From: a virus
Taxonomy: Duplodnaviria > Caudoviricetes
Reading direction: 5' to 3' (one strand)
DNA length: 64,000 nt
Virus record (IMG/VR): IMGVR_UViG_2890388907_000005
Location: 1-64,000 of that record
Shown here: one piece after another, positions 1 to 64,000 of the stretch
How positions within the stretch are numbered: the stretch's first letter is position 1
Layout: each line of letters begins with the position of its first letter
Notes under the pieces: model-generated
What the model was told of the DNA's origin: nothing
Seen by the model: only the letters and a program-made list of their open reading frames with translations
Databases searched by the model: none
Translations under genes and position numbers: made by a program

Positions 1-450
1 CGCGCCGATCTGCGGCTCGGGGTATGGCATCCAGAGCCCGTGCCCGTGCTGACTCGTCTCGATCAGCTCGATCCCGAAGAGCGAGATCGACAACAGCTCT
101 CCCCACCACGCCCGCGCCATCGTCTCCGAGGCCCAGGTCATCTGCCCGGCATTCACCATCTCGATGCCGAGCGAGAAGTCGTTGCATCCGGACCGGCCCT
201 GCCAGGTGGATTTTCCCGCATGCCAGGCGGCGCGGTTCGCTGGCACCTGCTGGGTGATCTGCCCGTCGCGTTCCACCACGAAATGCACCGACACCTTGGC
301 GTCGTTCCGGGCGAGGTAGGAGGCGGCGGCACCGGGGGCAAGACGGCTGGCGGTGTCGTGCAGCACCACGATCTCGGGGGCGATCTCGCCGCCCATCCAT
401 TGCGCCTCCTGGAAGGGCACGCCCATCAGGCGGTGGTTCTCGATCCGCAT
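1..450 (-). CDS. N-acetylmuramoyl-L-alanine amidase endolysin (partial, runs off window; not in ORF track)
   Basis: Manual translation from ATG at 450: MRIENHRL...IVVLHDTA...SVHFVVERDG..QQVP..RAAWHAGKS.W.GR..CNDFSLGIEMVN, the Amidase_2/AmpD-type motifs. Confidence 0.9.
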   Translation of the reverse strand, partial: MRIENHRLMGVPFQEAQWMGGEIAPEIVVLHDTASRLAPGAAASYLARNDAKVSVHFVVERDGQITQQVPANRAAWHAGKSTWQGRSGCNDFSLGIEMVNAGQMTWASETMARAWWGELLSISLFGIELIETSQHGHGLWMPYPEPQIGA

Positions 451-557
451 CACGTTCTGGCCCCCATGGCTGAAACTCCGGGCGGTCATTGCCCAAGCCG
501 ACGGGGCCACAATGGCCGGAGGCGCGACGCGAAAACGCCCGCAAGGATTTGCGGGCG

Positions 558-929
558 TCAGAAGAGGCGCATCTGCCGGGGATCGGACGGAGGATCGGTC
601 TTACTGCGCTTCAGCCAGGATCTGACCGTCACATCCGTCGCATGCAGTCTGCGGGCGATCTCGGCCACAGGCAAGCCCTGCGACCGGAGCACTGCGGCGA
701 TCCACGGCTTGGCCGTCGGCACCCGCCGGGGTAGCAGCTCCTCCGCCAGTGCCAGTGCCTTGTCGCGGCCGACCAAGGCGGCGACCCGGTTGCGCCCCTG
801 CGGCGAGGCGGCGATGTAGATCTCCGCGCCCCCGAAGGTCATGAGGAACTCTACCGCAAGATCGAGGCCGAGGACGCGGACATAGGGCGCGACATGCGCC
901 GGGGGCGAAGGGCTGGGCGCGGCAGTCAT
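558..929 (-). CDS. Mor/C-like late transcription activator with C-terminal HTH
   Basis: FGGAEIYI motif and HTH (VAEIARRLHATDVTVRSWL); lies just before the lysis gene, as in Mu-like phages. Confidence 0.75.
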   Translation of the reverse strand: MTAAPSPSPPAHVAPYVRVLGLDLAVEFLMTFGGAEIYIAASPQGRNRVAALVGRDKALALAEELLPRRVPTAKPWIAAVLRSQGLPVAEIARRLHATDVTVRSWLKRSKTDPPSDPRQMRLF

Positions 930-1213
930 GCGATACCACCCGCCACCAGCTCGCGCTGCGACAGCGTCACGGTGAAGAGATCCGCCGGCAGGCCGCTGCC
1001 CTCGAGCCTCACCCAGAGGGCCCGGCCGCTGAAGGGCGGCGCCGGATCTCCGAGGCCGATCTCGAGCCGGCCGGACCCGTCCGTGAACAGCCCCTTGAAG
1101 ACGCCTTCATCGGCGTCGAAATCCAGTTCGCAGCACTCGTCGATGACATGGGAGATCAGCGTGTCCCGCGTCGCCAGATCGAGCGCCCGGCGCAGCTCCT
1201 GTTCCCGGGTCAT
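926..1213 (-). CDS. hypothetical phage protein
   Basis: ATG at 1213 overlaps the upstream stop (ATGA); MTREQELRRALDL... Confidence 0.6.
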   Translation of the reverse strand: MTREQELRRALDLATRDTLISHVIDECCELDFDADEGVFKGLFTDGSGRLEIGLGDPAPPFSGRALWVRLEGSGLPADLFTVTLSQRELVAGGIA

Positions 1214-1455
1214 GCGCGCCCCCGCTTGCGGCCGAGCCGGATATCGGGGCTGCCGGTCGAGACGACGGTCACGACGCGTCCCGCTTCGATCCGGTAGTTC
1301 CAGCCCTCGATCGTCGTGCCGCAGGCGCCCATCTCCACCGCGCGGTCGACCTTGCGGCCGATCTCGTCCCGGATGCCTTCGACGTCCATGCCGAGCACCC
1401 GCTCGAGATAGCGCAGCAGCGCATGATCGGTGATGATGGCGCGAGGCTTCTTCAT
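1210..1455 (-). CDS. hypothetical phage protein (TDHALLRYLER motif)
   Basis: 81 aa ORF with GGAGG SD and an ordered, protein-like sequence. Confidence 0.75.
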   Translation of the reverse strand: MKKPRAIITDHALLRYLERVLGMDVEGIRDEIGRKVDRAVEMGACGTTIEGWNYRIEAGRVVTVVSTGSPDIRLGRKRGRA

Positions 1456-1485
1456 GCGGCCCTCCGGCAGAGGGCCGCATGATGG

Positions 1486-1698
1486 TCAGGCATCGGGCGG
1501 CACGAAGCCCCGCGGCACGTAGTCGAGCAGCGTCTCGGCGGCAGGGTAGAGCCGGTCGGATATGAGCTCGAGCAGCATCGGAAGCTCGGCATCGCCCGCG
1601 AGGATCGCGTGGCGATCTGCGAGGATGGCCTGCAGCCCCCGCAGCGCGAGAGCGGCAGAATAGGCCGCGTCGCGCGGGTCTGAGGAAGAAGAGCACAT
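1486..1698 (-). CDS. hypothetical protein
   Basis: Co-oriented small ORF in the operon downstream of the antirepressor. Confidence 0.5.
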   Translation of the reverse strand: MCSSSSDPRDAAYSAALALRGLQAILADRHAILAGDAELPMLLELISDRLYPAAETLLDYVPRGFVPPDA

Positions 1699-1699
1699 G

Positions 1700-1918
1700 T
1701 CAGTGGTCCTCTTCGAAGGGGACACCGGCTTCCACAAGCGTCCTGATGATCAGTTCCGACGAGAACGCCTGCGCGGAGTTCAGGATGCCTTGCAGATCCG
1801 GGCTGATGCTGGAGAACTTTATGGACAGCAACATCAAGAGCGTCTGGATCGTATCGCCATATCGCGCGTCCAGATCTTCCGCCAGTTTCACTGCCCATTC
1901 TGGATTGTACGATTCCAT
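1700..1918 (-). CDS. hypothetical protein
   Basis: 72 aa ORF starting 3 nt after the antirepressor stop; more AT-rich than its neighbours. Confidence 0.6.
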   Translation of the reverse strand: MESYNPEWAVKLAEDLDARYGDTIQTLLMLLSIKFSSISPDLQGILNSAQAFSSELIIRTLVEAGVPFEEDH

Positions 1919-1921
1919 CCC

Positions 1922-2566
1922 TCAGGCCCCCGCGAAGAGCGAAAGCTGACGGGCATCGCCGCCGTTCAGGGGCGAGCCCTGCGGGGCCTCGGGGATCGCG
2001 CCGATCCGCAGCAGGTCGCGGATCGTCTCGATCAGCCGCTTCTGGGTGTAGGAGGTGTTCTGCACCAGCATCGCCCAGGTCCAGCCATTCGCCACCGCAT
2101 CGCGGACCCTGCCGCGGATCGGCCTGGCCGACACGTAGTCCGACAGGAAGCCCTGCAACTGCGTCACCGCCTCCCGGCTCTCGCCCAGCAGCCGGTCGTG
2201 GTAATGCGTGGCCAGCACCAGCTTGATCTCGTCCAGCAGCCGGTTCAGCGGCGCGCGCGCCTCCTCCTTCACCCGGCTCGGGCTGATCGTGGCGAGCCAC
2301 ATCAGGAAGTCCGCATAGGCAATGCAAAGCATCTCGCGCTGCTTCCCGTCCTCGGCAACCGTGGTGATGAACACCACGGTTCCCCGGTAGTTTGGGGCTG
2401 TCAGCTTGGCGTGCTGGCTCTTCCAGTCCAGCCCCATGATCTCGCAGATCGGACGCGCGGGAATGAAGGCTTCCCCGTCGCGCCAGAGCCACGCGACCTC
2501 GCGGCCGTTGAGTTTCAGATAGTCGATCAGATCGCCCTGAAAGGGCAGCGGGATGACATTGGTCAT
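1922..2566 (-). CDS. phage antirepressor (P22 Ant N-terminal domain)
   Basis: GEAFIPARPICEIMGLDWKSQHAKL...DGKQREMLCI...WLATISPSRVK matches the P22_AR_N pattern. Confidence 0.85.
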   Translation of the reverse strand: MTNVIPLPFQGDLIDYLKLNGREVAWLWRDGEAFIPARPICEIMGLDWKSQHAKLTAPNYRGTVVFITTVAEDGKQREMLCIAYADFLMWLATISPSRVKEEARAPLNRLLDEIKLVLATHYHDRLLGESREAVTQLQGFLSDYVSARPIRGRVRDAVANGWTWAMLVQNTSYTQKRLIETIRDLLRIGAIPEAPQGSPLNGGDARQLSLFAGA

Positions 2567-2569
2567 CTG

Positions 2570-2770
2570 GTTCTCCGTTGGTTACGCGGGGACGAAGCCC
2601 CCGGGTGTTAGAACGACTGCCAACGGACAGCCTCCCCGCGCCTTTAGGCCGAAGCCTTGGACATGCGCACAGGGCACCCGGAGAGGAAATCGCTTCAAGG
2701 GAAGCGCCGTCTCGGGGCGTAACCGCCGTTGGTAGCTCGGTCAGGGCGGGTTCTAAACCGCTGGCTGACG
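2570..2770 (-). ncRNA. c4/CI-like antisense RNA and its target in the antirepressor leader
   Basis: Stem-loop GCGG-TTTAGAAC-CCGC and a CCAACGG element are complementary to downstream CCGTTGG-cagtc-GTTCTAA; layout resembles P1 c4 / P4 CI upstream of ant. Confidence 0.65.
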
Positions 2771-2775
2771 GGGCC

Positions 2776-2804
2776 ACGATGCGGCGGTTCGCCGGAATTG
2801 TCAA
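2776..2804 (-). promoter_or_regulatory. sigma70-type promoter for the c4-ant unit
   Basis: TTGACA (2804-2799), 17-nt spacer, CATCGT (2781-2776). Confidence 0.6.
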
Positions 2805-2812
2805 ATGTGGGA

Positions 2813-3277
2813 TCATCTCCGCCCCCCGTCGCGATAGGGCACGCCGGCGCGCTGGCACATCGCCTTCAGCGCGTCGAGGATGTCGGCGATCTGGCGATGA
2901 TCGGTCATCGCGTCGATGTCGATCGGCACCGATCCCCAGACGCTGCCAAAGCGCGAGCGGATGAAGGCGTTGAGGCCGCGCGGCCCCGGCTGCCGCACGA
3001 CGCCCCGCTCGGCCATCAGCCGCCAGAGCACATGGGCATAGCGGACATCGGCTCGGCGCGCGGGGGGCCGACCCCGACCGCCGCGGGCGGGGGTGCCGAA
3101 CGGCTTGAAGCCCCGGCTCTTGAGCGCCTCGACCACCGCCTGCAGCTCGGCCTCGCTCATGTCGCGCAGTGAGGCCTTGCCGGTGACGGCCAGCTGCAGG
3201 TCGTGGCGGGTATCGGCGTCGAGCCCGAGCTCGCGGCAGCCGACATGGATCATCCGTTGCAGGGATCGATCGGTCAC
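2813..3277 (-). CDS. gemA: GemA / Mu gp16 family protein
   Basis: GTG start; IHVGCRELGLDADTRHDLQLAVTGKASLRDMSEAELQAVVEALKSRGF...LNAFI...ILDALKAM. Confidence 0.85.
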   Translation of the reverse strand: MTDRSLQRMIHVGCRELGLDADTRHDLQLAVTGKASLRDMSEAELQAVVEALKSRGFKPFGTPARGGRGRPPARRADVRYAHVLWRLMAERGVVRQPGPRGLNAFIRSRFGSVWGSVPIDIDAMTDHRQIADILDALKAMCQRAGVPYRDGGRR

Positions 3278-3477
3278 TGGTGCCTCCCAAACATGCGCTG
3301 GACCTCTGCCTGCACCGCGTGGCGATGCACCGGGCAGTCCGGCGCGAAGAAAAGGCCGCCGCAGGCGAGCAATATCTCGTGCGCCAGGCTGGATTGATGG
3401 TCGGTCCCCGGACAGATGCAGCCCTTCGCGTGAGCGTCCGGCGTGTCGGGAACGACGATGGCGAGCGACAGGGTCAT
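3274..3477 (-). CDS. hypothetical Cys/His-containing protein
   Basis: Stop/start overlaps on both sides; GCICP...CPVH. Confidence 0.6.
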   Translation of the reverse strand: MTLSLAIVVPDTPDAHAKGCICPGTDHQSSLAHEILLACGGLFFAPDCPVHRHAVQAEVQRMFGRHQ

Positions 3478-3698
3478 GAGAGCAGCGCCTCCAGCTCGCG
3501 AGCGATCTCGTGCAGATCGTGACCGACAGGCTCCCCTTCGCCGTCGCCAGGCATGGGGTGCACCCACACTGCGCGATCGCGGCAGCCGGGGCCGTTGCTG
3601 GCAACGATCAGGCTGGAGTCCCTGTCCAGCACCTTGGCCAGCGCCTCTTCGATGATCTCGACGCGCTGCCAGATCGGCATGTCAGCAGTCAGCGTCAT
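3474..3698 (-). CDS. hypothetical protein
   Basis: Overlapping operon gene. Confidence 0.6.
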   Translation of the reverse strand: MTLTADMPIWQRVEIIEEALAKVLDRDSSLIVASNGPGCRDRAVWVHPMPGDGEGEPVGHDLHEIARELEALLS

Positions 3699-4029
3699 TG
3701 GAGCCTGCGAAGTAGCTGGGGCGGCGCGCAAACTCGGCCGCGATGAAGTCTTCTGCGAAGAGCGGAAACTTGGCCTCCATCCGGCGCCGAAGGTTGCGCT
3801 GGCGCACCCGAGCCTTGGCCGATTGGCTCCAGCGCCTGATCGGCCGCTGTTCGATGCATTCCCATCCGACGGAATACCCGCTTCCCGGAACGAAGCTCTC
3901 CATGATCTCGGCCGGGACCGGGTGAGGCGTTTCGCACAAAACCGCGGCCAGTACCTTCGGCCCCGGCGGGGGCTCGTAGGGGTTTCTCCATGCCAGGGTG
4001 CAGCGCCATTTTGCGGATCGCTGGGTCAT
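3682..4029 (-). CDS. conserved phage hypothetical protein
   Basis: RRWS..AKARVRQRNLRRRMEAKFPLFAEDFI..E..RRPSYF motif. Confidence 0.7.
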   Translation of the reverse strand: MTQRSAKWRCTLAWRNPYEPPPGPKVLAAVLCETPHPVPAEIMESFVPGSGYSVGWECIEQRPIRRWSQSAKARVRQRNLRRRMEAKFPLFAEDFIAAEFARRPSYFAGSNDADC

Positions 4030-4268
4030 TTCTTCACCACCAGGGACAGCGGGGATTGGGACGGTTTGGGCGGGTCTTCGTTGAAGAGGCGCGCGAGGCG
4101 CGCCTGCTCGCCCTGCGCGATGGCCGAGAACATCTCGGGCTCATCCTCGGCGCAGCGCGCGGCCTCGGCGAAGAGCCGGCTCACGTCCGAGTGCCAGCGG
4201 TCGCGCGCGGACAGCAGCCTGTTCGACGCCTCCCGCAACAACCGCTGGAACTCGAGCGGGCTCATCAT
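4026..4268 (-). CDS. hypothetical protein
   Basis: ATGA coupling on both sides. Confidence 0.6.
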   Translation of the reverse strand: MMSPLEFQRLLREASNRLLSARDRWHSDVSRLFAEAARCAEDEPEMFSAIAQGEQARLARLFNEDPPKPSQSPLSLVVKK

Positions 4269-4453
4269 CGCCCACCCAGTGCCAGGCCTGCCGCAAAGAG
4301 CAGGATGATCGATGCCGCGAGCCCGGCGGCCGAGAGGATCAGGGCGGCCCGCGCGCCGGTGCTTTCCTTGGTGAGCGACCAGCTGACCGCAACGGCCAGG
4401 ACGAAGGTCGGGATGAACAGAAAGAGGGCCGCGGCCAGCAATACCCACCCCAT
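4265..4453 (-). CDS. small membrane protein (2 TM)
   Basis: MGWVLLAAALFLFIPTFVLAVAVSW...ALILSAAGLAASIILLFAAGLAL. Confidence 0.6.
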   Translation of the reverse strand: MGWVLLAAALFLFIPTFVLAVAVSWSLTKESTGARAALILSAAGLAASIILLFAAGLALGGR

Positions 4454-4455
4454 CG

Positions 4456-5106
4456 TCAAGCCCTCGCCAGATCGATGGTGACGGGCTCCCAGGGCGCATC
4501 CGAGGCGCTGCGGCGGTAGAAGCGCACGTAGCTCTTCGAGCCGACCACCCGCATCGCGTCGCGGATCGCCTGCATCGCCTGCTTCCAGCGCGGGTCGGAG
4601 ATCTCCAGCCGCAGCAGATGATAGAGCGCCGCCCGGTTGATCTGGCCTTCCTTGTCGGTGTTGAAGGCGCGGGTGATGACGGCTCGAAGCTCTTCGGCCG
4701 CACCTGCGCTCCACTCGGTCAGGCATTCGTCGACGAGCGTCTTCGCGACCTGCAGCTCGGGGCCGAAGACGACGTGGTCCGCGACCTGGACGGTGACCTT
4801 GTAGAGCCCGTCATAGCTCATCAGCGTCTTGTTGCCCTTCCGGCCGCCGACGGTGGCGCCGTAGCGCTCCGCGATCAGGTCTTCGAAGGCCCCGAGGTTC
4901 TCGAAGAAGTGCCCCAGGAAACGCGACAGCTGCTCGGAGAGCGCCACCGCATGGCCGATCTCCTGCCGCACCAGCTCGTCCTCCATGACGTGCTGGGGCT
5001 TGACGATGCCCACCGGCAGCTTGGCGCCGTCGGGGCCTAGGATGTGCTCGACGCCGTCCAGGACCGTTCGGCCGGACGGGATCTGCGCGGGCGGGTAATG
5101 GGTCAT
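4456..5106 (-). CDS. DUF3164 family Mu-like phage protein
   Basis: ERYGATVGGRKGNKTLMSYDG...FGPELQVAKTLVDECLTEW...AFNTDKEG...DPRWKQAMQAI...GSKSYVRFY. Confidence 0.85.
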   Translation of the reverse strand: MTHYPPAQIPSGRTVLDGVEHILGPDGAKLPVGIVKPQHVMEDELVRQEIGHAVALSEQLSRFLGHFFENLGAFEDLIAERYGATVGGRKGNKTLMSYDGLYKVTVQVADHVVFGPELQVAKTLVDECLTEWSAGAAEELRAVITRAFNTDKEGQINRAALYHLLRLEISDPRWKQAMQAIRDAMRVVGSKSYVRFYRRSASDAPWEPVTIDLARA

Positions 5107-5161
5107 TGCAAGGCTCCTTTCAGGAGGGGGATCATGTCCTCCGGCGCGTCGGCGCCGGGTC

Positions 5162-5527
5162 TCACTTCTGGGCGCGGGGGCAGGAGCGGCAGGCCTTGAA
5201 CATGCGCACCCTTTCGCTGTTTTCGTTCGAGAACGACCGGCTCCGCGCCATCCAGTCGCGGCAGGCGGCCGTGGATATGATGCCGAGCGCGGGACACCGG
5301 ACCGTGCTGTTCATGAAGACGCCGCGAACCACCTCCTCGACCGCCGACATGTCCCCGGCGTACTTGGCGCGCAGGACGGTCGACACGAGGGCGGGCGAGC
5401 GGTTCATCAGCGCGGCAACCTTGGTCTGGCTGCTGGTCGCGCACTCCTTGGCCAGCACCATGACCCAGTCGGGGATGTCGTCGCCCCACGACGCCCGGGC
5501 GATCTCGGTGGGAGTAGCGCCGGTCAC
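5162..5527 (-). CDS. putative transcriptional regulator (HTH plus Cys cluster)
   Basis: SQTKVAALMNRSPALVSTVL...VRCPALG...C...ACRSCP. Confidence 0.75.
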   Translation of the reverse strand: MTGATPTEIARASWGDDIPDWVMVLAKECATSSQTKVAALMNRSPALVSTVLRAKYAGDMSAVEEVVRGVFMNSTVRCPALGIISTAACRDWMARSRSFSNENSERVRMFKACRSCPRAQK

Positions 5528-6114
5528 AGCGAGGCCTCCGCCGGATAGACCGCTCCGGTATTCGGGTCATAGACCTGCCGGACCCGCTGCACCTGCGGCG
5601 CCCGAGGCCCTGACGCACGGATCAGCCGGTAGCGCGCGATGCGGGCCTGCGAAGGATCGGCCTTGCTCAGCACCCGCAGATATCCCGCCGCCAGCAGCCG
5701 CTTGCAGTAGTCCTTCGCCGTGGCCTCGGGAATGTCGATCGAGGCGTTCTGCATCAGGTCCCGGTAGTCGAAATCCCGCAGGCCGCACATCGCGAGCCAG
5801 AGCTGGGCGGTCACCTCGCCCTGGCTGACGCGGCTGCCATCCGCACGGACGCGCGGCGCGTGATGCCCGACATCCCTGATCAGCTTCCAGGTGCCGGCAT
5901 GCCCAACGGGCGGCTCGGTGAACTCCAGATGCCCGGCCTCGGTCAGGGCCTTGAGGTAGCGGGTGACCGTCGACCGGTTCAGCTTCGTGCGCTGCACCAG
6001 CTCGGCCACGGTGATCCGGTCGGGAACCTTCTTCAGCGCCAGCCACATCGCCTGGCGGCCGTCTCCGTTCTGGTCGGCGGGGCGCCGGCCCATGCTTTTC
6101 GCGAGCGCGGCCAT
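5524..6114 (-). CDS. winged-helix DNA-binding protein
   Basis: ITVAELVQRTKLNRSTVTRYLKALTEAGHL; follows MuB. Confidence 0.75.
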   Translation of the reverse strand: MAALAKSMGRRPADQNGDGRQAMWLALKKVPDRITVAELVQRTKLNRSTVTRYLKALTEAGHLEFTEPPVGHAGTWKLIRDVGHHAPRVRADGSRVSQGEVTAQLWLAMCGLRDFDYRDLMQNASIDIPEATAKDYCKRLLAAGYLRVLSKADPSQARIARYRLIRASGPRAPQVQRVRQVYDPNTGAVYPAEASL

Positions 6115-6866
6115 CAGTGGATCCTCCGGGGCGCCGGCGCCCGGCCGTCCATCCAGCGGATATGCGGGATGTCCTTCTCCCCGATCTCGGTCTTGCCCTC
6201 GATCCGGGCGTAGTCCTTGACCTGGTTCAGGTTCGAGACGATCCGCCGGGCGACCGCCTGAGACTCGACCAGTGTCTTTTCCAGGACCGCCTGCGACAGC
6301 GTCAGCTCGGGGCATTTGAGCCTGGCGAACACGCTGGTCTCCCGCAGGTCCGCGGGCTGTGCCTGTTCCCAGGCGAGGATGCGGTTATGCACCCGCTCCC
6401 ACCGCACCAGCGACTGCGGCAGCGACTCCTCGCCGATCAGGATCACCGATGCGCCGTGAGAGCTCTCATAGATATCGTGGACCAGCTTCATCATGCTGTC
6501 GGTGCAGAGGATGTGCGCCTCGTCCAGGAGCAGCGGGCGGGCCGATTTCAGCAGTTCCTCCCCGATCTTCTCGACGCTGTCTGCCACCGTGCGGCCGGAG
6601 GGGATGCCGAGGTTCTTGCAGATCTTCTCGACCAGGGTTTTCCGGGTCCAGACCGACTTGACCTCGACCCAGCAGGCCCGGGTCGCCTGGGTGTTGTAGA
6701 GGGCCGCCTGGGACTTCCCGTAGCCGGAAAATCCGTGAAAGCAGGCCATCCCCGGCATGCCTTCGTCCCGCCCGGTCACCCTGCGGATCAGCGCCCCGAG
6801 CAACATGACGTTGCGCAGCGGTGCCACGTTCTTCACCAGGTTGATTTCGTCTCTTCCGTCCAACAT
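6114..6866 (-). CDS. MuB-like AAA+ transposition ATPase
   Basis: Walker A GFSGYGKS, Walker B LLLDEAH; directly downstream of the transposase. Confidence 0.92.
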   Translation of the reverse strand: MLDGRDEINLVKNVAPLRNVMLLGALIRRVTGRDEGMPGMACFHGFSGYGKSQAALYNTQATRACWVEVKSVWTRKTLVEKICKNLGIPSGRTVADSVEKIGEELLKSARPLLLDEAHILCTDSMMKLVHDIYESSHGASVILIGEESLPQSLVRWERVHNRILAWEQAQPADLRETSVFARLKCPELTLSQAVLEKTLVESQAVARRIVSNLNQVKDYARIEGKTEIGEKDIPHIRWMDGRAPAPRRIH

Positions 6867-6924
6867 GCTCTTCTCCCCTCGTCACGATCCGCCGCCGTGG
6901 GCCAGCCCGACCCCGGCGGCGCCT

Positions 6925-9057
6925 TTATCCGATGGCCTGCGCGCCGTGCCGGTCGAACAGGTCCCGCTGCGCGAGATAGACCGGGTGGGTATGCAGACGG
7001 CCCCAGAACTCGGCGTCCTCCGCCGGGATCGCCTCGCCGGCCGCCATCCGGTTCTCGATGTCGAGCAGGCGCCAGAAGCGCGCGACCTCCGGATCCTGCT
7101 GCACCGGTTCGGGCTTTGGCGCGAAGTCGACCTGCAGCACCGTCAGCTCCTCGTCCCGCGACGTGTCGGGCACCGGCAATGCCGCCTGGATCAGGCCGCC
7201 GCCCTTCTTGCGCAGTTCGATCTGATTGAGCCGGTCGAGCTGAACCACGACAGCCTCGAGCGGCGATGGCTGCGGCTTCGGCAGGGCATCAAGCCGCTTT
7301 GCGATCTGGCCGATCGAAAGGGGGCGCAGATCGGACAGCCGCGCGCGGGCCTCTTTGAGGCGGCGGCTGTTTTCCCTGGCAAGGGCACGGGCGGAAGCGA
7401 TGTCCTTGAAGTGCGACTTCTGGCGGCAGGCGGCGAATCCGAGATATTCCCCGGTCATGCTGTAGAGGTACGCCCCCTCGTGCAGATCCTCGGGATTGAA
7501 GCGCGCGGTCACCGTCTGACCCGCGATCTCGCTCATCCATTCCGACCAGTAGCTGTTTTTGTAGAGCGTGATCTGGCCGTTGTTCTGGTGCAACTTGCGC
7601 ACATACATCGCCATCAGGCACAGCCGCAGCTGCTCTTCCTTGGCCTGCCGGATCGGCGTGCGCTGGTAGCTTTCGGCGAAGGTTTCGTCGAAGCTGCGGC
7701 CCTGGGCGGTATGCGACCGGCGGCCGGGGCGGGCGTTGTGCTCGTGGATCCCTTCCTCGACGACATCGACGAAGTAGTTGAGGTCGATGGCCTTCGACAT
7801 GTAGTTCTCGGGCTTGGCATCGATGTGGTTGCCGACATAGGCCCCGGCGAAACGGGGATCCAAGGCGATGTCCTCGGCAAAGTCCTTGAAGGCCCGCTCG
7901 ATCGGCTTTGCCTGCCCGTGCGCGACGGTTGCAAAGCTCATGCCGATTCCCAGCATGCCGAGGACGCCGATAGGCTCTTCCTCAGCCAACTTGAAACGGA
8001 AGCGGTGCTGCGCGCCGCCCGTCATGTCCTTGTTGGCGAACTCCATCCCGTTGTCGAAAAGGCAATGCTGCGGGATGCCGTAGTCCTTCAGCATCTTCAT
8101 GAAGGCCTGCATCACAGCGACCTTGTTGGGATTGAGGTCGATGGCCCAGGACAGGATCTTCCCCGAATAGATGTCCTGGAAGACGATCAGCTGGGGGCGC
8201 ACCGGGTTCTTCACCCCTGGCCACCAGACGAACACATCGATCTTGTGGCAGTCGGCGTTCACCATCTGCAGGGCGGCCATCGTGCTGCGGTCGCGGATTT
8301 GGGGCGGGAAGCGCCGACGCAGGCCCGAAAGTCCTTCGCGGGCAAACACCTGGTCAAGCATCGGCACGTTGGCATCGAGCCACCGACGGGCGGTGCGTTC
8401 GGTTAGGCCTTCCAGGCCGCTGCCCTTGCAGATCTTCATGGCATCGCGCCAGCAATGGCTGAAGCCTGGTCCTTCGAGCCGCAGGTAGAGCCCTTTGAGC
8501 AGGGTATAGAACTCGTCGGAGGCCTGCGCTTTCGCCCGCTTCGGCGCTGCGGCCCGGTGCCGGGGGGCGAGGTAGGGCAGCCGGTCGGCGGCGTCCACGC
8601 TCTCGACCATCCCGAACCAGTTCCAGATCGTGCGGGATGCGATCTGCGCCTGCCGCGCCACCGTCTCGACGGCGAGGTTCTTGCCGAGCGGCGGCTCCAG
8701 CGCCTCGACCTGCTGGAGGATGGCAAGCCGGCTCCGGGCGGAGGCCTTCGGCTTCTCGGGAAGTCCCTCGAACCAGGCCCAGGCCTCGCCGCGCTCCATG
8801 GGGGCCGGTGCCTCGTCCCGGGGCGCCGCAGCCGCCTTCAGCAGCGCAGTCTGCGCGCGCAGGGGCAGCAGGCGCCAGCTGTACTCCCACCCGCCGCCAC
8901 GGCCGGCTCGCCGACGGGCGAGGTGGGGATCGGTCCGCCAGGCCAGCCGCTTGCACAGCGCATCGACGCCTTGCCGGGTCGAGGGCAGATCGGGCAGGCC
9001 GCTCTCGGCCAGCTCCTGGGGGCTCCACCATTGCTGATCGGGGGTGAGGCGGGTCAT
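6925..9057 (-). CDS. MuA-like DDE transposase
   Basis: N-terminal Mu HTH (WSPQELA..GLPDLPST), NADCH, LFDNGMEF, GQAKPIERAF, and C-terminal RFNPEDLH. Confidence 0.95.
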   Translation of the reverse strand: MTRLTPDQQWWSPQELAESGLPDLPSTRQGVDALCKRLAWRTDPHLARRRAGRGGGWEYSWRLLPLRAQTALLKAAAAPRDEAPAPMERGEAWAWFEGLPEKPKASARSRLAILQQVEALEPPLGKNLAVETVARQAQIASRTIWNWFGMVESVDAADRLPYLAPRHRAAAPKRAKAQASDEFYTLLKGLYLRLEGPGFSHCWRDAMKICKGSGLEGLTERTARRWLDANVPMLDQVFAREGLSGLRRRFPPQIRDRSTMAALQMVNADCHKIDVFVWWPGVKNPVRPQLIVFQDIYSGKILSWAIDLNPNKVAVMQAFMKMLKDYGIPQHCLFDNGMEFANKDMTGGAQHRFRFKLAEEEPIGVLGMLGIGMSFATVAHGQAKPIERAFKDFAEDIALDPRFAGAYVGNHIDAKPENYMSKAIDLNYFVDVVEEGIHEHNARPGRRSHTAQGRSFDETFAESYQRTPIRQAKEEQLRLCLMAMYVRKLHQNNGQITLYKNSYWSEWMSEIAGQTVTARFNPEDLHEGAYLYSMTGEYLGFAACRQKSHFKDIASARALARENSRRLKEARARLSDLRPLSIGQIAKRLDALPKPQPSPLEAVVVQLDRLNQIELRKKGGGLIQAALPVPDTSRDEELTVLQVDFAPKPEPVQQDPEVARFWRLLDIENRMAAGEAIPAEDAEFWGRLHTHPVYLAQRDLFDRHGAQAIG

Positions 9058-9953
9058 TCTGCGGCCACCGCCTCTTCCGCGGCTGCCGTCTCGTCCGCCG
9101 CCTCGGACCAGTTGTTGAGCGCGGCGCCAGAGTTCTGCGCGTGCCAGATTTCCCGCGCGAATTCGAAGAGGAACCGCTTGCGGGCCGCAGCTCCGGCCCG
9201 CGTCCAGGCATCCGACAGGTCGCGGAACTGCGTGTCGACGGGGTCCTTCACCGGGGCTTCAACGCCGGCTTCAACGCGCAGGCTCTTCCGCGCGGCGGCG
9301 GCGGACTTGGCATTGCCAGAGGCGAGACGCAGCACCACCGCGGACCGTTCCTCGGGGTCCGCGATCTTCGCCAGCGCCTTCAGGTCTTCCATCGTCACCC
9401 GGCCCGGCGCGCTGTCCAGTTGGGCAGCTTCTTCGGGCGTCAGCCGCTCGCCTGCCTGCAATGCGCGCTTAATCGTAGGTTCCGAAACCCCGAAGGCATC
9501 GGCGATGGTTCTGGTCAGGGTCAAATTGATCCCGACCAGATTCCCGGTGTGCTGGTTGCCCTTGAAGGTGCCCGGCGCGCGGTCGGGATGCATCGCGTAA
9601 TAGTCCCGTTTCCAGCTCGCGACGAAGACGGCCGTCTGCAGCGGCGTCATCCGCGCAACGCCCAGGTTGTTGCTCGCCTCCATGGCGCGGGCCTCGTCGG
9701 CCCTGCACTCCAGGACCAGGGCCGCGATATCTGCCAGCCCCAGCCGGCGCGACACCTCCAACCGATGCGCGCCGTCGATCAGCACGTAGCGGCCCTGCAC
9801 CTTTCGGACATGGATCGGCGTGGTGATGCCGGTGTCCTGCGCCATCAGCATCAGGTTCTCGATCGCTTGTTCCCGGACCTCGCGCAGTCGGCCTTCGACT
9901 GCGATCTGATCGAGAGGAAGCCGGATCACGTTGCCGCCGTTGAGGAATTTCAT
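9054..9953 (-). CDS. ParB N-terminal domain protein
   Basis: GITTPIHVR...LIDGAHRLE ParB-box motif followed by an HTH. Confidence 0.85.
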   Translation of the reverse strand: MKFLNGGNVIRLPLDQIAVEGRLREVREQAIENLMLMAQDTGITTPIHVRKVQGRYVLIDGAHRLEVSRRLGLADIAALVLECRADEARAMEASNNLGVARMTPLQTAVFVASWKRDYYAMHPDRAPGTFKGNQHTGNLVGINLTLTRTIADAFGVSEPTIKRALQAGERLTPEEAAQLDSAPGRVTMEDLKALAKIADPEERSAVVLRLASGNAKSAAAARKSLRVEAGVEAPVKDPVDTQFRDLSDAWTRAGAAARKRFLFEFAREIWHAQNSGAALNNWSEAADETAAAEEAVAAE

Positions 9954-10210
9954 GCGACGGCTCCCTTGATGGTGCGGATCGCCAAGCGGGCCTCGGTGAT
10001 CAGCGACGTCGCCTTGACCAAGACCTCATCAGCCGTGTCGGAAATGATCTCGAGCCGCGCGCTGTCCTTTTCGGACATAATCTGCTCAATGCTCGCGTCG
10101 TCGAGATGCGCCTCGGCGCAGAGGCGTTCGACCATCTTGAAAAGGGTCTGAAGATCCCAATCGATGCGGGCGAGGAGTTGATCGATCTGCAGCGGCTGGG
10201 GTTTAGTCAT
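9950..10210 (-). CDS. hypothetical protein
   Basis: ATG at 10210 overlaps the upstream stop; helical sequence. Confidence 0.6.
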   Translation of the reverse strand: MTKPQPLQIDQLLARIDWDLQTLFKMVERLCAEAHLDDASIEQIMSEKDSARLEIISDTADEVLVKATSLITEARLAIRTIKGAVA

Positions 10211-10437
10211 GTCGAGGTCGGCTCCTTCGTCATCCGGTAGTAAAATCGGCGGGCGCCGTTCACGATCTGCGCCTGGCAGTCGATCTCGGCGCCGTGCTGG
10301 CGCAGCTCCGCGATGCAGGCGTTCACCGCCATCACCCGCGCCCGCCGCACGATGTCGCGCGTCGTATGGGGCCGGCCGTCCTTCAGCAGGGTCAGCACCC
10401 GCTGCAGCCGGGGCGAGGCGAGCGGTGCCGCGTTCAT
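10207..10437 (-). CDS. small winged-HTH protein
   Basis: RVLTLLKDGRPHTTRDIV...VNACIAELRQHGAEI. Confidence 0.7.
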   Translation of the reverse strand: MNAAPLASPRLQRVLTLLKDGRPHTTRDIVRRARVMAVNACIAELRQHGAEIDCQAQIVNGARRFYYRMTKEPTST

Positions 10438-10748
10438 CTGAGGCCCGCACGTCCCGAGGAGTGCGCGGCCTTCCGCATCGCCGGCAGGCCGGGCGCCCGC
10501 TCGCCCCAGGCCACGGCCTCGCCCCGGCTGCAGATCGGGCAGAGCCGGTCGTGAATACCCTCGCTGGCGAAGACCCGGTCGCACTTGAGGCAGGGCCGGT
10601 CCTGTGGCGCCCGGGTGGTCGAGAGGCGGGCTGCAAAGGCCTCTGCCGTCTCCCGCCGGACGAAGACCGGGCTGACCCGCTCTCCGCCGCTCGTCACCGT
10701 CCAGCCGAGCGGCCGCTCGGTCACGCGGAACTGCTGCTGATCCGTCAT
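10434..10748 (-). CDS. zinc-ribbon hypothetical protein
   Basis: RPCLKCDRVFASEGIHDRLCPIC. Confidence 0.7.
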   Translation of the reverse strand: MTDQQQFRVTERPLGWTVTSGGERVSPVFVRRETAEAFAARLSTTRAPQDRPCLKCDRVFASEGIHDRLCPICSRGEAVAWGERAPGLPAMRKAAHSSGRAGLR

Positions 10749-10966
10749 CGATCCCTCCGGTTCAGGAAGTTGAGGAGCGCCGCCAGATCGCCGGTGGCGC
10801 GAAGCGCCTTCAGCTCGGCGAGGATGCCGTCGACGGCGCTCACATAGCCGTCGGTCGCCTGGTCCCGGGCCTCGCCGGGCTGCGTGGGATCGGACATCAG
10901 GTGATCCGCCGCGATGGCCTCGGTCACCAGCTGGTTGATGCGCGCAAGGCGCTTGGCGGGGCTCAT
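10745..10966 (-). CDS. hypothetical protein
   Basis: ATGA coupling on both sides. Confidence 0.55.
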   Translation of the reverse strand: MSPAKRLARINQLVTEAIAADHLMSDPTQPGEARDQATDGYVSAVDGILAELKALRATGDLAALLNFLNRRDR

Positions 10967-11190
10967 TGCAGCACCCCCGCGGCCACGACGAGCGCGATGC
11001 CGGTCAGCCCGAGGCAGAAGGCCCCGAGCAGATCGCCGATCCAGCATTCCTCGATCCGGGCGTTGAGCCGGACGAGCCAGCGCCAGCCGGCGCGCAGGAC
11101 CTTGCGCCGGCTGGCCGGCTCACGCGCCGCATGCCGAGTGGTGGCAGCCTGCTCGTCGGCGCGGAGAGCGGGTTTCGCGAGGAACATCAT
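10963..11190 (-). CDS. small membrane protein
   Basis: GGAGG SD; C-terminal TM segment. Confidence 0.6.
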   Translation of the reverse strand: MMFLAKPALRADEQAATTRHAAREPASRRKVLRAGWRWLVRLNARIEECWIGDLLGAFCLGLTGIALVVAAGVLQ

Positions 11191-11310
11191 GCGAACCTCC
11201 CGGCTATGCCGAGCGGGTTCCGCATGCTAAACTGGCGGCTCCAAGGGGTGTTCACAGCGCCCCTCGGAGCCTTCATCCCTGAATGACCACAACATCCAAG
11301 GACGATACGA

Positions 11311-11571
11311 TTGCCGAACAACGGAGACTTCACACGCGACCTCCAGGCACTGGAGGCGCGCTTGACGCAGAAGATCATGGCCGAAACCAGCAAGGTGAAC
11401 GTCGGCCTGATCAGGTACATCGGCGCGCGGTCTTGCGTGATCAAGGCGATGCTCGACGAACTGGACGACGCGCAGGTCGAGCGCATCAAGGCGCGTTCGG
11501 AAGCGATCGCAGGCAATGAGGAGGTCAAGGGATACGTGCGGGAGTTCTTCAGGCCATCGGACGAAGGCTGA
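11311..11571 (+). CDS. hypothetical protein opposed to the early operon
   Basis: 86 aa helical ORF filling the gap between minus-strand genes; start uncertain. Confidence 0.55.
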   Translation: MPNNGDFTRDLQALEARLTQKIMAETSKVNVGLIRYIGARSCVIKAMLDELDDAQVERIKARSEAIAGNEEVKGYVREFFRPSDEG

Positions 11572-11605
11572 CCCCTGTCCGCGGGAAAGCTGGCGCGTGC
11601 GAGGG

Positions 11606-11959
11606 TCATTTGCGGCCTCGCACCGCTGGTCCCGAGATAGTGGCTGCCAGAAGAACCAATTCGCCGACAAATGCATTGCCATCTTCCGGCAGTCGCCAGA
11701 CGCCACGGTCCTGGCACTCTTTCAGCCATGCCAGCACTTCGCGCCACGGATTGGCGGCGAAGTAGATCCGGCATTCGAGATTGAACTTCTCCTCGGCAGT
11801 CATGAACCTGCTGTGCAGCTCCGGCTCGGGCGGTGCGACTGCCTCGACATCGATGGGGCTCACGTGGAGCTCCGGGCAGATGAACAGCGCCACGCTGCGG
11901 CGCAGGCGGGGAAGAAGGACGCGGCCTGAGGCAACGAAGGTCGAGGTATCCGCGGTCAT
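11606..11959 (-). CDS. hypothetical protein
   Basis: Coupled to the upstream gene and shares RLRRSVALFICPEL with it. Confidence 0.55.
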   Translation of the reverse strand: MTADTSTFVASGRVLLPRLRRSVALFICPELHVSPIDVEAVAPPEPELHSRFMTAEEKFNLECRIYFAANPWREVLAWLKECQDRGVWRLPEDGNAFVGELVLLAATISGPAVRGRK

Positions 11960-12450
11960 TGCGCACCCCGCCCGAACAGCAGCCAGTCTGCGCTGACGCC
12001 GAACCGCTCCGTCAGTGCCCGAAGGAAGTTGCGCGACGGCTCGCTCCGCCCGGCCTCTATGTTGCCGATATATCCTTGGCTGACGCCGAGTGCCGTGGCC
12101 AAGGCCCGCTGTGACAGCTCCCGCGATCTCCTGAAGGCGCGCAGGCGATCGGCGGTCGTTTCCCCATCCGGTGTTTCGGCCTTCGATCGCAGTTCCGCGG
12201 AGGGCATCTGTCCGTCCGTCACCTCGGCCTTCAGCCGTTCCGCGGAGGGCACCTGTCCCTCGGGAAACGCAGCCTCGACCGCGCGACGCAGACTGGCAAA
12301 CGCATTGCGCGTGCCGGCAGTCTCGGCAGCTACCCCGCTGCGCAGCAGCGCCCCACCCGGACCAAAATACGGATCCAGATAGGAGCTGGGTGCCAGCTCC
12401 GGGCAGATGAACAGCGCCACACTGCGACGCAGGCGGGACAGGCGCATCAT
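11956..12450 (-). CDS. XRE-family HTH regulator
   Basis: RLRAFRRSRELSQRALATALGVSQGYIGNIEAGRSEPS...FGVSADWLLFG. Confidence 0.85.
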   Translation of the reverse strand: MMRLSRLRRSVALFICPELAPSSYLDPYFGPGGALLRSGVAAETAGTRNAFASLRRAVEAAFPEGQVPSAERLKAEVTDGQMPSAELRSKAETPDGETTADRLRAFRRSRELSQRALATALGVSQGYIGNIEAGRSEPSRNFLRALTERFGVSADWLLFGRGAQ

Positions 12451-12695
12451 GCGGCCTTCTCCTTGGTTTTCTGAGGACGGGGGATGTCGCGCGGCCAGTC
12501 CAAGTCGGCGGGCCAGTGGTCCGAGAACCATTGCATCAGGCGCGCGGCGGTCGCCGTACGGCAGTCGCCACCCTCCTTCAGGCCCTTGAAGAAGTCTCCC
12601 TTGCCGAAGGCGCGCATCGAGATGGCGAAATGCGTCACGCCATCATGCTGGGCGAGCGTGTCGGCGAGGAGAATAAAGGTGGTTCTCTGATCCAT
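12447..12695 (-). CDS. Ner/Cro-like early regulator
   Basis: First gene divergent from the repressor; ends WFSDHWPADLDWP. Confidence 0.7.
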   Translation of the reverse strand: MDQRTTFILLADTLAQHDGVTHFAISMRAFGKGDFFKGLKEGGDCRTATAARLMQWFSDHWPADLDWPRDIPRPQKTKEKAA

Positions 12696-12705
12696 GCACA
12701 ATTCA

Positions 12706-12776
12706 TAGCCAATTTGAGCCATCAAGATCAAGCCCAATGTGGCTAACTATTGTCGAGTTAGCCAGAATCGGCTAAC
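12706..12776. promoter_or_regulatory. repressor operators in the divergent switch region
   Basis: Perfect GTTAGCC-N6-GGCTAAC (12757-12776), AGCC-N6-GGCT (12731-12744), degenerate TAGCC-N6-AGCCA (12706-12721). Confidence 0.7.
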
Positions 12777-12785
12777 CGTGCGTCG

Positions 12786-13472
12786 ATGGATGAGGTTCTG
12801 GCAGCCATAGATGCCGCACTGGCGGAGAAGGGGCTCTCCGACGCGGCGGCGTCGAAGCTGGCCGTTGGCAACTACTCCCTGATCAAAAACATGCGGTTAG
12901 CCCGGGCTAAAAACCCTGAAGACCGGCGGTACAACTACTTCGCCTTGGCCCGCTTGGCGGAGGTGCTGGACCTTGAATGCTACTTTGGTCCTCGTCGACC
13001 AGATGAGCCGGTTCAGGCGGCATCACAGACCGAGTTCGCGTTGGTTCCACTGCATCGGGCATCTCTTGCCGCAGGCGCCGGAAGCGAGAACGAATCCGAG
13101 CGGGTGATCGCCCATCTCGCGTTCCGTAAGGACTGGCTCAGGCAGCTCCATGTTTCACCTGCCAATGCCGTAATTGCACGGACAGCCGGCGACAGCATGG
13201 CGCCGACGATCCACGATCAGGACATGCTGTTAGTTGATCGGGCCCGGGCTCAGCCACCGATTAAAGTGCGAGATCCGCAGGACAAGCGGCCGGCGCCAAT
13301 CTATGCCCTCCTCGACGACGGCGCCGCGCGCGTGAAGCGCATCGAGCTTGCCTCGCCGGGAAACCTAGCACTTCTATCAGACAATCCAAGTTATCCGCCC
13401 GAGTTCAGACCAACCCGATCGGTTTCGATCATCGGTCGGGTGGTTTGGTGGGGGCACACGAATCGGGAGTGA
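12786..13472 (+). CDS. CI-like repressor with peptidase S24 domain
   Basis: AAGAG cleavage site, GDSMAPTI, VKRI, LLSDNPSYPP, IIGRVVW. Confidence 0.92.
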   Translation: MDEVLAAIDAALAEKGLSDAAASKLAVGNYSLIKNMRLARAKNPEDRRYNYFALARLAEVLDLECYFGPRRPDEPVQAASQTEFALVPLHRASLAAGAGSENESERVIAHLAFRKDWLRQLHVSPANAVIARTAGDSMAPTIHDQDMLLVDRARAQPPIKVRDPQDKRPAPIYALLDDGAARVKRIELASPGNLALLSDNPSYPPEFRPTRSVSIIGRVVWWGHTNRE

Positions 13473-13478
13473 ATTTCT

Positions 13479-13892
13479 ATGACTTTTAGGCACTTAGCGT
13501 GGGTTACCGTTTTGTTGGTTGGCTGCACCTCGTCCGACGACTTTGAGACCAAGCCGTTTGACCGCGAGGTGGTGGTGAGCGAGAACTACCAGCAGGTGTT
13601 TTCGCGGATGAACCGCACCTACTGGCGATGCCAGGGAGAAGGGGGCGGCATTCAGGTCAACAGCCAACTTTATCCTGACCTCGGATATGGCGAAATCGTG
13701 CAGTACGCCTCAATGATCGTCCAGGCGCCGCAGGTGCTTATCCGGGTCGAGAAGGTGCCCCAAGGTGCGCGGGTTCGGATTAAGCTCGCAAACATTGGTG
13801 CTCAGGGCTTCATGGCAGACGGATTTGCCCGTTGGGCGGAGGGTGACACCCGCTGTGCTCCTTGGCGGCAGCCGTCTTCGAGCGACACCTGA
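13479..13892 (+). CDS. putative lipoprotein (moron)
   Basis: Signal peptide with lipobox LVGC; starts 6 nt after the repressor stop. Confidence 0.7.
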   Translation: MTFRHLAWVTVLLVGCTSSDDFETKPFDREVVVSENYQQVFSRMNRTYWRCQGEGGGIQVNSQLYPDLGYGEIVQYASMIVQAPQVLIRVEKVPQGARVRIKLANIGAQGFMADGFARWAEGDTRCAPWRQPSSSDT

Positions 13893-14191
13893 CAGTCACC
13901 CGCTTGCGGAACCGCTTCGCGGCAGGTTTCCGGCTCATCATGATAAGGGCGTAGAGACAGTCCTCCGTGACGGCCGTCATGGTCTGCTGCCGGCCAAGGG
14001 TGTCCACTAGACGGGACACCCTTTCGTCGCCATCAGCGGATAGAGGCCGCTTCGGAGACCAGTGCGGCGTGCGGATTTCCGCGATTTTCGCCTCGAATAC
14101 CGTCGGCATTGCCGACACGCCTCGGGGGAATACCGTAACTGAAGTTTAGGGTATTCGGGTTGAGGATCTGTCGCTCGTCATCGTCCAGGCT
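13890..14191 (-). pseudogene. degraded Bro-N domain gene
   Basis: SLDDDER...RGNPHAALVSEA in one frame and VTEDCLYALIMMSRKPAAKRFRKRVT in another; no valid start. Confidence 0.65.
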
Positions 14192-14350
14192 CTCGACGAG
14201 CTGCGGCGCGAGGCCCACGCACTCGGTGCCGACGCCGTCGTGGGCGTGGACCTCGACTATTCCGAGATCTCCGGGGGCGGGAAGAGCATGCTGTTCCTGG
14301 TCGCCAGCGGCACGGCGGTGACCCTCCACGATGGCAAGACGCCCGCCTAG
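14192..14350 (+). pseudogene. 3' fragment of a YbjQ/UPF0145 family gene
   Basis: [43 protein letters not shown]; 5' half absent. Confidence 0.75.
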
Positions 14351-14364
14351 AGCCCCAAAACCAG

Positions 14365-14479
14365 TTGCATGTTCGCTGCCGCCGCCGCCGCCCCGGATAC
14401 GGGTCGAAGTCGCGTCAATTCAATGCCTTGCACGGAACATGCAAATCCCAGACGAACATGCGGCCCCATTTGCATGTTC
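14365..14479. repeat. GAACATGC(AA) repeat cluster
   Basis: Inverted copies at 14365-14374 and 14470-14479; direct copies at 14435-14444 and 14454-14461. Confidence 0.75.
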
Positions 14480-14639
14480 CGCCAGTCCGCCGACGGCACC
14501 CGAGTAGCGCTGAAGGGCCGTTCAAGCCTTGTTTTACTGGCGTTTAACCGCACCTTCATGGCCGGCGCCAGCGAGCCTCCACATGCCCTGGTCAAGCGTC
14601 AGAGCGGCCGGTCTGCGCCTCACTGCAAGACATGGCGCC

Positions 14640-14756
14640 CCGGCTTCCCTTGATGCCCAAACTCCCCGCAAGCCCCTGATTTTCAGGCGTCATTCGGTTT
14701 CTTCCGGCTTCATCGGGGTTCTTCCGGCTTCCTGCAAATCTCTCTGTCACACAACA
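14640..14756 (-). repeat. Mu-like left end with putative transposase sites and IHF site
   Basis: TTCTTCCGGCTTC at 14699-14711 and 14719-14731, CCGGCTTCC at 14640-14648, IHF consensus match AATCAGGGGCTTG (14681-14669), terminal CA at 14755-14756. Confidence 0.75.
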
Positions 14757-14852
14757 GCTGTAGCGGCGCCCGGAGATGTCGTCGGCCAGCATCGCGAAGT
14801 AATCCGCGACGGTCAGGTCGTTCTCTTCATCCGTCCAGGGCCCGTTCGACAT
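14757..14852 (-). pseudogene. 5' stub of a putative DUF3883/endonuclease gene interrupted by the Mu-like phage
   Basis: MSNGPWTDEENDLTVADYFAMLADDISGRRYS runs directly into the phage TG end; upstream ATGACA-N17-TAGCCT promoter-like site. Family recalled from the N-terminus only. Confidence 0.65.
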
Positions 14853-15197
14853 TGCGCCAGGCTATGGGCGCGAAGTCTGTTTGTCATCAGAGACTTCCGG
14901 CAGTGAATTCGCTGCTGTGGCTGGCCCCATGCACCAGCGCCAAGGCATGCTGATCGGCCGCCACGGAGCCGTCCTTCTGACCGCCCTGCGCCTTCGTGTC
15001 CGTCTCCGTCAGCGGATTATCTCACGAACAGGACGAACCCATGAACCCAGCAACCCATTGGAATTTCGAGGATGTTTCGCGCCGTCCCGTCGCCGTCGAG
15101 GGGCGTTCAAAGAGAGACGCAGGCCATTCGGAGACCCGTTCTGCGGCAAGCGCTCAGTCTCCGAAGGGCGGATGGCGCAGCCAACACCCTTTGAAAC

Positions 15198-15224
15198 AAA
15201 AGAAAAAAGGCCCCAATCGGGGCC
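15198..15224 (-). terminator. rho-independent terminator
   Basis: GGCCCC-gatt-GGGGCC hairpin followed by a U-rich tract on the minus strand, just downstream of the tRNA 3' fragment. Confidence 0.7.
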
Positions 15225-15249
15225 CTTGGACGGATTCTGTATCTGAATG

Positions 15250-15263
15250 TGGCGGACAGAGAG
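15250..15263 (-). other. att core: tRNA(Ser)-like 3' end
   Basis: Minus strand CTCTCTGTCCGCCA; no complete tRNA here; followed by GTGCAGCA direct repeats (15328, 15340) and a near-IHF site. Confidence 0.7.
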
Positions 15264-15350
15264 TGCGCCATCACATCGACAGATGTAAGACAAAACAATG
15301 GGTTGATGCCCCAACGCGCCGCAATCGGTGCAGCAGACCGTGCAGCAAAT

Positions 15351-15575
15351 ATGGACGAGGCGAGACCGCCTCTGCGGGCCATCGCACCCCATGGTTCCCC
15401 CTATGACAGGGGCGACGCCGACGCCTATTACGGCCGCCGATTCCGCCCGCACAAATGGCTGGATGACATGGGCGTCGAGGAGGCCACCGATCTGTCCGTT
15501 GAGGAGATCGAGGCCTATACCGCCGGCTTCGACGACAACCCCAGCGGCCGGAAGCCTTGGGGGGACGCGGATTGA
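15351..15575 (+). CDS. hypothetical phage protein
   Basis: HGSPYDRGDADAYYGR..PH...EIEAYTAGF motif. Confidence 0.7.
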   Translation: MDEARPPLRAIAPHGSPYDRGDADAYYGRRFRPHKWLDDMGVEEATDLSVEEIEAYTAGFDDNPSGRKPWGDAD

Positions 15576-15727
15576 TGGACCGTTCCGAACCCCCTGGCCA
15601 CATCGAAGATCCTGACCACACCCCCGACGCCGATTGGGAGGCCTATCGCTGGACCCGGTTCGACCTCGCCATGACGATCGGTTCCTGCCTCGCCGCGCTG
15701 GCGCTGATGTGCTGGGTGGGTCGATGA
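15575..15727 (+). CDS. small membrane protein (50 aa; not in ORF track)
   Basis: TGATG coupling; C-terminal hydrophobic helix. Confidence 0.5.
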   Translation: MDRSEPPGHIEDPDHTPDADWEAYRWTRFDLAMTIGSCLAALALMCWVGR

Positions 15728-15728
15728 C

Positions 15729-17012
15729 ATGGTGCTGGCTCCCCGAAACTGCCTCTCCCTCTGTGCAGGCGGCGGCGGACTTGACATGGGTCTTGGCCTT
15801 GCCGAGCCGGGCGCTGCCACCGCCTGCTTTGTCGAGATCGACGACTATCCGCGCCAATCCCTTATCGCCGCCCAGCGCGCCGGCTACCTCCATCCCGCCC
15901 CGATCTGGGACGATCTCAAGCTGTTCAGCGGACGGCCATGGCGAGGCCACATCGACACCCTGCTCGCCGGCTATCCCTGCCAGCCGTTTTCCCACGCGGG
16001 ACAGCGTCGGGGCGCCGACGATCCGCGACACCTCTGGCCCCACATCGCCCGCATCATCGACGAGCTTGGCCCCGGCCTCCGCTGGGTCTTCCTCGAAAAC
16101 GTCGCCGGCCACATCAGCCTTGGCGGTGAAACCGTGCTGCGAGAGGTTCGAGACCTGGGCTTCGCGGTTGCGGCTGGCCTCTTCACGTCGGCTGAAACAG
16201 GCGCGGCGCATGAGCGCCCTCGCCTCTTCATCGTGGCCTACCGCGCTGGCGTCCGATCAGGACATTCACGGGACGGCGACGGCGAGCGAACTTGCGAGAC
16301 GCAGCCCCGGCCTGAGCGCAATAGCAGGTTCGTGGCAGACCCCGCGGGTATCGGTCGGCCCCTATACACGGGACCACGGCAACCCGGAGGCGGAGCGCCT
16401 GACGTTGCAGGGGCAGGCGATCCAGTGGGCGACGCCGGCGGCGGGCCTGATGAATTACGACGAGCCCCCGGAGACCTTCGCGGCCCGAGGTCAGGCACTG
16501 ATGCAGCGCGGATTGCCGCGGCAGGGCATCAATCTCGGACAGCAGGCGCAGACATGGCCGACGCCGGCGGCCCGGGACTGGAAGGGCGAGAATGGTGCCG
16601 ACCACCTGACGAACGGGACCGGCCGGCTGCATCTGGACCAGCTGCCCAACTTCGTCGCCCACTGCTTCACGCCCCCGGTCCAGCGGAAATGGAGATCTGG
16701 CGTCGCACCCTCGATCTGGCGCCCGATCTCGCGCCAGCTCTTTCGCTGGGCGATGTCGTCGGTGTCGCCGACGTTGCGGCGCAGATGGTTGCGGCTGGCC
16801 GCATGGAGGCGGCGGCGGCTGAACGCCTGGTTCGTCGAATGGCTGATGGGATGGCCGCCCGGTCACGCGCTCTGCGCCTGCTCGGCAACGGAGTTCACCC
16901 GCTGGCAGCAGGATATGCGTGGCGCACTCTCGCGGCTGCCCACGGCCTCCGGCCCGTGGATCTGGGAGCCGCCGGTGGAGCGGGTCGCCCCGGTCCAGAT
17001 GACCCTTTTTGA
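15729..17012 (+). CDS. DNA (cytosine-5) methyltransferase, catalytic polypeptide
   Basis: Motif I SLCAGGGGLD, IV AGYPCQPFS, VI FLENV, VIII HERPRLF, X LLGNGVHP. Confidence 0.9.
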   Translation: MVLAPRNCLSLCAGGGGLDMGLGLAEPGAATACFVEIDDYPRQSLIAAQRAGYLHPAPIWDDLKLFSGRPWRGHIDTLLAGYPCQPFSHAGQRRGADDPRHLWPHIARIIDELGPGLRWVFLENVAGHISLGGETVLREVRDLGFAVAAGLFTSAETGAAHERPRLFIVAYRAGVRSGHSRDGDGERTCETQPRPERNSRFVADPAGIGRPLYTGPRQPGGGAPDVAGAGDPVGDAGGGPDELRRAPGDLRGPRSGTDAARIAAAGHQSRTAGADMADAGGPGLEGREWCRPPDERDRPAASGPAAQLRRPLLHAPGPAEMEIWRRTLDLAPDLAPALSLGDVVGVADVAAQMVAAGRMEAAAAERLVRRMADGMAARSRALRLLGNGVHPLAAGYAWRTLAAAHGLRPVDLGAAGGAGRPGPDDPF

Positions 17013-17025
17013 GGAGACGCTATGA
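16210..17025 (+). CDS. overlapping +1-frame polypeptide: putative TRD/motif IX subunit of the methyltransferase
   Basis: WPT/WQTP/WATP/WPTP repeats and RLNAWFVEWLMGWP; its stop overlaps the next ATG. Start uncertain (frame open from 15634; ATGs at 15724 and 16210). Confidence 0.7.
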   Translation: MSALASSSWPTALASDQDIHGTATASELARRSPGLSAIAGSWQTPRVSVGPYTRDHGNPEAERLTLQGQAIQWATPAAGLMNYDEPPETFAARGQALMQRGLPRQGINLGQQAQTWPTPAARDWKGENGADHLTNGTGRLHLDQLPNFVAHCFTPPVQRKWRSGVAPSIWRPISRQLFRWAMSSVSPTLRRRWLRLAAWRRRRLNAWFVEWLMGWPPGHALCACSATEFTRWQQDMRGALSRLPTASGPWIWEPPVERVAPVQMTLFEETL

Positions 17026-17591
17026 AGTCGATCGCCCCTTACCCGCTGGCATGGCCGGATCATGTCCCGCGCAGCGCCAAGCCCTCGGCGTCACTGTTCA
17101 AGACCGGCTTGCCGGCCGCCATCGCCAATGTCGAGAAGAGCCTTGCCGCCTTCGCCGCGGATAGCGGCCAGCGGCTCGCCGACATGGTCATCACCTCGAA
17201 CGCCGCCCTGGGCCGGCAGCGCCCCGCAGATCCCGGCATCGCGGTCTGGTTCACCTGGGATGGCGAGTTGCGCTGCATCGCCGTCGATCGCTACGCCAAG
17301 ATCGAGGACAACCTGCAGGCCGTGCATCATGTCATCGAGGCGCGCAGGACCGAGTTGCGGCACGCCGGCATCGAGATGGCCAGGGCCTCGTTCCGGGGCT
17401 TCGCCGCTGCGTTGCCGCCGCCCGCGGATGCCACGCCCGCGTGGTGGACGGTGCTGGGCGTGTCGGCCGGTGCCACCTCCGACGAGATTCAGGAGGCATG
17501 GCGGGCGAAGGTCCGCGTCACCCCCGAGGCGGATCGCGGGCCGCTCAACATCGCCCGCGATCAGGGCTTCGCCGCCCGAGGCAGCAAATGA
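17022..17591 (+). CDS. phage protein with C-terminal degenerate J-domain
   Basis: YPLAWP, DPGIAVWF, IAVDRY, WWTVLGV...EIQEAWR; the HPD motif is replaced by TPE. Confidence 0.8.
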   Translation: MKSIAPYPLAWPDHVPRSAKPSASLFKTGLPAAIANVEKSLAAFAADSGQRLADMVITSNAALGRQRPADPGIAVWFTWDGELRCIAVDRYAKIEDNLQAVHHVIEARRTELRHAGIEMARASFRGFAAALPPPADATPAWWTVLGVSAGATSDEIQEAWRAKVRVTPEADRGPLNIARDQGFAARGSK

Positions 17592-18562
17592 TGAAACTGC
17601 CCTACCACGCCAAGACGAACTGCGGATGGGATGCCGTGGTCACCTGCATCGACGCGCCGGGCAATTGTCCGATAGTTGGGGATATCATTAAGCCAGACGG
17701 TTCGCGCTGGCCGGTTTCCTGGGTGGCAGATGGCCGTTGGATTGACGACGACAAAGCCAGCCCCTTCGACCTGATCGACTTCCCGCCGGTTGACCCCGCG
17801 CCCGATCCCGCCGTCAACACGGATAGCGAAGACCGCATTATCGTCATCAACGGTCAGCAGTTCAGGGTGCCGTATGAGGTAGCCGAGCTGATCGACGGCC
17901 TCAAAGACGCCGCCCCGCAGGAGACAGCGTGGAAGCCGTATCGCTTTGTCCGCGAAGAACCGTGCGGCTGTTCGCATTTCGCCGAATCCGCGAACTGCAT
18001 CACAGGCGTTGTCACCTGCCTCTACTGTGGGAAGGTTGTGGCGCGGATAGTGGATAACATCGGCCCGCCCCCCCCCGCCGCTGCGCCCACGGACAACACG
18101 GCGCTGGTGGAGGCGCTTCTTGCCGACCATCGGACCACCTGTCGCATCGCCCGTCTTGACCCCGCGACCACCACGACGACCGCAAGCCGTGCTGCCGCCG
18201 CCCTCGCCAGCCGCCCCGCCGAGGCGACCAGCAGCGAACCGGTGGGGGCGGATATGCCGGAACGCATCTTCGCCTACCCTGACAAGGAATGGACCTTTCA
18301 CAGGGGGGTTGGGCGCGGGGTAGAATACATCCGGCCCGCCGAGCGGGACGCGCTGGTCGAGCGCCTGACCGCCGAGCGGGATGCGCTGGTAGTGGCGCTG
18401 CAACCGTTCGCCAAGTGCGCTGATGAGTTGGATATTGAAACGAAAGAGCTTGGCCGGGAGTGGGCGGATGACGAATGGGCGAAGTTCCGGCTCCTGGTAT
18501 CCGATTATCGGCGCGCCCGTGCCGCCCTCGCCAAGCTGGACGAGGAGGCGAACCATGGGTGA
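17588..18562 (+). CDS. hypothetical mosaic phage protein
   Basis: ATGA coupling; several unrelated-looking segments including a CxxC. Confidence 0.65.
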   Translation: MMKLPYHAKTNCGWDAVVTCIDAPGNCPIVGDIIKPDGSRWPVSWVADGRWIDDDKASPFDLIDFPPVDPAPDPAVNTDSEDRIIVINGQQFRVPYEVAELIDGLKDAAPQETAWKPYRFVREEPCGCSHFAESANCITGVVTCLYCGKVVARIVDNIGPPPPAAAPTDNTALVEALLADHRTTCRIARLDPATTTTTASRAAAALASRPAEATSSEPVGADMPERIFAYPDKEWTFHRGVGRGVEYIRPAERDALVERLTAERDALVVALQPFAKCADELDIETKELGREWADDEWAKFRLLVSDYRRARAALAKLDEEANHG

Positions 18563-18749
18563 CATGGGAGATTACTTCAACGACCTGAAAAACGACCGCA
18601 AGGAGCGCCGCGCGCGCCTTGGTGTCCCCTGTCCTCGATGTAAGGAGGTGAGGCCGAAAGCGCACCCCTCGATCCTGCTCCCCAACCAGCGCTGCAAGGT
18701 GGATGGATACCGCGACCCCCGCCACGACGACAGGCAGGAGGGCAAATGA
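18555..18749 (+). CDS. small Cys-containing protein
   Basis: GAGGAGG SD; CPRC...CKVDGYRDPR. Confidence 0.65.
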   Translation: MGDMGDYFNDLKNDRKERRARLGVPCPRCKEVRPKAHPSILLPNQRCKVDGYRDPRHDDRQEGK

Positions 18750-18794
18750 TGCTCGATGAATGCGTTCGGCGATCTCCAATGCAGGAGCGGCACG

Positions 18795-19901
18795 ATGGCT
18801 GAGAACAGCACGATCGAATGGACCGACGCGACGTGGAACCCCATCACCGGCTGCACGCTGGTGAGCGAGGGCTGCCGGCACTGCTATGCGGCAGAGCTGG
18901 CGACGACGCGCCTTCGGCACCACCCGAGCCGGGCCGGGCTGGCGCGGCGGAATGCGGCAGGCGAGGCGAAGTTCACCGGCGAGGTCCGGTTCAACGAGCA
19001 GTGGCTGGATCAGCCTCTGCGCTGGCGCCGGCCGCGGCGCGTTTTCGTCTGCGCGCACGGCGACCTCTTCCACGAGTCCGTGCCCGACGAATGGATCGAC
19101 CGGGTTTTCGCGGTCATGGCGCTTTGCCCGCAGCACACGTTTCAGGTGCTGACCAAGCGCCCGGAGAGGATGCGGGAGTATCTGTCATACTCCGCGCGAT
19201 GGGCAACCGTCCTGCCGACGGAGCTTCTGGCGAAAGGAACCGAGGCGGCGCATCGTGATCACTGGCCGCTCCCAAACGTCTGGCTCGGCACGTCGATCGA
19301 GGATCAGGCCACAGCAGACGCGCGTATCCCGCACCTGCTGGCCACCCCGGCAGCGGTGCGGTTCCTGAGCGCGGAGCCTCTGCTCGGGCCTGTCGATTTG
19401 CGGACCTGGATCGGGTCGCGGCCTTATGTTGGCGCCTCCACCTTTGGCGCCGCAGACGGCTTCCGGCGGTGCGATCTTTCGGGAAATACCGGCCTACTTG
19501 ACTGGGTCATCGTCGGCGGCGAGAGCGGCCGCCACGCGCGCCCGATGCATCCTGACTGGGCGCGGTCCCTGCGCGACCAGTGCGTCGCGGCGGGCGTCCC
19601 GTTCTTCTTCAAGCAGTGGGGCGAGTGGGGGCCGGGGTCTGTCATGACGTCGACCGGCGAACAGGTGTTTCGCACCTTCCCCGACTTCCAGACCTGGATC
19701 AACAAGGCGCCGACTTGGGTCAACGGCGGGGTCTGCCTTGATGCGGCTGGCCGTCACTGCACACGCGGGGCCGATTTCATGCGCGCGCGGGACGAAGGCA
19801 CGTTCCCCGTTACCGTCCTTCACCGCATCGGCAAGGCCCGGGCCGGCCGCCACCTCGACAGCCGCCCTTGGGATCAGATGCCGGGGGTGGTCGGATGCTG
19901 A
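18795..19901 (+). CDS. DUF5131 / phage Gp37-Gp68 family protein
   Basis: IEWTDATWNPITGCTLVSEGCRHCYA, GDLFH, FQVLTKRP, LSAEPLLG, VGGESG, FFFKQWG. Confidence 0.92.
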   Translation: MAENSTIEWTDATWNPITGCTLVSEGCRHCYAAELATTRLRHHPSRAGLARRNAAGEAKFTGEVRFNEQWLDQPLRWRRPRRVFVCAHGDLFHESVPDEWIDRVFAVMALCPQHTFQVLTKRPERMREYLSYSARWATVLPTELLAKGTEAAHRDHWPLPNVWLGTSIEDQATADARIPHLLATPAAVRFLSAEPLLGPVDLRTWIGSRPYVGASTFGAADGFRRCDLSGNTGLLDWVIVGGESGRHARPMHPDWARSLRDQCVAAGVPFFFKQWGEWGPGSVMTSTGEQVFRTFPDFQTWINKAPTWVNGGVCLDAAGRHCTRGADFMRARDEGTFPVTVLHRIGKARAGRHLDSRPWDQMPGVVGC

Positions 19902-20416
19902 TCGCCCCGCTGGTCCACGTTGAGGCAATTGACCGGCTGACCCTGAATAGGTTGTTGGTCGAGTGGAACCACAAGATGGGGCCGCTAGAGCGACCGAAGT
20001 TTGCCTTGGAGGCGAACTACGCGCTGTATCATAATGGCGTTTCGGTGGCCGTCATCGCGACCAGTGAGACGGTGCGAGAGGTGGTCGGTCAAACCGGGCT
20101 TAGGCGCGACGAGTGCATCGAGTTGGCCCGCCTCTGCGCCTGCCGTCCTCACATTTGCCGCGTCATGCTGCGGGTCTGGCGCGAATTCATCTTTCCGCCC
20201 CTCGCAGCGGTGCATCGTCGGCAGGTAGCCGTCAGTTACCAAGACGCTGATTTGCACAACGGCCAAACCTACCGATTTGACGGCTGGACGATGATCGGGC
20301 GCGGTGGCGGCGGTGGCCGCGATGCGCGATCCGGTCGGCTCGGGCGGGATCTGCGTATTTGGGCTTGGGCGATAGACGGCCGCACCTGGGATCAGATGCC
20401 GGGGACGCAGCCATGA
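19895..20416 (+). CDS. Mom/XF1762-like GNAT-fold putative DNA-modifying enzyme
   Basis: IELARLCA...VSYQDADLHNGQTYRFDGWTMIG pattern. Confidence 0.6.
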   Translation: MLIAPLVHVEAIDRLTLNRLLVEWNHKMGPLERPKFALEANYALYHNGVSVAVIATSETVREVVGQTGLRRDECIELARLCACRPHICRVMLRVWREFIFPPLAAVHRRQVAVSYQDADLHNGQTYRFDGWTMIGRGGGGGRDARSGRLGRDLRIWAWAIDGRTWDQMPGTQP

Positions 20417-20604
20417 CCATCCGCGAAATCGACGTTCTGAGGGAGGCCGCCGAGATCAAGCAGGTGCTGGCCCGGCTCGGCTGGCGCTACGTATACGGCG
20501 GGCCATACCCGGAAAACCCAACCCTGCACTTCGTTCAAGACAACCAGCGTCTCCACATCAGCCTGAGCGTAGAGGCGCCTTCTCAGCGGGAAAAAGATGC
20601 CTGA
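20413..20604 (+). CDS. hypothetical protein
   Basis: ATGA coupling. Confidence 0.55.
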   Translation: MTIREIDVLREAAEIKQVLARLGWRYVYGGPYPENPTLHFVQDNQRLHISLSVEAPSQREKDA

Positions 20605-20881
20605 CCGCATCCAACTCCGCCGCACCAAGGGCTGGCGCATGCCGCCCAACACCGTGAAGGTGGACCGCTCGACGCGATGGGGAAACCCCTATCAGGCCGG
20701 TGCCGATGGCGACGGCAGCCGGGACTATCTGGTCGGGCTCTACCGCGACTACCTCGCCCGCCCCGAGCAAGCCGCACTCGTCGATGCGATCCGGCGCGAG
20801 CTGCGCGGCAAGAACCTCGCCTGCTGGTGCCCCCACGGCCCCTGTCATGGCGACGTGCTGCTGGAGATCGCAAATGGCTGA
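20597..20881 (+). CDS. DUF4326 family protein
   Basis: VDRSTRWGNPY...LRGKNLACWC...CHGDVLLEIAN. Confidence 0.9.
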   Translation: MPDRIQLRRTKGWRMPPNTVKVDRSTRWGNPYQAGADGDGSRDYLVGLYRDYLARPEQAALVDAIRRELRGKNLACWCPHGPCHGDVLLEIANG

Positions 20882-21101
20882 CCGGCTGCGATGCTGCATC
20901 CCGTTCTGCCGGCGAACCCACCACAACCGCGAGGGGTTCGGCGAGTGGATCTGCCAGAAGCATTGGTCAGCGGTCCCCAAGGCCATGCGCCGGGCCTATG
21001 CCAGCGCCAAGCGGCGCCGGAAGCCAGGCGAAGCGATCAGCCGCATCTGGGCGCGCTGCCGGCGCGCCGCAGCCGATCAGGCGATGATGTGGCCGAGATG
21101 A
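20874..21101 (+). CDS. small Cys/His phage protein
   Basis: CCIPFCRRT...EWICQKHW. Confidence 0.7.
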   Translation: MADRLRCCIPFCRRTHHNREGFGEWICQKHWSAVPKAMRRAYASAKRRRKPGEAISRIWARCRRAAADQAMMWPR

Positions 21102-21119
21102 TGGCAGAGGGGAAAACCT

Positions 21120-21377
21120 GTGGCTGAACAGATCCCGGGAACCCTCTCCGTCGAACAGGCCGCCATCCTCGACCTGCTCGACCGGCTCACCGCGACGCAG
21201 CTGGAACTGGACCAGGTCAAGCTGCAGGCCAGCGCCATGGAGGCCCGGCTGACCCGCCTGGAACTGCAGGCCCGCGGAGATCGGCGGCGAGACTCCGCGC
21301 GGCGGGCATGTCAGCATGGTAAATCCGCGGCGGGCGCCAACTCTCGCTGCTCGACCGCGACCGAGGTGCAGAAGTGA
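21120..21377 (+). CDS. coiled-coil hypothetical protein
   Basis: GAGGGG SD, GTG start. Confidence 0.55.
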   Translation: MAEQIPGTLSVEQAAILDLLDRLTATQLELDQVKLQASAMEARLTRLELQARGDRRRDSARRACQHGKSAAGANSRCSTATEVQK

Positions 21378-22006
21378 CCGACGCCTTGACCACTACCTAC
21401 GCCGAGATTTGCCGGTCACAGCTGCGCCCCAGCAGCATCAAGCGGTTGCTCAGGCATGTCGGCAAAACCCCGGCGGAGATGCGTCTCGTTTCGACGCTGC
21501 CGCTCCTCGCCGTGCTGGACAGCAACGGCAGCCACGACGCCCTGCAGGTTCTGGATTGCACCGCGGGCCATGGCCACATTCGACGGCTGATCGCATCCGA
21601 TTTCGTCGAGCGGGCGCTTCCGCATTTTCTCGCCATGCGACCAGAGGACGGCCGCCCGGCCGCCGCGATCCGCGTGGCGCGCGATCGAGACGCCACCGAC
21701 GAAGATCGGGATCTCGCGCTGGCCGCCCTGGAAGAAGCCGAAGATGACATCATGCCCGTCCGTCTGGTCGCCTCGAAGGACAATGCCCCGGCCACCGCCG
21801 CGGTCTCTGTGGTCGATGCAGCCAGATCGGCCGTCATGGCCGACGCGCTGGATGCCTCCGCAGATGCGGCCTGGGCCATCTCCTGGACCGCGCCGGCCGA
21901 GGTGCGCCGTGTGAAATGGCAGGCCGAACGCACCGCGCAGGCCGGCCGCCTGCGCCAATACCTGATCCACGGCGAGGCAGCGCAGCACCTGCCTTGGGAG
22001 GCGTGA
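21374..22006 (+). CDS. hypothetical phage protein
   Basis: PLLAVLDSNG..DAL..L; D.RP.AAI.VAR; 210 aa. Confidence 0.7.
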   Translation: MTDALTTTYAEICRSQLRPSSIKRLLRHVGKTPAEMRLVSTLPLLAVLDSNGSHDALQVLDCTAGHGHIRRLIASDFVERALPHFLAMRPEDGRPAAAIRVARDRDATDEDRDLALAALEEAEDDIMPVRLVASKDNAPATAAVSVVDAARSAVMADALDASADAAWAISWTAPAEVRRVKWQAERTAQAGRLRQYLIHGEAAQHLPWEA

Positions 22007-22021
22007 CGGCGCCGCAGGGTC

Positions 22022-22051
22022 ACCGCCCACCCGCCGGAGCGGATGGGCGGT
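22022..22051. terminator. hairpin between convergent operons
   Basis: ACCGCCCAcCCGC-cgga-GCGGaTGGGCGGT; no U-tract. Confidence 0.4.
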
Positions 22052-22058
22052 CCTGACA

Positions 22059-25000
22059 TCAGACGTCCGTGAACGTGCCGCCTGCGGCGACGAAGGCGCC
22101 GCCCCGTCCCTTGTTCGCCAGCCCGTTGTTCCAGTCGCTGGCGGGGCCGGAGAAGAAGCACAGCGGCCTCTTGCCATTGCCGCCCTTGCCCCAGGCGCCG
22201 AGCAGCTGCGGGCTCGCGAAGACCGCGCGCTTCGCCGGATCGCTGAAGTCGATATAGCTGTCGTCGAAATAGATGTAGTCGGTCTCGCCCGGCAGTTGGC
22301 CGGAGTCGTTGGTCTGTCCCAGCACCCCGATGTTGTGGGTGGTCGAATATTTCAGCGGGGTGTTGTTGACATAGGCGCTGGTGCTGATCCGGCTGACGTC
22401 ATTGACGTAGAGATGCTTGGCCCCCGTCGCGCCGTCCCAAGCCGACAGGACCAGCATCTCGCCCTTGGCGGTGTTGAAGTCTCCGGCCCCGGCTTGGGTG
22501 ATCAGCATGGCGACGGCACCCGCAGCATCGGTCATCTGGATCTTGAGACCGTTCATGTTCGAGAATTCCATCTGGATGTGACGGGTGCCCGCGGTATTCG
22601 TCACGAACATCTCCCGGAAGGTGCCATCCCCGCCCGTCAGCTTGATCTTGCCGGCGAAGGCGCCGGCGACGCCATCTTCAGCACCCAGCATGCCGCCGAA
22701 GCGCTGGATCCGCGGGGTCGCGAAGACGCCCGAACCGGGCGCAGTCTCCACCCGCGCATGCGCGACCCGGGAGAAGGCCAGGGGCGCCGGCGGCTCGACC
22801 TCCTCCGGCACCGAGACCGCGGTGGTCGTGTGCGTCGCGGAGTCGGAGGCATTGGTCGCGGTGACCGCGCAGGCGATCGAGGCGCCCCCGTCCGTGGTGC
22901 GGTTGGTTACATAGGTCTTCGCGGTCGCCCCAGCGATGGGCGACCCGTTCCTCAGCCACTGATAGGTGTAGTTGGGCGCGGGATAGCCGGTGCAGTAGCC
23001 GACACCGGCCGACAGGGTCATCTCGCCGTCGATCATTTCGCCCGGATCGAGCGCGGCACCCGCAGGCGCCCAGACCGGGTAGTCCCAATCGGGATAGATC
23101 CGCTTGTGGACAGCGGGGTTCACGACGAAGACGGGGGCCGCAGCCGCTCCCGTGCCGGTGGGGGTGCGCTTGCCTCGGTCCTGGCCCGAGGTGATCGGCG
23201 TGTTGTAGGGGTGGCTCTCCGACCAGGCCCCTTCGCCGGCCGCATTGACCAGACGGATCGCGCACCAGTGCGGGGCACCGCGCAACAGCCCGCCCTTGGA
23301 GCCCGCGGCGGGCACGTCGATTTCTTCGACATGCTGGACCCCGTCGAGACTGTAGCGCACGTCCACGCGCGTGACGGGCAGCGTCGAATACTGGTAGGCG
23401 GACACATCCCAGCCGATGGCGCCATCTGCAGGCGTCGAGAAGAGATCGTCGTTGTAGCTGCCCGAGGTGCCGATCTGCATCAGCTGCATCGGGCGCCCGG
23501 TCCATTGCTCATGGCCGGTGATGTTCAGCACCGCCTCATACAGGTCGCGCCAGTCGTCGCCCAGCGGGTAGACGCTGCCGAGGTCGGGGATGAACACATC
23601 GGCCTGCGCGAGATAGGCGAGGCTTGCGGCGCGGTCGTTGGTGGTGTCGAAGGGGCCATCAAGGATCGCCTCGATCCCGTCGATCCCGCCCGGGCCGGCC
23701 TGCAGCAGCATCACCGGCATGTGTTCCCACGCCGTGATGTTCAGACCGATGGTGGTGTAGCGGGTGAGCGACGAACTGATGACGGTGGGGACCACAAACG
23801 GTTGATCCACATGCTCGGGCAGGAAGGTCTGCGCGGAGACGGTATCTCCGAACACGGCCTGGCCGACATTGGCCTCCTTCGCCCAGAACCCGGTATGGAC
23901 CATGTTCGTCGCGGTGGTGCGGGCGATTTCCAGCAGGTCCGCATCGCCCAAAAGAAACGCGGCGGCATAGAGCCACGGGCTGAGCCCGCCTGACTGGCCT
24001 GCACCCTCGCCCACCTTCGCGTCGTCGTTCCAGCCGCGTTCGCGCAACCCTTTCAGGTGGATGCCGAACCTGATGATCGTGTCGACGATCATCTGCCGTT
24101 CAGCCGGCGTCGTTGTGACATCATGGGCCAGCGCAATGAACTTGGCATGCCAGTGCGCGAGGCCCGCCGAGTAATTGTCGCTGCCGATCGACAACTCGGT
24201 GCGGAACCGCCGCCGCGCCTCGCCGCCGCGTCCCCAGACCGAGATATGCTCCGGGATTCGGCTGAAGACAGCGGCCTTCTGATCGGTGATGCTCGCGGGC
24301 AGCGCCACAGAGCGCAGCACCGACATATTGACGTCCGAGCGCCGGACCAGGGTCTTGTCGAGACCGGATGCGGACGGCGGATAGGCGTCGGCCGGGGGGA
24401 CCGCATCGAGGACATGGACGCGGATGTATTTGCCGATGGTCTGCCACTGGTTGGGGTCGGTGACGCCGGCGAGACGGATCGACTTGACGATGCTCTCGCC
24501 CACGGTCAGCGGATAGGGCACCCCCGTGTAGTCCGGGTCCGGATTGAGCGTCATGTCTGCAGGCGTGTGCGCCACCGACAGGCCAGGGCCAGTGTTGACG
24601 CCGAGATACCCGTCGAAGGCCTGTTTGCCGCCAATCGTGGCGATCGCCGGGTTGACCATCGCGCCATTGCCGATATGCCCGTCCCCGTTGAGATCGCCGG
24701 ACGGCGCGGTGCCGCCCGCGACCCACGAAACGGAGCCCTGCGGCACCACCCACCAATCATCGCCCCCGGTCACAAATTGCCCGACCAGCGCGGGCGCGCT
24801 CAACGGGAAGACGCCGTCGTCATCCACATAGTTGCGCAAGACGCTGGCGGCGGGACCGGTGCCCGCAGGAATGACTGGCCCCAGCAGGTTCGAGGTTGCC
24901 GTGACCGGCCCACCCGCATTGGTGGCGATAACGCGGGCGGTGATGTTGGCGCCGAGATCCGCGCCGGTCACCGTGTAGGTGAGCGCCTTGGCTCCGGGGA

Positions 25001-25979
25001 TCGCTGCACCATTGCGCAGCCACTGAACATCCAGGGTGGCGCCGCCGGAATAGGTGCCCTCGTCGAGATTGAGGGTGTCGCCGACGCGGGCGACACCGCT
25101 GATGGTCGGGGGGGAGACGACGGTGGGCGGCGAGGTGCCGATCGCGGCGGAGAGGGTCGCGGTCGCGGTGGCGACGCCATGGTCGTTGCTGGCTTCGAGG
25201 CGGACCGAGATCGTGGCGCCGTGATCGGCGCTGACCAGCGTGTAGGTCGACGCCTGGGCACCGGCGATCGCTGCACCATTGCGCAGCCACTGATAGCCGA
25301 CGCTGATGGGCGCGGCGCCAATCAGCGCCCCCGGCGTCGCGGTGAGGGTGGAGCCGACGATCGGCGTCCCCGTAACCGTCGAAGGCGTGGTGAAGACGGG
25401 GGTGACAGGGGTCGTGATGGTGATGGGAGAGGTCGTGGCAACGGCCGAGTCGATCGCGTTCGACGCGCGCACCCGCAGGCTGATCTGCTTGGCAACATCG
25501 GCCGCGACCAGAACAAGGCTTTCGCCAACCGCGCCCGGGATCTCGGTCGCATCCCGCAGCCACTGGAACGTGAACTCGAAGGGCGGGGTGCCGCCCCAGT
25601 TGCCCGGCACATGGGTGAGGGTGTCGCCGATGAAGGGTTCCGGCAGTTCGGAGGTGATCGAGGGGGCGACCCGGAGGACGGGGGCCGACTGAGGACCGAG
25701 CAGATCGCCCAGATCCACGGTTTCCATGTCGGGCACGGTGAGCGACAGCGGCGCGACTCGCCCGTTGATCTCGACGGACCCGGTGTAGGAGCCGGAGAAC
25801 AGGCTGAACTCGACGCGCCCCTCACCATCTGCGGTGACCAGAACGTCGGCGGGGGCGATGACGGTGGGTTCCGCGGGATCGCCGGCAACCCCCTGCGTCC
25901 ATTGGAGACGCAGTTTCGCATCGGGGACAGCGGCACCATCGGGGGTCCGGAAGATCCCCTTGATCTGGCAGATAGGCAT
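22059..25979 (-). CDS. large virion fibre/adhesin-like protein with Ig-like repeats
   Basis: Tail-fibre-like N-terminus, four QWLR(N/D)..I.GA repeats, beta-rich C-terminus; TGATG coupling to the spanin gene. Confidence 0.75.
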   Translation of the reverse strand: MPICQIKGIFRTPDGAAVPDAKLRLQWTQGVAGDPAEPTVIAPADVLVTADGEGRVEFSLFSGSYTGSVEINGRVAPLSLTVPDMETVDLGDLLGPQSAPVLRVAPSITSELPEPFIGDTLTHVPGNWGGTPPFEFTFQWLRDATEIPGAVGESLVLVAADVAKQISLRVRASNAIDSAVATTSPITITTPVTPVFTTPSTVTGTPIVGSTLTATPGALIGAAPISVGYQWLRNGAAIAGAQASTYTLVSADHGATISVRLEASNDHGVATATATLSAAIGTSPPTVVSPPTISGVARVGDTLNLDEGTYSGGATLDVQWLRNGAAIPGAKALTYTVTGADLGANITARVIATNAGGPVTATSNLLGPVIPAGTGPAASVLRNYVDDDGVFPLSAPALVGQFVTGGDDWWVVPQGSVSWVAGGTAPSGDLNGDGHIGNGAMVNPAIATIGGKQAFDGYLGVNTGPGLSVAHTPADMTLNPDPDYTGVPYPLTVGESIVKSIRLAGVTDPNQWQTIGKYIRVHVLDAVPPADAYPPSASGLDKTLVRRSDVNMSVLRSVALPASITDQKAAVFSRIPEHISVWGRGGEARRRFRTELSIGSDNYSAGLAHWHAKFIALAHDVTTTPAERQMIVDTIIRFGIHLKGLRERGWNDDAKVGEGAGQSGGLSPWLYAAAFLLGDADLLEIARTTATNMVHTGFWAKEANVGQAVFGDTVSAQTFLPEHVDQPFVVPTVISSSLTRYTTIGLNITAWEHMPVMLLQAGPGGIDGIEAILDGPFDTTNDRAASLAYLAQADVFIPDLGSVYPLGDDWRDLYEAVLNITGHEQWTGRPMQLMQIGTSGSYNDDLFSTPADGAIGWDVSAYQYSTLPVTRVDVRYSLDGVQHVEEIDVPAAGSKGGLLRGAPHWCAIRLVNAAGEGAWSESHPYNTPITSGQDRGKRTPTGTGAAAAPVFVVNPAVHKRIYPDWDYPVWAPAGAALDPGEMIDGEMTLSAGVGYCTGYPAPNYTYQWLRNGSPIAGATAKTYVTNRTTDGGASIACAVTATNASDSATHTTTAVSVPEEVEPPAPLAFSRVAHARVETAPGSGVFATPRIQRFGGMLGAEDGVAGAFAGKIKLTGGDGTFREMFVTNTAGTRHIQMEFSNMNGLKIQMTDAAGAVAMLITQAGAGDFNTAKGEMLVLSAWDGATGAKHLYVNDVSRISTSAYVNNTPLKYSTTHNIGVLGQTNDSGQLPGETDYIYFDDSYIDFSDPAKRAVFASPQLLGAWGKGGNGKRPLCFFSGPASDWNNGLANKGRGGAFVAAGGTFTDV

Positions 25980-26224
25980 CAGTGCATTCCTTCTGGGGAG
26001 GACCGGAGGATCTGGTCGATGGAAGCGATCTTGTCGTTGGCGCACAGCCTGCCGGCCTTTTCGGCCAGGGCGGCGCGCAGGAGGGCGCCCTGAGTGACCG
26101 GCGCGGGGCCGGTCCAGCCGCTGCAGGGCGTCAGCATGTCGGCGGGGACCGCAACAGGCCCGGCGGCCGGATCAGGGCCACAGGCGGCGGGCAGCAGGCA
26201 GCAGGCGAGGATCAAGCGGCGCAT
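25979..26224 (-). CDS. o-spanin (Rz1-like lipoprotein)
   Basis: Lipobox LPAAC, Pro-rich, overlaps the 3' end of the i-spanin gene. Confidence 0.75.
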   Translation of the reverse strand: MRRLILACCLLPAACGPDPAAGPVAVPADMLTPCSGWTGPAPVTQGALLRAALAEKAGRLCANDKIASIDQILRSSPEGMH

Positions 26225-26483
26225 CGGCCCCCTCCGTCTCTTGGATGTCCCGGTCGAAGGCCGCCGCATCGCTGACGATCCGCTCCAGCCGCTCGATATG
26301 GGCGCGGTGGACTTGGGCCGCGGCCTCGAACGCCTCGACACGCGCCTCCGTCTCCCGCAGGGCGACCGTCAGGGCGCCCGCCCGCCGCTGCTGCCAGAGC
26401 CCGAAGCCCAGCAGCAGAAGCATGCTGGTCAGAACGGCGCCGACCGCCAGCAAGCGCGCCTTGGCGAGCAGCGCCACGAACAT
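26172..26483 (-). CDS. i-spanin (Rz-like)
   Basis: N-terminal TM followed by coiled coil; follows the endolysin. Confidence 0.75.
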   Translation of the reverse strand: MFVALLAKARLLAVGAVLTSMLLLLGFGLWQQRRAGALTVALRETEARVEAFEAAAQVHRAHIERLERIVSDAAAFDRDIQETEGADAPLDPRLLPAARRLWP

Positions 26484-26947
26484 CAGGCCGCCCCCATCTG
26501 CTTCAGCCAGCCGGGGACGTAGAACCCGGGGCAGGCCTTGGCCGCGTATTGGTTGTGGCCGCTCACCCGCTCGATGCGGGTGAGGCGCTTGAGGCGCGCG
26601 ATCTGTTCGAGCAGCGCCTTCGCCTGGGTGTCGGTGAAATGGTCGCCGAAACTGTCCTCGGCCGAAGACGCGCCGCCGCCGATAAGGCAGATCCCGAGCG
26701 TGCCGTTGTTGTGGCCGACGACATGGGCGCCGATCTCGGTCAGCCCGCGCCCGGCGGCGACGGTGCCGTCGCGGTCGATGACCAGATGATAGCCGATGTC
26801 GCGCCAGCCGTTGTCCTCGACATGCCAGCGGCGGATCTCGGCCACCTTTTCCGAGGTCCGCGCCTTCGCCATCCAGCTGCGCGTCGTTGCGGAGCAATGG
26901 ACGATGATTTCCTTCACCGGGTAGCGTTTGGAGCCCTGAAAGATCAC
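26483..26947 (-). CDS. endolysin, T7-lysozyme-like amidase
   Basis: IIVHCSAT, IRRWH, GWRDIGYH, GAHV.GHN, GHNQYAAKACP. Confidence 0.92.
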   Translation of the reverse strand: MIFQGSKRYPVKEIIVHCSATTRSWMAKARTSEKVAEIRRWHVEDNGWRDIGYHLVIDRDGTVAAGRGLTEIGAHVVGHNNGTLGICLIGGGASSAEDSFGDHFTDTQAKALLEQIARLKRLTRIERVSGHNQYAAKACPGFYVPGWLKQMGAA

Positions 26948-26948
26948 G

Positions 26949-27341
26949 TCAATCCTCCTTGACGATGGGGGGGAGAACGCGGTCGATGACGCGATCGGCG
27001 ACGCGGTCGGATCGCGCCTCGACCAGCCCGGCGACCCGGAGGGCCATCCGAGTGATGCGGCGGGAGAAGAAGCCGGTGATCGCCATGATCGCCTGCACCG
27101 GGGCGTTGGGCAGCCAGATCGGGATGGCGATGGCGGCGAGGTGGGAGGCGAGGAACGCGCCCAGCATCACGAGCCACAGCTCGCGCTGGTCCTGTTCCGG
27201 GTCGGACCGCATGGCGAAGGCGGCCCCGGCCAGCGCCAGGAACATCCCGCCGATCCACTGATGTGGGGCAAAGGTGATGCCGAGCCCCGCCAAGGCGAGG
27301 GTCAGCCAGTCTTTCGCAAAGTCGGCGGCCTGATCCCGCAT
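26949..27341 (-). CDS. putative holin
   Basis: Several TM segments, GAGGAG SD, directly upstream of the endolysin. Confidence 0.7.
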   Translation of the reverse strand: MRDQAADFAKDWLTLALAGLGITFAPHQWIGGMFLALAGAAFAMRSDPEQDQRELWLVMLGAFLASHLAAIAIPIWLPNAPVQAIMAITGFFSRRITRMALRVAGLVEARSDRVADRVIDRVLPPIVKED

Positions 27342-27378
27342 GGTGGCTCCTCGTTTCTGCCGGAGGCAGGGAACGGAG

Positions 27379-27393
27379 CGCACTTCCTATGCG
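27379..27393 (-). promoter_or_regulatory. GGA-loop leader hairpin (lysis operon)
   Basis: CGCAU-AGGAA-GUGCG. Confidence 0.6.
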
Positions 27394-27431
27394 TTCACGG
27401 GAACAGGTCTACCAGATGTCGCCCCGCCCCG

Positions 27432-30400
27432 CTAGTTGTAGATGGCGGGGGCGAGGCCTTCACGCAGGCGTCTATCCAGCTTCTGGTTCAGGCTGACGCC
27501 GCCCTCGTTCCGTTCGGAGGATCGCTGTCTCGCCTGCACCGACTGCCGGATCGTGTCGGAGGTGATCGGGTATTCGGGCCAGCGGGCATTGAAATCGCGG
27601 ATCGCATCCAGAACCCCGTCCGGGATCGCGTCGCCCGCCCGGATCGCGTCGCCGGCGCGCCGGTGCAGCCGCTTCCTCTCCTCGATGACCTCGGCCTCCT
27701 TGTTCTTGAGACGCGAGTTGATGTCGTAGCGTTCGGCGATGCGCGCGGGGGTGAAGCCGTTGGCCTGCAGGAGCAAGCCCCAGGGGCTGACATCCTCGAC
27801 GATCAGGTCGCCGTTCCGGGTGGTGACGCCTTCGGCGGCATAGCGCCCGGCCCTGATGACGTCGCGGGCGAATTTCGGAACCAGCGCCTCGATGCCCCGC
27901 GCATAGTCGCCATCGGCAACATTCTGGGCGCCGCGGCCCATGCTGAACAGGATCCCGACCGTTGGACCAAGGGCTTCGTTGACATAGTGCTGCACCATGT
28001 CCTGCCCCTCAAGATCGCGGTCCGGGGGGCGGAACCAGAGGTTCGGCATGCCGATCCGCTCGGACAGGGCGATCCCGGTGACCTGCCCGGGAACCCCGTT
28101 CAGTGCGGCCCCCATGGCGAAGTTCCATGCCGCCGCGCCGGGGGTGTCCTTCTCGGCGAGCAGGGCGTCCTGCAGCCATTCCTCCAGGTCATCGGAGTCG
28201 CCGGGGAAGAACAGCGCCAGCAGCCCCATGACCAGGCCATAGCCCCAGGTGCCTGTGATGCCGGCATGCGCCATCATCGACAGGGTGACGCCCACCAGCT
28301 GCACCCGGGCTTCCCGCCTCTCCTCGGCACTGGCTCCATGCAGCGATTGGTGGGCGTCGCGGAACAGCCGGTAGAGCGAGTTGACGGTGAACTGCCTGAA
28401 CTGAAGGAACAGCTTCGGCCAATCCCCCTGCATCATCCTCGGACGATCGCTGTTCTGATAGCTGAAATGGATGCGCCAGGTCAGATCTGCGGCGCGGTCG
28501 ATGGCGAGATCATGGGGAACACCCTCGCCACGCGCGAGCCGGTAGGCGGCGAGATAGGTGATCTCGCGGTTGAACCTCTCGGCATGATGGAAACCCCAGC
28601 CGATCCGGCGCATCCATTTCTCACGCCAGGGATTGAACTCCACCCCCGATTCCGCGACCGCGGCGAGATCATGGGCCTGCGTCTTGTCGATGACGCCGCG
28701 CCGGTAGCCCTCCGCCATCGCCGCCTTTTCCGCGTCGCCGATGTCGGCGTTCTCGACGCTCCATTGATCCTTCCAGGAGGCCCCACGGCCGCGCCCGAAG
28801 TCCTTCGCGGCTTGGCCAAGCGCACCGACGATGTCGCCCAGAGAGGTGCGCGCGAAGGCCGCCCGCATCATCGCGGGACCGATCACCGTGGTCTGCGTGA
28901 GGTTGACGATGGCCGCGGCCGGCGAGACCCCCAGATACCAGACGAAAGCCAGAGAGGATGCGGCAGCCGACCAGCCGGAGCCGGTCGGGTTCATCGTCCA
29001 CTCCTTCCGCCTGTTCATCTCGTTGACCAGCGCGACCATGCGATTGCGGTCCGCGGAGACCGCGGCTTCGTCGAAGGCATCCTCGACGGCATCCTCGAGG
29101 TCGATGCCATGCTTGAGGCGCGCCAGCTGGTGGGCGCCGTGGAACATGTGGTGAGAGAAGGCGCGCAGGGCGTCCCTGTTCCAGCCTTCGCGCCCCTTGC
29201 GGTGGATCTTGGAGGTGCGGATCGACTGGTCGGGCAGCGTTTCCAGCCAGCGTTGCCAGATCATGTCCATGACCTCGGCCGACACATCCGCCCCGGCCAG
29301 CATCGTTTCGATGTCGGCGACGAAGGTCGGATCGACCTGATCGCGCAGCCCCCCGCGCTTCGCCAGAAGGCCATGCTCCACCCGCCCGGGGTGGGAGGCC
29401 TCCATTTCCTTGACATGGGCGGCCTGCTTCGCCTCGGTCTCGAAGCGCGAGAAGCTGATGACCTTGCCCTCGGTGTCCCGCACCGTCACGAAATAGTCGC
29501 CGAAGCGCGCCAGCGGGAAATACGGGCCCTTGAGCCGGTTGCTCTCGAACTGTCGGCGCAACTCCTTCATCCGTGCCCCGGAGCCCCAGCCGCCCCGCAG
29601 CTTCACCTTGTCCAGTCTCTCCTTCGCCTCGGCCTCGGCCGCGGCCCTCTCCTCGGCTTCAAGGCCCTCGTCGGCGATCCTGCGCATCTCGCGGCGATAC
29701 TCCTTCTCCGCGCGCTTCATCGCAATCTTCGTCGCCTTCTCGATGTTCTCGACGATGGCGCGCTCGAAGTCGTTGCCCAGCCGGTCGTATTCCCGCATCA
29801 CCTCGCCGTAGAGGGCACGATGCGCCTCGGGCAGGGCCTGATACATCTCCGAGATGCGGGCGTAGGCGCGGCGGCGGCGGGCGGCATACTCGACCTGATC
29901 CTTGGCCCAGAGCGGGGCGTCATCGCCGTAGCGGCTGATCGCATCCCGCGCCCGGTCCAGCCACGCGCTGTTCCAGGTATCGGGTCCGGTGGGATCGACG
30001 CCGGCCTGGGTGGAGCGATGCATGAGGTCCATCAGCGCCGCATTCGCGGCGGGATCCTTGGCGGCGAGATCATACCATTTCTCCGCGACGCCGGCGGAGC
30101 GGGAATGCCACTGGTTGCGCAGCGCATCCATCTCGTCCTTCACCCGCAGATAGCGGCGCGCCCCGTTCAGATGCTTCCCCATCTCCGCGAACAGTGGTCG
30201 CCCCGGCACCAGCGCGAGAAGCGACAGGTTCTCCGCCGCCATCCGGTCGGTGATGATCGAGGAGACCCAGCGGCTCACCGACTGCCGGTCGATCCGGCCC
30301 AGCGTCCCGCGGAACCGGTCCCGCGACGGGATCAGCCCCGCCCGTAGCTCGCTGGATCCCGAAGCATCGCCCGTATGATTTCCGCCGCCTCGGCGTCGTC

Positions 30401-33400
30401 CTTCATCAAGGACTCGAACTCGGACGGCGTCAGCGGATTTATAATTCGCGAGGTATCGGGCCTCGGACTCGGTGAGGGAGTCGAAGCCGTGGCCTGTGGC
30501 GGCGATGAAGTCTGGTTCGAGGTCGCCATGCCGCTCGCGCAATCTGGAAAGGGTTTCCGGGGACAACGTCAATGTGGCGCTATACTGCTTCCCGGTCAAG
30601 GCGACAGCCCCGATGACCCTTCCGCCGCCGGCTTCGATATGGGCGGCCAGCGTGGCGAAGGTGCCGCCTTGCGTCAGTGTATCGTCCAGCAGCAGGTAGT
30701 CCCGGCCAGGTTCCACCGGGCCATTGAAGACGGGTTGCGCGAAGATGCGGTCCAGGCCGCCCAGCGCGGTGCGGTGCGGGGCATTGGTCTGGCCGATCCC
30801 CGTCGCGGGCTCAAGGCCCAGCCGGGCGGCCAGAACCTCGGCCGCCGCCCGCGGGATCTTGTTGCGCCCCGTCGCTTCTTCGGCCACGACCGGGACGATC
30901 AGGGGCTTTGCATCGCCCAGGGCGGCCCTGACCTGCGCGACCAGATCGTCGGTCACCTTGTCGACGGCCAGGCGCGTCGCGGCGGCAAGATCGCCAGCCT
31001 TGGCGGCGGCATAGTCTGGGTGCGAGGAGACCGAGGCGAGTTCGCCGGCGATGATGACCCGGGGGATGGACACCCGCCCGCGCATCTCGGCGCCCATGTC
31101 GGCACCCGCGGCGCGCCGGCTGCCGCCCGGCCCCTGCGGCCCGCGTCCCCCGATCTCGCCCCGCGCGATTTGCTCCATCGTCATCGCCGCGGAGACGAAG
31201 CCCCGGCCGCGCAGCAGGTTTGCCACGGCCTCGACAAAGGCGCGGATGCGCGCCAGCGCCCGGCCCGCCGGTCCGGTGGCCTCACGGCCCTGCGCCCAGA
31301 GCCGATAGAGCTCGGCAACAGCTTCCTCGGCCTGCTTGGCGTCGGTGAGATCGGGATAGCGGGTCCGCACCCAGTCCATGATCTCGGCATCGGCGCGGGC
31401 GGCACGTTCCAGCGCCGCCCATTCTTCCGGCCGGAACAGCCCGAGCGGACGGTTCCAGAGCCGTTCGCTGCGCAGCGCATGGATGATTTCGTGGCGCATG
31501 ACCCCGCGGGCGTCATCCCCGGCGGCAACGTCGATGCGCCCGCCGCCGGCGGTTCTGAAGGTGCCCTTCACCTCGACGCCCGACGCGCCCAGCAGCAGGC
31601 GAACCGCGCGGACGGTCACCTTCTGGTCGAGCCCGTGCGCTTTGAGATCGGCGTTGAGATCGCGGGTGATCCCGGCGAGATCGGCCTCGGCGAGTTCGTC
31701 GCCTCCCGGGGTGGCGACGACGGGCCGGTCGCGCATCTCCGCGGCGGCTTCCGCCGCCTCATCGCCGCGCCTCATCTTCGACCCTTCGGAGATCTCCGGA
31801 GCCTCGAAGGCGCGTTCGTCATAGAGCGGGACGCCGCTTTCGCTCCTGACCTCCATGTAGGGGACGTCGCCTTGTTCGGTGGACACGAACCAGCCGGTGG
31901 CGAGCCAGCGATGGCCGGTGACCACCCGCTCCTCCCCATCGACATAGATCAGGGTGTCCAGTGGCGCGCCGGCGCGGAGCCAGCCCGGTGCCGGCACCGG
32001 GTTCGCCTCCATGTCGGCGAGGATGGCGTCGCGCTGCGCCTGCTTCTTCGCGAGGTCCCCGGCCTGCTGGAACGGTTCGTCCTGCGCGCGCTCCAGCCGC
32101 GCCAGCATCGCCCCGTTCTCGTCGATCAGCCTTTCGCTGTCGGAAACCGCGTCGGCGATCCGGCGGATGGCCGCCTCGATCGACGGCAGGGTCATCTTGC
32201 CGACCCGTCGCTCCGACTTGCGGATGATGTCGATCGACACGTCTTCGACGCGATAGGAATAGCTCGGCTTCTCCAGGCGGATGGCGAAGCCGTTCACCTC
32301 GACTGGAACGATCTCCGTGGAGCCTTTGCCCATGCGGGTGGCGGCTTTCGCCAAGAATTCCGCGATGGCGACCTCCGCCGGAGCGCGTTCATCGAACCTC
32401 TTGCCGTCTACGGTGGCGGAGAAGGTGCCTGCCGCCCGGATCCCGGCGACATGGGCGGCATCGTTGCGCAGCGGCGGCAGCGTCTTTTCGAGCGCCTCGG
32501 TCTGGGCGGTGATCTGGCGGATGCGGCGGGTGGCATCGGCGATGCCGGCGACATGGATGCGTTCGCGCGCCTGCAGCCTCTCCACCGCCTTGTTGAGCTT
32601 GGAGACCAGCATGAGGCGGGGGTCACCGGCGGCTTCGGACAAGGTGTCGGAGAGCGAGCCACCATCCATTGCCTCGGCATCGTCGGTGGCGTCGCCCTCG
32701 ATGACCCGCACCCCCTCCTTTGCCCTGAGAAAGGCCTTGATAAAGCGTTCCTTGATCGCCAGAACCTGCCAGCGCCGGCCATCAAGCCCCTCGGTCAGAT
32801 AGCGGTATTCCTCCACCGTGTTCCAGGTGTTGCCCTGCCGCTCGCCCCGGCCGTTGCGCTGTTCGAGATCGCCCGGCATCCATGGCGCATCGAGGTGGTG
32901 CATCGCCCGCAGGTATTTCTGCATGTTGACGCCGACACCCAGGGTCTTGGTCTGGCCGATCACGACGCGGATCTTCAAGGCGTTCATCGCGTCGGCGATG
33001 GCCTTCTTCTCCTCGGCGCTGACCCCGCCGGCGACGATGGCGATTTCCTCGCGCCTAACTCCCTTGGCAACCAGTTTCGCGACAATGTCGTCGGCAAGAT
33101 TGAACTTCCGCTTCTTCGTGCGGGTCTTGTTGCCGTCCGCATCGGTGCGCGTGGACACGGTTTCCGAGGAGTAGCCCTCGTCCATGAACAGCACCTGGGT
33201 CGCCATCGGCTGGTCCAGGTAGATCTGCGCGATCCTCCTGACCGCCCGGTTCGCTTTGGACAGCGGGTGGTCCTCGGCGTCGGGCTCCTGCAGGCGCGTA
33301 TCCATCGAGGCGCGGTTGGGGACGTTGTTGAAGACGATGGGGGAGTCCGGCCCACCGCCGCGCATGATCTCCCGCCGCTGCTTCCCGTTCGCCTGCTTGA

Positions 33401-36400
33401 AGGCGCGGGCGTAATAGATCACCTCGTCGAGGATGCGACGCTGGTCCCCGCCCATCGGCCCGATGTCGTTGATGATCTTCTTGTAGGGGCGGCCCTGCGG
33501 CTTTTCGGTGCGGCCGTTTTCGAGGAAGTCGCGATCAGCGTCGGTCAGATCCTTGCTGCGCATCGTCTTGCCGTCCGCCGTGGCGCGCGGCTTGAACTCC
33601 GGCATGTCGGAGGCGAAGACGATGTCCATGAACTGGCCGGCGAGCTGGCGCAGTTCGCTGACGTTGATGAAGGCGGCCAGCCGTTCGACATTCTCGAACT
33701 CGCCGGTCGAGGTGAGTTCGACGTCGCTGATCGTGTCCGCGAACGCCTTGAAGAAGCCGTCCCAGGTATCGACCTTGGCCGCCCGCATCACGTCGTCCAT
33801 GGCGTAGAACATCTGGTGGTAGATTTCCGCCAGGGTGTTCGTGATCGGGGTGCCGGTGAAGACGTGGACCCCGGTGCCATTGCGCTGCGATTTCACATAG
33901 GAGGTGAGGAAGCGCAGGGCCAACGACTTGTTGGAGGTGCCGAGGTTGAGCCCCTTGACCTGCATGCGCGTGGCCAGCGGCGGCTTCTTGAACTCGTGGG
34001 ATTCGTCGACAAGGATCATGTCGACGCCCAGTTTCTCGAAGCTGATGGCACCCTCGCGGCTCGCGCGCTGCGCCTGCTTCTCGATCTGGTTCAGCAGGTT
34101 CTTCCGGGCCTTGACCATCTCCTTCGCGGTGACGCCCAGCCGCATCTTCTTGATCTTCTCGGGATCGTCCATGTCCTCGACGCTGAGGCTGAACCCGTCA
34201 TCGGCCGCGGCGGCGATGGCTTCACGCTCGTAGGCCGCGATTTCCTCCTCGGCCATCACCATCAGCGTGTCGTGGGTCAGCGCCAGCCGATCCAGCAGCG
34301 AGTGGGGGATCACGATCAGATCCCAGTCGTCGGTTGCGATGCGCGCGAGTTCGGTGTCGATCGTCGCGGGGGAGAGGTTGTTGATGTAGAGGATCTTCGC
34401 GCCGGGATAGGTGTCCTGCGCTTCCGCGGCGACGGCGGCGGAGTTGGCGTTGTGAGCGATCAGCAGCGGCTTCCTCGCCAGCCCGAACCGCCGGCTTTCA
34501 ACCGCGATCCCGGTCATCGTGATCGTCTTGCCGGTGCCCACCTCATGGCCATAGATGCCGCGCTGGTTCAGGATGCCCCGCCAGATCGCGTTGGCCTGAT
34601 GCTGGCGCAGATTGAACGGCTCATCCCCTCGCGTCAGGGCCATGCCCGGGAATTCGAGGAAGCTGCCGTCGATCTGCGGCGTCGCCGTGTTGTTCATCGC
34701 CTCGTTGTAGGCGCGCTCCGCCTCGACGCGGCGCTCGGGCTCGGACCAGAGCCATGCCCCGAATTTCTGACGGAGATCCGCGGCCTTCTGGTTCGCGGTC
34801 TCCGTTGCCCTGGTATCCTTGTAGGTGCCGTCCTGGTCCTCATAGGTGACGGTGATGGTCTGGGTGTTCAGCGTCGCCTCGAAGAACCGGGCCAGCGAAA
34901 GCCCGGTGCCTCGCCGACCCGGGAGAGGCGCGCCGGTGATGTCGGAGGCGCCGGGCATATGTGCGACGCGGTCGGAGAATTCGACGCGCCATCCGGTCAT
35001 CGCCCGGGTCAGCTTCACATCGTTCTCGTCGGGGTTGGCCAGCCCGAGGGTTTCGATGATGAAGGCGCGGTTGATCCCGGCATCGACCCAGTCGGCGCCG
35101 AACCGCGCCTCGATCTGGAAATAGGGCACATCCGGCGGCTGCACCGCTTCGAGCGCGGCGACAGAAGCTGCCATGTCCTCGCCGCCGTCCAGCGCCTCGC
35201 GCGCCGCCGCCAGCTTCACCCTGACGTTGCCGGCGAGATAGCGGTCGCTGGTCTCGTAGCCGCCGCCCGGCGTCCGGTAGATCGCCTTGCTGTCGAGCAG
35301 ATCGGCGATGACCGTCTCCGCCGGCTGCTTCGCCAGCTCCGCGACGCGCTCGATGTCGAGAATGGCACTCTCGTTCCGCGCGATCACGAAGGCTTCGCGG
35401 ATCGACGGGTTGTCCAGCTTCTGTGCAGCCCGGACCACCGCCTTGGTCATGATCGCGGCGGGCGTTCCATCGCCGTTTTCGAGTGCTGCGACGAGGCCTG
35501 CGTTCGGATCGCGCAGCTTCTTCAGGACGGATAGGGCGAAGCTGTCGCCGATCGGACCATGCGCCTTGACGAAGCCGTCATAGGCCAGCTTCAGCGTCTT
35601 GCGTTTCGCCTCCGCATCGGCGGCGCCGGCCCGGTCGGCTTCCATCACGGCGTCGGCGGCGCGCCGCACCTCGATCAGTCGCCCGATCTCGGCCATCCGC
35701 TTCGCGGTCTCCGTCGCGCTCTTGGTGGCGATCTTGGCGACATCCTCGAGCCGGGCCATGTTGTCGCCCTGGACCTGATAGAGATTGCCGTCATCGCCGC
35801 GGGTGATGGAGAGGATGCGATCCCGGGTGGTCGTGGCGACGAAGCGGGGTTCCTTTCCGCGCCGCGCCGGCTGATAGGCATCGGCCGGCAGCGCCGATGC
35901 GATGGCCTTGAGACGCGCGGCGAGATCCGCCGGCCGGTTCACGATCATGCCGGCCTTGCCATAGGTGGTGCCGTGGCCGGTGGTCAGTTCGCCCAGCACA
36001 TGCGAGGGGTTGTCCAGGAAATACTGGTTGACGTGGATCTCCTGCCCCGCGGGCGAGGTCCACGGCACCGATTGGACCCACCTCTCGCCTTCGGCGCTCG
36101 CCTTCGGTTCCGCGCGCTTGCGCAGGATGATGATGTCGGTGACGACGCGGGTGCCCGCATATTTCTCGAACGCGCCGCTCGGCAGCCGGTAGGCGGCGAC
36201 CAGCTCCGCATTCTTGGCGAGGTGGTTGCGGATCACCCGGTTCTTCTGGCCGTCCATGGAGAAGGCCGAGGTGATGCCGACGACAAGCCCGCCCGCGCGC
36301 ACCTGATCCAGCGCCTTGAGGAAGAAATAGTCGTGCAGGCTCGGGGTCAGCCGGTCGTAGCGGCGATCCGGCACCTTGATGTTGGCGAAGGGCCAGTTGC

Positions 36401-39400
36401 CGATGACCAGATCGTAGAAGCCATCGGCGACGCGGCTCTTTTCATAGCCCATGACGCGGATGTTGGCCCGCGGATAGAGCAGCTTCGCGATGCCGCCGGT
36501 GGTCTTCTCCAACTCGATCCCGGTGAGTTGCGAGTTCTGTTCCAGATCCCGCGGCATCATGCCGAAGAAGTTGCCGACACCCATGGCGGGTTCGAGGACG
36601 CGGCCGCCCTTGAAGCCCATCGCGCGGACCGCATCCCAGATCGCCTCGACGGTCGGCGGGTCGGTGTAGTGGGCGTTGATGATCGACTCTTGCGCGCTGG
36701 CCCAGGCATCCTTGCCCAGATGCTCGCGCAGCCAGGCGTCTTCCTCCTTCCAGCCCTCCTTGGGGCGCGGATAGGCCCATGAGCCTTGAAACAGTTCCTG
36801 GCCGAAGCTGCCCCAGCCGATGAAGCCGGCCATGGCATCCATTTCCTCGGGGCTCGGCTCGCGGCCGGCATCGGAGACCGCCTCGAATACCTCCATCGCC
36901 CGGCGGTTCTTGGCGAACCGCGCTTTCGGGCCGCCCGCGAACAGCGAATCCGGGTCGGTGATGTGATAGTTCAGGCGCCCGGGGGCAGAGGGCTGGTCGC
37001 TTCCGGGTCGAACATCGCCCAGTCCTTCACCGCTTCCTGCCGCGCGTCGGACGGGTTCATCCCGCTTTTCAGGTAGTCCCGCTCCGCGTCCAGCATCCTT
37101 TCGACGAGAACGTGCGCGAGGGCGGTCACCGCGCCCCACTCCTTCATCGCCTGATGGAGCCCCGGGTTCTGCGCCTCCCAGGTCTCGATCATCCACTTCT
37201 CCAGTGGCGTCCCCGGCCCGATGTTGTGCGGATGGTCCATCAGGGTCCGGCTCTCCACCTTCGCCCACTTCGCCAGTGCCTGCGCCGCTGCCTTCTCCAT
37301 CGGGGGTCGTTCCAGCTTGAGGTTGCGTCGCAACGGTATCAGGTTCCGCCGGCTCGGGCGAGACGGGGAATTCCCCGGCCGGCGTGTCCAGCGCCTCAAG
37401 GTTCTGGATCGCGGCGCGCACCGCCGCGGTGTCATCCATGCCGTCGATGGAGATCTCGTTGTCCTCCATCATGTCCCGCGCACCATTATACCAGGACCGC
37501 AGGTAGGGGCGCAGCTTGGTGGGGGTGGTGTCGAGATCGGCGGCGACGGCCCGGGCGAAGTCGGCGAAGCGCCGGGCGCCCGCCTCGATGTGGAACACGG
37601 CGAGTTCGGCACCGATGGCGAGGATTTCGGGGTCGATGCCCGAATTGATCTGGCTGCCCAGCTTGGCCTTCAGCCGCTCGCGCAACTCGGCGGCGCGATC
37701 CGCGGATACCAGCTTGTTCGAGGCGCCATAGGCCGGCGCCGGTTCGGCTGCGGCCGGCGCGGCCGGCGCGGGCGCGGGCTGATCGGGCGCGGCGGCAGCC
37801 GGCACACCGCGCTGCGCGGCACCCTCGGCATAGCCTGCGCGCCAGTCATCGGCGATGGGATCGCCTTCCAGCCATGCCGGCGGCTCGCGCATCGCACCGG
37901 CACGGCCAGCTTTCCGGCCGGCCTCGATCGCGTCGCGGCGCTTCTGTTCACGCCGGTCATCCAGCACCGGCGGCGCGGCCGGCGCGGGCGCGGGTGCGGC
38001 AGGCTTCGGACGGGCCGGCGCGGGCGCGGGCCGGGCAGGTTTGCCGGCCTCCGCAGCGATGCGGTCCTCCTCGACATAGGCGGCTTGCAACACGGCGTCG
38101 GCATGCTTGCGGGCGAAGATGAACCCGCCTTCCTTCTCGTCCCATTTCAGGCTGACGCCCGGCACCTGCGGCGGCCGATCCTTCGGGAGACCGCGCAGCA
38201 CCGCGGCCTTGGCCCGCACGTTCTCCACCTCGACACCCTCATAGGGATAGGTCGGGGCTTCGCTCGTGGCCGCGGCCTTGCTCGGGCCGCCGCCCGCCAG
38301 CCAGGTCTTGAAGCCGGGCACATCCATGGCGGTGATGCCGCCCAGCCGCCGGCGCCCCTTCCCATCGGAGAACCCGCCCAGGTAGGCGATCTCCGCTTCG
38401 GACGCGGAGGCGAAGCCCAGCATCACCTTGTGTTCGTCGAAGGCGCCGGTTTCGGCATCCTTCTGGTCGATGATCCAGACCTTATCGCTGGCCTCGTCCG
38501 GTCCCATGTAGAAGTCGACGTGGTCGCCATCGGCGCCAGTCGTGCCGCGGATGTAGCCGTAGTCCGCAGGCATGGTGACCTCCCATGCCGCACCATCCGC
38601 CCCGACACCGCTGCGCGTCCCGCCCTTCGGGTTTTCGATGGAGAGGTCGAACCCTTTCCAGCGGGCATGCCCCTTGCGGTAGTTGCCGGCCTCCTTCTGC
38701 GCCTCGGTCGGGGCTGGATCCGCGGCCTTTGCGGCCTCGGCGACCGCGGACTCACCGCCCCCGGTCAGTGGACCTGCAGGCTCGCCGGTGCCAGCTGCGT
38801 CAACCAGACCATCTTGAGGATCGGCGCCACCGGGTCGGTTCCCTGGATCGTCCGCTCCGATCGCAGCGCCTTGCGCGCCAGCCGCGCTTCCTCCGGGGTT
38901 ATCATCCCCGCGGCGAGCAGCGCCTTGATCGACTGCCGCGCCGTCATCCACATTGGCAGATCGAGCATTTCCTTCCCCCATATCGACCGGTGCGACCCGA
39001 TCCATTTCCCGCATCGCCCCGCGCGTCGCAGACGCGATTGCATCCCGGTCCAGCCCCTCTGTGTCGATCCGCCTGTCCTGATCGGATGCACCGCGGCCGG
39101 CCCGCACGATGACGCGGCCCGGGCGGATCAGAACCTCCCGGCCATCCAACAGCATGTCGTCGGAACTCTTGCCCCCCTCGGCGATGGCGAGGAAGCGACC
39201 CCATTCCTTCCGGCGCTTCTCCCGCGACGCCGTCTCGGCCTCGGAAACCTCGCGCCCCCCCAGCATGTCGGGCTGCATCCGCTGCTCGGGCGGAGTCGTG
39301 ATCGGGGCGACCGGGTTGCGGGCCGCCTTGGCCGGTGCCGCGGGCGGCGCGGGCATGTCCTCCGGAGGCGGCACCTTCGCCGCGAGCCGGGCGCGCAGAT

Positions 39401-41309
39401 CCAGCATGGTCTTCGACGGCTTCTTCGCCCGGCGGATCGCTTCATCGACGGTGGCGAGGCGCGAAGCGGCCTGCTCGGGCGACAGCGCGTCGATGTCGGC
39501 GGCTGGATCGCGCGGCGTCTCCGCTCGCCCCTTCGGTGCGGCCTGCTGCGCCAAAGCGCCCGGCGCCGGCACCTGCGGCGCAGGGCCAGGCGCGTCGGCG
39601 CCCGGTGCGGGCTTCGCCTTCTTCGCCGCCTCCGCGGCGGCATCGGCACGGCGCGCCGCATTCAGGGAGATGTCGAAGGCCTCCGGGGTCAGATCGACCT
39701 CGCGCCCCTCGATCCTGACGATGGCGCTGCCGCCGTCCTCACGCTGGAAGACGCCGTCGACGATCGAGCCTTTCTCGTCCATCAGCCGCACCGCCGCCCC
39801 GGGCTTCATGTCGGGGAAGGCCGGAACCGGTTCCACCTCGGGAACGGGGGTCAGATCGGGGGCAACGGTTGCGGCGCGGCCGATCGGGCCGGCCGGAGCG
39901 GCATCGGGCGGCAGCGGCGCCGCACCGATGTCGAAGACGTCGGACCCCGCTTCCTGGGGAGGGGCGGAAGCGGGGTCCATCCCGCCGGCGGTCCCGGCGC
40001 CTGCAGGATTCGGTGAGGGGCGCTCGCGCAGCGTCGGATCGCTGACCGGGCCAGCGCCGAAAATCGTGCCGCCGCGGTTCGGCGCGGGAAGGGCGAGCCG
40101 CGCCGGGGGCGCCTCGGCATCCCGCTGGCGCCCCTGAGCCGCCCCGACAACCGCGCCTGGCCCGGCACCGCCCATGGCGCCGAGGGCGAAGTCGGCGAAG
40201 GTGCCTTCGGTCAGAGAGGCGTCGTCTCCGGTGACGGTCTGCGCGCCGGCGCGCGCCGCCATCGACTCCGCCACCTCCTGGGCACCCTCCTCGATCCCCG
40301 AAAGACCGCCGATTCCCAAGGCGCGGGCGGCAACCCCGCGCGATGCCAGCGCGGAGACGGGCTTGTTCAGGATGCGCTCGGTGACGGCGCCGCCGATGGC
40401 GGCCGGAACCGCCTGAGCCACCCCGCCGGCGGCTTCGGCCATGGTGGTGACCCGCGAGATCGCATCTTCGACGGAGGCGCCCGACGCGATGGCGTCGCGG
40501 AAGACCGCGGAGCCTTGTTCCAGTGCGGCGCGGCCCTCGGAGGTGCCCGCAAGCGCCTCGACATGCTCGCGGCCGGCATCCATGCCTTCCCCGGCGCCCA
40601 TGGCGGCGCCCGCGGCCATAGCCGCAGCCGGGCTCTTGGTGGCCAGCGCCACCGCAACCATGGGCAGGAAGGAACCGGTGGCCTGGGCGGCATGCAGGGC
40701 GACCCCGCGCAGCGAGGGGTCTTCGCCCAGCGTCCAGGTGGAGGGCTTGGTAATGTCGCCGTCGATGCCGGTCCCGGCCAGCGCGGCCTTACCCCGATCC
40801 GAGACACCTTCGGCCAAGGCGTCGCCGCCGCTCTGCACCCATTCCCCGGCCCGCTTCGCCAGCTCACGCGCCTTGGTCTGATGCGGCAGCAGCTGGCCGC
40901 CCGATCCGACGAGTTCGGCCCCCAGCCCGAGTCCCTTGATCGCCGCGCCGGCGCCCTGCAGGGCGCCCCCGGCGACCTGACGGCCCAGATCCCCGACAAG
41001 GCTCCCCTCGTCGGTCGCCGGAGGCGCCTCGGATGCGGCGCGCGGGTAGAGTTCGTCGGCGAGATCATAGGCCCGGTTCAGCACCGGCGCCGGAAGGACA
41101 TCCTCCAGCGTCTCGCCCGCATCCAGCCGCCCCCGCAGCGCCGCGGCTGCGCGTTCAGCATCGACGCCGGCCTCCTCGATCGCCATGAGGACGTTGGCGG
41201 GGATTTGCGCCGACGAGGCCAAGGCCTCCACGCGCTGCCGCCTGATCGCCGGGTCGGAGGCTTCAGGAATAGAACCCGCGGGGCCGAAGCCGAACGGAGT
41301 GGTGGCCAT
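27432..41309 (-). CDS. giant DarB-like polyvalent virion protein (PPase-like, N6-adenine MTase, SNF2 helicase, zincin, PRTase, PLxRFG)
   Basis: DYGYIRGTTGADGDHVD/FDEHKVMLGF; VLEPAMGVGNF and IGNWPF; HEVGTGKT, DESH, EQRNGRGERQGN; HEIIH; LLDDTLTQGGT; YFPLARFG. Confidence 0.92.
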   Translation of the reverse strand: MATTPFGFGPAGSIPEASDPAIRRQRVEALASSAQIPANVLMAIEEAGVDAERAAAALRGRLDAGETLEDVLPAPVLNRAYDLADELYPRAASEAPPATDEGSLVGDLGRQVAGGALQGAGAAIKGLGLGAELVGSGGQLLPHQTKARELAKRAGEWVQSGGDALAEGVSDRGKAALAGTGIDGDITKPSTWTLGEDPSLRGVALHAAQATGSFLPMVAVALATKSPAAAMAAGAAMGAGEGMDAGREHVEALAGTSEGRAALEQGSAVFRDAIASGASVEDAISRVTTMAEAAGGVAQAVPAAIGGAVTERILNKPVSALASRGVAARALGIGGLSGIEEGAQEVAESMAARAGAQTVTGDDASLTEGTFADFALGAMGGAGPGAVVGAAQGRQRDAEAPPARLALPAPNRGGTIFGAGPVSDPTLRERPSPNPAGAGTAGGMDPASAPPQEAGSDVFDIGAAPLPPDAAPAGPIGRAATVAPDLTPVPEVEPVPAFPDMKPGAAVRLMDEKGSIVDGVFQREDGGSAIVRIEGREVDLTPEAFDISLNAARRADAAAEAAKKAKPAPGADAPGPAPQVPAPGALAQQAAPKGRAETPRDPAADIDALSPEQAASRLATVDEAIRRAKKPSKTMLDLRARLAAKVPPPEDMPAPPAAPAKAARNPVAPITTPPEQRMQPDMLGGREVSEAETASREKRRKEWGRFLAIAEGGKSSDDMLLDGREVLIRPGRVIVRAGRGASDQDRRIDTEGLDRDAIASATRGAMREMDRVAPVDMGEGNARSANVDDGAAVDQGAARRGDDNPGGSAAGAQGAAIGADDPGNRPGGADPQDGLVDAAGTGEPAGPLTGGGESAVAEAAKAADPAPTEAQKEAGNYRKGHARWKGFDLSIENPKGGTRSGVGADGAAWEVTMPADYGYIRGTTGADGDHVDFYMGPDEASDKVWIIDQKDAETGAFDEHKVMLGFASASEAEIAYLGGFSDGKGRRRLGGITAMDVPGFKTWLAGGGPSKAAATSEAPTYPYEGVEVENVRAKAAVLRGLPKDRPPQVPGVSLKWDEKEGGFIFARKHADAVLQAAYVEEDRIAAEAGKPARPAPAPARPKPAAPAPAPAAPPVLDDRREQKRRDAIEAGRKAGRAGAMREPPAWLEGDPIADDWRAGYAEGAAQRGVPAAAAPDQPAPAPAAPAAAEPAPAYGASNKLVSADRAAELRERLKAKLGSQINSGIDPEILAIGAELAVFHIEAGARRFADFARAVAADLDTTPTKLRPYLRSWYNGARDMMEDNEISIDGMDDTAAVRAAIQNLEALDTPAGEFPVSPEPAEPDTVATQPQAGTTPDGEGSGAGTGEVGEGGEPDPDGPSAQHRAGDATGEVDDRDLGGAEPGAPSGDEGVGRGDRPRARSRRKDAGRGAGLPEKRDEPVRRAAGSGEGLGDVRPGSDQPSAPGRLNYHITDPDSLFAGGPKARFAKNRRAMEVFEAVSDAGREPSPEEMDAMAGFIGWGSFGQELFQGSWAYPRPKEGWKEEDAWLREHLGKDAWASAQESIINAHYTDPPTVEAIWDAVRAMGFKGGRVLEPAMGVGNFFGMMPRDLEQNSQLTGIELEKTTGGIAKLLYPRANIRVMGYEKSRVADGFYDLVIGNWPFANIKVPDRRYDRLTPSLHDYFFLKALDQVRAGGLVVGITSAFSMDGQKNRVIRNHLAKNAELVAAYRLPSGAFEKYAGTRVVTDIIILRKRAEPKASAEGERWVQSVPWTSPAGQEIHVNQYFLDNPSHVLGELTTGHGTTYGKAGMIVNRPADLAARLKAIASALPADAYQPARRGKEPRFVATTTRDRILSITRGDDGNLYQVQGDNMARLEDVAKIATKSATETAKRMAEIGRLIEVRRAADAVMEADRAGAADAEAKRKTLKLAYDGFVKAHGPIGDSFALSVLKKLRDPNAGLVAALENGDGTPAAIMTKAVVRAAQKLDNPSIREAFVIARNESAILDIERVAELAKQPAETVIADLLDSKAIYRTPGGGYETSDRYLAGNVRVKLAAAREALDGGEDMAASVAALEAVQPPDVPYFQIEARFGADWVDAGINRAFIIETLGLANPDENDVKLTRAMTGWRVEFSDRVAHMPGASDITGAPLPGRRGTGLSLARFFEATLNTQTITVTYEDQDGTYKDTRATETANQKAADLRQKFGAWLWSEPERRVEAERAYNEAMNNTATPQIDGSFLEFPGMALTRGDEPFNLRQHQANAIWRGILNQRGIYGHEVGTGKTITMTGIAVESRRFGLARKPLLIAHNANSAAVAAEAQDTYPGAKILYINNLSPATIDTELARIATDDWDLIVIPHSLLDRLALTHDTLMVMAEEEIAAYEREAIAAAADDGFSLSVEDMDDPEKIKKMRLGVTAKEMVKARKNLLNQIEKQAQRASREGAISFEKLGVDMILVDESHEFKKPPLATRMQVKGLNLGTSNKSLALRFLTSYVKSQRNGTGVHVFTGTPITNTLAEIYHQMFYAMDDVMRAAKVDTWDGFFKAFADTISDVELTSTGEFENVERLAAFINVSELRQLAGQFMDIVFASDMPEFKPRATADGKTMRSKDLTDADRDFLENGRTEKPQGRPYKKIINDIGPMGGDQRRILDEVIYYARAFKQANGKQRREIMRGGGPDSPIVFNNVPNRASMDTRLQEPDAEDHPLSKANRAVRRIAQIYLDQPMATQVLFMDEGYSSETVSTRTDADGNKTRTKKRKFNLADDIVAKLVAKGVRREEIAIVAGGVSAEEKKAIADAMNALKIRVVIGQTKTLGVGVNMQKYLRAMHHLDAPWMPGDLEQRNGRGERQGNTWNTVEEYRYLTEGLDGRRWQVLAIKERFIKAFLRAKEGVRVIEGDATDDAEAMDGGSLSDTLSEAAGDPRLMLVSKLNKAVERLQARERIHVAGIADATRRIRQITAQTEALEKTLPPLRNDAAHVAGIRAAGTFSATVDGKRFDERAPAEVAIAEFLAKAATRMGKGSTEIVPVEVNGFAIRLEKPSYSYRVEDVSIDIIRKSERRVGKMTLPSIEAAIRRIADAVSDSERLIDENGAMLARLERAQDEPFQQAGDLAKKQAQRDAILADMEANPVPAPGWLRAGAPLDTLIYVDGEERVVTGHRWLATGWFVSTEQGDVPYMEVRSESGVPLYDERAFEAPEISEGSKMRRGDEAAEAAAEMRDRPVVATPGGDELAEADLAGITRDLNADLKAHGLDQKVTVRAVRLLLGASGVEVKGTFRTAGGGRIDVAAGDDARGVMRHEIIHALRSERLWNRPLGLFRPEEWAALERAARADAEIMDWVRTRYPDLTDAKQAEEAVAELYRLWAQGREATGPAGRALARIRAFVEAVANLLRGRGFVSAAMTMEQIARGEIGGRGPQGPGGSRRAAGADMGAEMRGRVSIPRVIIAGELASVSSHPDYAAAKAGDLAAATRLAVDKVTDDLVAQVRAALGDAKPLIVPVVAEEATGRNKIPRAAAEVLAARLGLEPATGIGQTNAPHRTALGGLDRIFAQPVFNGPVEPGRDYLLLDDTLTQGGTFATLAAHIEAGGGRVIGAVALTGKQYSATLTLSPETLSRLRERHGDLEPDFIAATGHGFDSLTESEARYLANYKSADAVRVRVLDEGRRRGGGNHTGDASGSSELRAGLIPSRDRFRGTLGRIDRQSVSRWVSSIITDRMAAENLSLLALVPGRPLFAEMGKHLNGARRYLRVKDEMDALRNQWHSRSAGVAEKWYDLAAKDPAANAALMDLMHRSTQAGVDPTGPDTWNSAWLDRARDAISRYGDDAPLWAKDQVEYAARRRRAYARISEMYQALPEAHRALYGEVMREYDRLGNDFERAIVENIEKATKIAMKRAEKEYRREMRRIADEGLEAEERAAAEAEAKERLDKVKLRGGWGSGARMKELRRQFESNRLKGPYFPLARFGDYFVTVRDTEGKVISFSRFETEAKQAAHVKEMEASHPGRVEHGLLAKRGGLRDQVDPTFVADIETMLAGADVSAEVMDMIWQRWLETLPDQSIRTSKIHRKGREGWNRDALRAFSHHMFHGAHQLARLKHGIDLEDAVEDAFDEAAVSADRNRMVALVNEMNRRKEWTMNPTGSGWSAAASSLAFVWYLGVSPAAAIVNLTQTTVIGPAMMRAAFARTSLGDIVGALGQAAKDFGRGRGASWKDQWSVENADIGDAEKAAMAEGYRRGVIDKTQAHDLAAVAESGVEFNPWREKWMRRIGWGFHHAERFNREITYLAAYRLARGEGVPHDLAIDRAADLTWRIHFSYQNSDRPRMMQGDWPKLFLQFRQFTVNSLYRLFRDAHQSLHGASAEERREARVQLVGVTLSMMAHAGITGTWGYGLVMGLLALFFPGDSDDLEEWLQDALLAEKDTPGAAAWNFAMGAALNGVPGQVTGIALSERIGMPNLWFRPPDRDLEGQDMVQHYVNEALGPTVGILFSMGRGAQNVADGDYARGIEALVPKFARDVIRAGRYAAEGVTTRNGDLIVEDVSPWGLLLQANGFTPARIAERYDINSRLKNKEAEVIEERKRLHRRAGDAIRAGDAIPDGVLDAIRDFNARWPEYPITSDTIRQSVQARQRSSERNEGGVSLNQKLDRRLREGLAPAIYN
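30332..30529 (-). CDS. possible nested +1-frame peptide after the PRTase domain
   Basis: C-terminal part LTPSEFESLMKDDAEAAEIIRAMLR is protein-like with GC-rich third positions; start unclear. Confidence 0.35.
   Translation of the reverse strand: MATSNQTSSPPQATASTPSPSPRPDTSRIINPLTPSEFESLMKDDAEAAEIIRAMLRDPASYGRG
36971..37300 (-). CDS. nested +1-frame gene (109 aa, TnpV-like pattern)
   Basis: GC3 bias lies in the nested frame while the host frame is low-complexity; stop sits at the MTase domain boundary. Confidence 0.65.
   Translation of the reverse strand: MEKAAAQALAKWAKVESRTLMDHPHNIGPGTPLEKWMIETWEAQNPGLHQAMKEWGAVTALAHVLVERMLDAERDYLKSGMNPSDARQEAVKDWAMFDPEATSPLPPGA
38765..38968 (-). CDS. nested +1-frame gene (67 aa)
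   Basis: GGGGGAAGGAA-ATG; MLDLPMWMTARQSIKALLAAGMITPEEA...; stop just before the PPase-like domain. Confidence 0.6.
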   Translation of the reverse strand: MLDLPMWMTARQSIKALLAAGMITPEEARLARKALRSERTIQGTDPVAPILKMVWLTQLAPASLQVH

Positions 41310-41335
41310 AGCAAAACCTCACGGGTCTGGACTAT

Positions 41336-41358
41336 GGCTGACACATCCTATGGCAGCC
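41336..41358 (-). promoter_or_regulatory. GGA-loop leader hairpin (giant protein)
   Basis: GGCUGcCAU-AGGAU-GUGuCAGCC. Confidence 0.6.
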
Positions 41359-41401
41359 CGTTTCCCCATGAATACCTGATCCGGTGGGGACGCGGCAACA
41401 A

Positions 41402-43108
41402 TCAGTTCGGCCGGTAGAGGACCGGGGGGGGCGCGGTTGTGGAGGCGCCACCCCCGCCCGTCAGTGCCTCGCGCACCGCGCCGACACTCCGCTGCGCTTG
41501 ACCGATGGCTTCCTCCATCGACACGGTCGGCCGCCCGTCGAGTCCCTTGCTGTTTTCGACGATGTCCTGGGCGAGGGACAGGATCTGCTTCTCCTCTGCC
41601 GCCCGGGCGCCCTCGGCCTTGTCGCGCGCGCCCATCGCCGCGGAGGCAGCGGCCGACTGGCGTTCATAGTAGATCTCGAAGGCCCGCGACGGTTCCAGCA
41701 GGCCAAGCCCCAGTTTCAGCACATCGTCGGCGCCCTGATAGACCTGCTCATAGGTCTGGCCGGTCTTCGTGTTGCGGAACACGAGACGCGCCGCCGCTGG
41801 GTTTCCGGCCTTGTCATAGGTCCAGCCGGATTGATCTTCGACCAGCTCGACGCCATCGGGGAAGTATCCGGCGCGGTTGTAGGCGCGGATCACATGCTCG
41901 CCGAAGCGTTCGACATCGCCCAGCGTTGCCGCCGCCGCCGCCGCCGCCCAGTCTTTCATGCCCTCGCGCGCCTCGACGGTGTCCATGAACTCCATGAACT
42001 TCTGGGCACGGTCGAAATCCCCGCGGCTCAACATCCCCTCGATGATCTTGGGGGCCGAGACGGTCATGTAGTGGTCGAGGGCGAAGGCGCCGGCGCGCTC
42101 GTATTGGGCCGGGCCGGCCTTGCCGCCCGGGGCCACACCGGCGGCCTTGATGCCGGCCTGCGCCGCCTCCGCGACCGGCGCAGGGGCGGCGTTGACCTGT
42201 TCCACCGCATCCGCGGCCACCTTCTTCACCGTGGCGGGCGCGGCGGCCGGAACCTTCGACCGCAAAGGGGCATGCGCGGGCGGCGCGGGCGGCGTCGCCG
42301 GGGCGACGGGCTGCGGTGCGATCCCCAGTGCTTCGCGGGCGATCTCGCGCTGGCGGGCGGGCAGATCGGGGTTGGTGGCCCAGCCGCGCCGCATCCGTTC
42401 CTCCTCGGCCGCGATCCGCGCCTCGAATTCGGCGCGGCGCGGATCTGCCTGGGACGGCGCCGCTGCCTCCGGCTTGGGGAGGTATCGCACCCCGGCCGGC
42501 CCCTGCAGGCCCAGTTCGTCCGCGATGGCCCGGCTGGGCGCGGGCGCAACCGGGGTGCCGTCAGGCAGATAGCGGATGCCGCCATTGTAGCCGCTGGGGC
42601 GCGGTGCCGCCTGGGGCAGCTTTTCCGCGGCGGCGCGGGTGGGTCCGGGCCGGGGCTGGGCCGGACGGAGCGACTCCGCGGGCATCGTGCGCTGCATCAC
42701 CTGGGCCGCGGCATCCATCTGCGGCCGCGGAACGACGATGCTGGGGTCGATGCCCAGTTCCTGCGCGACCCCGCGGGCTGGCGAGACGGCCGGTTCCCCC
42801 CCCTGCGTCGAGGTGGTGGTTTCGCCTGCGCCCGTGCCGCCGCCGGCCTCCGCTGCCGCGTCGGCGAAGAGGTCGCGGTAGAAATCGTCATCTTCACGGG
42901 CGCGGGTCCAGTCGGCGTCGTCGCGGTCATAGGCCCGCATCTGGCGATCATGGCGTTCCTGCGCCCGCGCCGCCTCGGCCTCGGTCAGCTTGTCCAGGCG
43001 CGCCTGACGCTCCTTGTCGTCCTTCCGGTCCTGCCATGCATGCTTGATCTCGCGGCCCCTGAAAAAGCCGTCCGCGAACCCCGAGATGCCGTAGGCGACA
43101 CTGGCCAT
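41402..43108 (-). CDS. putative internal virion/ejection protein
   Basis: GISGFADGFFRG N-terminus, coiled coil, Ala/Pro-rich; lies before the giant protein. Confidence 0.7.
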   Translation of the reverse strand: MASVAYGISGFADGFFRGREIKHAWQDRKDDKERQARLDKLTEAEAARAQERHDRQMRAYDRDDADWTRAREDDDFYRDLFADAAAEAGGGTGAGETTTSTQGGEPAVSPARGVAQELGIDPSIVVPRPQMDAAAQVMQRTMPAESLRPAQPRPGPTRAAAEKLPQAAPRPSGYNGGIRYLPDGTPVAPAPSRAIADELGLQGPAGVRYLPKPEAAAPSQADPRRAEFEARIAAEEERMRRGWATNPDLPARQREIAREALGIAPQPVAPATPPAPPAHAPLRSKVPAAAPATVKKVAADAVEQVNAAPAPVAEAAQAGIKAAGVAPGGKAGPAQYERAGAFALDHYMTVSAPKIIEGMLSRGDFDRAQKFMEFMDTVEAREGMKDWAAAAAAATLGDVERFGEHVIRAYNRAGYFPDGVELVEDQSGWTYDKAGNPAAARLVFRNTKTGQTYEQVYQGADDVLKLGLGLLEPSRAFEIYYERQSAAASAAMGARDKAEGARAAEEKQILSLAQDIVENSKGLDGRPTVSMEEAIGQAQRSVGAVREALTGGGGASTTAPPPVLYRPN

Positions 43109-43109
43109 G

Positions 43110-43382
43110 TCAGTTCTCCATGAAACGCCAGCGCGGCAGCTGGCAGCGTAGCACCGCAGAGCCGCGGAAGGCGCAGGGTTGACGATCGGTGATGCGAGTC
43201 ACCTTGGGCTCGCCGGTCTTCTCCGTCCACAGAATGGCGCCGCCGATCAGCCGATCGGCCTCGACGAACTCGCAGAAGGTCGCGAAATCCGCGAATTCGG
43301 TCTCGATGAACGAGAACGGCGCGCGCCGCGGCGTGGCCTCGCTTTCCGGTTCAAACCAGACCTGAATGATGCAACCCGCCAT
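43110..43382 (-). CDS. hypothetical protein
   Basis: AGGAG SD; 90 aa, tightly packed between ejection genes. Confidence 0.65.
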   Translation of the reverse strand: MAGCIIQVWFEPESEATPRRAPFSFIETEFADFATFCEFVEADRLIGGAILWTEKTGEPKVTRITDRQPCAFRGSAVLRCQLPRWRFMEN

Positions 43383-43391
43383 ATCTCGCTC

Positions 43392-44075
43392 CTATCCCTG
43401 CACCCCAAGCGGGCGCGTCGGCATCCCGCCTTTTGCCTCGAACGCGGCGATGGCCTTGTCCAGCGCGGCATCCGAGACATGCCGGAAGCCCTGCCATTCC
43501 GCCCGCAGCGCCGCCCGCTTCGCCGCCGGACTTCCAGCGCCGGCCAGACGCCGGCTGGCAAGGTGATCTGCCATCGCGTTCTGCGTGTCCGCATCGAACC
43601 GGGTGTCGGGCGACAAGCCCATCTCGGTCGCCGCGGAACGCAGCGTGGTTCCGACAATCTGGTGGCGACCCATGGGTGTGGCGACATGGCCGACATTTCC
43701 CTTCACCCACTGGCCATAGGCACCGGATGGGGAGGCGAAGTCGTAGAGTTCGCCCAGAGTCATCTGGGAGACCTTGACCCCGTCGAAAGCGCCTCCGTTC
43801 TGGGAGTGGCCGTAGAGGGTGTCGTAGTTTCCAGCCCCCTCGGTCGCGTCGATCAGCCCGAAAAGGGTGCCGTCGCCCGAGGCACCGCCGCCGCTCGCGG
43901 CCGTGCCCGTGCCGGTGCTGCCGCCGCCCGCCGCACCGCTGGCTCCACGGTTTTCGAGCGCCGAGATCCAGCGATCCATCTGCGCCGCAGCCTGCTGTCG
44001 CTCCTGCCTCGCATCCTTCATCATCTTGCCCTGCGCGAGACCCTGCGCGAGCCCGGCCAGCCCCATTGCGGTCAT
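43392..44075 (-). CDS. ejection protein with lysozyme-like (lambda R-type) domain
   Basis: LIDATEG..NYDTLYG, MGRHQIVGTTL, FDADTQNAMA, EWQGF. Confidence 0.75.
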   Translation of the reverse strand: MTAMGLAGLAQGLAQGKMMKDARQERQQAAAQMDRWISALENRGASGAAGGGSTGTGTAASGGGASGDGTLFGLIDATEGAGNYDTLYGHSQNGGAFDGVKVSQMTLGELYDFASPSGAYGQWVKGNVGHVATPMGRHQIVGTTLRSAATEMGLSPDTRFDADTQNAMADHLASRRLAGAGSPAAKRAALRAEWQGFRHVSDAALDKAIAAFEAKGGMPTRPLGVQG

Positions 44076-45034
44076 GCCGCCACCCCCATGGGTTTCGGCT
44101 TCGTCTTGCCCGCCTTCTTCTGGGTGAGGGCATCGACCTTCTTGGCCAGCTGCTGGACCGCGCCCATGGTGACGCCCATGGCGGTGATCGGGTCGATGGT
44201 GGTGCCGTCGCCGACGCCGGTGGCTGCGGCGAAGTCCTCGGCATAGGGGCCGACATGCTCGCCCTCGTCGGCGACGCCCGCCTTGTAGCGCCATTTCTCC
44301 ACCGGCATCTTCTCGACCGCGGCCAGGGCATCGAAGGGGCGTTTATCCTCCTTCACCTTTTCCGAGGACATGAAGGCGCCCGCCATCATCCCCAGCGACC
44401 CGAACATCTGCATCTGGCTCTGCGCCGCCATCTGGGAGGACTGCAGCTCCTGCTGATACTGGGTGTTCAGCAGGCTTCCGGCCTGGTTGTAGCCCTGCAT
44501 CGCGCCGTTGGCGCCGGCGCTGACCGCGCCATTGGAGAGCCCCATGGAGGTGGCCGGGTTGACGGCCAGACCCGCCCCCATGTTGATCGCGTTCGCCATT
44601 TTGGCGTCGGCTTCGGCTTCGACGGTGCGGCGGGACATATTCGCGGCGCCCGCCGAGGCAAGCGCGGTGTCGGTGGCGCCCTTCTGGGTCTCCGCGGCGT
44701 AGCGCCCGGAGGTCGGATCGACCCCCATCGCCATCATCGACCGGCTGCGCTGCCCGGCGGCCAACGCGCTCTGGTTCTGCACATCGGCGACGGCCTGATC
44801 GGCGACGCTCTGCTTGCGTTCCGCCGAGTCCCAGCCTTGCGCCTCGGCGATGTATTGGTCCTGCAGGGGCTGGAAAACGGTCTGCTCGCGCTCCCGATCC
44901 TCAAGGGCCCAGCTGTTGGTGATCTCGGCCTGCGACTTCATGAAGTCGAGGAATTCGGCGCCGGTTCTCGCCGAGATCATCGCGGCCTGACCGATCTGCG
45001 GATCTGCCTCGGGTGCGTCGTAGCTGTTGCCCAT
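44072..45034 (-). CDS. virion protein with C-terminal peptidase S74-like domain
   Basis: MSSEKVKED...VEKMPVEKWRYK...HVGPYAEDF...GAVQQLAKKV. Confidence 0.75.
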   Translation of the reverse strand: MGNSYDAPEADPQIGQAAMISARTGAEFLDFMKSQAEITNSWALEDREREQTVFQPLQDQYIAEAQGWDSAERKQSVADQAVADVQNQSALAAGQRSRSMMAMGVDPTSGRYAAETQKGATDTALASAGAANMSRRTVEAEADAKMANAINMGAGLAVNPATSMGLSNGAVSAGANGAMQGYNQAGSLLNTQYQQELQSSQMAAQSQMQMFGSLGMMAGAFMSSEKVKEDKRPFDALAAVEKMPVEKWRYKAGVADEGEHVGPYAEDFAAATGVGDGTTIDPITAMGVTMGAVQQLAKKVDALTQKKAGKTKPKPMGVAA

Positions 45035-45483
45035 CAGTGGCCTCCTTCCAGCCAGGTGCATTCTTCGCGCCTCATCCCGAACAGGATGGCATCCTCGCCG
45101 GTGAAATATCCGCCGCGGAGGCGCGCCTCGAACTGAAATCCGGCGCGCAGCGCCGCGATCTGCGCGGGATGGTTGCTCACCGCGGTCAGCGTCGTCATCC
45201 GGCGGCACCCGCGATGCAGGAACACATAGGCGCCCACCAGCTTGAGGATGCCGCGATCCGCCCAGCGCCGCGATCCGTTCGAGGCGGTATCGAGGGTGCA
45301 GGCGCCGTTCATGAAGCAGCTGGCCGTGATCACCGCGACGATCTGGCCGTCGTCGTCCACGACTCCCATCGGGACCGCGTCGGGCGGCAGCCGGCCGGGG
45401 GCGAGCCCAAGGCGTTCCTCCGCCCAGGCGCGCAGCGGCGCGACGAGATCGGCTCCCATGATGAGGTCGAGCGGCATGGACAT
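45034..45483 (-). CDS. GNAT family acetyltransferase
   Basis: YVFLHRGCRRMTTLTAVSNHPAQ...AGFQFEARLR...GEDAILFGMRREEC. Confidence 0.8.
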   Translation of the reverse strand: MSMPLDLIMGADLVAPLRAWAEERLGLAPGRLPPDAVPMGVVDDDGQIVAVITASCFMNGACTLDTASNGSRRWADRGILKLVGAYVFLHRGCRRMTTLTAVSNHPAQIAALRAGFQFEARLRGGYFTGEDAILFGMRREECTWLEGGH

Positions 45484-45500
45484 GCTCCGGGCGTCAAATG

Positions 45501-45519
45501 GCGGCACGTCCTATCCCGC
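45501..45519 (-). promoter_or_regulatory. GGA-loop leader hairpin (ejection operon)
   Basis: GCGGgAU-AGGAC-GUgCCGC. Confidence 0.55.
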
Positions 45520-45551
45520 GGCGGCAGAATAGCAGGTCGGCGCCGCGCTCG

Positions 45552-45926
45552 CTAGCGCAGCCTCGCCAGCACACCGGAGAGGACAAGCAGAACGATCGTG
45601 ATGATGCACAGCAGGAAGGCCGGGATATTCCCGACGACGGCCGATGCCGCCGCCCAGGCGCCCAGCGTGACGAACCCGAGATCGGCGAGCCCATCCGAGG
45701 GCGATGCGTCGGCTTCACGGACCTGGGCCGCCTCCCAGATGCCGTAGACGATGAAGACGGTGAGGATGGCGATCGCGTCGCCTGCGATTGCGGCCAGTAT
45801 CGCGGCGGGGGCCATGCCGAAGATGACGGCATGGGCGCATTGGTTGCCCGCCCACGCCTCCGCATCATCGGGATAGGCGGAAGGCGTCTTGAACAAGTGC
45901 AGGAACAGGCCGATCAGCTTCTTCAT
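45552..45926 (-). CDS. membrane protein
   Basis: 3-4 hydrophobic segments; ATGA coupling. Confidence 0.7.
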   Translation of the reverse strand: MKKLIGLFLHLFKTPSAYPDDAEAWAGNQCAHAVIFGMAPAAILAAIAGDAIAILTVFIVYGIWEAAQVREADASPSDGLADLGFVTLGAWAAASAVVGNIPAFLLCIITIVLLVLSGVLARLR

Positions 45927-46504
45927 CCCAACGCTCCTGTGATCTGGGAAATTGCGGTGTCCAGCCCGGCGGTGGCTGCGTCGATCTCCGCGCGGGTCGC
46001 CGCCGCCGCGATGGCGGCTGCAGCGGCGAAGCAGGCGGCCTCGACCGGCCCGCCCATCTGCCGCCATAGCGCATTCAGGTTGAGAACGACTTGAGCCACC
46101 TCCGCCAGCGTCGGTGCCGTGCCCCCGGTTTCGATGGGGCCAACCTCCGAGACCAGCATCGGATAGTCGGCGGGATCGGGGGTTCCGCTCGCGGAGGCGG
46201 CGACGAAGGCCTGCGCCTCCATGAGCTTGACCATGTAGTAGAGGCTCTGGAACTTCATGTCGGTCAGGGTGGTCAGTCGCGTCTCCTCGCGCTTGGCGGC
46301 GACACGATCCAGCGCCATCCGCCGCATCGCCGGGGTGGCCGCGGTTTCAGGGGCGAGCGCGCCGGCGACGACGCGCCAGCGGAACGGGTCGGACAGATCG
46401 GTCTCGTCGGGCACCTCGATATGATCGCCCGGCGGCGGGGTGACGTGGGGGGCGAGCCGCATGACACCCGTGATCGCGCCATTGGCGTCGTAGTAGATCA
46501 GCAT
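45923..46504 (-). CDS. putative tail fibre assembly protein
   Basis: Coupled directly downstream of the fibre gene; YPML..E motif. Confidence 0.6.
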   Translation of the reverse strand: MLIYYDANGAITGVMRLAPHVTPPPGDHIEVPDETDLSDPFRWRVVAGALAPETAATPAMRRMALDRVAAKREETRLTTLTDMKFQSLYYMVKLMEAQAFVAASASGTPDPADYPMLVSEVGPIETGGTAPTLAEVAQVVLNLNALWRQMGGPVEAACFAAAAAIAAAATRAEIDAATAGLDTAISQITGALG

Positions 46505-49500
46505 CAGCCGCCCCCCCAGCTTCCCATCGAATAGAACAGGTATTGGATCGTGCGGATGCTGTTGCTGCCGTTGGAATGATAGACCGGCGTTCCGGCGGAG
46601 AAGAAGGAGACGATCCGCTCGTAGGAGAAGTCGATCCAGGCGCCCTCGGCGATGTAGATCCGTCCGGTCCCCATCGAGTTGCCGTCGCCGGTGAACAGCA
46701 CCCACAACCCCGCGCCCAGATCGGGGAAGGTGATCTCGACGCCATTCTTGAAGATCTGCCCTGAAGCCGTGGGCATCAGGGGCACCACATCGGCCGGGAT
46801 GTCCGTCTTTTCGGCCAGGGAGTATTCGACCCGGCCCGGCCGGCCGGACGCACCGGAGGCCCGCGCATCGAAGCTGCTTGGTGCCGCCCCCGCGGCGCCG
46901 CCCGCCCCGATGGTCACCACCAGTTTCGGCGCCACCATGCCCTCGATGTCGATGTCGCCGCTCGACGTGGTGGTCGCCGCCCCGCCCCCGGTTCCGGCGG
47001 TGGTCACGGTAATCAACTTGTCGTTGTCCGAGGTGGTGTAGCCGGAGTCCTGCACGACAGTCGATGCGCCGCCGGCACCGCGTCCGAAGGCGCCGTAATA
47101 GCTGGCTTCGCCGGCTTGGCGATTGCTGGCCGCAGAGTCATAGCTGGTTCCGGCCCCATCGCCCCCCTGCGAGATCAGGGTCTTGATAAGGGTGTTGCCG
47201 TCATAGACCTGCACCATGGTCGGCTCGCCGTCGCCGCCAGGCGTCGCTACCCTGCTGCTCGATGATCCCTGCGCTGTCGCGGTGAACTCGGCGCCCACCC
47301 CCGCGCCACCGCCGCCGCCGCCCGTGGCGCGGATCTTCAGGACATAGGCCCCCGGCGTCAGCATCACCTCCTGCGTGGTGTCGACCGTTTGGTATGGCGC
47401 TGGCAGCCCGCCGCGCAGGATGTGCCGCGCATTCTGGAGGACAAGCCCGTCGCCCGGCGTGATGGTCAGCGCCTGCACCGTGTTCTTGACCGGCACCGTC
47501 CGGGAGGCGGCGAACGAGAAATGGGCGGCACCATCGACGTCATAGCGGCCCATGTAGACGCCATCGGCGGGATCGTCCGGCCCCACCTTCGTCATCGAGA
47601 AGGCGGCGGTGGTCGCGCTCATCTCCAGAAGGGTGGTGACCTCGATATAGTCCGAGGTCAGCTTGCCCGACCCGATGATGGAGGCGTCCATCGAATAGGC
47701 CTGGATGTGCTGGCCGGTGACGGTGCCGTTCAGCAGGATCTCGGTGGCGTCGATGCGGGCCACCGAGACCGGGCCATCCGGCCCGTCAGAGGCCACCAGT
47801 TCGAGAAGCGCGCCCTCGCTGCCGGCCTGGACGCGGAAGCTGAGGGTCGCCGCCATGTTGCCCTCGATCGTGGCGATGGCATTGGCGGTTTGCGTCACCG
47901 AGGCGCTGAGGTCGCCATAATCGGCCTCGACCATCTCGACGCGGGTGGCGAGTGCTTCATCGCCGTCCACACGCGCCGCGGCTTCTTCGGAGACCCGCGC
48001 GTCGATGGCGGCCTCGACGATGCCGCCGGCGGTTTCCTCGGCGGTCGCCGGCCGGATCGCGATCCGATGAAGTTCGAGAGTCTTCGCGGCCTTCGTGAAT
48101 GCGGCGTGGTTGACGAACGCGAACAGGGCGTTCGAGGCGAAGGCGCCGGCGAAGGCCTCGGGCATCGCGAAGATGCCGGAGGCGGTCATGTTGTCGCCCA
48201 GCCGGAGCGTCCCCAGCATCATTTCGGACAGGGGTTTCTCCGCGGAGAAGGCCTCTGAGGCATCGTTGATCCAGTCGACGCGCACCCCGGCGCCGGCCAG
48301 TGACCCGGAGACAAGGGTGAACTCGATTTCAACCAGATAGGCGGAGGCGCCGGCCATGCCCGTCCATTGGGTGTCGGTGCTTTCGGTGGAGACGCCTTCG
48401 TCGGCCCCGGCGGGGGTGATGAAGGACCACGTCTTGCCGGTGGAGAACACCTTGTTGTCGGTCTTGGTCAGCTGGGCTTGCCCCCCCAACCGCTGCCAGT
48501 AGCCCGGCTCCTCACGATCAAGAAACGGATCGGTGATCGCCGAGATCGCCCGGGACGTGATCGAGGCCGCCGCGGTGGCGGAGATGCCGGCCATCGCCGC
48601 GAAGTTGCCGGCATCGTCGACGGCCTGCGAGACCTGTTCCAGCGCCGTATTGGCGTTCGAGGCGGCGGTTTCGGCATCGGTGACGGCTTGCGCGGCGGCC
48701 AGTGCCTCGCGCGCGGCGTCATCGGCCTTGGTCGACGCGGTGTTGGCGAAGCCGGAAGCCGCATCGGCGAAGTCGGAGGCGGCGCCCGAGGCGGAGGCGG
48801 CGTCATCTGCGCTTCGTGCCGCCGCGTCCGCCGAGATACCCGCGGCGGCGGAGTGGCCCTCGGCGTCGGTGACCGCCTGTGAAACCTGCTCGATGACGCT
48901 GTTCGCGGCGTTCGAGGCCGCGGTTTCCGCAGCTGTCGCCCATTCCCCTGCGGCCGCGGCCTCGCGGGCGGCATCGTCTGCCTTGACAGATGCGGTGTTC
49001 GCGAACCCCGCCGCGGCCTCGACAGCATCTTCGGCTGCGGTTTCCGAGGTGATGTCCTGCCATTCGAGATCGGTCCACCAGGCATATTCCGTCGCCGGCC
49101 CGGTGGTCCCGTTCATCTGCAGCCAGAGGTTCCAGTCGGTGCAGTCTTCGGTGAAGGTCCGTTCTGCCTCCACTTCGACCCAAGCACCGCCCGCCGCCGG
49201 GGCTGTCGCTATCGGGGTGAAGCTGCTGGTGCCGGTGCTGAGGCGGGTGTAGCGGATGCCGATCCGCGCATCGCTGGCGGCGGCGTTGTAGACCCAGCCC
49301 CTGACCCGGAAGGTGCGGCCCACCAGGTTCTCATGCCACATCTCGTTGGCGCCGGTGGTGCCGATCCGATAGCCTTGCGTGTCCCTGACCCCAAGGCGCA
49401 GCGCCTTCGTTCGTCCGAGCGGATGCGGGGCTGGCACATCGGTGACCTGCGATGTGGTGGAGTAGCCGTCGCGCAGGCCATCCTCGAAGGTGGATCGTGG

Positions 49501-50820
49501 GGCGAAGTTGCCCCGTGCCGCCTCTCCGGCCTGCAGCGACATGCGCGCGACGACGCTCTGCGTGGATCCCGCGGTGGTGGCGAACCCTTCCGCCGTCTCC
49601 ACGGCCTCCGCGACCTGATCGAAAAGGCTGGTGGCGCCCCCAAGCGCGGTTTGCGCGTCGATCATGTGCTGTTCTGCCGCCAGCGCATATTGGCCGGCGT
49701 CATCGGCCCTGGTCGACGCGGTGTTGGCGAAGCCCGAGGCGGCATCGGCAAAGCCGGAGGCGGCGCCCGAGGCGTCCTGTGCGTCCTGCGCACTGTTGGC
49801 CGCCGCCTGCGCCGAGATGCCGGCAGCCGCGGAGTGGCCTTCCGCATCGGTGATCGCCTGTGAAACCTGCTCGATGACGGTGTTGGCGGCGTTGTTGGCG
49901 GCAGTCGTGGCCTCCGTGGCGGCCGTCTGTGCCGCCAGTGCTTCCCGGGCCGCATCGTCGGCCTTGGTCGACGCGATGGAGGCGCTGCCGGCCGAGGCGT
50001 CGGCAGCATCCCCGGCCGCATTGGCGCTGTTGGCCGCGGCGTCTGCCGAGATTCCGGCGGTGGCGGCATGCCCCTCGGCCGTCTCGACGGCTTCCGCGAC
50101 CTGACCAAGGGCGGTGGTCGCGGCGCCAGCAGCGGTTTCGGCCAGGGTGACCTGCTCGGATGCGGCAAGCGCGTGTTGACCTGCCTCATCGGCCTTTGCC
50201 GCCGCGAAGTCGGCGTGGCCGGATGCCGCATTTGCGAACCCGCTGGCAGCGTCTGCCATCTGCGCGGCGGCGCCCGCGGACGTGCTGGCGTCCGTGGCAT
50301 AGCCTTGAGCCGCCAGAACCGCCTGGGCGGTGTCATCGTAGGCGATCTGCAGCCCGTCGATCTGCCCTTGGAGGTTGTCGACGCTGGCCGACAGCGACGC
50401 ACTGATTTGGGCGGCATCGCCGCTGATCCGGTCGACGTCTTCCCGCAACTCATCCGCCCGCGCGGTGAGATCGGTGTTGATCTGGGCTGCCTCCGCCGAC
50501 ACGGCTGCGATGTCACCGCGCAGTTCCGAGGCCTCGGCTTCCAGATCGTCGCGGACCGCCGAGGCGGCGGCGCCGGCGGCGGCGGCATCGGCAAGGGCCT
50601 GCTCGATCTGCTGCTGCATCGGTCCAGCGACACTTTCGACGACGCCTTCCACGATCTCGGTGACGCCATCGGTGTCGATGGGGGGCGGGGTGGCGGCCAC
50701 GGCGGCCTGCAGTTCCGAATGCCTGACCGCGCGCTTCGACCGGTCCCCGCGCTCGCCCGCGAGGATTTCGACGGTCTCGCGGAGCCGCCGCTGCTGCATG
50801 GTTTCCGGTGCGACGGCCAT
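46504..50820 (-). CDS. tail fibre protein
   Basis: LRETVEILAGERG N-terminus, Ala-rich repeated shaft, beta-sandwich inserts, Gly-rich C-terminus. Confidence 0.8.
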   Translation of the reverse strand: MAVAPETMQQRRLRETVEILAGERGDRSKRAVRHSELQAAVAATPPPIDTDGVTEIVEGVVESVAGPMQQQIEQALADAAAAGAAASAVRDDLEAEASELRGDIAAVSAEAAQINTDLTARADELREDVDRISGDAAQISASLSASVDNLQGQIDGLQIAYDDTAQAVLAAQGYATDASTSAGAAAQMADAASGFANAASGHADFAAAKADEAGQHALAASEQVTLAETAAGAATTALGQVAEAVETAEGHAATAGISADAAANSANAAGDAADASAGSASIASTKADDAAREALAAQTAATEATTAANNAANTVIEQVSQAITDAEGHSAAAGISAQAAANSAQDAQDASGAASGFADAASGFANTASTRADDAGQYALAAEQHMIDAQTALGGATSLFDQVAEAVETAEGFATTAGSTQSVVARMSLQAGEAARGNFAPRSTFEDGLRDGYSTTSQVTDVPAPHPLGRTKALRLGVRDTQGYRIGTTGANEMWHENLVGRTFRVRGWVYNAAASDARIGIRYTRLSTGTSSFTPIATAPAAGGAWVEVEAERTFTEDCTDWNLWLQMNGTTGPATEYAWWTDLEWQDITSETAAEDAVEAAAGFANTASVKADDAAREAAAAGEWATAAETAASNAANSVIEQVSQAVTDAEGHSAAAGISADAAARSADDAASASGAASDFADAASGFANTASTKADDAAREALAAAQAVTDAETAASNANTALEQVSQAVDDAGNFAAMAGISATAAASITSRAISAITDPFLDREEPGYWQRLGGQAQLTKTDNKVFSTGKTWSFITPAGADEGVSTESTDTQWTGMAGASAYLVEIEFTLVSGSLAGAGVRVDWINDASEAFSAEKPLSEMMLGTLRLGDNMTASGIFAMPEAFAGAFASNALFAFVNHAAFTKAAKTLELHRIAIRPATAEETAGGIVEAAIDARVSEEAAARVDGDEALATRVEMVEADYGDLSASVTQTANAIATIEGNMAATLSFRVQAGSEGALLELVASDGPDGPVSVARIDATEILLNGTVTGQHIQAYSMDASIIGSGKLTSDYIEVTTLLEMSATTAAFSMTKVGPDDPADGVYMGRYDVDGAAHFSFAASRTVPVKNTVQALTITPGDGLVLQNARHILRGGLPAPYQTVDTTQEVMLTPGAYVLKIRATGGGGGGAGVGAEFTATAQGSSSSRVATPGGDGEPTMVQVYDGNTLIKTLISQGGDGAGTSYDSAASNRQAGEASYYGAFGRGAGGASTVVQDSGYTTSDNDKLITVTTAGTGGGAATTTSSGDIDIEGMVAPKLVVTIGAGGAAGAAPSSFDARASGASGRPGRVEYSLAEKTDIPADVVPLMPTASGQIFKNGVEITFPDLGAGLWVLFTGDGNSMGTGRIYIAEGAWIDFSYERIVSFFSAGTPVYHSNGSNSIRTIQYLFYSMGSWGGG

Positions 50821-50822
50821 GG

Positions 50823-52376
50823 CTACCTCAGCAGCTCCTCGATCGTCGCGGCGAAGGAGATGCCGCTGATTGTGGCGTCACCTTCAACCTCGACCTCCCA
50901 GCGGGTGGCCTTGCCGGCCGGCAGCCGCCCGGGGGTGTCGATCGCGTCGCTGCTGTGGTGCAGGGTGCCGTCCGCATAGAAGCGGGTGACGGTGGCGCCG
51001 TCGCGTTCGGTGTCGATCTTGAAGGCGCCGAAACCCTCGCGATGGACGTGGTGGTAGAGGCGGCTGCGCCAGAGATAGGGACGCTTCGCACCCGCCTCCC
51101 ACAACCGGACCTCGGCGCCCTGCAGCATGAAGACCGCGCCGGTCTGGATTTCGAGATGCAGATCCTCGGCGCTGATGTCGGCGCGCTCGTAGAAGGGCTG
51201 CGTTCCGGTCGTGTCGATCGCACCGATCCGGCGCGCCGCCCCATCGAGGTGCGAGAACAGGTATCGGCCGCGATAGGAGGTGGCGATGAAGGTGGACGGT
51301 TCCAGAGCCGTCCATTGGTCCGCGGTGAACAGTTCCCGCGAGATGACCTGCGCGCCGGAAAGCGAGATCGAGACGATGCCCTCCGGCGATGGATAGAGCG
51401 CCGAATAGCCCATATCCACGATTCCGCGGCGCGCGACGCAGGGCAGGTTCGACTCCACCTTCTCCTGCATCATCGACTCGGGATGGGTGCCCTGGATGAT
51501 GTAGGGGGTGCCGGTGGTCAGCACGACAAGCGCGGAACCCAGCGCGACCAGCCCGACGACAGGATAGGCGACGGTGAGGACGTATTTCGATGGCCAGGCA
51601 TGCGGGATGTAGGGCTCGCAGAACAGCACCTCCTTCCCGTCGAAGGCCGCCATCATGCCGTTCGGCATCGGGATGATCCCGCGCATCCCGGCCGGCGGCG
51701 CGTCATAGTCGGTGCTAGGCACCGGCTCTTGGATCGGCTCGTCCAGCGGCAGATGGGTGTGGGACAGATCGAAGGCGGAGAACTCGGCGACGAAATGCAG
51801 CGCGGTCTCCCCGCTGCTGCCGGTCTGGGAGCGATAGAGGCGGATCAGGGTGATCCCGCGCCCGGCGGGCGGGGTGACGAAGCCCTGCAGGAAGACCTGC
51901 AGAGGCGAGTGCCATAGCACCGGCTCCGTCAGAGGCGACGGGGGCGACTCCTCGCCCCACTGGGTGACATAGGTGTAGGCGAACAGCGTCTCCTCGGCGA
52001 TGGCTACATCCACGGTGCCGAGGATTTCGACCGTGGGCGCGTCGGTCGGGGGCAGCAGGGCCAGCGGGTAGGTCTGGCCGTCGACCCGCATCTTCGGGGC
52101 GCCGTCGCCGGTGATGTAGAGCCGCGAGGTGGCCACGGGCCCGGGCGTGGCATCGACATCGGCGTCGAAGCCTAGCCAGGCGCTGTCGTGACGGATGATC
52201 CGCTGCACCGGCCCGGGAAACTGGTGGACGGTGACCGGCTCGCGCAACGCCCGGATCGCGCCGTCTTCCAGCACGATGTCACGCGCGGCTTGCGCGTAGT
52301 TCTCGGGCAGAAGCCTTGGGTGGAGGCGCGGCATCTCGCCTTTGAAGTTGGCGATCTGGACGCGCATCAGAGCCAC
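50823..52376 (-). CDS. tail nozzle / stabilisation protein
   Basis: FKGEMPRLHPRLLP, YTYVTQWGEESPPSP, FCEPYIPHAWP; position after the adaptors. Confidence 0.75.
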   Translation of the reverse strand: MALMRVQIANFKGEMPRLHPRLLPENYAQAARDIVLEDGAIRALREPVTVHQFPGPVQRIIRHDSAWLGFDADVDATPGPVATSRLYITGDGAPKMRVDGQTYPLALLPPTDAPTVEILGTVDVAIAEETLFAYTYVTQWGEESPPSPLTEPVLWHSPLQVFLQGFVTPPAGRGITLIRLYRSQTGSSGETALHFVAEFSAFDLSHTHLPLDEPIQEPVPSTDYDAPPAGMRGIIPMPNGMMAAFDGKEVLFCEPYIPHAWPSKYVLTVAYPVVGLVALGSALVVLTTGTPYIIQGTHPESMMQEKVESNLPCVARRGIVDMGYSALYPSPEGIVSISLSGAQVISRELFTADQWTALEPSTFIATSYRGRYLFSHLDGAARRIGAIDTTGTQPFYERADISAEDLHLEIQTGAVFMLQGAEVRLWEAGAKRPYLWRSRLYHHVHREGFGAFKIDTERDGATVTRFYADGTLHHSSDAIDTPGRLPAGKATRWEVEVEGDATISGISFAATIEELLR

Positions 52377-53029
52377 CTCGGTTTCGTCCGCACCGGGGCG
52401 CGCTGCTGGCCTCTGATCTTGCTGGAAAAGGCGCCCCGCATCGCCTCGTCGAAGACGGCGCGGAAGGCGGTTGCGGCCTTGGCGTCGGTCCAGAGCTGGC
52501 CGGGGATCGACAGGATCCGGCTCAGCGCCCCGGCCGCGATGGTCTCCCCATGCTGGGTCAGCAGGAAGTCGGGGGCGCGGTTGTTGGCGTCGTCGAGCGG
52601 ATCGTCCGGGTCTCCGCCGAAGGACTGCCCGTGGCGCGGCTTCAGGAACAGCGACAGCCGCAGGACGCCCGGCTCGAAGGGGTAGACCGACACGGTGTCG
52701 GGGGTCACCTGGGTCAGGTATTTCGCCTGCCCGGTCATCGGGGTCTGGGCGACGCCGTCATGGGCCAGATCGGTGATCTGGGTGGGGTCCAGCGGTCGGC
52801 CGTCCAGCGTCGCATCCTCGATCTCATGGATGGCGCTGCCGGGCGGGGCAACAATCGCCTGCCCCTGCTCGTTCAGCGCGGCCTCCACCATATGCCGCCA
52901 GCAGCGCGTCCGCTCGCAGAACTCGATGGCGGCGAGGCGGGTTTGGAACAGGGCAACCGGATCGGGGCAGCCCGGGGCGCGGGGCAGGATGTAGGCGAGG
53001 AAGGGCGTCAGCTTGATCGTGGTGACCAT
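52367..53029 (-). CDS. head-tail adaptor protein
   Basis: PGCPDP...AAIEFCERTRCWR; GALSRILSIPGQLW. Confidence 0.75.
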   Translation of the reverse strand: MVTTIKLTPFLAYILPRAPGCPDPVALFQTRLAAIEFCERTRCWRHMVEAALNEQGQAIVAPPGSAIHEIEDATLDGRPLDPTQITDLAHDGVAQTPMTGQAKYLTQVTPDTVSVYPFEPGVLRLSLFLKPRHGQSFGGDPDDPLDDANNRAPDFLLTQHGETIAAGALSRILSIPGQLWTDAKAATAFRAVFDEAMRGAFSSKIRGQQRAPVRTKPRWL

Positions 53030-53038
53030 CTGCGCACC

Positions 53039-53728
53039 TCAGCGCGACCCCAGCGACATCGCCGCTTCGCCGGTGTTGATCGCGCCAAGCGCCGCGGTGA
53101 AGGAACTGTAGTGGGCGGTGGCCCGCGCCGCCGCATTGGCCTCGCCGGAGTCCTTCGACAGCGCCCGGTAGAGGACATAGTCGACCAGCGGGTTGCGGTA
53201 GAGGTCGGGGAGATCGACGAAGGAGTCGTAGGCCTCGACGTCGAGCATGGCGCTGCCGGTCGGCCCGGACAGCTCCAGCGGGACGACACCCACGGCGGCC
53301 TCGATGCGGCCCTCACCGTTGTTGCCGGGGACGACGTAGAATTGCCGGGGCGTCGTCATGTCATGGACGACATGCAGCACGGCGCGGGCGAAGGGCATCA
53401 CCGATTTGTCCTGCCAGCCCGGGATCTGGGCATCCAGCACGGACCGGTCGATGGGCCGGATCGCGGCGCCGCCCCGTTCCTCCTGGCCCTGAACGATGTT
53501 GCGGATCACCCGGGAGAGGATCGAATACTCGGCGGGCAGTTCCTGCCGGGTGCCCGCGACGAGACTGAGGATGACGATGCGGCTGTTCGCGTTGGGCTTG
53601 ATCGCGACAACCTCGCGGATCCCGTCCTGCAGGTAGGCGAACAGTTCGGCCGCGAGCCAGTGGACGGCCCCGCTGTCCTGCAGGATCGTTGAGGCGCGGC
53701 GCATCACGTCTTTTGCCCGGAAGGCCAT
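53039..53728 (-). CDS. DUF6682-like adaptor protein
   Basis: W...EL..YL.DG.RE, L.AGTRQ.LP, LVDYVLYRALSKD. Confidence 0.75.
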   Translation of the reverse strand: MAFRAKDVMRRASTILQDSGAVHWLAAELFAYLQDGIREVVAIKPNANSRIVILSLVAGTRQELPAEYSILSRVIRNIVQGQEERGGAAIRPIDRSVLDAQIPGWQDKSVMPFARAVLHVVHDMTTPRQFYVVPGNNGEGRIEAAVGVVPLELSGPTGSAMLDVEAYDSFVDLPDLYRNPLVDYVLYRALSKDSGEANAAARATAHYSSFTAALGAINTGEAAMSLGSR

Positions 53729-53737
53729 CAGGTTCTC

Positions 53738-53851
53738 CTATCGGCGCTTGCCGAACAGGCGGCGCCAGAACGACGGGCGCCGCGGGGTGCGATCGTGCTT
53801 CCAGTAGTCGCCGGGGGCGCCGGGCGTCTTCCGGCGCCCCCGGCGCGCCAT
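53738..53851 (-). CDS. 37-aa basic peptide (not in ORF track)
   Basis: TGATG coupling; MARRGRRKTPGAPGDYWKHDRTPRRPSFWRRLFGKRR; stop overlaps the next SD. Confidence 0.55.
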   Translation of the reverse strand: MARRGRRKTPGAPGDYWKHDRTPRRPSFWRRLFGKRR

Positions 53852-54339
53852 CAGGCGCGCTCCGCCCGCGTCGCCTCGATCTGTGCGATCAGCGTCTCGG
53901 CCTTGGCCCGGGCGTTCGGCTCACGGCCGACCTCCTTGGCGAAGAGATCGCGCAGCTGGTCCAGCGACATGTCTACCAGCGCCAGCGGGGTTTCCGTCGC
54001 GGGTGCGGGCGCGGGCGTGGGCGCGGGCGTGGGCTCGATCACGGTGGCGGTGGCCGCGGGTTCGACGCCGCCGGGTGCCGGGACCGGAGCGGGCGACACC
54101 TGCGGGGCCGGCGCGGGCGAGACCGGGGGGACGCCGATCGAGGTGGCGGCGGTGGTGCCGGCGAGGCGGAAGCCCTCGGCGACCCGCAGGAACTGCTGGG
54201 CGTGGTCGGCCGAGGCGATGGCGCAGACATGCCGGCCGGTGCCGTCATCGGCGAAATGGTAGGCGGTGCCGTCGCCGACGCGATGATGGCTGCCACCCGG
54301 GCGCTTCTGCAGCGCCTCGATGATGAGAATGTTGGACAT
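53851..54339 (-). CDS. hypothetical virion-associated protein
   Basis: GGGAGA SD; Pro/Ala linker and small C-terminal helical domain. Confidence 0.7.
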   Translation of the reverse strand: MSNILIIEALQKRPGGSHHRVGDGTAYHFADDGTGRHVCAIASADHAQQFLRVAEGFRLAGTTAATSIGVPPVSPAPAPQVSPAPVPAPGGVEPAATATVIEPTPAPTPAPAPATETPLALVDMSLDQLRDLFAKEVGREPNARAKAETLIAQIEATRAERA

Positions 54340-54420
54340 CAGGTCTCCCCTTTCGGTTTCGCAATTGCCCGCCCCGGCGGTGGGCCGGAGCGGGCGCTTT
54401 CAACCGTCCCTCGGACCGCG

Positions 54421-54864
54421 TCAGGAGACGACGCGGATGCGGCAGTGCAGCTTCTTGGTGGCGCCCGCGACGATGTCGGCCGACGTCTTCAGCCCGACCG
54501 AAACCGGGGTGTCGCCGTTCTGCGCCAGCGCGGCCAGCGCGGTCAGCGCGGTGGTCGCCGGGGCGCCGGCGGCACCGGCGTTGACCAGTTCGGAACCCGA
54601 GGTGCGCGCGGCGTCCAGCGAGCCGGGGCTGCCGGACATCAGGCCGATGGTCAGGTTGACGGCGCCCAGGTTCTCGGATGCGCAGTCGAAGCCGACGATC
54701 CGGCCGTAGGGGAAGATCGGGAACAGGTCGAGGATGTCGGCGGCGGCCACGGTCTCGGCAAACACATGCGTGAACATGTATTCGATCACTTCGCCCTTGC
54801 GGTGCGGGTTCGGCACGGGGGTGCGCGAGTTCCCCTTGAAATACGCGCTCTGCTTGATCGCCAT
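54421..54864 (-). CDS. putative capsid decoration protein
   Basis: Beta-rich 147 aa protein directly after the capsid gene. Confidence 0.65.
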   Translation of the reverse strand: MAIKQSAYFKGNSRTPVPNPHRKGEVIEYMFTHVFAETVAAADILDLFPIFPYGRIVGFDCASENLGAVNLTIGLMSGSPGSLDAARTSGSELVNAGAAGAPATTALTALAALAQNGDTPVSVGLKTSADIVAGATKKLHCRIRVVS

Positions 54865-54922
54865 GTCTCTTACCTTTGTGCGATGCGGAAAGGGTCAGGG
54901 GGCCGTGCGGCCCCCCGATGGA

Positions 54923-56026
54923 TCAGACGATCGCGTTGGGATCGCGGCAGTAGGTATCCAGCGCGCAGCAGCCGAAGTCGCGGCCGTTGAACCGGGTCTT
55001 CTTCATGCCCATGATCACGCCGCAGTAGATTTCGACCTGGTTGTCGGCATCCACCAGCTTCTCCACCCACGTCATCCGTGCGCCGTTGCCGGCGCTGCCG
55101 TAGGCGACGACACCGGCCTGCCGGCCCAGCAGCAGCCCGCGCGCCGCGGGCAGGTTGCCGCCGACGCCATAGTCGCCGAAGCGGCGCACCGATTCATGCT
55201 CATGAAGGACGAGGTTCGAGATCATGCCCAGACCGCCCTTGCAGATCGGGGACTTCCGACCCTCCGAGGTCGCCAGCGACTGCTGGATCTTCGACCAGGA
55301 GAGATCGCCGGTCTCCACCCGCATGTCGTAGGCCTGGAACTTCGTCATCAGCACGATGAAGTGCTTGGACCCCTCGACCGTCACCGGGCTCATGCGGATG
55401 ACGTCGGGGTTGGTCGCGTTCATCATCGTCGGCTTCACCGCGACGCGCTCAAGGAAAGCCACGTTCATCTTGTCGGCGGCGGTGAGCGTCGCCTTCGAGG
55501 TGGCGGCACCGGCGTAGAGCAGGTGGTCGGCATCCGGCGCGTGGATCGGGTTGCCGGCGAAGGGCTTGTTGAAGACGGCGTCCTGGTTGATCGCGCTGAA
55601 GTTGGCGTCGCCCGAGAGGTAGACGAAATAGCCCTCGTCGATCCACTGCGCCACATATTCCGAGGTGCGGTCCCGGGCGATGCGGCGGAGGTCGTGCAGG
55701 AGGCGCTTGCGGCTCATGCGGCCGGCGGCGGAGGCGCCTTTCCGGGCCTGGTCGATCTTCACCTCGTCGGTGTAGAAGGTCAGCGCCTCGGCCGAACCCT
55801 CGACGCGGTCATCGCCCAGCGTCATGCCGCCGCGCAGACGCATCGACAGGTCGAACTGGACGGTGTCGCCCGCCTCGTCTTCCAGATCGACCTTGCGCTC
55901 GATGATGTTGTTCTCGCCGGTCCCGACGAAGCGCGACCAGTAGCTCTGCTTTTCGGTGTCGGTGGCCAGCGAGGTGGCCCAGCGACGAACCGCTTTGGGG
56001 TCATTGACGCCGATCACGGTCTGCAT
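54923..56026 (-). CDS. major capsid protein, N4-gp56 family
   Basis: NDPKAVRRWA, AGDTVQFDL, GDDRVEG..EAL.F, IDQAR, GMKKTRF..RDFG. Confidence 0.9.
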   Translation of the reverse strand: MQTVIGVNDPKAVRRWATSLATDTEKQSYWSRFVGTGENNIIERKVDLEDEAGDTVQFDLSMRLRGGMTLGDDRVEGSAEALTFYTDEVKIDQARKGASAAGRMSRKRLLHDLRRIARDRTSEYVAQWIDEGYFVYLSGDANFSAINQDAVFNKPFAGNPIHAPDADHLLYAGAATSKATLTAADKMNVAFLERVAVKPTMMNATNPDVIRMSPVTVEGSKHFIVLMTKFQAYDMRVETGDLSWSKIQQSLATSEGRKSPICKGGLGMISNLVLHEHESVRRFGDYGVGGNLPAARGLLLGRQAGVVAYGSAGNGARMTWVEKLVDADNQVEIYCGVIMGMKKTRFNGRDFGCCALDTYCRDPNAIV

Positions 56027-56057
56027 CGGACTCTCCTTCGGTCAATACGGTGTTGAC

Positions 56058-56078
56058 CCAGGCACGTCCTATGCTTGG
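56058..56078 (-). promoter_or_regulatory. GGA-loop leader hairpin (capsid operon)
   Basis: CCAaGCAU-AGGAC-GUGCcUGG. Confidence 0.6.
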
Positions 56079-56121
56079 CGTTGGGCATTCCTACCACATC
56101 TTGGGGTATCGGAGCAACGGT

Positions 56122-56292
56122 CTAGGGATCGCAGCGCGAGACCCGGGTAATGGGCATCTCGCGCGGCGCTTCGATGATGATGGTGGCGGCGCGCTGTCCG
56201 ATCTGAACGAACTTCAGGACGATGTCATCGCCGATGCGGATTTCCGGCGTGGAGCCGTCATTGGTGGGGACGACTCGGGTTTTCCACGACAT
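56122..56292 (-). CDS. csrA: CsrA/RsmA-like RNA-binding protein (56 aa)
   Basis: EIRIGDDIVLKFVQIGQRAATIIIEAPREMPITR aligns by eye with CsrA [42 protein letters not shown]; N-terminus divergent. Confidence 0.72.
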   Translation of the reverse strand: MSWKTRVVPTNDGSTPEIRIGDDIVLKFVQIGQRAATIIIEAPREMPITRVSRCDP

Positions 56293-56314
56293 CGGCGATG
56301 GTCCTTTTCGGGCG

Positions 56315-57250
56315 TCAGAGTTTGAGGAAGCGTTCGATCTGGTCGGGGGGCAGCCGTGCGAGCGCGGCTTCCATTTCCAGCGGGTTCTTGATGCGGTCGA
56401 TGGCCGCGAACGCGCTGTCCTCCAGCTCGGCATTGCCGTCCGAATTGAAGCCCGCGAGGGTCGGCGGGGCATCCGGCCGCGGGTCGCGCCGCTGCTCGAT
56501 CTTGGGACCGGTCTGGCGCTTCGCGGTCACGGTGGCGGCCGAGGGCAGCGCCTGACCGGTCAGCGCCTGATGCCGGGTGGCATAGATGCTGTAGGCCAGC
56601 TGGATCTGCTGGTCGCGGGTGAGGCTGACATTGGCGGTGTTGCCGGTGACCTCGCGGAGCGTGGCATCCCAGCTGTCGCGATGGGTGTCGGTCCACAACT
56701 CGGGGGCCAGTTCCTGGAAGGCGCCGAGGCGGGCGTTCCAGTGGTCGACCATCTTCTTGTTGTGCTCGTCCATCTGGCGCTGCGCCATCTCGATGGCATG
56801 CTGCGCCTTCGCCTGTTCGGCGCTGAGGGCGGCCTGCTGCGCCTGCATTTCGGCGCGGGTCAGGCTGCCATCGTCATAGCGGTCGTAGAGCGCGACCAAC
56901 TCCTCGTCGATCTTCGTGATGCGCGCCTCGACGGCGGAGAGATCGGGCACCGGGGGTTCGCGGGAGGGTTCTTCCGGCTCCGCCTCCGCCCCGGTCGCGG
57001 TTGCCTCCACCGCAGCGGCAGCGGCAGCGGCGGCGGCAGCCGCAGCCGGGGGCGCGGCACCGACTGCGGGCTCTGCGGGCTCTGCGGGCTCGGCAGCAGC
57101 GGCTGCGGCGGCTGCGGGAGGTGCGATCACGGGATCATCCCCGGTCGACAGTGCCGCGATCTCGGCATCGGTGAAACCGACATCCTTGAGCGCGGCGGCG
57201 TCGAGCTGGTCGGGAGGGAGGTGGTCGTTGTCGGACTGATTGAGGCGCAT
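56315..57250 (-). CDS. scaffold protein
   Basis: Acidic, Ala-rich coiled coil between portal and capsid; PPTLA motif. Confidence 0.75.
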   Translation of the reverse strand: MRLNQSDNDHLPPDQLDAAALKDVGFTDAEIAALSTGDDPVIAPPAAAAAAAAEPAEPAEPAVGAAPPAAAAAAAAAAAAVEATATGAEAEPEEPSREPPVPDLSAVEARITKIDEELVALYDRYDDGSLTRAEMQAQQAALSAEQAKAQHAIEMAQRQMDEHNKKMVDHWNARLGAFQELAPELWTDTHRDSWDATLREVTGNTANVSLTRDQQIQLAYSIYATRHQALTGQALPSAATVTAKRQTGPKIEQRRDPRPDAPPTLAGFNSDGNAELEDSAFAAIDRIKNPLEMEAALARLPPDQIERFLKL

Positions 57251-57251
57251 G

Positions 57252-59516
57252 TCAGGCTCCTTGGCTCACTGGCGGGACGGTCGCGGGCGGTGCCGCGGTG
57301 GGAACGGGCGGCATGGCGCCTTGGGCAGCCATGTCGGGGGGGAGACCGGCGGCGAGCCGGGCATCCCCGAGGATCTGGTCGGCTGCGGCGGCGACTGCCG
57401 GGGCGCCGGCGATCTGCAGCGCCGCCTCCATGGCCGCGGTCATCTGCGCGATCAGGTCGGTGGCGGTCGCGGCCTCGGCCTTCGAGGCTTCGGCGGTGAT
57501 CTTCCGCGCCTTGGCTTCCACTTCGGCCAGCGCCGCCATGGCCTGCCGCTTCTGCATCTCGGCGGCCTGGGCCTTCTGTTCCGCCATCTGCATCTGTTCG
57601 GGCGTCGGATTGTTCGGGTCCGCGTCGGGGTCTTCGACGCCGGTGATCTGGCGGATGCGCTTCACCAGTTCGTCGCGCTTCGGCACATCCATGGCCTCGA
57701 CGATGAGGTCGAGCATCTGGACGACGATCTGCGGGGCCGTCGCGGCGAGGCGTCCACCGAGGTCCAGCAGGGCTTCGGCCTGCGCCTGGCGCACGGTGAG
57801 GCGCCATTCCTCCTCGCCCAGCACGAAATCCGCCTTGAAGGCGGCGATGGCGTTCTCGGGGGCGCCGTCGTTGATCGGGACGAAGGCGGGATTGCCGCGG
57901 GCGTCGGTGATCCTGATCTCGTCGGCCTCGGTGTAGAACTGCTCGCAGAGGATGATGGTCTTCTCGCCATGGATTTGGCGGGAGCGGCGGAGGTTGTCGA
58001 AGAACGTGGAGGTGGCCAGCGCGCCCTGATCCTGGCGCGCGATGATCGCCTTGCCCGACTTCGCGTTGGTGGATCGGCCCATGTTCTCGTCGGTGACACC
58101 GCCGATGGACTGGATCATCTGGGCGTCGCGGCTCATCAGGTCGATGTGTGCGGCGGCGATGTTGGTGTCGCTCTGAACCACGGGTGCGGGCTGGCCCGAC
58201 TTGTATTCGATGACCGCGTCGGGCCGGCCGGCCTCGTCCCGCAGCGTCTCGATGTCGTCGACCGCGCCCTCCTGGACGGTGACCCGGGTGGTGGAGAGGT
58301 GATGCAGGGCCTTGGCGGCGCGCCGGTTCAGATCGCGCTGGATGTCGCGCACCCCGCGGATCAGCCCGTAGGGCATGCCGTCGCGGGCGCGGCGGTATCC
58401 CCAGATCGGCGTGAAGGGGTAGCGGTTGTGCCGATAGGGACTGCGGCGGATGTCGAGCAGGCCCGCATCGGTGAACAGGGCGACATGCACGATCTGGCGG
58501 GGCTGGATCGACAGCGAGGCGAGCCCGGCGTTGAGTTCGCCGACATGGCCCGGGCTCCACGGGTCGAACAACTCGCCGGCGAACTGGCCGCCGCGGATGA
58601 CGGCGGCATCGCCGACGACGCGCTTGAACCAGCACTCGATCACGCGGACCCGGTCCCGGCTCGCGGACCCAGAGGTGAGGGTGTGACCGCGCGACGCGCC
58701 GAAACCGAAATGCTCGGCCTCCGCATGGTCCATGGGCTCGTCGCCGAGTTCGTCGAGCATGAACAGGCCGGCCGAGGCCTGCGAGATGCTGCGTTCCACC
58801 AGCCCGCGCCGATCCGGCCACATCCCGTGGGCGATGTCGGCGTCCAGCCATTTCGACCGCATCAGGTAGCGGGCGTCCTGCATGTCATAGGCGGTCGAGG
58901 TGGAGTCCCAGAGCATCGAGCGCCACGACTCCGACCGCAGCATCACCGGGCCGGGGGTGTCGGGGCCGGCCTGACCGCCTTCCAGCCAGCCCAGCCCCGC
59001 CTTCACGGCCGAGGCGAATGCGTCGGAGGTGACATGATCGAAGCCGTTGGCATCGCTGACATGCTTCAGCAGCTGCGTCTTGCGTTCCGCCGCCTGTGTC
59101 CCCGCCTTCTTGCGGCTGAGGACGCGGTAGTCCATCGGGGCGCGCCGCTGGGTGCCCAGCACCCAGTTGACGGAGGTCTGGATCATATTGAAGACCAGCG
59201 GGGCTTGTCCGCGGGCGGCGAGGATCTGCAATTCCTCGTCGGTGAACTGGATGTGGTCGTAGAAATCCTCGTCAAGCGCCATTTCGAGCCGGTTTTCGGC
59301 CTGGCGGTCCAGCTCGCGGATATAGTGGCCCATGAGATTGACGTGGATGCGCTCGGCCTGCTCGCTGTCGAGGAACGAGGCCTTGGCCCGGCGGGCGGCT
59401 TCGGGGCTGCGGGCATCGGCGGGAAGATAGGTGTCCCCGGCAACCCCCTTCCGGCGCCCCGAATAGATCAGGGAGCCGGAAATCTCGTGGCGGGCGCGCT
59501 TTTCAGGATCAAACAT
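57252..59516 (-). CDS. portal protein (P22-like)
   Basis: DEDFYDHIQF, RGQAPLVFNMI, AVKAGLGWLE, PYGLIRGVRDIQRDLNRR, SGKAIIARQDQG. Confidence 0.9.
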   Translation of the reverse strand: MFDPEKRARHEISGSLIYSGRRKGVAGDTYLPADARSPEAARRAKASFLDSEQAERIHVNLMGHYIRELDRQAENRLEMALDEDFYDHIQFTDEELQILAARGQAPLVFNMIQTSVNWVLGTQRRAPMDYRVLSRKKAGTQAAERKTQLLKHVSDANGFDHVTSDAFASAVKAGLGWLEGGQAGPDTPGPVMLRSESWRSMLWDSTSTAYDMQDARYLMRSKWLDADIAHGMWPDRRGLVERSISQASAGLFMLDELGDEPMDHAEAEHFGFGASRGHTLTSGSASRDRVRVIECWFKRVVGDAAVIRGGQFAGELFDPWSPGHVGELNAGLASLSIQPRQIVHVALFTDAGLLDIRRSPYRHNRYPFTPIWGYRRARDGMPYGLIRGVRDIQRDLNRRAAKALHHLSTTRVTVQEGAVDDIETLRDEAGRPDAVIEYKSGQPAPVVQSDTNIAAAHIDLMSRDAQMIQSIGGVTDENMGRSTNAKSGKAIIARQDQGALATSTFFDNLRRSRQIHGEKTIILCEQFYTEADEIRITDARGNPAFVPINDGAPENAIAAFKADFVLGEEEWRLTVRQAQAEALLDLGGRLAATAPQIVVQMLDLIVEAMDVPKRDELVKRIRQITGVEDPDADPNNPTPEQMQMAEQKAQAAEMQKRQAMAALAEVEAKARKITAEASKAEAATATDLIAQMTAAMEAALQIAGAPAVAAAADQILGDARLAAGLPPDMAAQGAMPPVPTAAPPATVPPVSQGA

Positions 59517-59979
59517 CGGTGCTGATCTCCGTCTCGATCGTGCGGCCGGAGGCGCGATCCGTCATTGTGACCTCCCCGATGGGCAGAGACTTGCCGAAAA
59601 TCTCCGGTGGATCGGGTGGCATATGGAACACGTCGCGGATTCCGTCGTTGATGGCGTCGAGGATTGCGACGTGGTCTCGCGCGTGGTGGGCGCTACCAGG
59701 AAGGAGCCCCGCCCCCAGCCATTCGTTGATCCTCAGGCCCGCATAGACGGGGTCTCCGACGCTGCGATCCTCCGGCATGGCGAAACGCCAGAGGTCGGAC
59801 ATGAGGATGACTACTGGCGTGGTGCGGCCGCGGGCAATTGGCCGGCCGGGATGCAGCAGGACCAGACATGGTTCGTAGCTGGCCCGGCCGGTTCGCCACC
59901 AACTCCCGATCAGGATGATGTTCTTGGTGATCCGCTCGAAGGCGCGGAGGCGGAGATCGAGGGGGGGGAAATCGGTCAT
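59509..59979 (-). CDS. conserved hypothetical protein between terminase and portal
   Basis: Overlaps both neighbours. Confidence 0.7.
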   Translation of the reverse strand: MTDFPPLDLRLRAFERITKNIILIGSWWRTGRASYEPCLVLLHPGRPIARGRTTPVVILMSDLWRFAMPEDRSVGDPVYAGLRINEWLGAGLLPGSAHHARDHVAILDAINDGIRDVFHMPPDPPEIFGKSLPIGEVTMTDRASGRTIETEISTDV

Positions 59980-61634
59980 GCGGTCAGTCCTGTGGCGCGG
60001 CGGCGCGGGCGTTCGGTCAAGCCATTCGCCGCCCGGGCTTTGGCCTCGGCGGCGGCGTTGGTGCGGGAGTAGCCTTGGGGGTGCTGGCGGATCGCGTCGG
60101 CGGCGTGGCTATGCTCGTCGTGGCGCGGATGATCGTGCCAGACCTGCAGCCTTGTGTTCCACTCGCGGGAGTAGTTTTCGATGTGGGCGATGCCCTCCTT
60201 GCAGGCCTCTTCATCGAAGCGGAAGCGGGGGAAAGCCTGTCGCGTCAGGTCGATGCCGTGCTGGATGTTCTGGACTCGCGGCACCACCTGCCACGTCCAT
60301 GACGGCCGCATCTCGCGCAGGATCATCACCGGCGAGGCGAGGGCGAAATCGCTGGGCCGGTGCTGGTTCTGCTGACGCTTCTGGTCGGCGTCGTGGGGGA
60401 GATAGTGGCGGCCCCAGATGAACCGCTGGCTCTCCATCCACTCGATGAAATGGAGGTAGCCGGCCCCTGCGGCTTCATGGAAGCCTATCCAGTGGTCCCA
60501 GCCGTCGACGTCCTGATGCAGCCAGATCGCGGTGTCGTCGGCCGCACCCAGATCCCAGAACGAATTGACGGGGACGTGGCGCAGGACGGGCAGCTTGCAG
60601 ATCCTGCCCTCGCGCCGGGCGATCAGCATGGCGGTGGCGTAGTATTTGCCCTCGGTCGAGGCCTGCCAGCATTCGGTGGGGGTGGACGGATACTCCCGCC
60701 ACATCAGGTCGGGGGTGGTTGCGAAGTCGGTGTCGCGTTTCGCGATATACCAGGCGCGCTGGTGCAGGTCGATCTCGCAATCCATCGCCCCTTCGACGGT
60801 GTCGAAGTAGAGGTGTTCCTTCGCGCTGATCTTGATCCTGGCGGTCTGCTCGGGCCGCAGCCGGTATTCCGGCGCCTTCCACCATGGGAAAAAATGGAAG
60901 CGATATTCGAGGTTGGTCAGCGGTTCAGCGGCTTCGGTCGCGGCGCGACGTTCGGCGCGGGTGCAGATGTCGTAGAAGCTGCCGCTCTGGCCCTCGGCGG
61001 TGGACTCGATGAAGACAATCCCGGTTGCGGGGACACCCTGCAGCGAGCCGGTGGTGATCTCGACGGCCTTGTCCGGGTATTTCGCCGCGATCTTGCCCAT
61101 CTCCGAGATGTGCAGGAAATGCGGGGTGCCGCCCCGGGCCGACGAGGTCACCTCGATGGATGAGCCATTGGCGAACACCATCTGCGTCTGGGTCCGCTCC
61201 ACGGTGGGGACCAGCGCGCGGACGAACGGGGGGAGGTTGTCGTAGGCGAAGCACACCTTCTTCCGGTAGAGCTTGGTGGCCGCATCCTTGGTGTGAGCGA
61301 TGACGACGACTTCCTGGTCCCGGTTGAACAGAGCCTGATCGAGGCCGAGGATTTCGATCAGGGTGGAGAAGCCCAGCTGGCGGGCCTTCGGGATCACATT
61401 GCGGTAGTGCAGATCGTCGAGGAGTTCGCGCTGCGCCGCATTGGGCCGGAAGGGGGCCGCGATTTCGGGCTCGTCATCGGCGGCGTCATCGCCCTTGGTG
61501 GTGATCTTGTAGAGCCGGCCGGAATAGATGCGCCAGCGCCATGAAGCCAGCGCCCGCAGCAGATCGGCATCGGTCTGTGGGTCGAAGTCCTCGTCGACCT
61601 CTTCGGGGGTGGGGATGGGGCGCACCTGGCTCAA
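59976..61634 (-). CDS. terL: terminase large subunit
   Basis: KARQLGFST, LHISEMGKI, IESTAEG, WDLG..DDTAIW, HYLPHD, SHAADA. Confidence 0.93.
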   Translation of the reverse strand: MSQVRPIPTPEEVDEDFDPQTDADLLRALASWRWRIYSGRLYKITTKGDDAADDEPEIAAPFRPNAAQRELLDDLHYRNVIPKARQLGFSTLIEILGLDQALFNRDQEVVVIAHTKDAATKLYRKKVCFAYDNLPPFVRALVPTVERTQTQMVFANGSSIEVTSSARGGTPHFLHISEMGKIAAKYPDKAVEITTGSLQGVPATGIVFIESTAEGQSGSFYDICTRAERRAATEAAEPLTNLEYRFHFFPWWKAPEYRLRPEQTARIKISAKEHLYFDTVEGAMDCEIDLHQRAWYIAKRDTDFATTPDLMWREYPSTPTECWQASTEGKYYATAMLIARREGRICKLPVLRHVPVNSFWDLGAADDTAIWLHQDVDGWDHWIGFHEAAGAGYLHFIEWMESQRFIWGRHYLPHDADQKRQQNQHRPSDFALASPVMILREMRPSWTWQVVPRVQNIQHGIDLTRQAFPRFRFDEEACKEGIAHIENYSREWNTRLQVWHDHPRHDEHSHAADAIRQHPQGYSRTNAAAEAKARAANGLTERPRRRATGLTA

Positions 61635-62218
61635 CTCGTGCCCCCGGTGCGGCGCAGGGGCGCCTTCGACCCGCGGTCGACCAGCTGCTTGAACGCATCG
61701 GCGAAGGCGTTGGCGAGGCCTTCGTCGCGCTTGCTGAAGGCGCCGGTATGCTCGGCGAGCGCCATCAGGGCCTTGATCTTGTCGTGCAGCTTGATCTTGG
61801 TCTTACGGACGTAGATCGGGGCTTCTCCCGGTCCCTCGACGACGGTCTCGGTGCTGACCTCGGCGAGCGCGTCCAGATCGTCCAGCGGTGTGGAGGTGAG
61901 GTCGATGGCGGGCTGGCCATTGCCGTCGATGCTGATGAACTGGCGCATCGAGGCGAAACCGATCTTGGCCAGTTCCGCGATGACGCGATCCGCGTCGATT
62001 TCGGTTCTCTCCGCCCGGGAGGCCTTGCCGGCCTCGATCTGGGCGAGGACGCGCGGATCGCGCATCAGCTTGGACGCGGTCACGGCTGCGGACTCGGGCG
62101 CATATCCTGCGCGGATCGCGGCGGCGGTCTGGTTGAGGTCGAGCAGATACTCCCGGCAGAATGCTTTCTGCCGGTCGGTCATCGGGCGCGACTGATCCTT
62201 TGCGCTTGACCGCGGCAT
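61631..62218 (-). CDS. terS: terminase small subunit
   Basis: MTDRQKAFCREYLLDLNQTAAAIRAGY, KIKLHDKIKAL. Confidence 0.92.
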   Translation of the reverse strand: MPRSSAKDQSRPMTDRQKAFCREYLLDLNQTAAAIRAGYAPESAAVTASKLMRDPRVLAQIEAGKASRAERTEIDADRVIAELAKIGFASMRQFISIDGNGQPAIDLTSTPLDDLDALAEVSTETVVEGPGEAPIYVRKTKIKLHDKIKALMALAEHTGAFSKRDEGLANAFADAFKQLVDRGSKAPLRRTGGTS

Positions 62219-62364
62219 CCTGCCATGTCCCTCGCGGCGGTGTATCCGCCATTGCTGCTCAATATGCAGCACCAGAGGGCATTCGCGCAACAGGTGTAGA
62301 GGGGCCCAAGCGCCGCCCCCACCAGATGTTGCATGTTATGATTCATTAGCCTGCGACGCCGCCC

Positions 62365-62649
62365 TCAGATGGGGGGCGAATTGCCGTAGGGCGCGAAAAT
62401 CCGAGCCGGCTCAAGGCGGATGTCTCCTGCGCTGTTATGGCAGACATACACCGGCTGGGGCGTAGTGAAATGCTCGCTGGACAGCTTGACGAGGCCGGTC
62501 CAGTTGATCTTGTCGAAGGTCTTCTTCCTAAGCTCGATCTCGGCAGCCAAGGCGTCGATACGCTCCTGCGGCCAGTAGGGGGTGGCAGCGAGCGCAACGG
62601 CGAGGTCATCGAAACTGCCGTATTTGTCCTCGGTGGGTTTGGTGGTCAT
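62365..62649 (-). CDS. hypothetical protein
   Basis: AGGAG SD; more AT-rich than flanks. Confidence 0.6.
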   Translation of the reverse strand: MTTKPTEDKYGSFDDLAVALAATPYWPQERIDALAAEIELRKKTFDKINWTGLVKLSSEHFTTPQPVYVCHNSAGDIRLEPARIFAPYGNSPPI

Positions 62650-62741
62650 CTTGTTTCTCCTGATGTGCGAGTCGGCCCCGCGCTGCTGTGGGTCATGCTG
62701 GCGCACGGGATGCCGGCCCCGCAAGGCCGGTCACCAGTGGG

Positions 62742-63011
62742 TCAGCCCGGGGTGTCGGTGCCACGTTCTTCGAGGTAGACCCGATGGGCATCGCGGTCGA
62801 TTTCGGCCAGCGATAGCCCTGCCAGATCGCAGGCGTGGCGCACATCGGTCAGGAGGTCTTGGATGACGGAGCGGGGGCTGTCGTAGTGCCCGGCCAGCGC
62901 CGCCGCGCTGGTGATCAGGCGCGCGCCCAGATGCGCTGCGGTCAGCTCGTCCTCGGCCATGTCCAGCGCCTCCAACGTGAGCGCGTCGATGCGGTCCTCG
63001 ATGTCGGTCAT
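62742..63011 (-). CDS. hypothetical protein
   Basis: IQDLLTDVRHACD...A..VYLEER motif. Confidence 0.7.
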   Translation of the reverse strand: MTDIEDRIDALTLEALDMAEDELTAAHLGARLITSAAALAGHYDSPRSVIQDLLTDVRHACDLAGLSLAEIDRDAHRVYLEERGTDTPG

Positions 63012-63012
63012 A

Positions 63013-63540
63013 TCAGGCATCCATTTTGGTGGCGGTGAGGCGGGGCGTGGTGATGCGGAGGTCGATCTTGGAGCGCCCCCGACGCGCCACGGTGGCATGG
63101 GCGCGGGCGAATGCGTCGTCCATCGACGCGGCGGTGATCGAGAAATCGGCGCGGCCCATGCGCCCGGTGCGGGTGCAGTAGGTGGCGGTGACGAGATAGA
63201 TCGCGGTGGCCTCGGTGGGGCCGGGCTCGGCCGGCGACGTGGCGACCCGCAGGTATTCCCGCAGGATCGCCGCGATGTCGTCGGTGGCCATGGACGGACA
63301 GTCGGCGCAGGGGCTGTAGCCGATCAGGTCTTCATAGAGGCGATCCAGCGCGGCGCGACGCCATTCCTCGAAGGTGAGGCCTGCCGTGTAGGCGGCGGTG
63401 GTGACCTCGAAGCATTTGACCAGATAGGCGTCATCGGAGCCCTCCCCGCAGGGGCTGGTCCGGCTGTAGATCGCGAGGGCCAGCGCCTCGGCGCGGGGAT
63501 CGTGGTCCGAGGGGTCGAAGTCGGTGATCGGGAGGGACAT
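63013..63540 (-). CDS. hypothetical protein
   Basis: AAGGAG SD; 175 aa. Confidence 0.65.
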   Translation of the reverse strand: MSLPITDFDPSDHDPRAEALALAIYSRTSPCGEGSDDAYLVKCFEVTTAAYTAGLTFEEWRRAALDRLYEDLIGYSPCADCPSMATDDIAAILREYLRVATSPAEPGPTEATAIYLVTATYCTRTGRMGRADFSITAASMDDAFARAHATVARRGRSKIDLRITTPRLTATKMDA

Positions 63541-63568
63541 CCTTGTCTCCTTGTGCTTGCGTTCTCTC

Positions 63569-63626
63569 TGTAGTTATATGTAGTCATAACCCATAGGTCA
63601 ACTACAGACTACTACAGGTGACTACA
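63569..63626. repeat. 10-bp-phased ACTACA operator array
   Basis: TGTAGT at 63569 and 63579; ACTACA at 63601, 63611, 63621. Confidence 0.8.
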
Positions 63627-63772
63627 TGACCAAGACGTTGCCCCTGTCCTTTCGGCTGGACCCTGCCGACAAGCTGGCGCTGGAGCGCGCAGCTGCTGCC
63701 GACGGCCGCTCGGTCTCCAACCTCCTGGTCCTGATCGTCCGCGAGTGGCTGGCCGCTCATCCGACATCGTAG
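63626..63772 (+). CDS. ribbon-helix-helix (Arc/CopG-like) repressor, 48 aa (not in ORF track)
   Basis: MTKTLPLSFRLDPADKLALERAAAADGRSVSNLLVLIVREWL. Confidence 0.8.
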   Translation: MTKTLPLSFRLDPADKLALERAAAADGRSVSNLLVLIVREWLAAHPTS

Positions 63773-63999
63773 CCGTGGTCGCGCAGGACGCGGCGCAGAT
63801 GCGATAGCGCCCCCTTCGGATTGCCGCCGGCGCGCGGGGTGCATGCGATCGTGTGACGGAGCATGCCGCCGCAGGGCAGCCGGATCATCAGATAGGGGTG
63901 GCCGTGGCCGCTGGGACCATGCGTCTCGAACCGCCAGCCCAGCGCGTCGAGGAAGGCGGCGATGGCGCGGTAGGAGTCACTCTGCCGGAGCTTCTGCTC
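63757..63999 (-). CDS. HicA-like fold protein (partial, starts beyond window)
   Basis: AFLDALGWRFE..GPSGHGHPYL...TIACTP...LSHLRRVLR. Confidence 0.5.
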   Translation of the reverse strand, partial: EQKLRQSDSYRAIAAFLDALGWRFETHGPSGHGHPYLMIRLPCGGMLRHTIACTPRAGGNPKGALSHLRRVLRDHGYDVG

Positions 64000-64000
64000 G

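What the first reader, a model, noticed from the sequence alone, without database searches (positions are those of the whole stretch)
27379..56078. Same AU-AGGAN-GUG hairpin in four late-operon leaders, with varying but paired stems
Seen on the minus strand: CGCAU-AGGAA-GUGCG (27379-27393, holin), GGCUGcCAU-AGGAU-GUGuCAGCC (41336-41358, giant protein), GCGGgAU-AGGAC-GUgCCGC (45501-45519, GNAT/ejection operon), CCAaGCAU-AGGAC-GUGCcUGG (56058-56078, capsid). Each lies about 20-50 nt upstream of the start codon, separate from the SD, and a short distance downstream of an extended -10-like hexamer (tggTAGACC, aggTATTCA, tgcTATTCT, tggTAGGAA). Outer stems differ in sequence yet still pair, and all close with a U-G wobble, which favours an RNA element over a DNA operator. 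Because the SD is not covered, the effect could be activation or stabilisation (inference).
Basis: partly seen in the sequence, partly recalled or inferred. Interest (0 to 1): 0.85.

Follow-up and report, generated by a model that had tools for sequence, protein, structure and literature searches.

The report
Phage late-leader RNA switches beside CsrA
A prophage that carries its own diverged copy of the RNA-binding regulator CsrA starts the messages for its capsid, giant injected protein, ejection genes and holin with one shared small RNA element, which can either display a CsrA-type GGA loop or fold back and cover that gene's start codon, so it is probably a phage-owned switch for late-protein synthesis.

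Summary
Observation confirmed. ATAGGANGTG occurs 6 times in the window against 0.14 expected. Four copies lie on the minus strand in the capsid, GNAT-operon, giant-protein and holin leaders. The rest of the 4.05-Mb genome has 8.

The element acts as RNA, but the drawn hairpin is not the predicted ground state. From predicted 5' ends, the most stable fold of all four leaders pairs the motif region with that gene's own start region. GGA itself is buried in three of them. Forcing the local hairpin costs 3.2-9.8 kcal/mol and exposes that region in three of four. Across 21 related capsid leaders, loop and spacer change together.

A 56-aa CsrA-family gene, the only one in this genome, sits just upstream of the capsid leader.

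Best reading (confidence 0.5): a two-state translational operator whose GGA-loop state is held by the phage CsrA-like protein. Binding and its direction are untested.

I found no printed description of targets for phage CsrA. Earlier notes of this scan reached similar readings on other DNA.

The parts
56058..56078 (-). Capsid-leader element: CCAAGCAU-AGGAC-GUGCCUGG (local hairpin 1; also the anti-start segment)
   Evidence: Sequence. 7 of 8 flanking positions pair. Conserved in 9 of 9 close relatives with 63 of 63 cells paired and 2 compensatory pairs. In the MFE it pairs with 56023-56031.
56023..56038 (-). Capsid start region: SD AAGGAG (56038-56033), spacer GUCC-G, AUG 56026-56024. Partner of the motif in the closed fold.
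   Evidence: Ruler; folds. The helix between motif columns and these columns has 80.6% of cells paired in 9 relatives, against 24-36% when slid.
56040..56058 (-). Capsid-leader hairpin 2 (GGUCAA ... UUGACC), enclosed by the long-range helix
   Evidence: In relatives the arms change together (GGAUCA/UGAUCC, GGUCAU/AUGACC). This was read by eye, not counted formally.
56088..56117 (-). Capsid promoter-like site: TTGCTC (56117-56112), 18 nt, TGg-TAGGAA (56096-56088)
   Evidence: TTG and TGGTA are invariant columns in 9 of 9 aligned leaders. The strict sigma-70 consensus scan does not list it. The start site near 56081 is inferred.
56122..56292 (-). 56-aa CsrA-like gene (stop codon included), between the scaffold-like gene and the capsid leader
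   Evidence: Pfam CsrA 31.3 and 33.5 bits against a cut-off of 27. It is the only CsrA-family match in the 4.05-Mb genome. A profile of 17 phage homologues hits RsmE 2jpp at E = 5.6e-11. The AF2 model (pLDDT 84.7) has CsrA/RsmA/RsmE chains as its top matches, TM about 0.6, E 0.04-0.4. R50 aligns with RsmE R44.
45501..45519 (-). GNAT/ejection-operon leader element: GCGGGAU-AGGAC-GUGCCGC
   Evidence: Sequence. 6 pairs with one mismatch. In the MFE it pairs over about 14 bp with 45471-45485. Duplex with its own start region -25.7 kcal/mol, p = 0.021 against shuffles.
45471..45488 (-). GNAT start region: SD GGAG 45488-45485, AUG 45477-45475. Partner segment GCAUGUCCAUGCCGC.
   Evidence: Ruler; fold. 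The 3' arm GUGCCGC repeats AUGCCGC of the start except for its first base.
41336..41358 (-). Giant-protein leader element: GGCUGCCAU-AGGAU-GUGUCAGCC
   Evidence: Sequence; 8 pairs with one mismatch. The orthologous hairpin is kept in G302 and in the record of L010.
41305..41338 (-). Giant-gene closed helix: GCCAUAGU (41338-41331, overlapping the 3' arm) pairs with GCUAUGGC (41312-41305, containing AUG 41309-41307)
   Evidence: Fold. The same helix is present in G302 with a change on both sides (AUAGU/GCUAU to AUAGA/UCUAU) and in L010's record. The duplex test against shuffles is not significant here, p = 0.35.
27376..27396 (-). Holin leader element: (GAA)CGCAU-AGGAA-GUGCG(CUC)
   Evidence: Sequence; 7 of 8 positions pair. 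The orthologous CGCAU-AGGAC-GUGCG is kept in G302.
27337..27352 (-). Holin start region: SD GAGGAG 27352-27347, AUGCG 27341-27337. Partners of GUGCGCUCC and of the 5' arm CGCAU.
   Evidence: Fold. Duplex -18.6 kcal/mol, p = 0.015 against shuffles. Enforcing hairpin 1 costs 3.2 kcal/mol and raises the unpaired probability of -13..+3 from 0.29 to 0.62.
62213..62225 (-). Possible fifth site, small-terminase leader: UGGC-AGGAU-GCCG, about 30 nt before AUG 62182
   Evidence: GGA is predicted unpaired, 1.00. A GCAGGA(U/C)GC or GUAGGAUGC element stands before the terminase gene in 4 of the 5 relatives printed (L132, L009, L015, L036; not L017). It lacks the AU/GUG closing pairs of the other four.

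Best explanation
Each element is the 5'-proximal part of a late-gene messenger RNA and works as a two-state translational operator.

Closed state, the predicted ground state: the motif (5' arm, CAU, AGGAN, GUG) or the bases just after it pair with the gene's own SD-spacer-AUG segment and hide the start site.

This frees the start site and displays GGA in a 5-nt loop.

The 5' arm is complementary both to the 3' arm and to AUG plus the next bases. That is why the arms differ from leader to leader yet always pair.

The factor most likely to choose between the states is the phage's own CsrA-like protein. It is made from the gene just upstream of the capsid leader, in a host that has no csrA. By binding the displayed GGA loop it would hold the anti-start segment away from the start site and switch on translation of capsid, giant protein, GNAT operon and holin.

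Shown here: the motif and its enrichment; arm complementarity; complementarity to the start regions and its co-variation across phages; CsrA-family membership of the neighbouring gene.

Inferred: the transcription start sites, binding by the CsrA-like protein, and the direction of the effect.
For: (1) Enrichment and placement.

(2) Transcribed position. A conserved TTG...TGGTA promoter stands 9-14 nt before the hairpin in related capsid leaders.

(3) Closed state. From predicted 5' ends the MFE pairs the motif region with its own start region in 4 of 4 leaders. The unpaired probability of GGA is 0.00, 0.69, 0.01 and 0.00 (capsid, holin, giant, GNAT). The local hairpin costs +9.3, +3.2, +8.3 and +9.8 kcal/mol. 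It raises start-region accessibility 0.38 to 0.52, 0.29 to 0.62, 0.33 to 0.35 and 0.28 to 0.56.

(4) Co-variation. In 21 capsid leaders the 10-11-nt core pairs with its own start region at mean -8.18 kcal/mol, against -5.78 +/- 0.47 for permuted partners; 0 of 20,000 permutations reach the observed value. The pairings seen are AGGAC with GUCC, AGGAU with AUCC, AUGAC with GUCAU, AUGA with UCAU, AAGA with UCUU, and GGACGCG with GCGUCC. The same pairing is seen in cultured phages Bcep22 and BcepIL02.

(5) Local hairpin. 16 of 20 outer positions pair. 63 of 63 cells are paired, with 2 compensatory pairs and 11 of 500 shuffles reaching the score. Orthologous capsid, giant and holin hairpins are kept in a phage with 72% capsid identity.

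(6) CsrA link.
- The gene is CsrA-family and unique in the genome.
- In 25 of 27 distinct capsid leaders of this type a CsrA-like ORF lies directly upstream. Two of the 25 are weak or unconfirmed.
- The loop matches what CsrA binds: GGA in a short hairpin loop, and the CsrB repeat CAGGA(U/A/C)G (review PMC7652899, passages).
- A second GGA lies in the SD 22-37 nt downstream in 4 of 5 leaders. That is within the 10-63 nt bridging range quoted.
- L021 has two CsrA-like genes, each followed at once by such a hairpin.

(7) A phage csrA matters for growth. Knock-down of the csrA homologue of coliphage PTXU04 gave small plaques (PMC11879866, passages).
Against: - No binding or expression data exist. 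No RNA run is listed, so the start sites are inferred.
- In the predicted ground state GGA is base-paired in 3 of 4 leaders. Pairing of GGA lowers CsrA/RsmE affinity (review passage).
- The fold-back leader also exists without a CsrA gene. L003 has the strongest duplex (-14.4 kcal/mol), an AUGAC loop, and no Pfam CsrA match in its 4.4-Mb genome.
- Eight CsrA-like-positive leaders have AAGA, AAGAC or AUGA loops with no GGA.
- The association between a GGA loop and an adjacent CsrA-like gene is not significant: 17 of 25 against 0 of 2, Fisher p = 0.13, and the sequences are related.
- Within the 9 close relatives the long-range helix shows only 1 compensatory pair, and 98 of 500 shuffles reach its score.
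- In the window the duplex test is weak for capsid (p = 0.057) and fails for the giant gene (p = 0.35). Cross-pairings between leaders are often as good as own pairings.
- The permutation test is inflated by relatedness.
- In JC1 only the capsid leader carries the hairpin.
- The R44-equivalent residue is not conserved in all homologues.
Confidence: 0.5

Rival explanations
1. Classical CsrA-type repression. The CsrA-like dimer binds the GGA loop as a high-affinity anchor, bridges to the GGA inside the SD, and blocks ribosome entry. This would give negative feedback on late proteins, as in glgC or B. subtilis hag.
For: A GGA lies in the SD of capsid, holin, GNAT and terminase leaders, 22-37 nt after the loop GGA. 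This is inside the 10-63 nt bridging range, and the hairpin-plus-SD layout is that of glgC and hag (review passages). The gene sits beside the most abundantly made structural gene, as csrA does with flagellin.
Against: The giant-gene leader has no second GGA. The start regions are already sequestered without any protein in the predicted folds, so a repressor adds little. It does not explain why the arms are complementary to each gene's own first codons.
Confidence: 0.2
2. A cis-acting RNA element that needs no phage protein. The 5' end pairs with the start region to protect the message from 5'-end-dependent decay, or to throttle or time translation. The local hairpin is only a co-transcriptional intermediate, and GGA is there because it complements the UCC spacer.
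For: The closed fold is the predicted ground state. It occurs with non-GGA loops and in one genome without any Pfam CsrA match. The hairpins begin 0-5 nt from the predicted 5' ends (rulers), the position of known 5' stabilisers (recalled, not tested).
Against: One 10-nt core is kept in four unrelated leaders of one phage, and a CsrA-like gene lies directly upstream in 25 of 27 leaders of this type (two of them weak or unconfirmed). This is hard to explain without a common trans factor. The three-way complementarity (5' arm with 3' arm, and with the start) argues that both states matter.
Confidence: 0.2
3. Binding site of another factor on the nascent RNA, such as a boxB/nut-like antitermination site or an RNase processing signal.
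For: A 5-bp stem with a pentaloop just after a promoter looks like boxB (recalled). The late operon is about 40 kb long, and strong GC-rich hairpins follow the capsid gene.
Against: Intrinsic-terminator-like sites are not enriched in 44000-63500: 5 found against 9.8 expected. No Rfam family matches. Co-variation with the start region points to translation, not elongation. No N-like protein was looked for.
Confidence: 0.05
4. A DNA-level element: part of the late promoter, or an operator overlapping the start site.
For: It lies 11-17 bp after -10-like hexamers, where repressor operators often sit.
Against: The half-sites are not conserved between the four copies while their complementarity is. 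The conserved U-G and G-U pairs would be A-C mismatches on the other strand. The loop co-varies with a segment 30-45 nt downstream.
Confidence: 0.03

Closest known systems
CsrA activation of ymdA translation in E. coli (Renda et al. 2020, as described in review PMC7652899; passages read)
   Same: A leader that hides its own ribosome-binding region in a helix. A GGA site whose occupation by CsrA prevents that helix and lets the ribosome in.
   Different: Here the regulator is phage-encoded and highly diverged, and the host has no csrA. One element is repeated on four or five late leaders. What is hidden includes the start codon. Neither binding nor activation has been shown.
CsrA/RsmE repression at a GGA hairpin plus SD (glgC, hcnA; RsmE-hcnA structure 2jpp)
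   Same: GGA in the loop of a short hairpin, and a second GGA in the SD within bridging distance. The protein family is the same.
   Different: The loop is a 5-nt AGGAN closed by U-G, not the 6-nt loop common in the SELEX ligands. The window core is UAGGA(N)G where the CsrB repeat has CAGGA(U/A/C)G. The giant-gene leader has no SD GGA.
B. subtilis CsrA-FliW-Hag circuit (review passages)
   Same: A CsrA-family protein tied to the leader of the most abundant self-assembling structural protein. In JC1 one CsrA peptide was found in virions (PMC9144972, passages), which leaves room for assembly-coupled control.
   Different: No FliW-like partner was sought or found. The partner-switch idea is speculation here.
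Phage Mu Com activation of mom translation (recalled from memory; no call)
   Same: A phage late gene whose start region is locked in a stem and opened by a small phage RNA-binding protein bound just upstream.
   Different: Com is a zinc-finger protein, not CsrA-like, and acts on a single target.
Annotated 'CsrA-like regulator' or 'moron' genes of Bcep22-like phages (JC1, Bcep22, BcepIL02, DC1; PMC9144972 and PMC7366521, passages)
   Same: The same gene in the same place, between the scaffold-like gene and the capsid gene. Hosts also lack csrA.
   Different: Those papers treat it as a host-directed moron of unknown role. No target in phage messages is described in the passages I read.

Membership tests
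CsrA/RsmA protein family (Pfam PF02599), for ORF 56122-56292 | Score above the curated Pfam cut-off | tested here: met
   31.3 bits (long ORF) and 33.5 bits (56 aa) against a cut-off of 27. 15 of 17 aligned phage homologues match at E <= 0.01.
CsrA/RsmA protein family (Pfam PF02599), for ORF 56122-56292 | CsrA fold | tested here: met
   AF2 model with mean pLDDT 84.7. The 13 best listed Foldseek PDB matches are all CsrA/RsmA/RsmE chains, TM 0.46-0.63, but E is only 0.04-0.8 for this small protein. The profile hits 2jpp at E = 5.6e-11. The model is a monomer and shows no C-terminal helix.
CsrA/RsmA protein family (Pfam PF02599), for ORF 56122-56292 | RNA-binding residues (R44 and L4 of E. coli CsrA; review passage) | tested here: inconclusive
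   R50 aligns with R44 of RsmE. The first strand was not aligned, and it carries an 8-residue insertion. The R44 position varies among homologues.
CsrA/RsmA protein family (Pfam PF02599), for ORF 56122-56292 | Homodimer that binds GGA RNA | not testable with these tools
   No dimer prediction was run, and RNA binding needs the bench.
CsrA binding site on RNA | GGA single-stranded in the loop of a short hairpin | tested here: inconclusive
   True for the local hairpin. In the predicted ensemble GGA is unpaired at only 0.00, 0.69, 0.01 and 0.00. The terminase-leader site is unpaired at 1.00.
CsrA binding site on RNA | Match to CAGGA(U/A/C)G, or to the SELEX consensus printed | tested here: inconclusive
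   The four window sites read UAGGA(A/U/C)G, 6 of 7 positions. The terminase site and relatives L009, L015, JC1 and Bcep22 read CAGGA(C/U/G)G. No score model was applied.
CsrA binding site on RNA | Second site at the SD, 10-63 nt away | tested here: met
   The GGA-to-GGA spacing is 33, 37, 23 and 22 nt in the capsid, holin, GNAT and terminase leaders. There is none in the giant leader.
boxB/nut antitermination site | Terminators downstream to be overridden; a boxA partner; an N-like protein | tested here: not met
   Terminator-like sites number 5 against 9.8 expected in 44000-63500. boxA and N-like proteins were not searched for.
Any curated RNA family (Rfam 15) | Match at the gathering score | tested here: not met
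   0 matches in the whole window.
5'-terminal stabiliser hairpin | Stem-loop within a few nt of the true 5' end | tested here: inconclusive
   0-5 nt from the predicted starts. The starts were not mapped; no RNA run is listed.

The most novel reading that the evidence does not exclude
A self-contained phage Csr system in a host that has none. One diverged CsrA-like protein, made in the head-gene cluster, opens self-locked start sites on five late messages: small terminase, capsid, GNAT/ejection operon, 4625-aa injected polyvalent protein and holin. It would thereby set the order and amount of virion-protein synthesis and the time of lysis. Because the protein may be carried in virions (one peptide in JC1), its removal into capsids could feed assembly status back onto translation.
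Probability: 0.3. Interest if true: 0.85.

Novelty: new variant of a known kind. Interest (0 to 1): 0.68.

Why it matters
Phage-borne csrA genes are listed in dozens of cultured phages: 71 records, and 30 phages in PMC7366521. The passages I read call them morons aimed at the host. One 2025 paper says their role in the phage life cycle had not been tested, and found small plaques on knock-down.

A conserved operator on the phage's own capsid, injection and lysis messages would give these genes a concrete target. It would explain why they persist in hosts without a Csr system, and it would add post-transcriptional control to the known ways phages time late genes.

The question is directly testable, because the same capsid-leader element is present in cultured phages Bcep22, BcepIL02 and JC1.

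The element is also a compact, portable protein-RNA switch.

Tried and rejected
- Rfam, whole window: no match.
- Strict sigma-70 and terminator scan of 44000-63500: none of the leader promoters is listed, and terminators are not enriched.
- tblastn of the 56-aa protein against phages: no match. The word-based homologue search found only the protein itself. The full HMMER scan found 5 weak relatives. Homologues were therefore taken by position next to capsid genes.
- Relatives by the 517-aa internal virion protein: 2 loci in genome contigs and 3 of 300 other genomes of the family.
- Relatives by the 568-aa protein: none in viral contigs.
- Relatives by the endolysin: 80 loci of other phage types, 364 kb in all, with 1 motif-like hairpin. 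I used these as a negative control.
- N4-type hairpin promoters read by a virion RNA polymerase: considered because the capsid is of the N4-gp56 family and a giant protein is present. The giant protein matches only InPase, helicase and LPD39 domains and one portal chain, with no polymerase. Dropped.
- 'Each phage has its own concerted closing-pair variant': suggested by L009 and L015, contradicted by L010's record, where the capsid site has AU and the giant site has GC. Dropped.
- 'The R44-equivalent tracks GGA against AAGA loops': suggestive in L021 and the AAGA group, but L012, L013 and L016 break it. Not claimed.
- Expression: no RNA holder listed.
- Supplements were not requested. Supplementary Table 7 of PMC7366521 (list of csrA-positive phages) and the supplementary discussion of PMC11879866 may bear on how widespread and how important phage csrA is.
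- Literature searches for prior description: all search listings. Passages were read in PMC9144972, PMC7366521, PMC11879866, PMC7652899 and PMC8545117. No whole text was read.

Full report
What is there.

The window's minus strand from about 62.3 kb down to 22 kb is the late region of a Bcep22-like (Lessievirus-like) podophage. It holds:
- small terminase (Pfam Terminase_2);
- large terminase, portal and major head protein (PHROGs);
- an internal virion protein and an acyltransferase;
- a 4625-aa polyvalent protein with InPase, helicase and LPD39 domains;
- an amidase endolysin.

The nearest cultured relatives by capsid DNA are Pseudomonas phage Itty13 and Burkholderia phages JC1, CSP3, BcepMigl, DC1, BcepIL02 and Bcep22.

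Checking the observation.

ATAGGANGTG gives 6 hits against 0.14 expected. Allowing one mismatch adds little: 11 hits against 4.7 expected. The whole genome has 14 hits, 8 of them outside the window. That makes four on one strand of 64 kb very unlikely by chance (P = 6.7e-7).

Only the four leader sites and one antisense site have 6 or more flanking pairs. Outside the conserved core, 16 of 20 arm positions pair (P = 1.6e-4). In 364 kb from 80 unrelated phages that share the endolysin there is 1 such hairpin.

The neighbouring gene.

In JC1 a 'carbon storage regulator' gene lies right before the capsid gene. The window has a 56-aa ORF in the same place, 56122-56292. The evidence that it is CsrA-family:
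- It passes the Pfam CsrA cut-off.
- It is the only CsrA-family match in the 4.05-Mb genome.
- It aligns with RsmE so that R50 falls on R44.
- Its AF2 model finds CsrA chains first.
- A profile of 17 positional homologues hits RsmE at E = 5.6e-11.

Relatives.

Capsid-based searches gave IMG/VR, metagenome and genome loci. I also fetched eight cultured phages.

Capsid leaders of 9 close relatives share four features in order: a TTG...TGGTA promoter, hairpin 1, a second hairpin, and the SD. Hairpin 1 keeps 63 of 63 cells paired, with two compensatory pairs and two one-sided changes that keep pairing. 11 of 500 shuffles reach its score.

A phage with 72% capsid identity (G302) keeps the hairpin at the capsid, giant and holin leaders, while the flanks have diverged. 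L010's record keeps it at the giant leader. JC1 has it only at the capsid leader. More distant relatives keep the stem but have AGGA, UGGA, AUGAC, AUGA, AAGA or AAGAC loops.

The fold-back.

Folding whole leaders recovered the drawn hairpin in only one of four. Earlier notes of this scan on other genomes said that such boxes fold back on the ribosome site, so I tested that here.

Predicted starts were placed 7 nt after each -10. From those starts the MFE pairs the following:
- Capsid: GCAU.AGGAC with GUCC.GAUGC.
- GNAT: about 14 bp of the element with GCAUGUCCAUGCCGC.
- Holin: CGCAU with AUGCG, and GUGCGCUCC with the SD.
- Giant gene: GCCAUAGU, overlapping the 3' arm, with GCUAUGGC.

Enforcing the local hairpin costs 3.2-9.8 kcal/mol. 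It raises start-region accessibility in three of four leaders.

The 5' arm plus AU is the reverse complement of AUG plus the next bases of its own gene. The 3' arm therefore mimics the start: GUGCCGC against AUGCCGC, GUGCG against AUGCG. This explains the 'varying but paired' stems.

Across 21 capsid leaders the core prefers its own start region; 0 of 20,000 permutations reach the observed mean. Loop class and spacer change together. Bcep22 and BcepIL02 show GGAUGUGC against GCACAUCC.

Weak points:
- The close group shows little variation.
- Window-only duplex tests give p = 0.057, 0.015, 0.35 and 0.021.
- Relatedness inflates the permutation test.

Link to the CsrA-like protein.

A CsrA-like ORF lies directly upstream in 25 of 27 distinct leaders of this type. 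For G170 the Pfam match is weak, and for G206 there is none.

All 17 leaders with GGA loops are among those 25. The two leaders without an adjacent gene (L003, L018) have AUGAC loops, and L003's genome has no Pfam CsrA match. With these numbers the association is not significant (p = 0.13).

The loop fits what the review prints for CsrA sites, and the SD GGA lies within bridging range. A fifth site, more canonical (CAGGAUG), precedes the small terminase gene. A similar element is present in 4 of the 5 relatives printed.

Mechanism.

I read the element as a switch between a closed form (start hidden) and a hairpin form (start free, GGA shown). The phage CsrA-like protein is the likely selector of the hairpin form, as CsrA does at ymdA.

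Repression by bridging, and a protein-free cis role, remain live rivals. A DNA operator and a nut-like site are unlikely.

Novelty.

The passages I read call the gene a moron or say its role is untested. My searches found no description of targets. This scan's own earlier notes reached like readings in other genomes, so within the scan this is a further instance, with quantified support for the two-state model.

Noticed in passing
window 33897-33906 and 51273-51282 (+ strand): Both remaining exact motif hits read ATAGGAGGTG. On the mRNA strand that is CACCUCCUAU, in the same codon phase (Thr-Ser-Tyr) inside the giant gene and the internal virion protein gene. It is complementary to the leader motif in 9 of 10 positions. 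Two hits on one strand against 0.064 expected (P = 2e-3). This is post hoc and unexplained.
   Followed up: partly
window 54865-54922, 54340-54420, 53729-53850 (- strand): Very stable GC-rich hairpins without U tracts fill the three intergenic gaps after the capsid gene and the next two genes. They may be attenuators or 3' stabilisers that set capsid apart as its own highly expressed unit.
   Followed up: no
window 1-13500: A Mu-type transposase (6925-9057, phrog_310, E = 1e-141), a ParB-like gene (9054-9953), a phrog_2030 transcriptional regulator (5524-6315) and a CI-like repressor (12786-13472, + strand). This is either the early arm of the same prophage or a second element. The boundaries were not worked out.
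   Followed up: no
L021 8240-8437 and 12836-12988: One IMG/VR phage has two CsrA-like genes, each followed directly by a hairpin. The paralogue that lacks the R44-equivalent precedes an AAGA loop. The one that keeps it (VRIERP) precedes an AGGA loop, which pairs over about 16 bp with its gene's SD and AUG.
   Followed up: partly
window 27432-41309 (-): Residues 883-1011 of the 4625-aa polyvalent protein (its InPase domain) match the C-terminal part of a solved phage portal chain, 9b41_L gp19, at E = 2.8e-24.
   Followed up: no
window 2050, 33899, 47417 (+ strand): Three plus-strand hairpins of the looser class (R-Y, AGGAN, GTG, at least 6 pairs), against about 0.15 expected from 19 in the rest of the genome. 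Two of them are antisense to late genes.
   Followed up: no
L150 (G241) 11922-12024: A distant relative's capsid leader carries GGGCA-UGGA-UGUCC, after its own CsrA-like gene. By my recall, from no call, this is closer to the Rsm-type consensus than the window's own motif is.
   Followed up: partly

Follow-up and report, generated by a model that had tools for sequence, protein, structure and literature searches.

The DNA analysed here (the window, 64,000 nt) carries a small gene that is probably real and separately translated. This gene, gene A, encodes 67 residues in the +1 frame of a giant prophage gene and is overprinted on a part that specifies a linker between domains. It has a coding signature, homologues with a conserved start and stop and, in relatives, signs of purifying selection on the nested frame together with selection for an open host frame. 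The features that bear on it are as follows.

27432..41309, minus strand, giant host gene, encoding a DarB-like/PLxRFG polyvalent protein of 4625 residues; main frame without a stop
38298..38705, minus strand, InPase domain (PF18823), residues 869-1004 of the giant protein; Pfam E 1.1e-52 / 2.2e-54
38766..38969, minus strand, linker (main-frame codons 781-848), G/A/D/P-rich, the off-frame read of gene A
38765..38968, minus strand, gene A, 67 codons and a TGA stop, +1 to the giant ORF; three helices predicted for its product
38969..38979, minus strand, SD-like run GGGGGAAGGAA adjoining the nested ATG; SD call by eye
36971..37300, minus strand, gene B, +1 frame, 109 codons from the ATG at 37300; precedes the methylase region

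In the giant gene Pfam identifies InPase, ResIII/Helicase_C and LPD39 domains within one reading frame of 4625 residues, and its DNA matches genes annotated as DarB-like or PLxRFG. Its setting is a prophage structural module: genes for terminase, portal, major head and internal virion protein precede it on the same strand. With several conflict-related domains combined in one ORF and a phage context, it qualifies as a polyvalent, DarB-like gene. The stop of gene A is located 60 nt upstream of the start of the InPase domain. Over gene A the main frame is 69% G+A+D+P, compared with 38% for the whole giant protein, which agrees with the low complexity ascribed to this stretch in the preliminary description; G/A/D/P-type linkers also overlie the gene A homologues in other giant genes. 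Reading the sequence after the nested stop, we found no ATG, GTG or TTG in frame for the InPase region, therefore the host frame must be read through.

Gene A runs from ATG (38968-38966) to TGA (38767-38765) on the minus strand, as read from the sequence and its translation. Against the 27432..41309 ORF it is shifted by +1, because (41309-38968) mod 3 = 1; it lies fully within 27432-41309, on the same strand and in another frame, and is thus an embedded gene. The run immediately 5' of the ATG has its SD core AAGGA just 1 nt from the start codon, and the spacing is normal for the G-run alone; CCTCC is present at the 16S 3' end of the same genome. A 67-residue +1 ORF with a purine-rich, SD-like run directly before its ATG is what had been described earlier, and the sequence bears this out. 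No stop interrupts the 53 +1-frame codons that precede the ATG, so stops cannot exclude entry by frameshifting. G5 runs are found on both sides of the ORF.

At 71% G+C the length of the gene A ORF is by itself ordinary; 53 ORFs of at least 40 residues overlap 35000-42000. The G+C of the three main-frame codon positions is 0.88/0.63/0.48 in 38969-38790 versus 0.70/0.50/0.84 in the whole gene, a shift that locates the GC3-type signal in the +1 frame. A codon model was trained on 1071 long ORFs from this genome. Along the 13.9-kb gene it favours +1 by a margin above 10 nats in just two intervals, 38999-38879 and 37349-37109. Gene A has coding log-odds of +39.8 nats, against -36.9 for the main-frame reading of its stretch; of the 31 alternative-frame ORFs in the giant gene that reach 50 residues on its strand, gene A and the 36971 gene alone have positive values. 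A genome-wide control in 2.08 Mb of long ORFs gave 48 comparable +1-type runs, 32 of them at the 5' ends of ORFs, where the upstream gene overlaps, two in the giant gene and 14 at other internal positions. The maximum margins of the two giant-gene runs (24.5 and 32.7) compare with 14.7-21.6 for 13 of the 14 other internal runs and 37.8 for the remaining one; this control keeps the codon-signature evidence for gene A modest.

Homologues of gene A do exist in the +1 frame and, by sequence comparison, they settle that it is more than a chance reading frame. A phmmer search of 1.84 billion representative proteins with the gene A peptide returned five small proteins of 60-70 residues (E 2.2e-8 to 6.7e-4) that align from end to end, and a profile search returned seven clusters, every one metagenomic and of 60-70 residues, on contigs of 506-2281 nt. 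The homologues are 35-47% identical to the protein of the window and keep its length and stop. In an alignment of six sequences there is no variation at M1, Q58, L59 and H67, the last residue before the stop, and the start is aligned within 0-4 residues in five of the six (P0006 is without the N-terminal motif). A repeat protein of 1770 residues (P0005) also matched gene A (E 2e-7 over 35 residues) and was set aside as a presumed repeat-driven match.

The Roseicitreum plasmid pRA01 encodes a homologue with 40% identity (HMM E 1.6e-17, within one genome), which is nested +1 in a giant gene, has AGAAGGA-n5-ATG as its own start and shows a nested GC3 of 0.88 versus 0.66 for its host gene. More distant members are nested +1 in Vibrio phage VvAW1, in Erwinia phages Pavtok, PEp14 and Stean and in Serratia phage Parlo, and all of these nested ORFs end in ..[LM]H-stop. 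Their HMM E values (0.017, 0.2 and 0.46) are those of top matches in small databases; hhalign gave P values of 2.8e-4 and 6.8e-5, with probabilities against the gene A family of 63% for the Erwinia members and 41% for VvAW1. Weak profile scores, together with shared placement and the C-terminus, tie the Erwinia members to gene A. An SD-like run and an ATG occur at the aligned position in all seven genomes with DNA: SD-like purine runs (by eye) lie 5-10 nt 5' of the aligned ATG in Roseicitreum, VvAW1, Parlo and the Erwinia trio.

Single-sequence searches of 61 related genomes returned only the genome of origin, and neither peptide patterns in the genome and viral contigs nor tblastn of plasmids and phages gave gene A relatives; such searches are too insensitive, since tblastn missed the Roseicitreum plasmid homologue. 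A degenerate DNA pattern of gene A had no match in the genome and viral contigs, and a wider pattern matched 13 stretches in metagenome contigs, none of which is a gene A relative by translation.

Selection on the two frames can be compared in the Erwinia trio. The nested frame has dN/dS values of 0.33-0.59 (three pairs) and the main frame 0.72-1.33 (three pairs), with 0.01 in a flanking main-frame control (one usable pair). These values, which come from distant Erwinia members, point to purifying selection on the nested frame. For the host frame we calculated the chance that it would be open under synonymous resampling. This is 0.0003 in VvAW1, 0.053 in Parlo, 0.063 in Roseicitreum and 0.11-0.13 in the Erwinia phages; in the window itself it is 0.67, and the selection tests therefore rest on the relatives. 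In VvAW1, T3 is 0.32 for the host gene versus 0.02 for the nested gene. The host frame, too, is kept open; the stretch appears to code in both frames. With conserved ends, frame-specific selection and host-frame selection, the comparative evidence for gene A is unusually clean.

The AlphaFold2 model of gene A, calculated from the six-sequence alignment (pLDDT 86.3), has three helices (10-20, 25-36 and 48-59), in keeping with the helices earlier proposed for the peptide. Neither Pfam nor PHROGs gave an above-threshold match. Two candidate families were rejected, SHOCT (PF09851; 12.9 bits, cut-off 27), with only residues 14-27 (a fifth of the protein) matched, and CtsR_C (PF17727; 15.4 bits, cut-off 23.8). 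The stretch around G-M-I-T-P-E-E-A, a helix-turn-helix, resembles the SHOCT motif. Foldseek of the model against PDB and BFVD found nothing at E ≤ 0.001, the best Z in a wide VIA-align search was 4.5, inside the noise for helical models, and the ESM Atlas gave no usable match.

The 36971..37435 ORF, which contains gene B, is likewise +1 relative to the giant ORF, and genes A and B do share the frame and the linker-before-domain placement first noted for them. The tblastn matches of gene B are in Pseudomonas phage USP_25/18, inside their giant CDS and +1 to it, and ten further giant genes have +1 ORFs at the gene B position. Gene B has an SD-ATG in many phages, and in Pavtok and VvAW1 stops lie just 5' of that ATG; the layout is also found in Burkholderia and Microcystis phages. 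The ESM Atlas leads for gene B are all below 0.9, and one cluster has TnpV on 11% of its members.

The preliminary description had proposed a second coding frame read through as a linker and, further, that a domain is acquired as a cassette with its own partner gene, here the pyrophosphatase-like domain with gene A. The first part stands as a genuine second frame, and the refuting outcome named beforehand, a lack of homologues in this frame, did not occur; the cassette idea lacks support. A scan with the family HMM found a family member at one (L017) of seven other InPase loci, four of which (L018-L021) were covered to ±4 kb and two (L029 and L030) to ±1.5 kb only. In Roseicitreum the gene A homologue ends at main-frame residue 879 and InPase starts at 1105, approximately 226 codons apart, and the domain order around the homologue differs from that in the window. 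Among the carriers of distant members, InPase is absent from VvAW1 (3477 residues scanned) and from the first 3000 residues of Pavtok. Gene A could either be a captured gene that predates the fusion or have arisen in the linker.

We infer that gene A is initiated internally and that its protein exists. A long late mRNA would present the internal SD-ATG, and ribosomes initiating there would make a 67-residue three-helix protein with a conserved C-terminal His. Ribosomes on the giant ORF would read these 204 nt in frame 0, and the result would be a disordered Gly/Ala/Asp/Pro linker joining the N-terminal region to InPase. Since such a linker would tolerate nearly any sequence, the codon pattern would be dictated by the nested frame; the sole constraint from the host frame would be to stay open, met by avoidance of T at nested third positions. 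A low-confidence guess is that the gene A product, made from the same message as the giant virion protein, assists it in folding, packaging or activity control.

A different route into the nested frame would be a +1 slip upstream of 38968, giving a truncated isoform of about 780 residues with the A module at its C-terminus and no free 67-residue protein. The 53 open +1 codons would allow this and the G-rich SD-like run could stimulate slippage, as an SD-like run does in prfB. The deposited sequence of phage PBC5 has its N-terminal part in frame with gene B, ending at the B stop (orf33, 2185 residues), but it dates from 2001 and may contain an indel error. Against slippage, the ATG and SD-like run are conserved in all seven genomes, the homologues have 60-70 residues and nearly coincident starts, the upstream +1 frame has an off-frame composition, entry would occur without an in-frame stop or a shared slippery motif, and the ATG of gene B is directly preceded by stops in Pavtok and VvAW1. 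The junction was also considered as a programmed frameshift site and rejected, given the conserved ATG there and no slippery heptamer common to the six contexts (by eye). We regard frameshifting as unlikely, though it fares best among the alternatives.

A fossil is slightly less likely again. Here an intergenic small gene would have been swallowed by a fusion and have ceased to be translated, its signature not yet decayed. The genome-typical codon pattern of the nested frame, beside which the host frame looks secondary, fits such a history, and shuffling would give the difference in domain order between the window and Roseicitreum. A dead frame would, however, have gathered stops and indels, whereas members at 35-47% identity, and the more distant nested ones, still have the start, the SD-like run, the length and the stop, and in the Erwinia trio dN/dS is below 1 in the nested frame while that of the main frame is about 1.

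Little probability also attaches to the idea that translation itself matters rather than the peptide, keeping ribosomes on the 14-kb message (Rho, decay) or tuning the giant ORF. At least two internal SD-ATG sites are spread along this very long ORF and function searches with the peptide gave no lead, both in its favour; but a purely cis role would leave the peptide sequence unconserved, and the invariant Q-L...H-stop, the nested dN/dS of 0.33-0.59 and the confident predicted fold count against it. Chance in GC-rich DNA, or paired assembly indels in a draft genome of 38 contigs, is very improbable: long alternative-frame ORFs are common here and G5 runs stand beside the ORF, but the nested stop precedes the downstream run, which thus cannot be the exit point, and homologues with the same ends show the nested layout in independent records, including the complete-deposited Roseicitreum plasmid and complete phage genomes.

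Gene A as a separately translated gene would belong to a class held to be rare, same-strand nested genes in bacteria and large phages, which annotation pipelines discard. Nested ORFs are annotated in none of the 13 giant genes inspected (16 loci, some duplicate or near-identical), while the nested gene A layout recurs in phages of Alpha- and Gammaproteobacteria. We found no earlier description of gene A; the Bcep22 literature and the supplements of phage papers could mention internal ORFs.

Among known systems, comS lies out of frame within srfAB of Bacillus subtilis and, like gene A, encodes a small protein out of frame in a giant multidomain gene; there the host is a chromosomal NRPS gene and the product a lineage-specific regulator, whereas gene A recurs in giant genes of phages and plasmids from several bacterial orders. 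Rz1 lies in the +1 frame of Rz. In phage lambda this pair resembles gene A as a small gene with its own start inside a larger late gene of the same strand. Rz and Rz1 are, however, two structured partners of similar size and known function, whereas the host frame of gene A is a disordered linker of a 4625-residue protein that carries at least two nested genes, and the gene A product is without an assigned family. An embedded spanin class in the Bcep22-like phage JC1 is described in PMC9144972. With phiX174 E in D and other small-virus overprinting gene A shares that both frames code and that one has the stronger codon signature. Overprinting of this kind is the subject of general reviews (PMC8227390 and PMC6195259). 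Overprinted genes of small viruses are usually ascribed to genome-size pressure; gene A differs in lying in a 14-kb gene with ample room, with the overlap specifically in linkers. The polyvalent proteins of Iyer et al. 2017 (PMC5512222) resemble the giant host in their InPase, methylase, SNF2-type helicase and LPD domains. Nested genes are outside the architecture described there for DarB-like/PLxRFG proteins: 'frameshift', 'overlapping' and 'linker' do not occur in that paper, and 'nested' is used solely for a hairpin fold.

As a tentative extension, the DarB-like genes of Bcep22/PBC5-like podophages and of plasmids might hide conserved +1 linker genes (A, B, possibly more), whose small helical products would be the missing accessory factors of the giant ejected protein, i.e. 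chaperones, packaging adaptors or in-cell inhibitors. If so, hidden +1 products would play the role that separate Dar/Ddr genes have in phage P1, and polyvalent proteins would quite generally house overprinted genes in their disordered linkers. The codon-signature flip within low-complexity linkers of giant genes offers a rule by which others may be searched for. The locus is a tractable system for internal initiation inside a heavily translated 14-kb ORF and bears on whether gene fusions can engulf intervening genes without killing them. The nested genes would add unannotated proteins to a phage group that is studied for therapy and antirestriction.

The host gene is a single open ORF of 4625 codons (27432..41309, minus strand). 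It matches, at the DNA level, genes labelled "DarB-like antirestriction" or "PLxRFG domain-containing protein" from Klebsiella, Serratia and Ochrobactrum phages and from Brucella and Massilia plasmids. Genes for terminase, portal, major head and internal virion proteins lie upstream on the same strand. Taken together with the Pfam domains listed below, these matches and neighbours argue that it is a giant polyvalent virion protein gene in a prophage of the Bcep22/PBC5-like kind, a group described in PMC6630229 and PMC9144972.

Features of the giant gene.
38968 (ATG) to 38765 (TGA), minus strand: gene A, 67 codons, frame +1 of the giant ORF
36971-37300 (ATG at 37300), minus strand: gene B, second nested +1 gene, 109 codons, before the methylase domain
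Giant-protein residues 869-1004: InPase, the pyrophosphatase-like domain (Pfam, E 1.1e-52)
Giant-protein residues about 2232-2825: ResIII/Helicase_C (Pfam)
Giant-protein residues 3686-3888: LPD39 (Pfam, E 8.6e-52)

The GC content at ~38-40 kb is 0.71 and the interval 35000-42000 is overlapped by 53 ORFs of 40 aa or longer; an open frame of the length of gene A has little meaning by itself here. Two antisense ORFs opposite the giant gene, 30375-35534 (+, 1719 codons) and 37221-40016 (+, 931 codons), are ordinary GC-rich shadow frames whose length carries no weight. Codon-position GC of the main frame is 0.88/0.63/0.48 across gene A versus 0.70/0.50/0.84 for the giant gene, which places the third-position signal in the +1 frame. 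With 1071 long ORFs of the window's genome as training set, a codon model favours the +1 frame by > 10 nats nowhere in the 13.9 kb except at genes A and B, which are also the only two of 31 alternative-frame ORFs (at least 50 aa) in the giant gene with positive coding log-odds. Gene A scores +39.8 nats over its 67 codons, the main frame of the same stretch -36.9. A genome-wide control tempers this signal: 48 comparable frame-flip runs occur in 2.08 Mb of long ORFs, 32 at ORF 5' ends, two in the giant gene and 14 at other internal positions. These 14, where the alternative frame beats the main one by > 10 nats across at least 210 nt, could be fused ORFs, frameshifts or more nested genes; the strongest (37.8 nats, 17 windows) is on sequence C9 of that genome.

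The ATG at 38968 is immediately preceded by GGGGGAAGGAA, with a G-run 6 nt and an AAGGA core just 1 nt from the ATG; the 16S rRNA 3' end in this genome is the usual CCTCC. Entry into the gene A frame by frameshifting is unlikely. The InPase domain begins 60 nt downstream of the gene A stop, and the overlying main frame is 69% Gly+Ala+Asp+Pro (38% for the whole giant protein). The window holds no in-frame main-frame start codon after this stop, and reading through is therefore the only way to make the downstream domains.

Single-sequence tblastn and pattern searches returned no relatives of gene A. Run exhaustively against 1.84 billion representatives, phmmer matched five small proteins, 60-70 aa long (E 2.2e-8 to 6.7e-4), and one 1770-aa repeat protein, which was set aside; save for that match, the module is in frame in no long protein of this set at E ≤ 0.001. 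A profile search of a 5.8-billion-protein set gave seven clusters, all of 60-70 aa and every one from metagenomic contigs (506-2281 nt). The family alignment spans the whole length and starts within 0-4 residues in five of six aligned sequences. The homologue P0006 is without the N-terminal motif, a G-[LM]-I-T..E-A stretch is widespread, and every member ends ...VW[LM].QL.P.....H then stop.

Among the InPase-bearing giant genes scanned, that of Roseicitreum antarcticum plasmid pRA01 holds a +1-frame homologue (40% identity) with AGAAGGA 5 nt ahead of the ATG, an ...NQYVH-TGA end and codon-position GC flipped to 0.88/0.62/0.34; of 400 further genomes from the window's family, the gene A profile picks out this site in one (E 1.6e-17). 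A 50-residue block (68% identity) that follows InPase in the window (1028-1077) precedes it in the Roseicitreum gene (1002-1050); the order of domains is shuffled between these giant genes. Scanning further giant genes with a nine-sequence HMM gave as top matches +1-frame ORFs ending His-stop.

Nested +1 ORFs matched by the nine-sequence HMM.
Vibrio phage VvAW1: E 0.017
Erwinia phage Pavtok: E 0.2
Serratia phage Parlo: E 0.46

In profile-profile comparison the Erwinia trio (Pavtok, PEp14, Stean; P 6.8e-5, probability 63%) and VvAW1 (P 2.8e-4, 41%) align with the gene A family to the very C-terminus. The link to the trio, VvAW1 and Parlo is weak by score alone but is strengthened by the same placement, the same length and common DNA detail. 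The nested start is A-ATG-C in five of six contexts (Roseicitreum differs), where the main frame therefore reads Asn-Ala; the stop is CAC-TGA or CAC-TAA in all six, the main frame therefore being ...Ala/Pro-Leu. Since independent complete records have the same layout, an assembly artefact is ruled out. The family was not found in the giant genes of phages USP_25 and Itty13 (Pseudomonas), POI1126, Atu_ph08, PBC5, LASTA and Bcep22 and of the Massilia and Brucella plasmids. The preliminary description had suggested that domains such as InPase may be acquired as cassettes with an upstream partner gene, here gene A; scans of InPase loci and giant genes led us to reject this. Of seven other InPase loci scanned, only the Roseicitreum one has the family, about 226 codons from the domain, and VvAW1 and Pavtok carry distant members but no InPase in the parts covered (3477 aa and the first 3000 aa).

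The nested ORF is common to Pavtok, PEp14 and Stean (64-74% identity), and in all three GGAGG stands 9 nt ahead of its ATG. Across it, dN/dS is 0.33-0.59 in the nested frame and 0.72-1.33 in the main frame; the flanking main-frame control is 0.01 (one usable pair). When synonymous codons of the nested gene were resampled from the host gene's own usage and the main frame checked for stops, the probability of a stop-free main frame was 0.0003 in VvAW1 (T3: host 0.32 versus nested 0.02), 0.053 in Parlo, 0.063 in Roseicitreum, 0.11-0.13 in the Erwinia phages and 0.67 in the window. Nested-frame dN/dS and a host frame kept open argue for selection on both frames, the nested one for its protein and the host for staying open.

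Gene B matches the +1 frame of the giant CDS in Pseudomonas phage USP_25. A better-conserved family at this position, in the +1 frame directly ahead of the methylase domain, starts MNL[NQ][NS]W with a conserved ATG and GGAG-type SDs and occurs in 21 phage records (Atu_ph08, PBC5, POI1126, VvAW1, a Microcystis phage, Pavtok, PEp14, Stean, LASTA, SopranoGao and Itty13). In Pavtok and VvAW1 the ATG has stops immediately upstream. Nested-frame dN/dS is 0.23-0.29 against 1.0-2.2 for the main frame, and across six lineages the main frame would stay open with a probability of 0.001-0.2. In Bcep22, Parlo, the Massilia and Roseicitreum plasmids, USP_25 and the window, this position is taken by other +1 ORFs. 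The gene B-position ORFs (fetched loci L016, L017, L019-L021, L023-L027, L033-L035) are annotated in none.

In PBC5 (L026, AF448724.1, 2752-9309) gene B, as deposited, continues the reading frame of the giant gene's N-terminal part, which ends at the gene B stop (orf33, 2185 aa), with the methylase part as a separate orf23; phrog_938 ('endolysin', 2185 positions) therefore matches gene B at its very end. This fusion reflects either an indel from sequencing or a form that is naturally split. Three long annotated 'hypothetical proteins' antisense to the gene B-carrying DarB-like gene of Itty13 (L027, MW460249.1, 4905-16163) look like shadow ORFs called instead of the giant gene. A third +1 ORF in the window (30332-30529, minus strand, 65 aa), directly upstream of the LPD39 domain, has borderline coding log-odds (-0.004 per codon, third best of 31), a protein-like C-terminal half and a marginal frame scan signal at 30479. 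At about nt 3633-3750 of the Erwinia giant genes (L024/L031/L032), substitutions concentrate at main-frame codon position 1 (0.24-0.42 versus 0.12-0.33 at position 3), the pattern seen across the nested genes, so another hidden ORF may lie there.

AlphaFold2 predicts a compact three-helix gene A protein (six sequences, pLDDT 86.3, pTM 0.71); Pfam, PHROGs, Foldseek, VIA-align and ESM Atlas gave no fold or family match above threshold, and the sole functional hint is a SHOCT-like turn (12.9 bits, cut-off 27). Judged from its placement, the most likely role of the product would, tentatively, be that of a helper of the giant virion protein in folding, packaging or activity control. All 13 giant genes examined, from 16 loci, lack annotation of the nested ORFs, and a full-text literature search, excluding supplements and Gill et al. 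2011, brought up no account of genes nested inside DarB-like or polyvalent genes. In the polyvalent-protein paper (PMC5512222) 'overlapping' and 'frameshift' each appear 0 times, and passages of the Atu_ph08 and JC1 papers (PMC6630229, PMC9144972) mention embedding for Rz/Rz1 only. Genes A and B across the giant genes thus make nested +1 genes in linkers a recurrent feature there. An embedded out-of-frame gene is of a known kind; what appears to be new is that it sits in linkers of giant polyvalent genes and recurs in them.

What the first reader, a model, noticed from the sequence alone, without database searches (positions are those of the whole stretch)
56122..56292. Phage CsrA-like protein with an apparent phage-internal target regulon
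Seen: a 56-aa ORF between scaffold and capsid with the IGDD-beta-beta-AP..I.R pattern, including the Arg equivalent to CsrA R44. At least six GGA-loop hairpins sit at translation-relevant positions in this same prophage (next two findings). Established: CsrA/RsmA dimers bind GGA in hairpin loops (consensus RUACARGGAUGU); csrA homologues occur at this locus in Bcep22-like phages; canonical Csr systems are generally not found in Alphaproteobacteria. Inference: this protein regulates timing or stoichiometry of the phage's own capsid, ejection, DarB-like, lysis and terminase proteins rather than host metabolism. I do not know of such a circuit having been described.
Basis: partly seen in the sequence, partly recalled or inferred. 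Interest (0 to 1): 0.9.

Follow-up and report, generated by a model that had tools for sequence, protein, structure and literature searches.

The report
Phage CsrA-like regulator with leader motifs
A prophage carries a tiny CsrA-type RNA-binding protein just before its capsid gene, and a matching short RNA motif sits in front of four of its late operons, which points to a translation-control circuit built into the phage and not yet described.

Summary
The ORF is real. Window 56122-56292 (-) encodes 56 aa that pass Pfam's CsrA threshold (33.5 vs 27 bits) and keep the R44-equivalent Arg. The monomer model's best PDB matches are all CsrA/RsmA/RsmE. It is the only CsrA hit in this genome; 0 of 42 same-order genomes have one. 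The slot (portal, scaffold-like, csrA-like, ~95-nt leader, capsid) is already annotated in Bcep22, Pavtok and RPZH3.

The claim of many "GGA-loop hairpins" is not significant: 3 of 10 prophage leaders against 395 of 2444 host leaders, p=0.21. A specific 10-mer, ATAGGANGTG, is. It has 14 copies genome-wide. Four lie on the sense strand 27-39 nt before the start codons of the capsid, GNAT, DarB-like and lysis operons; none of the other 10 is in a leader. Another first-stage note on this genome had listed the same four.

Relatives carry their own version (loop GGA, AGA or UGA) in the capsid leader and often the lysis leader. Across 48 related loci, the csrA-like gene never occurs without the motif. 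The motif pairs with the start region in 20 of 24 capsid leaders (4.1 expected).

Binding of the protein to the motif, and its direction of control, are inferred, not shown.

The parts
56122..56292 (-). csrA-like gene, 56 aa plus stop; the only CsrA-family hit in the genome
56027..56121 (-). 95-nt capsid leader: upstream hairpin, motif hairpin, second hairpin, SD GGAG
56058..56078 (-). motif copy 1 (core 13-mer at 56062-56074). It can form a local 4+3 bp hairpin with an AGGAC loop, or pair with the GUCC-N-AUGC of the capsid start region.
   Evidence: (27.6 bits)
54923..56026 (-). major capsid protein gene (putative target 1)
45505..45514 (-). motif copy 2, 27 nt before the AUG of the acetyltransferase gene that heads the next operon
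45034..45477 (-). 147-aa acyl-CoA N-acyltransferase-like gene (putative target 2), followed by tail-fibre-like genes
41342..41351 (-). motif copy 3, 32 nt before the AUG of the giant gene
27432..41309 (-). 4625-aa ORF (putative target 3), called DarB-like by position and size against Bcep22 gp75; no family search was run on it here
27380..27392 (-). motif copy 4 (13-mer, 0 mismatches to the pattern), 38-39 nt before the AUG of the first lysis-cassette gene
25979..27341 (-). lysis cassette (putative target 4): 130-aa ORF with no family, amidase endolysin 26483-26947, 103-aa ORF, Rz1-like 25979-26224
56315..57250 (-). scaffold-like gene upstream of the csrA-like gene (phrog_8246, function unknown; called scaffold by position only)
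57252..59516 (-). P22-type portal gene
62214..62224 (-). candidate fifth site: GGC-AGGAU-GCC hairpin upstream of, or overlapping an alternative start of, terS. A similar GCAGGAUGC lies upstream of terS in one relative (L124).
63536..63547 (-). candidate sixth site: GAC-AAGGAU-GUC over the AUG of the 175-aa gene, preceded by ACAAGGAG. Not tested in relatives.

Best explanation
The 56-aa ORF is a minimal, fast-evolving CsrA-family RNA-binding protein and a core gene of the head module of Bcep22-like podophages, not a host-directed 'moron'. I infer that its dimer binds a short leader motif. In this prophage the motif is (G)CAUAGGAYGUGC, with AGGAY able to sit in the loop of a 4-7 bp hairpin. It lies 27-39 nt upstream of the start codons of four late transcription units: capsid, GNAT/tail-fibre operon, DarB-like giant gene and lysis cassette.

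In three of these four leaders the same nucleotides pair with the stretch between the ribosome-binding site and the AUG, so the leader can switch between a closed and an open form. Occupying the GGA would shift that balance and so set the timing or amount of capsid, giant-protein and lysis proteins from within the phage.

Shown here: family membership, the conserved slot, the motif's non-random placement, its conservation and co-occurrence with the gene, and the motif-to-start pairing with covariation.

Inferred: that this protein binds the motif, and the sign of control. I lean to activation by opening the closed leader (about 55:45 over repression by bridging the motif and the SD).
For: 1. 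Family. Pfam CsrA is above threshold. The AF2 model has pLDDT 81.6. Foldseek ranks 1-10 are all CsrA/RsmA/RsmE at probability 0.98-1.00. VIA-align's top 7 are CsrA-family chains at Z 4.1-5.5, and the next row is 2.8.

2. Core gene. A csrA-like ORF lies directly upstream of the capsid gene in 26 of 48 related loci. These include phages of Burkholderia, Ralstonia, Pseudomonas, Erwinia and Klebsiella, and alphaproteobacterial prophages.

3. Motif placement.
- ATAGGANGTG has 14 copies in 4.05 Mb. Four are sense-strand leader copies here, 27-39 nt before the AUG.
- None of the other 10 copies is in a leader.

4. Recurrence in relatives.
- Each relative repeats its own capsid-leader 12- or 13-mer exactly in another leader.
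- This is the lysis leader in Pavtok and SopranoGao, and with one loop base changed in Itty13.
- Atu_ph08 has four exact copies, 23-29 nt before the starts of the capsid, lysozyme, giant and 386-aa genes.
- Second copies also occur in G065, G066, G067 and G068.

5. Co-occurrence. No locus has the csrA-like gene without the motif, and 18 loci have neither. In Atu_ph08 the gene stays behind the scaffold gene while the capsid and its motif lie 27 kb away.

6. RNA level.
- The inner 4 bp of the hairpin pair in 21 of 21 sequences, maintained through G-U wobbles.
- Overall 81% of cells are paired against 69% in shuffles (0 of 500 shuffles reach it).
- Two outer pairs show compensatory changes.

7. 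Match to the consensus. AGGAUGU is identical to the 3' part of the SELEX consensus RUACARGGAUGU, with GGA preferred in hairpin loops (passages of PMC4347634).

8. Pairing with the start region.
- The NGA triplet pairs within -8 to +2 of the AUG in 20 of 24 capsid leaders, against 4.1 expected.
- In one search, N pairs as G-C in 13 of 14 GGA leaders, U-A in 4 of 5 UGA leaders and A-U in 3 of 6 AGA leaders.

9. Precedent. CsrA activates ymdA by destabilising an SD-sequestering structure (abstract of PMC7492729).

10. Fitness. Knock-down of a phage csrA homologue in PTXU04 reduces plaque size (passages of PMC11879866). PTXU04 is not among the 66 close capsid relatives in the phage collection.
Against: - No binding data of any kind exist.
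- The structure-only model R1 finds only the capsid copy significant in the window. The lysis copy scores 13.5 bits (E 0.78), the GNAT copy 9.4 bits (E 7.4), and the DarB copy is not listed.
- GGA-loop hairpins as a class are not enriched.
- 14 of 23 family members lack Arg at the R44-equivalent position, and whole clades have AGA or UGA loops, which canonical CsrA is not known to bind. The trend 'Arg only with GGA' is weak: 8/1 against 6/8, p=0.036, kin not independent, and Pavtok breaks it.
- Gene and motif could both simply be traits of one clade, so the co-occurrence amounts to few independent contrasts.
- The protein is only 31% identical to that of a relative whose capsid is 83% identical.
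- Bcep22 and RPZH3 show the motif only at the capsid leader.
- Forcing AGGAN unpaired costs 8.6 and 11.3 kcal/mol in the capsid and GNAT leaders but 0.8 and 0 in the lysis and DarB leaders, and never fully frees the start region in silico.
- Cognate motif-start duplexes beat non-cognate ones only modestly: ranks 6, 8, 13 and 4 of 70.
Confidence: 0.55

Rival explanations
1. The leader motif is a self-sufficient cis-acting RNA device (a translational attenuator, processing site or 5' stabiliser) or is read by some other factor. The CsrA-like protein does something else, such as binding host or other phage RNAs.
For: - The long-range motif-to-start pairing is the best-supported structural feature and needs no protein.
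- Loops of AGA or UGA, and loss of the R44-equivalent in 14 of 23 proteins, do not fit canonical CsrA recognition.
- Host leaders offer plenty of generic GGA hairpins: 395 of 2444.
Against: - Within one phage the 10-13 nt motif is kept identical while its pairing register with each start region differs. This points to recognition of the sequence, not only of a helix.
- The gene is present in every motif-bearing record I could check.
- The motif matches the CsrA consensus core.
- No host leader carries the motif.
Confidence: 0.27
2. The repeated element works at the DNA level, as part of a family of internal late promoters or an operator just downstream of them.
For: - The motif sits at the heads of transcription units after intergenic gaps.
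- Bcep22 shows TATAGAAT in both the capsid and DarB leaders.
Against: - G-U wobble pairs keep the hairpin only on the sense RNA strand.
- There is covariation with the start region.
- Distance to the AUG is constrained (23-45 nt) while distance to the -10-like element varies.
- The Bcep22 DarB leader has the promoter-like box without the motif, so the two are separable.
- The consensus sigma-70 scan finds no promoter at any of the four leaders.
Confidence: 0.08
3. The CsrA-fold protein has become a structural or assembly factor of the head and no longer regulates RNA.
For: - It holds a fixed place between the scaffold-like and capsid genes.
- JC1 gp47 was detected in purified virions by one unique peptide (passages of PMC9144972).
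- Its sequence drifts fast, and the R44-equivalent is often lost.
Against: - One peptide is weak evidence, as the authors themselves say.
- The window's protein keeps the R44-equivalent and basic residues in strand 1.
- This reading does not explain the recurring motif.
Confidence: 0.07

Closest known systems
CsrA/RsmA/RsmE translational regulators (Pfam PF02599)
   Same: The Pfam match is above threshold. The predicted strand arrangement matches solved CsrA, RsmA and RsmE chains. The R44-equivalent Arg is present. The candidate target motif contains AGGAUGU/AGGACGU in a small hairpin loop near a ribosome-binding site.
   Different: - Only 56 aa, ending 6 residues after the R44-equivalent, so the C-terminal helix is missing.
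- It has a roughly 7-residue insertion after strand 1.
- The leucines at positions 2 and 4 of canonical strand 1 (recalled from memory, from no call) are not kept.
- No CsrB/Rsm-type sponge was found in the window and no FliW in the genome.
- The host lineage has no Csr system.
- The targets appear to be the phage's own late leaders.
Bcep22 gp54 'CsrA-like regulator', JC1 gp47, Pavtok gp9, RPZH3 ORF8 (annotated csrA in Bcep22-like phages)
   Same: Same slot (portal, scaffold-like, csrA-like, ~100-nt leader, capsid) and the same protein family by iterated HMM. The capsid proteins are 52-54% identical.
   Different: In print these genes are treated as morons or as manipulators of the host (passages of PMC9144972, PMC7366521, PMC8450108). 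No cis motif or phage-internal targets are described in the passages I read. The window's protein is so diverged that tblastn and word-based searches find no relative.
CsrA activation of E. coli ymdA
   Same: The regulator binds a leader whose default fold hides the ribosome-binding site, and binding opens it (abstract of PMC7492729). The capsid and GNAT leaders here have that architecture.
   Different: That is a host global regulator acting on a host gene. Here the direction of control is untested, and opening is only partial in silico.
Host CsrA repression of the ColE7 lysis gene cel
   Same: A CsrA-type protein controls a lysis gene of a mobile element (search listing and start of the abstract of PMC2896534).
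   Different: There the regulator is the host's. Here the mobile element brings its own regulator into a host that lacks one.
Phage-encoded translational repressors of their own mRNAs (T4 RegA, T4 gp32, MS2 coat protein); recalled from memory, from no call
   Same: A small phage protein acts on the start regions of several of the phage's own messages.
   Different: The folds are unrelated. None is a CsrA-family protein, and none has a CsrA-type leader motif.

Membership tests
CsrA family (PF02599) | Profile match above the curated threshold | tested here: met
   33.5 bits against a cut-off of 27, E 4e-8, residues 17-50 on profile 11-44 of 53. The same hit appears in the whole-genome search.
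CsrA family (PF02599) | CsrA subunit fold (five strands; C-terminal helix) | tested here: inconclusive
   The monomer model has pLDDT 81.6 with strands at 17-20, 24-31 and 35-41. Foldseek ranks 1-10 are all CsrA-family, but with E 0.07-0.3. VIA-align Z is 4.1-5.5 for seven CsrA-family chains, and the next row is 2.8. The outer strands are not modelled as strands in a monomer. The protein ends 6 residues after the R44-equivalent, leaving no room for the helix.
CsrA family (PF02599) | Interleaved homodimer | not testable with these tools
No dimer was modelled.
CsrA family (PF02599) | Arg at position 44, critical for RNA binding (its importance is recalled from memory) | tested here: met
   Query R50 aligns with R44 of RsmE 2jpp. 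Across the phage family it is present in 9 of 23 members.
CsrA family (PF02599) | Specific binding to GGA in hairpin loops | not testable with these tools
   Only indirect evidence: the consensus-like motif in four leaders.
Complete Csr/Rsm system | Antagonist: CsrB/RsmXYZ-type sponge RNA or FliW | tested here: not met
   No Rfam family reaches its gathering score in the 64-kb window. There is no intergenic GGA-dense stretch in the window. FliW PF02623 is not found in the 100%-complete genome. The rest of the genome was not scanned for sponge RNAs.
Bcep22-like head-module csrA-like genes | Position between the scaffold-like and major capsid genes, with a leader of about 55-130 nt that carries the GCRYA-N-GA-(Y)-GYGC motif | tested here: met
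   Window layout. The same layout and motif occur in 26 of 48 related loci, and none has the gene without the motif.

The most novel reading that the evidence does not exclude
Bcep22-like phages, which infect at least ten host genera, carry a self-contained post-transcriptional timing circuit. A private CsrA-fold protein is made from the gene just upstream of the capsid gene. It recognises a clade-specific leader motif (loop GGA, AGA or UGA, co-evolving with the protein's strand-5 residues). It thereby opens otherwise closed start regions of the capsid, giant-protein and lysis messages. Capsid and lysis proteins would then be made only after portal, scaffold and the regulator have accumulated. 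This works without any host Csr system.
Probability: 0.3. Interest if true: 0.85.

Novelty: new variant of a known kind. Interest (0 to 1): 0.7.

Why it matters
In the papers I could read, phage csrA genes are treated as morons or host manipulators (PMC9144972, PMC7366521, PMC8450108). The one functional test reports only smaller plaques, with no mechanism (PMC11879866). If the protein reads the leader motif found here, it would be a phage-owned translational switch for capsid and lysis genes, conserved from Burkholderia and Klebsiella phages to alphaproteobacterial prophages.

This would explain why the gene holds a fixed place in the head module, even in hosts with no Csr system. It would offer a compact, portable protein-RNA pair with natural specificity variants (GGA, AGA, UGA). 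It also makes the question directly testable, because the candidate RNA sites are now named to the base.

Tried and rejected
- Close homologues by sequence. tblastn of the 56-aa protein against 50,697 phage records found nothing. The word-indexed protein search found only the protein itself. Full HMMER over 1.8 billion representatives gave 5 weak hits at E 7e-5 to 9e-4. Relatives had to be reached through the capsid gene and an iterated HMM built in scripts.
- PHROGs gave no family for the protein.
- Rfam gave nothing at gathering score in the window. Only two chance-level rows appear around the locus.
- The hairpin covariance model R1 does not independently recover the three secondary copies. 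Its second-best hit (47407-47431, +, 19.5 bits) is antisense inside a tail-fibre-like gene. I therefore do not claim that the local hairpin is common to all four sites.
- The generic GGA-loop hairpin enrichment test was negative.
- The sigma-70 consensus scan found no promoter at the four leaders. This neither proves nor excludes weak or phage-specific promoters.
- A sponge-RNA search by GGA density found only coding regions at the top.
- Public reads: no RNA holder is listed. One metagenome DNA run holds a small share (0.09) of the words.
- The PTXU04 phenotype cannot be transferred directly. No Escherichia record is among the 66 close capsid matches.
- I dropped 'Arg44 only with GGA loops' as a rule, because Pavtok has Arg with a UGA loop.
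- L040 was left out because my start-codon rule mis-set its start. Duplicate loci (11 of 48) are flagged. L042's csrA-like ORF was added by eye, below the HMM threshold. L027 was counted as adjacent after inspection: its csrA-like ORF is at 4702-4905 and the capsid starts right after it.
- 'Not in print' rests on the searches. Supplementary tables were closed and may list more phages, for example Table S7 of PMC7366521 and the PTXU04 supplements.

Papers, and what I saw of each: passages of PMC9144972, PMC7366521, PMC8450108, PMC11879866, PMC8545117 and PMC4347634. Outline and abstract of PMC7492729. Search listing with the start of the abstract only for PMC2896534 and PMC9928087.
Full report
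**What is at the coordinates**

Window 56122-56292 on the minus strand is an ATG-started ORF of 56 codons plus a stop. A codon-usage gene caller trained on this genome picks it, with an AGGA-type ribosome site (score 17.8, in the range of other small genes).

It sits in a minus-strand late module:
- terS, 61631-62182
- large terminase, 59976-61625
- P22-type portal, 57252-59516 (PF16510, E 1e-168)
- a 311-aa scaffold-like protein, 56315-57250 (phrog_8246, function unknown; 'scaffold' is by position)
- the 56-aa ORF
- a 95-nt gap
- the major capsid protein, 54923-56026 (PF13252, E 7e-50)

The wider element has a 4625-aa giant ORF (27432-41309), as Bcep22 has its DarB-like gp75.

**Is it CsrA?**

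- Pfam PF02599 matches at E 4e-8 and 33.5 bits against a cut-off of 27, over residues 17-50 and profile positions 11-44.
- Against solved structures the only sequence hit is RsmE (2jpp, E 0.95). The alignment ends with the query's Arg50 on Arg44.
- An AlphaFold2 monomer model built on a 19-row family alignment has mean pLDDT 81.6.
- Foldseek ranks 1-10 are all CsrA/RsmA/RsmE chains at probability 0.98-1.00, TM about 0.55-0.58 and E 0.07-0.3.
- VIA-align puts seven CsrA-family chains on top at Z 4.1-5.5, with 49-53 residues aligned. The next row is Z 2.8.

The protein is minimal. It ends six residues after the Arg, so it has no room for the C-terminal helix. It also has an insertion after the first strand.

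It is the only PF02599 hit in the 100%-complete 4.05-Mb genome, and there is no FliW. PF02599 was found in 0 of 42 genomes of the same genus, family or order, and in 2 of 18 others of the same class.

**It is a known slot, and a core gene**

Bcep22 annotates gp54 'CsrA-like regulator protein' directly before the major capsid gene gp55. Pavtok gp9 and RPZH3 ORF8 are annotated likewise. Itty13 and SopranoGao have unnamed 61-69-aa genes in the same place.

The window's protein is too diverged for ordinary searches. Using the capsid protein as a handle, I collected 31 IMG/VR loci, 9 genome loci and 8 phage-record loci. A script-iterated HMM then found a csrA-like ORF immediately upstream of the capsid gene in most loci with capsid identity of about 42% or more.

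The protein evolves fast. It is 31% identical to the L002 protein, whose capsid is 83% identical.

The papers I could read call the gene a moron or a host manipulator (passages of PMC9144972, PMC7366521, PMC8450108). JC1 gp47 was seen in virions by a single peptide. A csrA homologue of the unrelated coliphage PTXU04 gives small plaques when knocked down, and its authors state that the role of CsrA in a phage life cycle had not been tested before (PMC11879866).

**The hairpin claim**

As a class, GGA-in-loop hairpins (stem of 4 bp or more, at least 17 nt before the start) are not enriched. They occur in 3 of 10 late leaders of this prophage against 395 of 2444 host leaders (16%), Fisher p=0.21.

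What stands out is one specific sequence. ATAGGANGTG occurs 14 times in the genome on both strands. Six copies are in the first 75 kb of this contig. Four of those are on the sense (minus) strand in intergenic leaders:

| Copy | Gene that follows |
|---|---|
| 56063-56072 | capsid |
| 45505-45514 | 147-aa acyl-CoA N-acyltransferase-like gene heading a tail-fibre operon |
| 41342-41351 | giant DarB-like gene |
| 27381-27390 | first gene of the lysis cassette, followed by an amidase endolysin and an Rz1-like gene |

The motif ends 36, 27, 32 and 39 nt before those AUGs respectively. None of the other 10 genome copies is in a sense-strand leader. Eight lie inside genes of the opposite strand, and two are more than 2.3 kb from the next start.

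An earlier first-stage note on an overlapping window of this genome had listed the same four copies.

**Relatives**

The capsid leader carries the motif GCRYA-N-GA-(Y)-GYGC, with its 3' flank ending 26-44 nt before the capsid start, in 27 of 29 loci first examined. RPZH3 has a variant.

The loop triplet is GGA, AGA or UGA according to clade. Each phage repeats its own version elsewhere, on the same strand and in a leader:
- Pavtok and SopranoGao have an exact second 13-mer in the endolysin leader.
- Itty13 has a second copy there with one loop base changed, and a third copy before a 245-aa ORF.
- Atu_ph08 has four exact 12-mers, 23-29 nt before the starts of the capsid gene, a DUF847 lysozyme, the giant Snf2/DarB-like gene and a 386-aa gene.
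- G065 and G067 have a second exact copy before a 166-aa ORF. G066 has one before a 133-aa ORF, and G068 before a 114-aa membrane-type ORF.

An exact 13-mer recurring by chance in a 60-kb genome is expected about 0.002 times (my arithmetic).

Bcep22 and RPZH3 show it clearly only at the capsid leader. Bcep22's other exact copy lies inside the giant gene.

**Co-occurrence over 48 loci** (11 are duplicates, flagged)

| csrA-like gene next to capsid | Motif in capsid leader | Loci |
|---|---|---|
| yes | yes | 26, counting L027 after inspection |
| no | yes | 4 |
| no | no | 18 (Desulfobacula-type, 933W, H66 and others) |
| yes | no | 0 |

The four 'motif only' loci are L011, Atu_ph08, L041 and L045. 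In L011 the gene lies 3.4 kb upstream in the same record. In Atu_ph08 it still follows the scaffold gene while the capsid has moved 27 kb away. For L041 and L045, weak matches (E 2e-4) exist elsewhere in their assemblies.

But the gene-plus-motif set is essentially one clade, so the independent contrasts are few.

**RNA or DNA?**

The inner four pairs of the local hairpin are standard pairs in 21 of 21 distinct capsid leaders. They vary only through A-U, G-U, G-C and U-G, C-G changes, which keep pairing on the sense strand only. Overall 81% of cells are paired against 69% in shuffles (0 of 500 shuffles reach it), and slid controls give 20-52%.

In the nine closest leaders, RNAalifold extends the stem to seven pairs, with two compensatory pairs.

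A sigma-70 consensus scan finds no promoter in any of the four leaders. A TGnTA-type box does lie 15-25 nt upstream of each motif, and Bcep22 has TATAGAAT in two leaders. One of those two (DarB) lacks the motif, so the box and the motif are separable.

No Rfam family matches.

**The motif also pairs with the start region**

Independent MFE folds of each leader put the motif's N-G-A opposite the three bases just before, or overlapping, the AUG.
- Examples are GGAC with GUCC in the window, GGAUGUGC with GCACAUCC in Bcep22, and CAUGAGUG with CACUCAUG in L012.
- In one search, across 25 capsid leaders, N pairs as G-C in 13 of 14 GGA leaders, U-A in 4 of 5 UGA leaders and A-U in 3 of 6 AGA leaders. 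That is three Watson-Crick pair types at one position.
- At least two of the three bases pair within -8 to +2 of the AUG in 20 of 24 leaders. The expectation is 4.1 when the intervening sequence is shuffled (L040 omitted, see Tried and rejected).

In the window, three of the four leaders (capsid, lysis, GNAT) fold this way. The DarB leader hides its start with a second GCCAUAG copy instead.

Cognate motif-start duplexes are better than the 70 non-cognate ones, but modestly so: ranks 6, 8, 13 and 4.

Forcing AGGAN single-stranded, as a bound protein would, costs the closed fold 8.6 kcal/mol (capsid), 11.3 (GNAT), 0.8 (lysis) and 0 (DarB). It only partly exposes the start region.

**Reading**

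The motif is a real, conserved, RNA-level regulatory element of late leaders in this phage group. It is kept identical within a phage although each copy pairs with its own start region in a different register. That argues that something reads the sequence itself.

The csrA-like protein is the obvious reader, for four reasons:
- The family binds GGA in small hairpin loops.
- AGGAUGU equals the 3' part of the SELEX consensus (PMC4347634).
- The gene is present wherever the motif is.
- It is encoded right next to the universal target.

A CsrA that opens an SD-sequestering leader has a precedent in ymdA (PMC7492729). Host CsrA control of a plasmid lysis gene has one in ColE7 (PMC2896534, listing only).

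Against this reading, 14 of 23 family members lack the R44-equivalent Arg, and the AGA and UGA loops are not canonical sites. Arg goes with GGA in 8 of 9 cases, and non-Arg proteins split 6 GGA to 8 other (p=0.036, kin not independent). This is at most a hint of co-evolution.

I put the binding hypothesis at about 0.55, with the sign of control open. I lean to activation because the default fold of the capsid leader closes the start of the phage's most abundant protein. In this prophage the SD is itself a GGA 31 nt from the motif, which would also suit classical two-site repression.

**The two extra sites**

GGC-AGGAU-GCC at 62214-62224 lies upstream of terS, or over an alternative in-frame start of it. 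It has a look-alike (GCAGGAUGC) upstream of terS in one relative, whose terS is 50% identical, and none in two others.

GAC-AAGGAU-GUC over the AUG of the 175-aa gene at 63536-63547 matches the CsrA consensus very well. I did not test it in relatives. I list both as candidates only.

**Verdict**

- The ORF and its family are confirmed. The slot is already known.
- It is sharpened here to a defined motif with a defined alternative pairing.
- In six literature searches I found no description of such a circuit.

Noticed in passing
window 47407-47431 (+): An exact 13-mer GCGCAGGATGTGC lies on the strand antisense to the 1438-aa tail-fibre-like gene. It is the second-best hit of the hairpin model (19.5 bits, E 0.028). 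It could be chance or an antisense element.
   Followed up: no
L027 about 5010-6000 (IMG/VR contig): The capsid gene of this relative is interrupted after about 80 codons by roughly 1 kb that carries its own ORF with Cys-rich, HNH-like features. This may be an intron or homing element inside a capsid gene.
   Followed up: no
L014 10305-10457; L036 (phage H66) 7223-7459: One IMG/VR relative has a second csrA-like ORF 4 kb downstream of its capsid gene. F116-like phage H66 has a csrA-like ORF (H66_0049) downstream of its capsid gene rather than upstream.
   Followed up: no
L034 3954-3965 (Atu_ph08, record about 40367-40378): The annotated capsid CDS of Atu_ph08 starts upstream of the leader motif. 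The homology and the motif suggest that the true start is about 36 nt downstream of the motif.
   Followed up: partly
window 63541-63625: The divergent intergenic region holds repeated ACTACA-type words between the 175-aa gene and a 48-aa plus-strand ORF.
   Followed up: no
window 46504-50820 (-): A 1438-aa protein with long Ala-rich, repeat-like stretches, probably a tail fibre. Its plus strand carries many long spurious ORFs because of the 67% G+C content.
   Followed up: no
L033 (Bcep22) 3918-3935 and record 47905-47925: The box TATAGAAT recurs in the capsid and DarB leaders of Bcep22 and looks like an internal late promoter. The window's leaders have a weaker TGnTA box at the matching place.
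   Followed up: partly
L102 (G066) about 34032-34055: The lysis-leader motif of this provirus is partly duplicated in tandem, with a GGGACGUGC repeat directly after the 13-mer.
   Followed up: no
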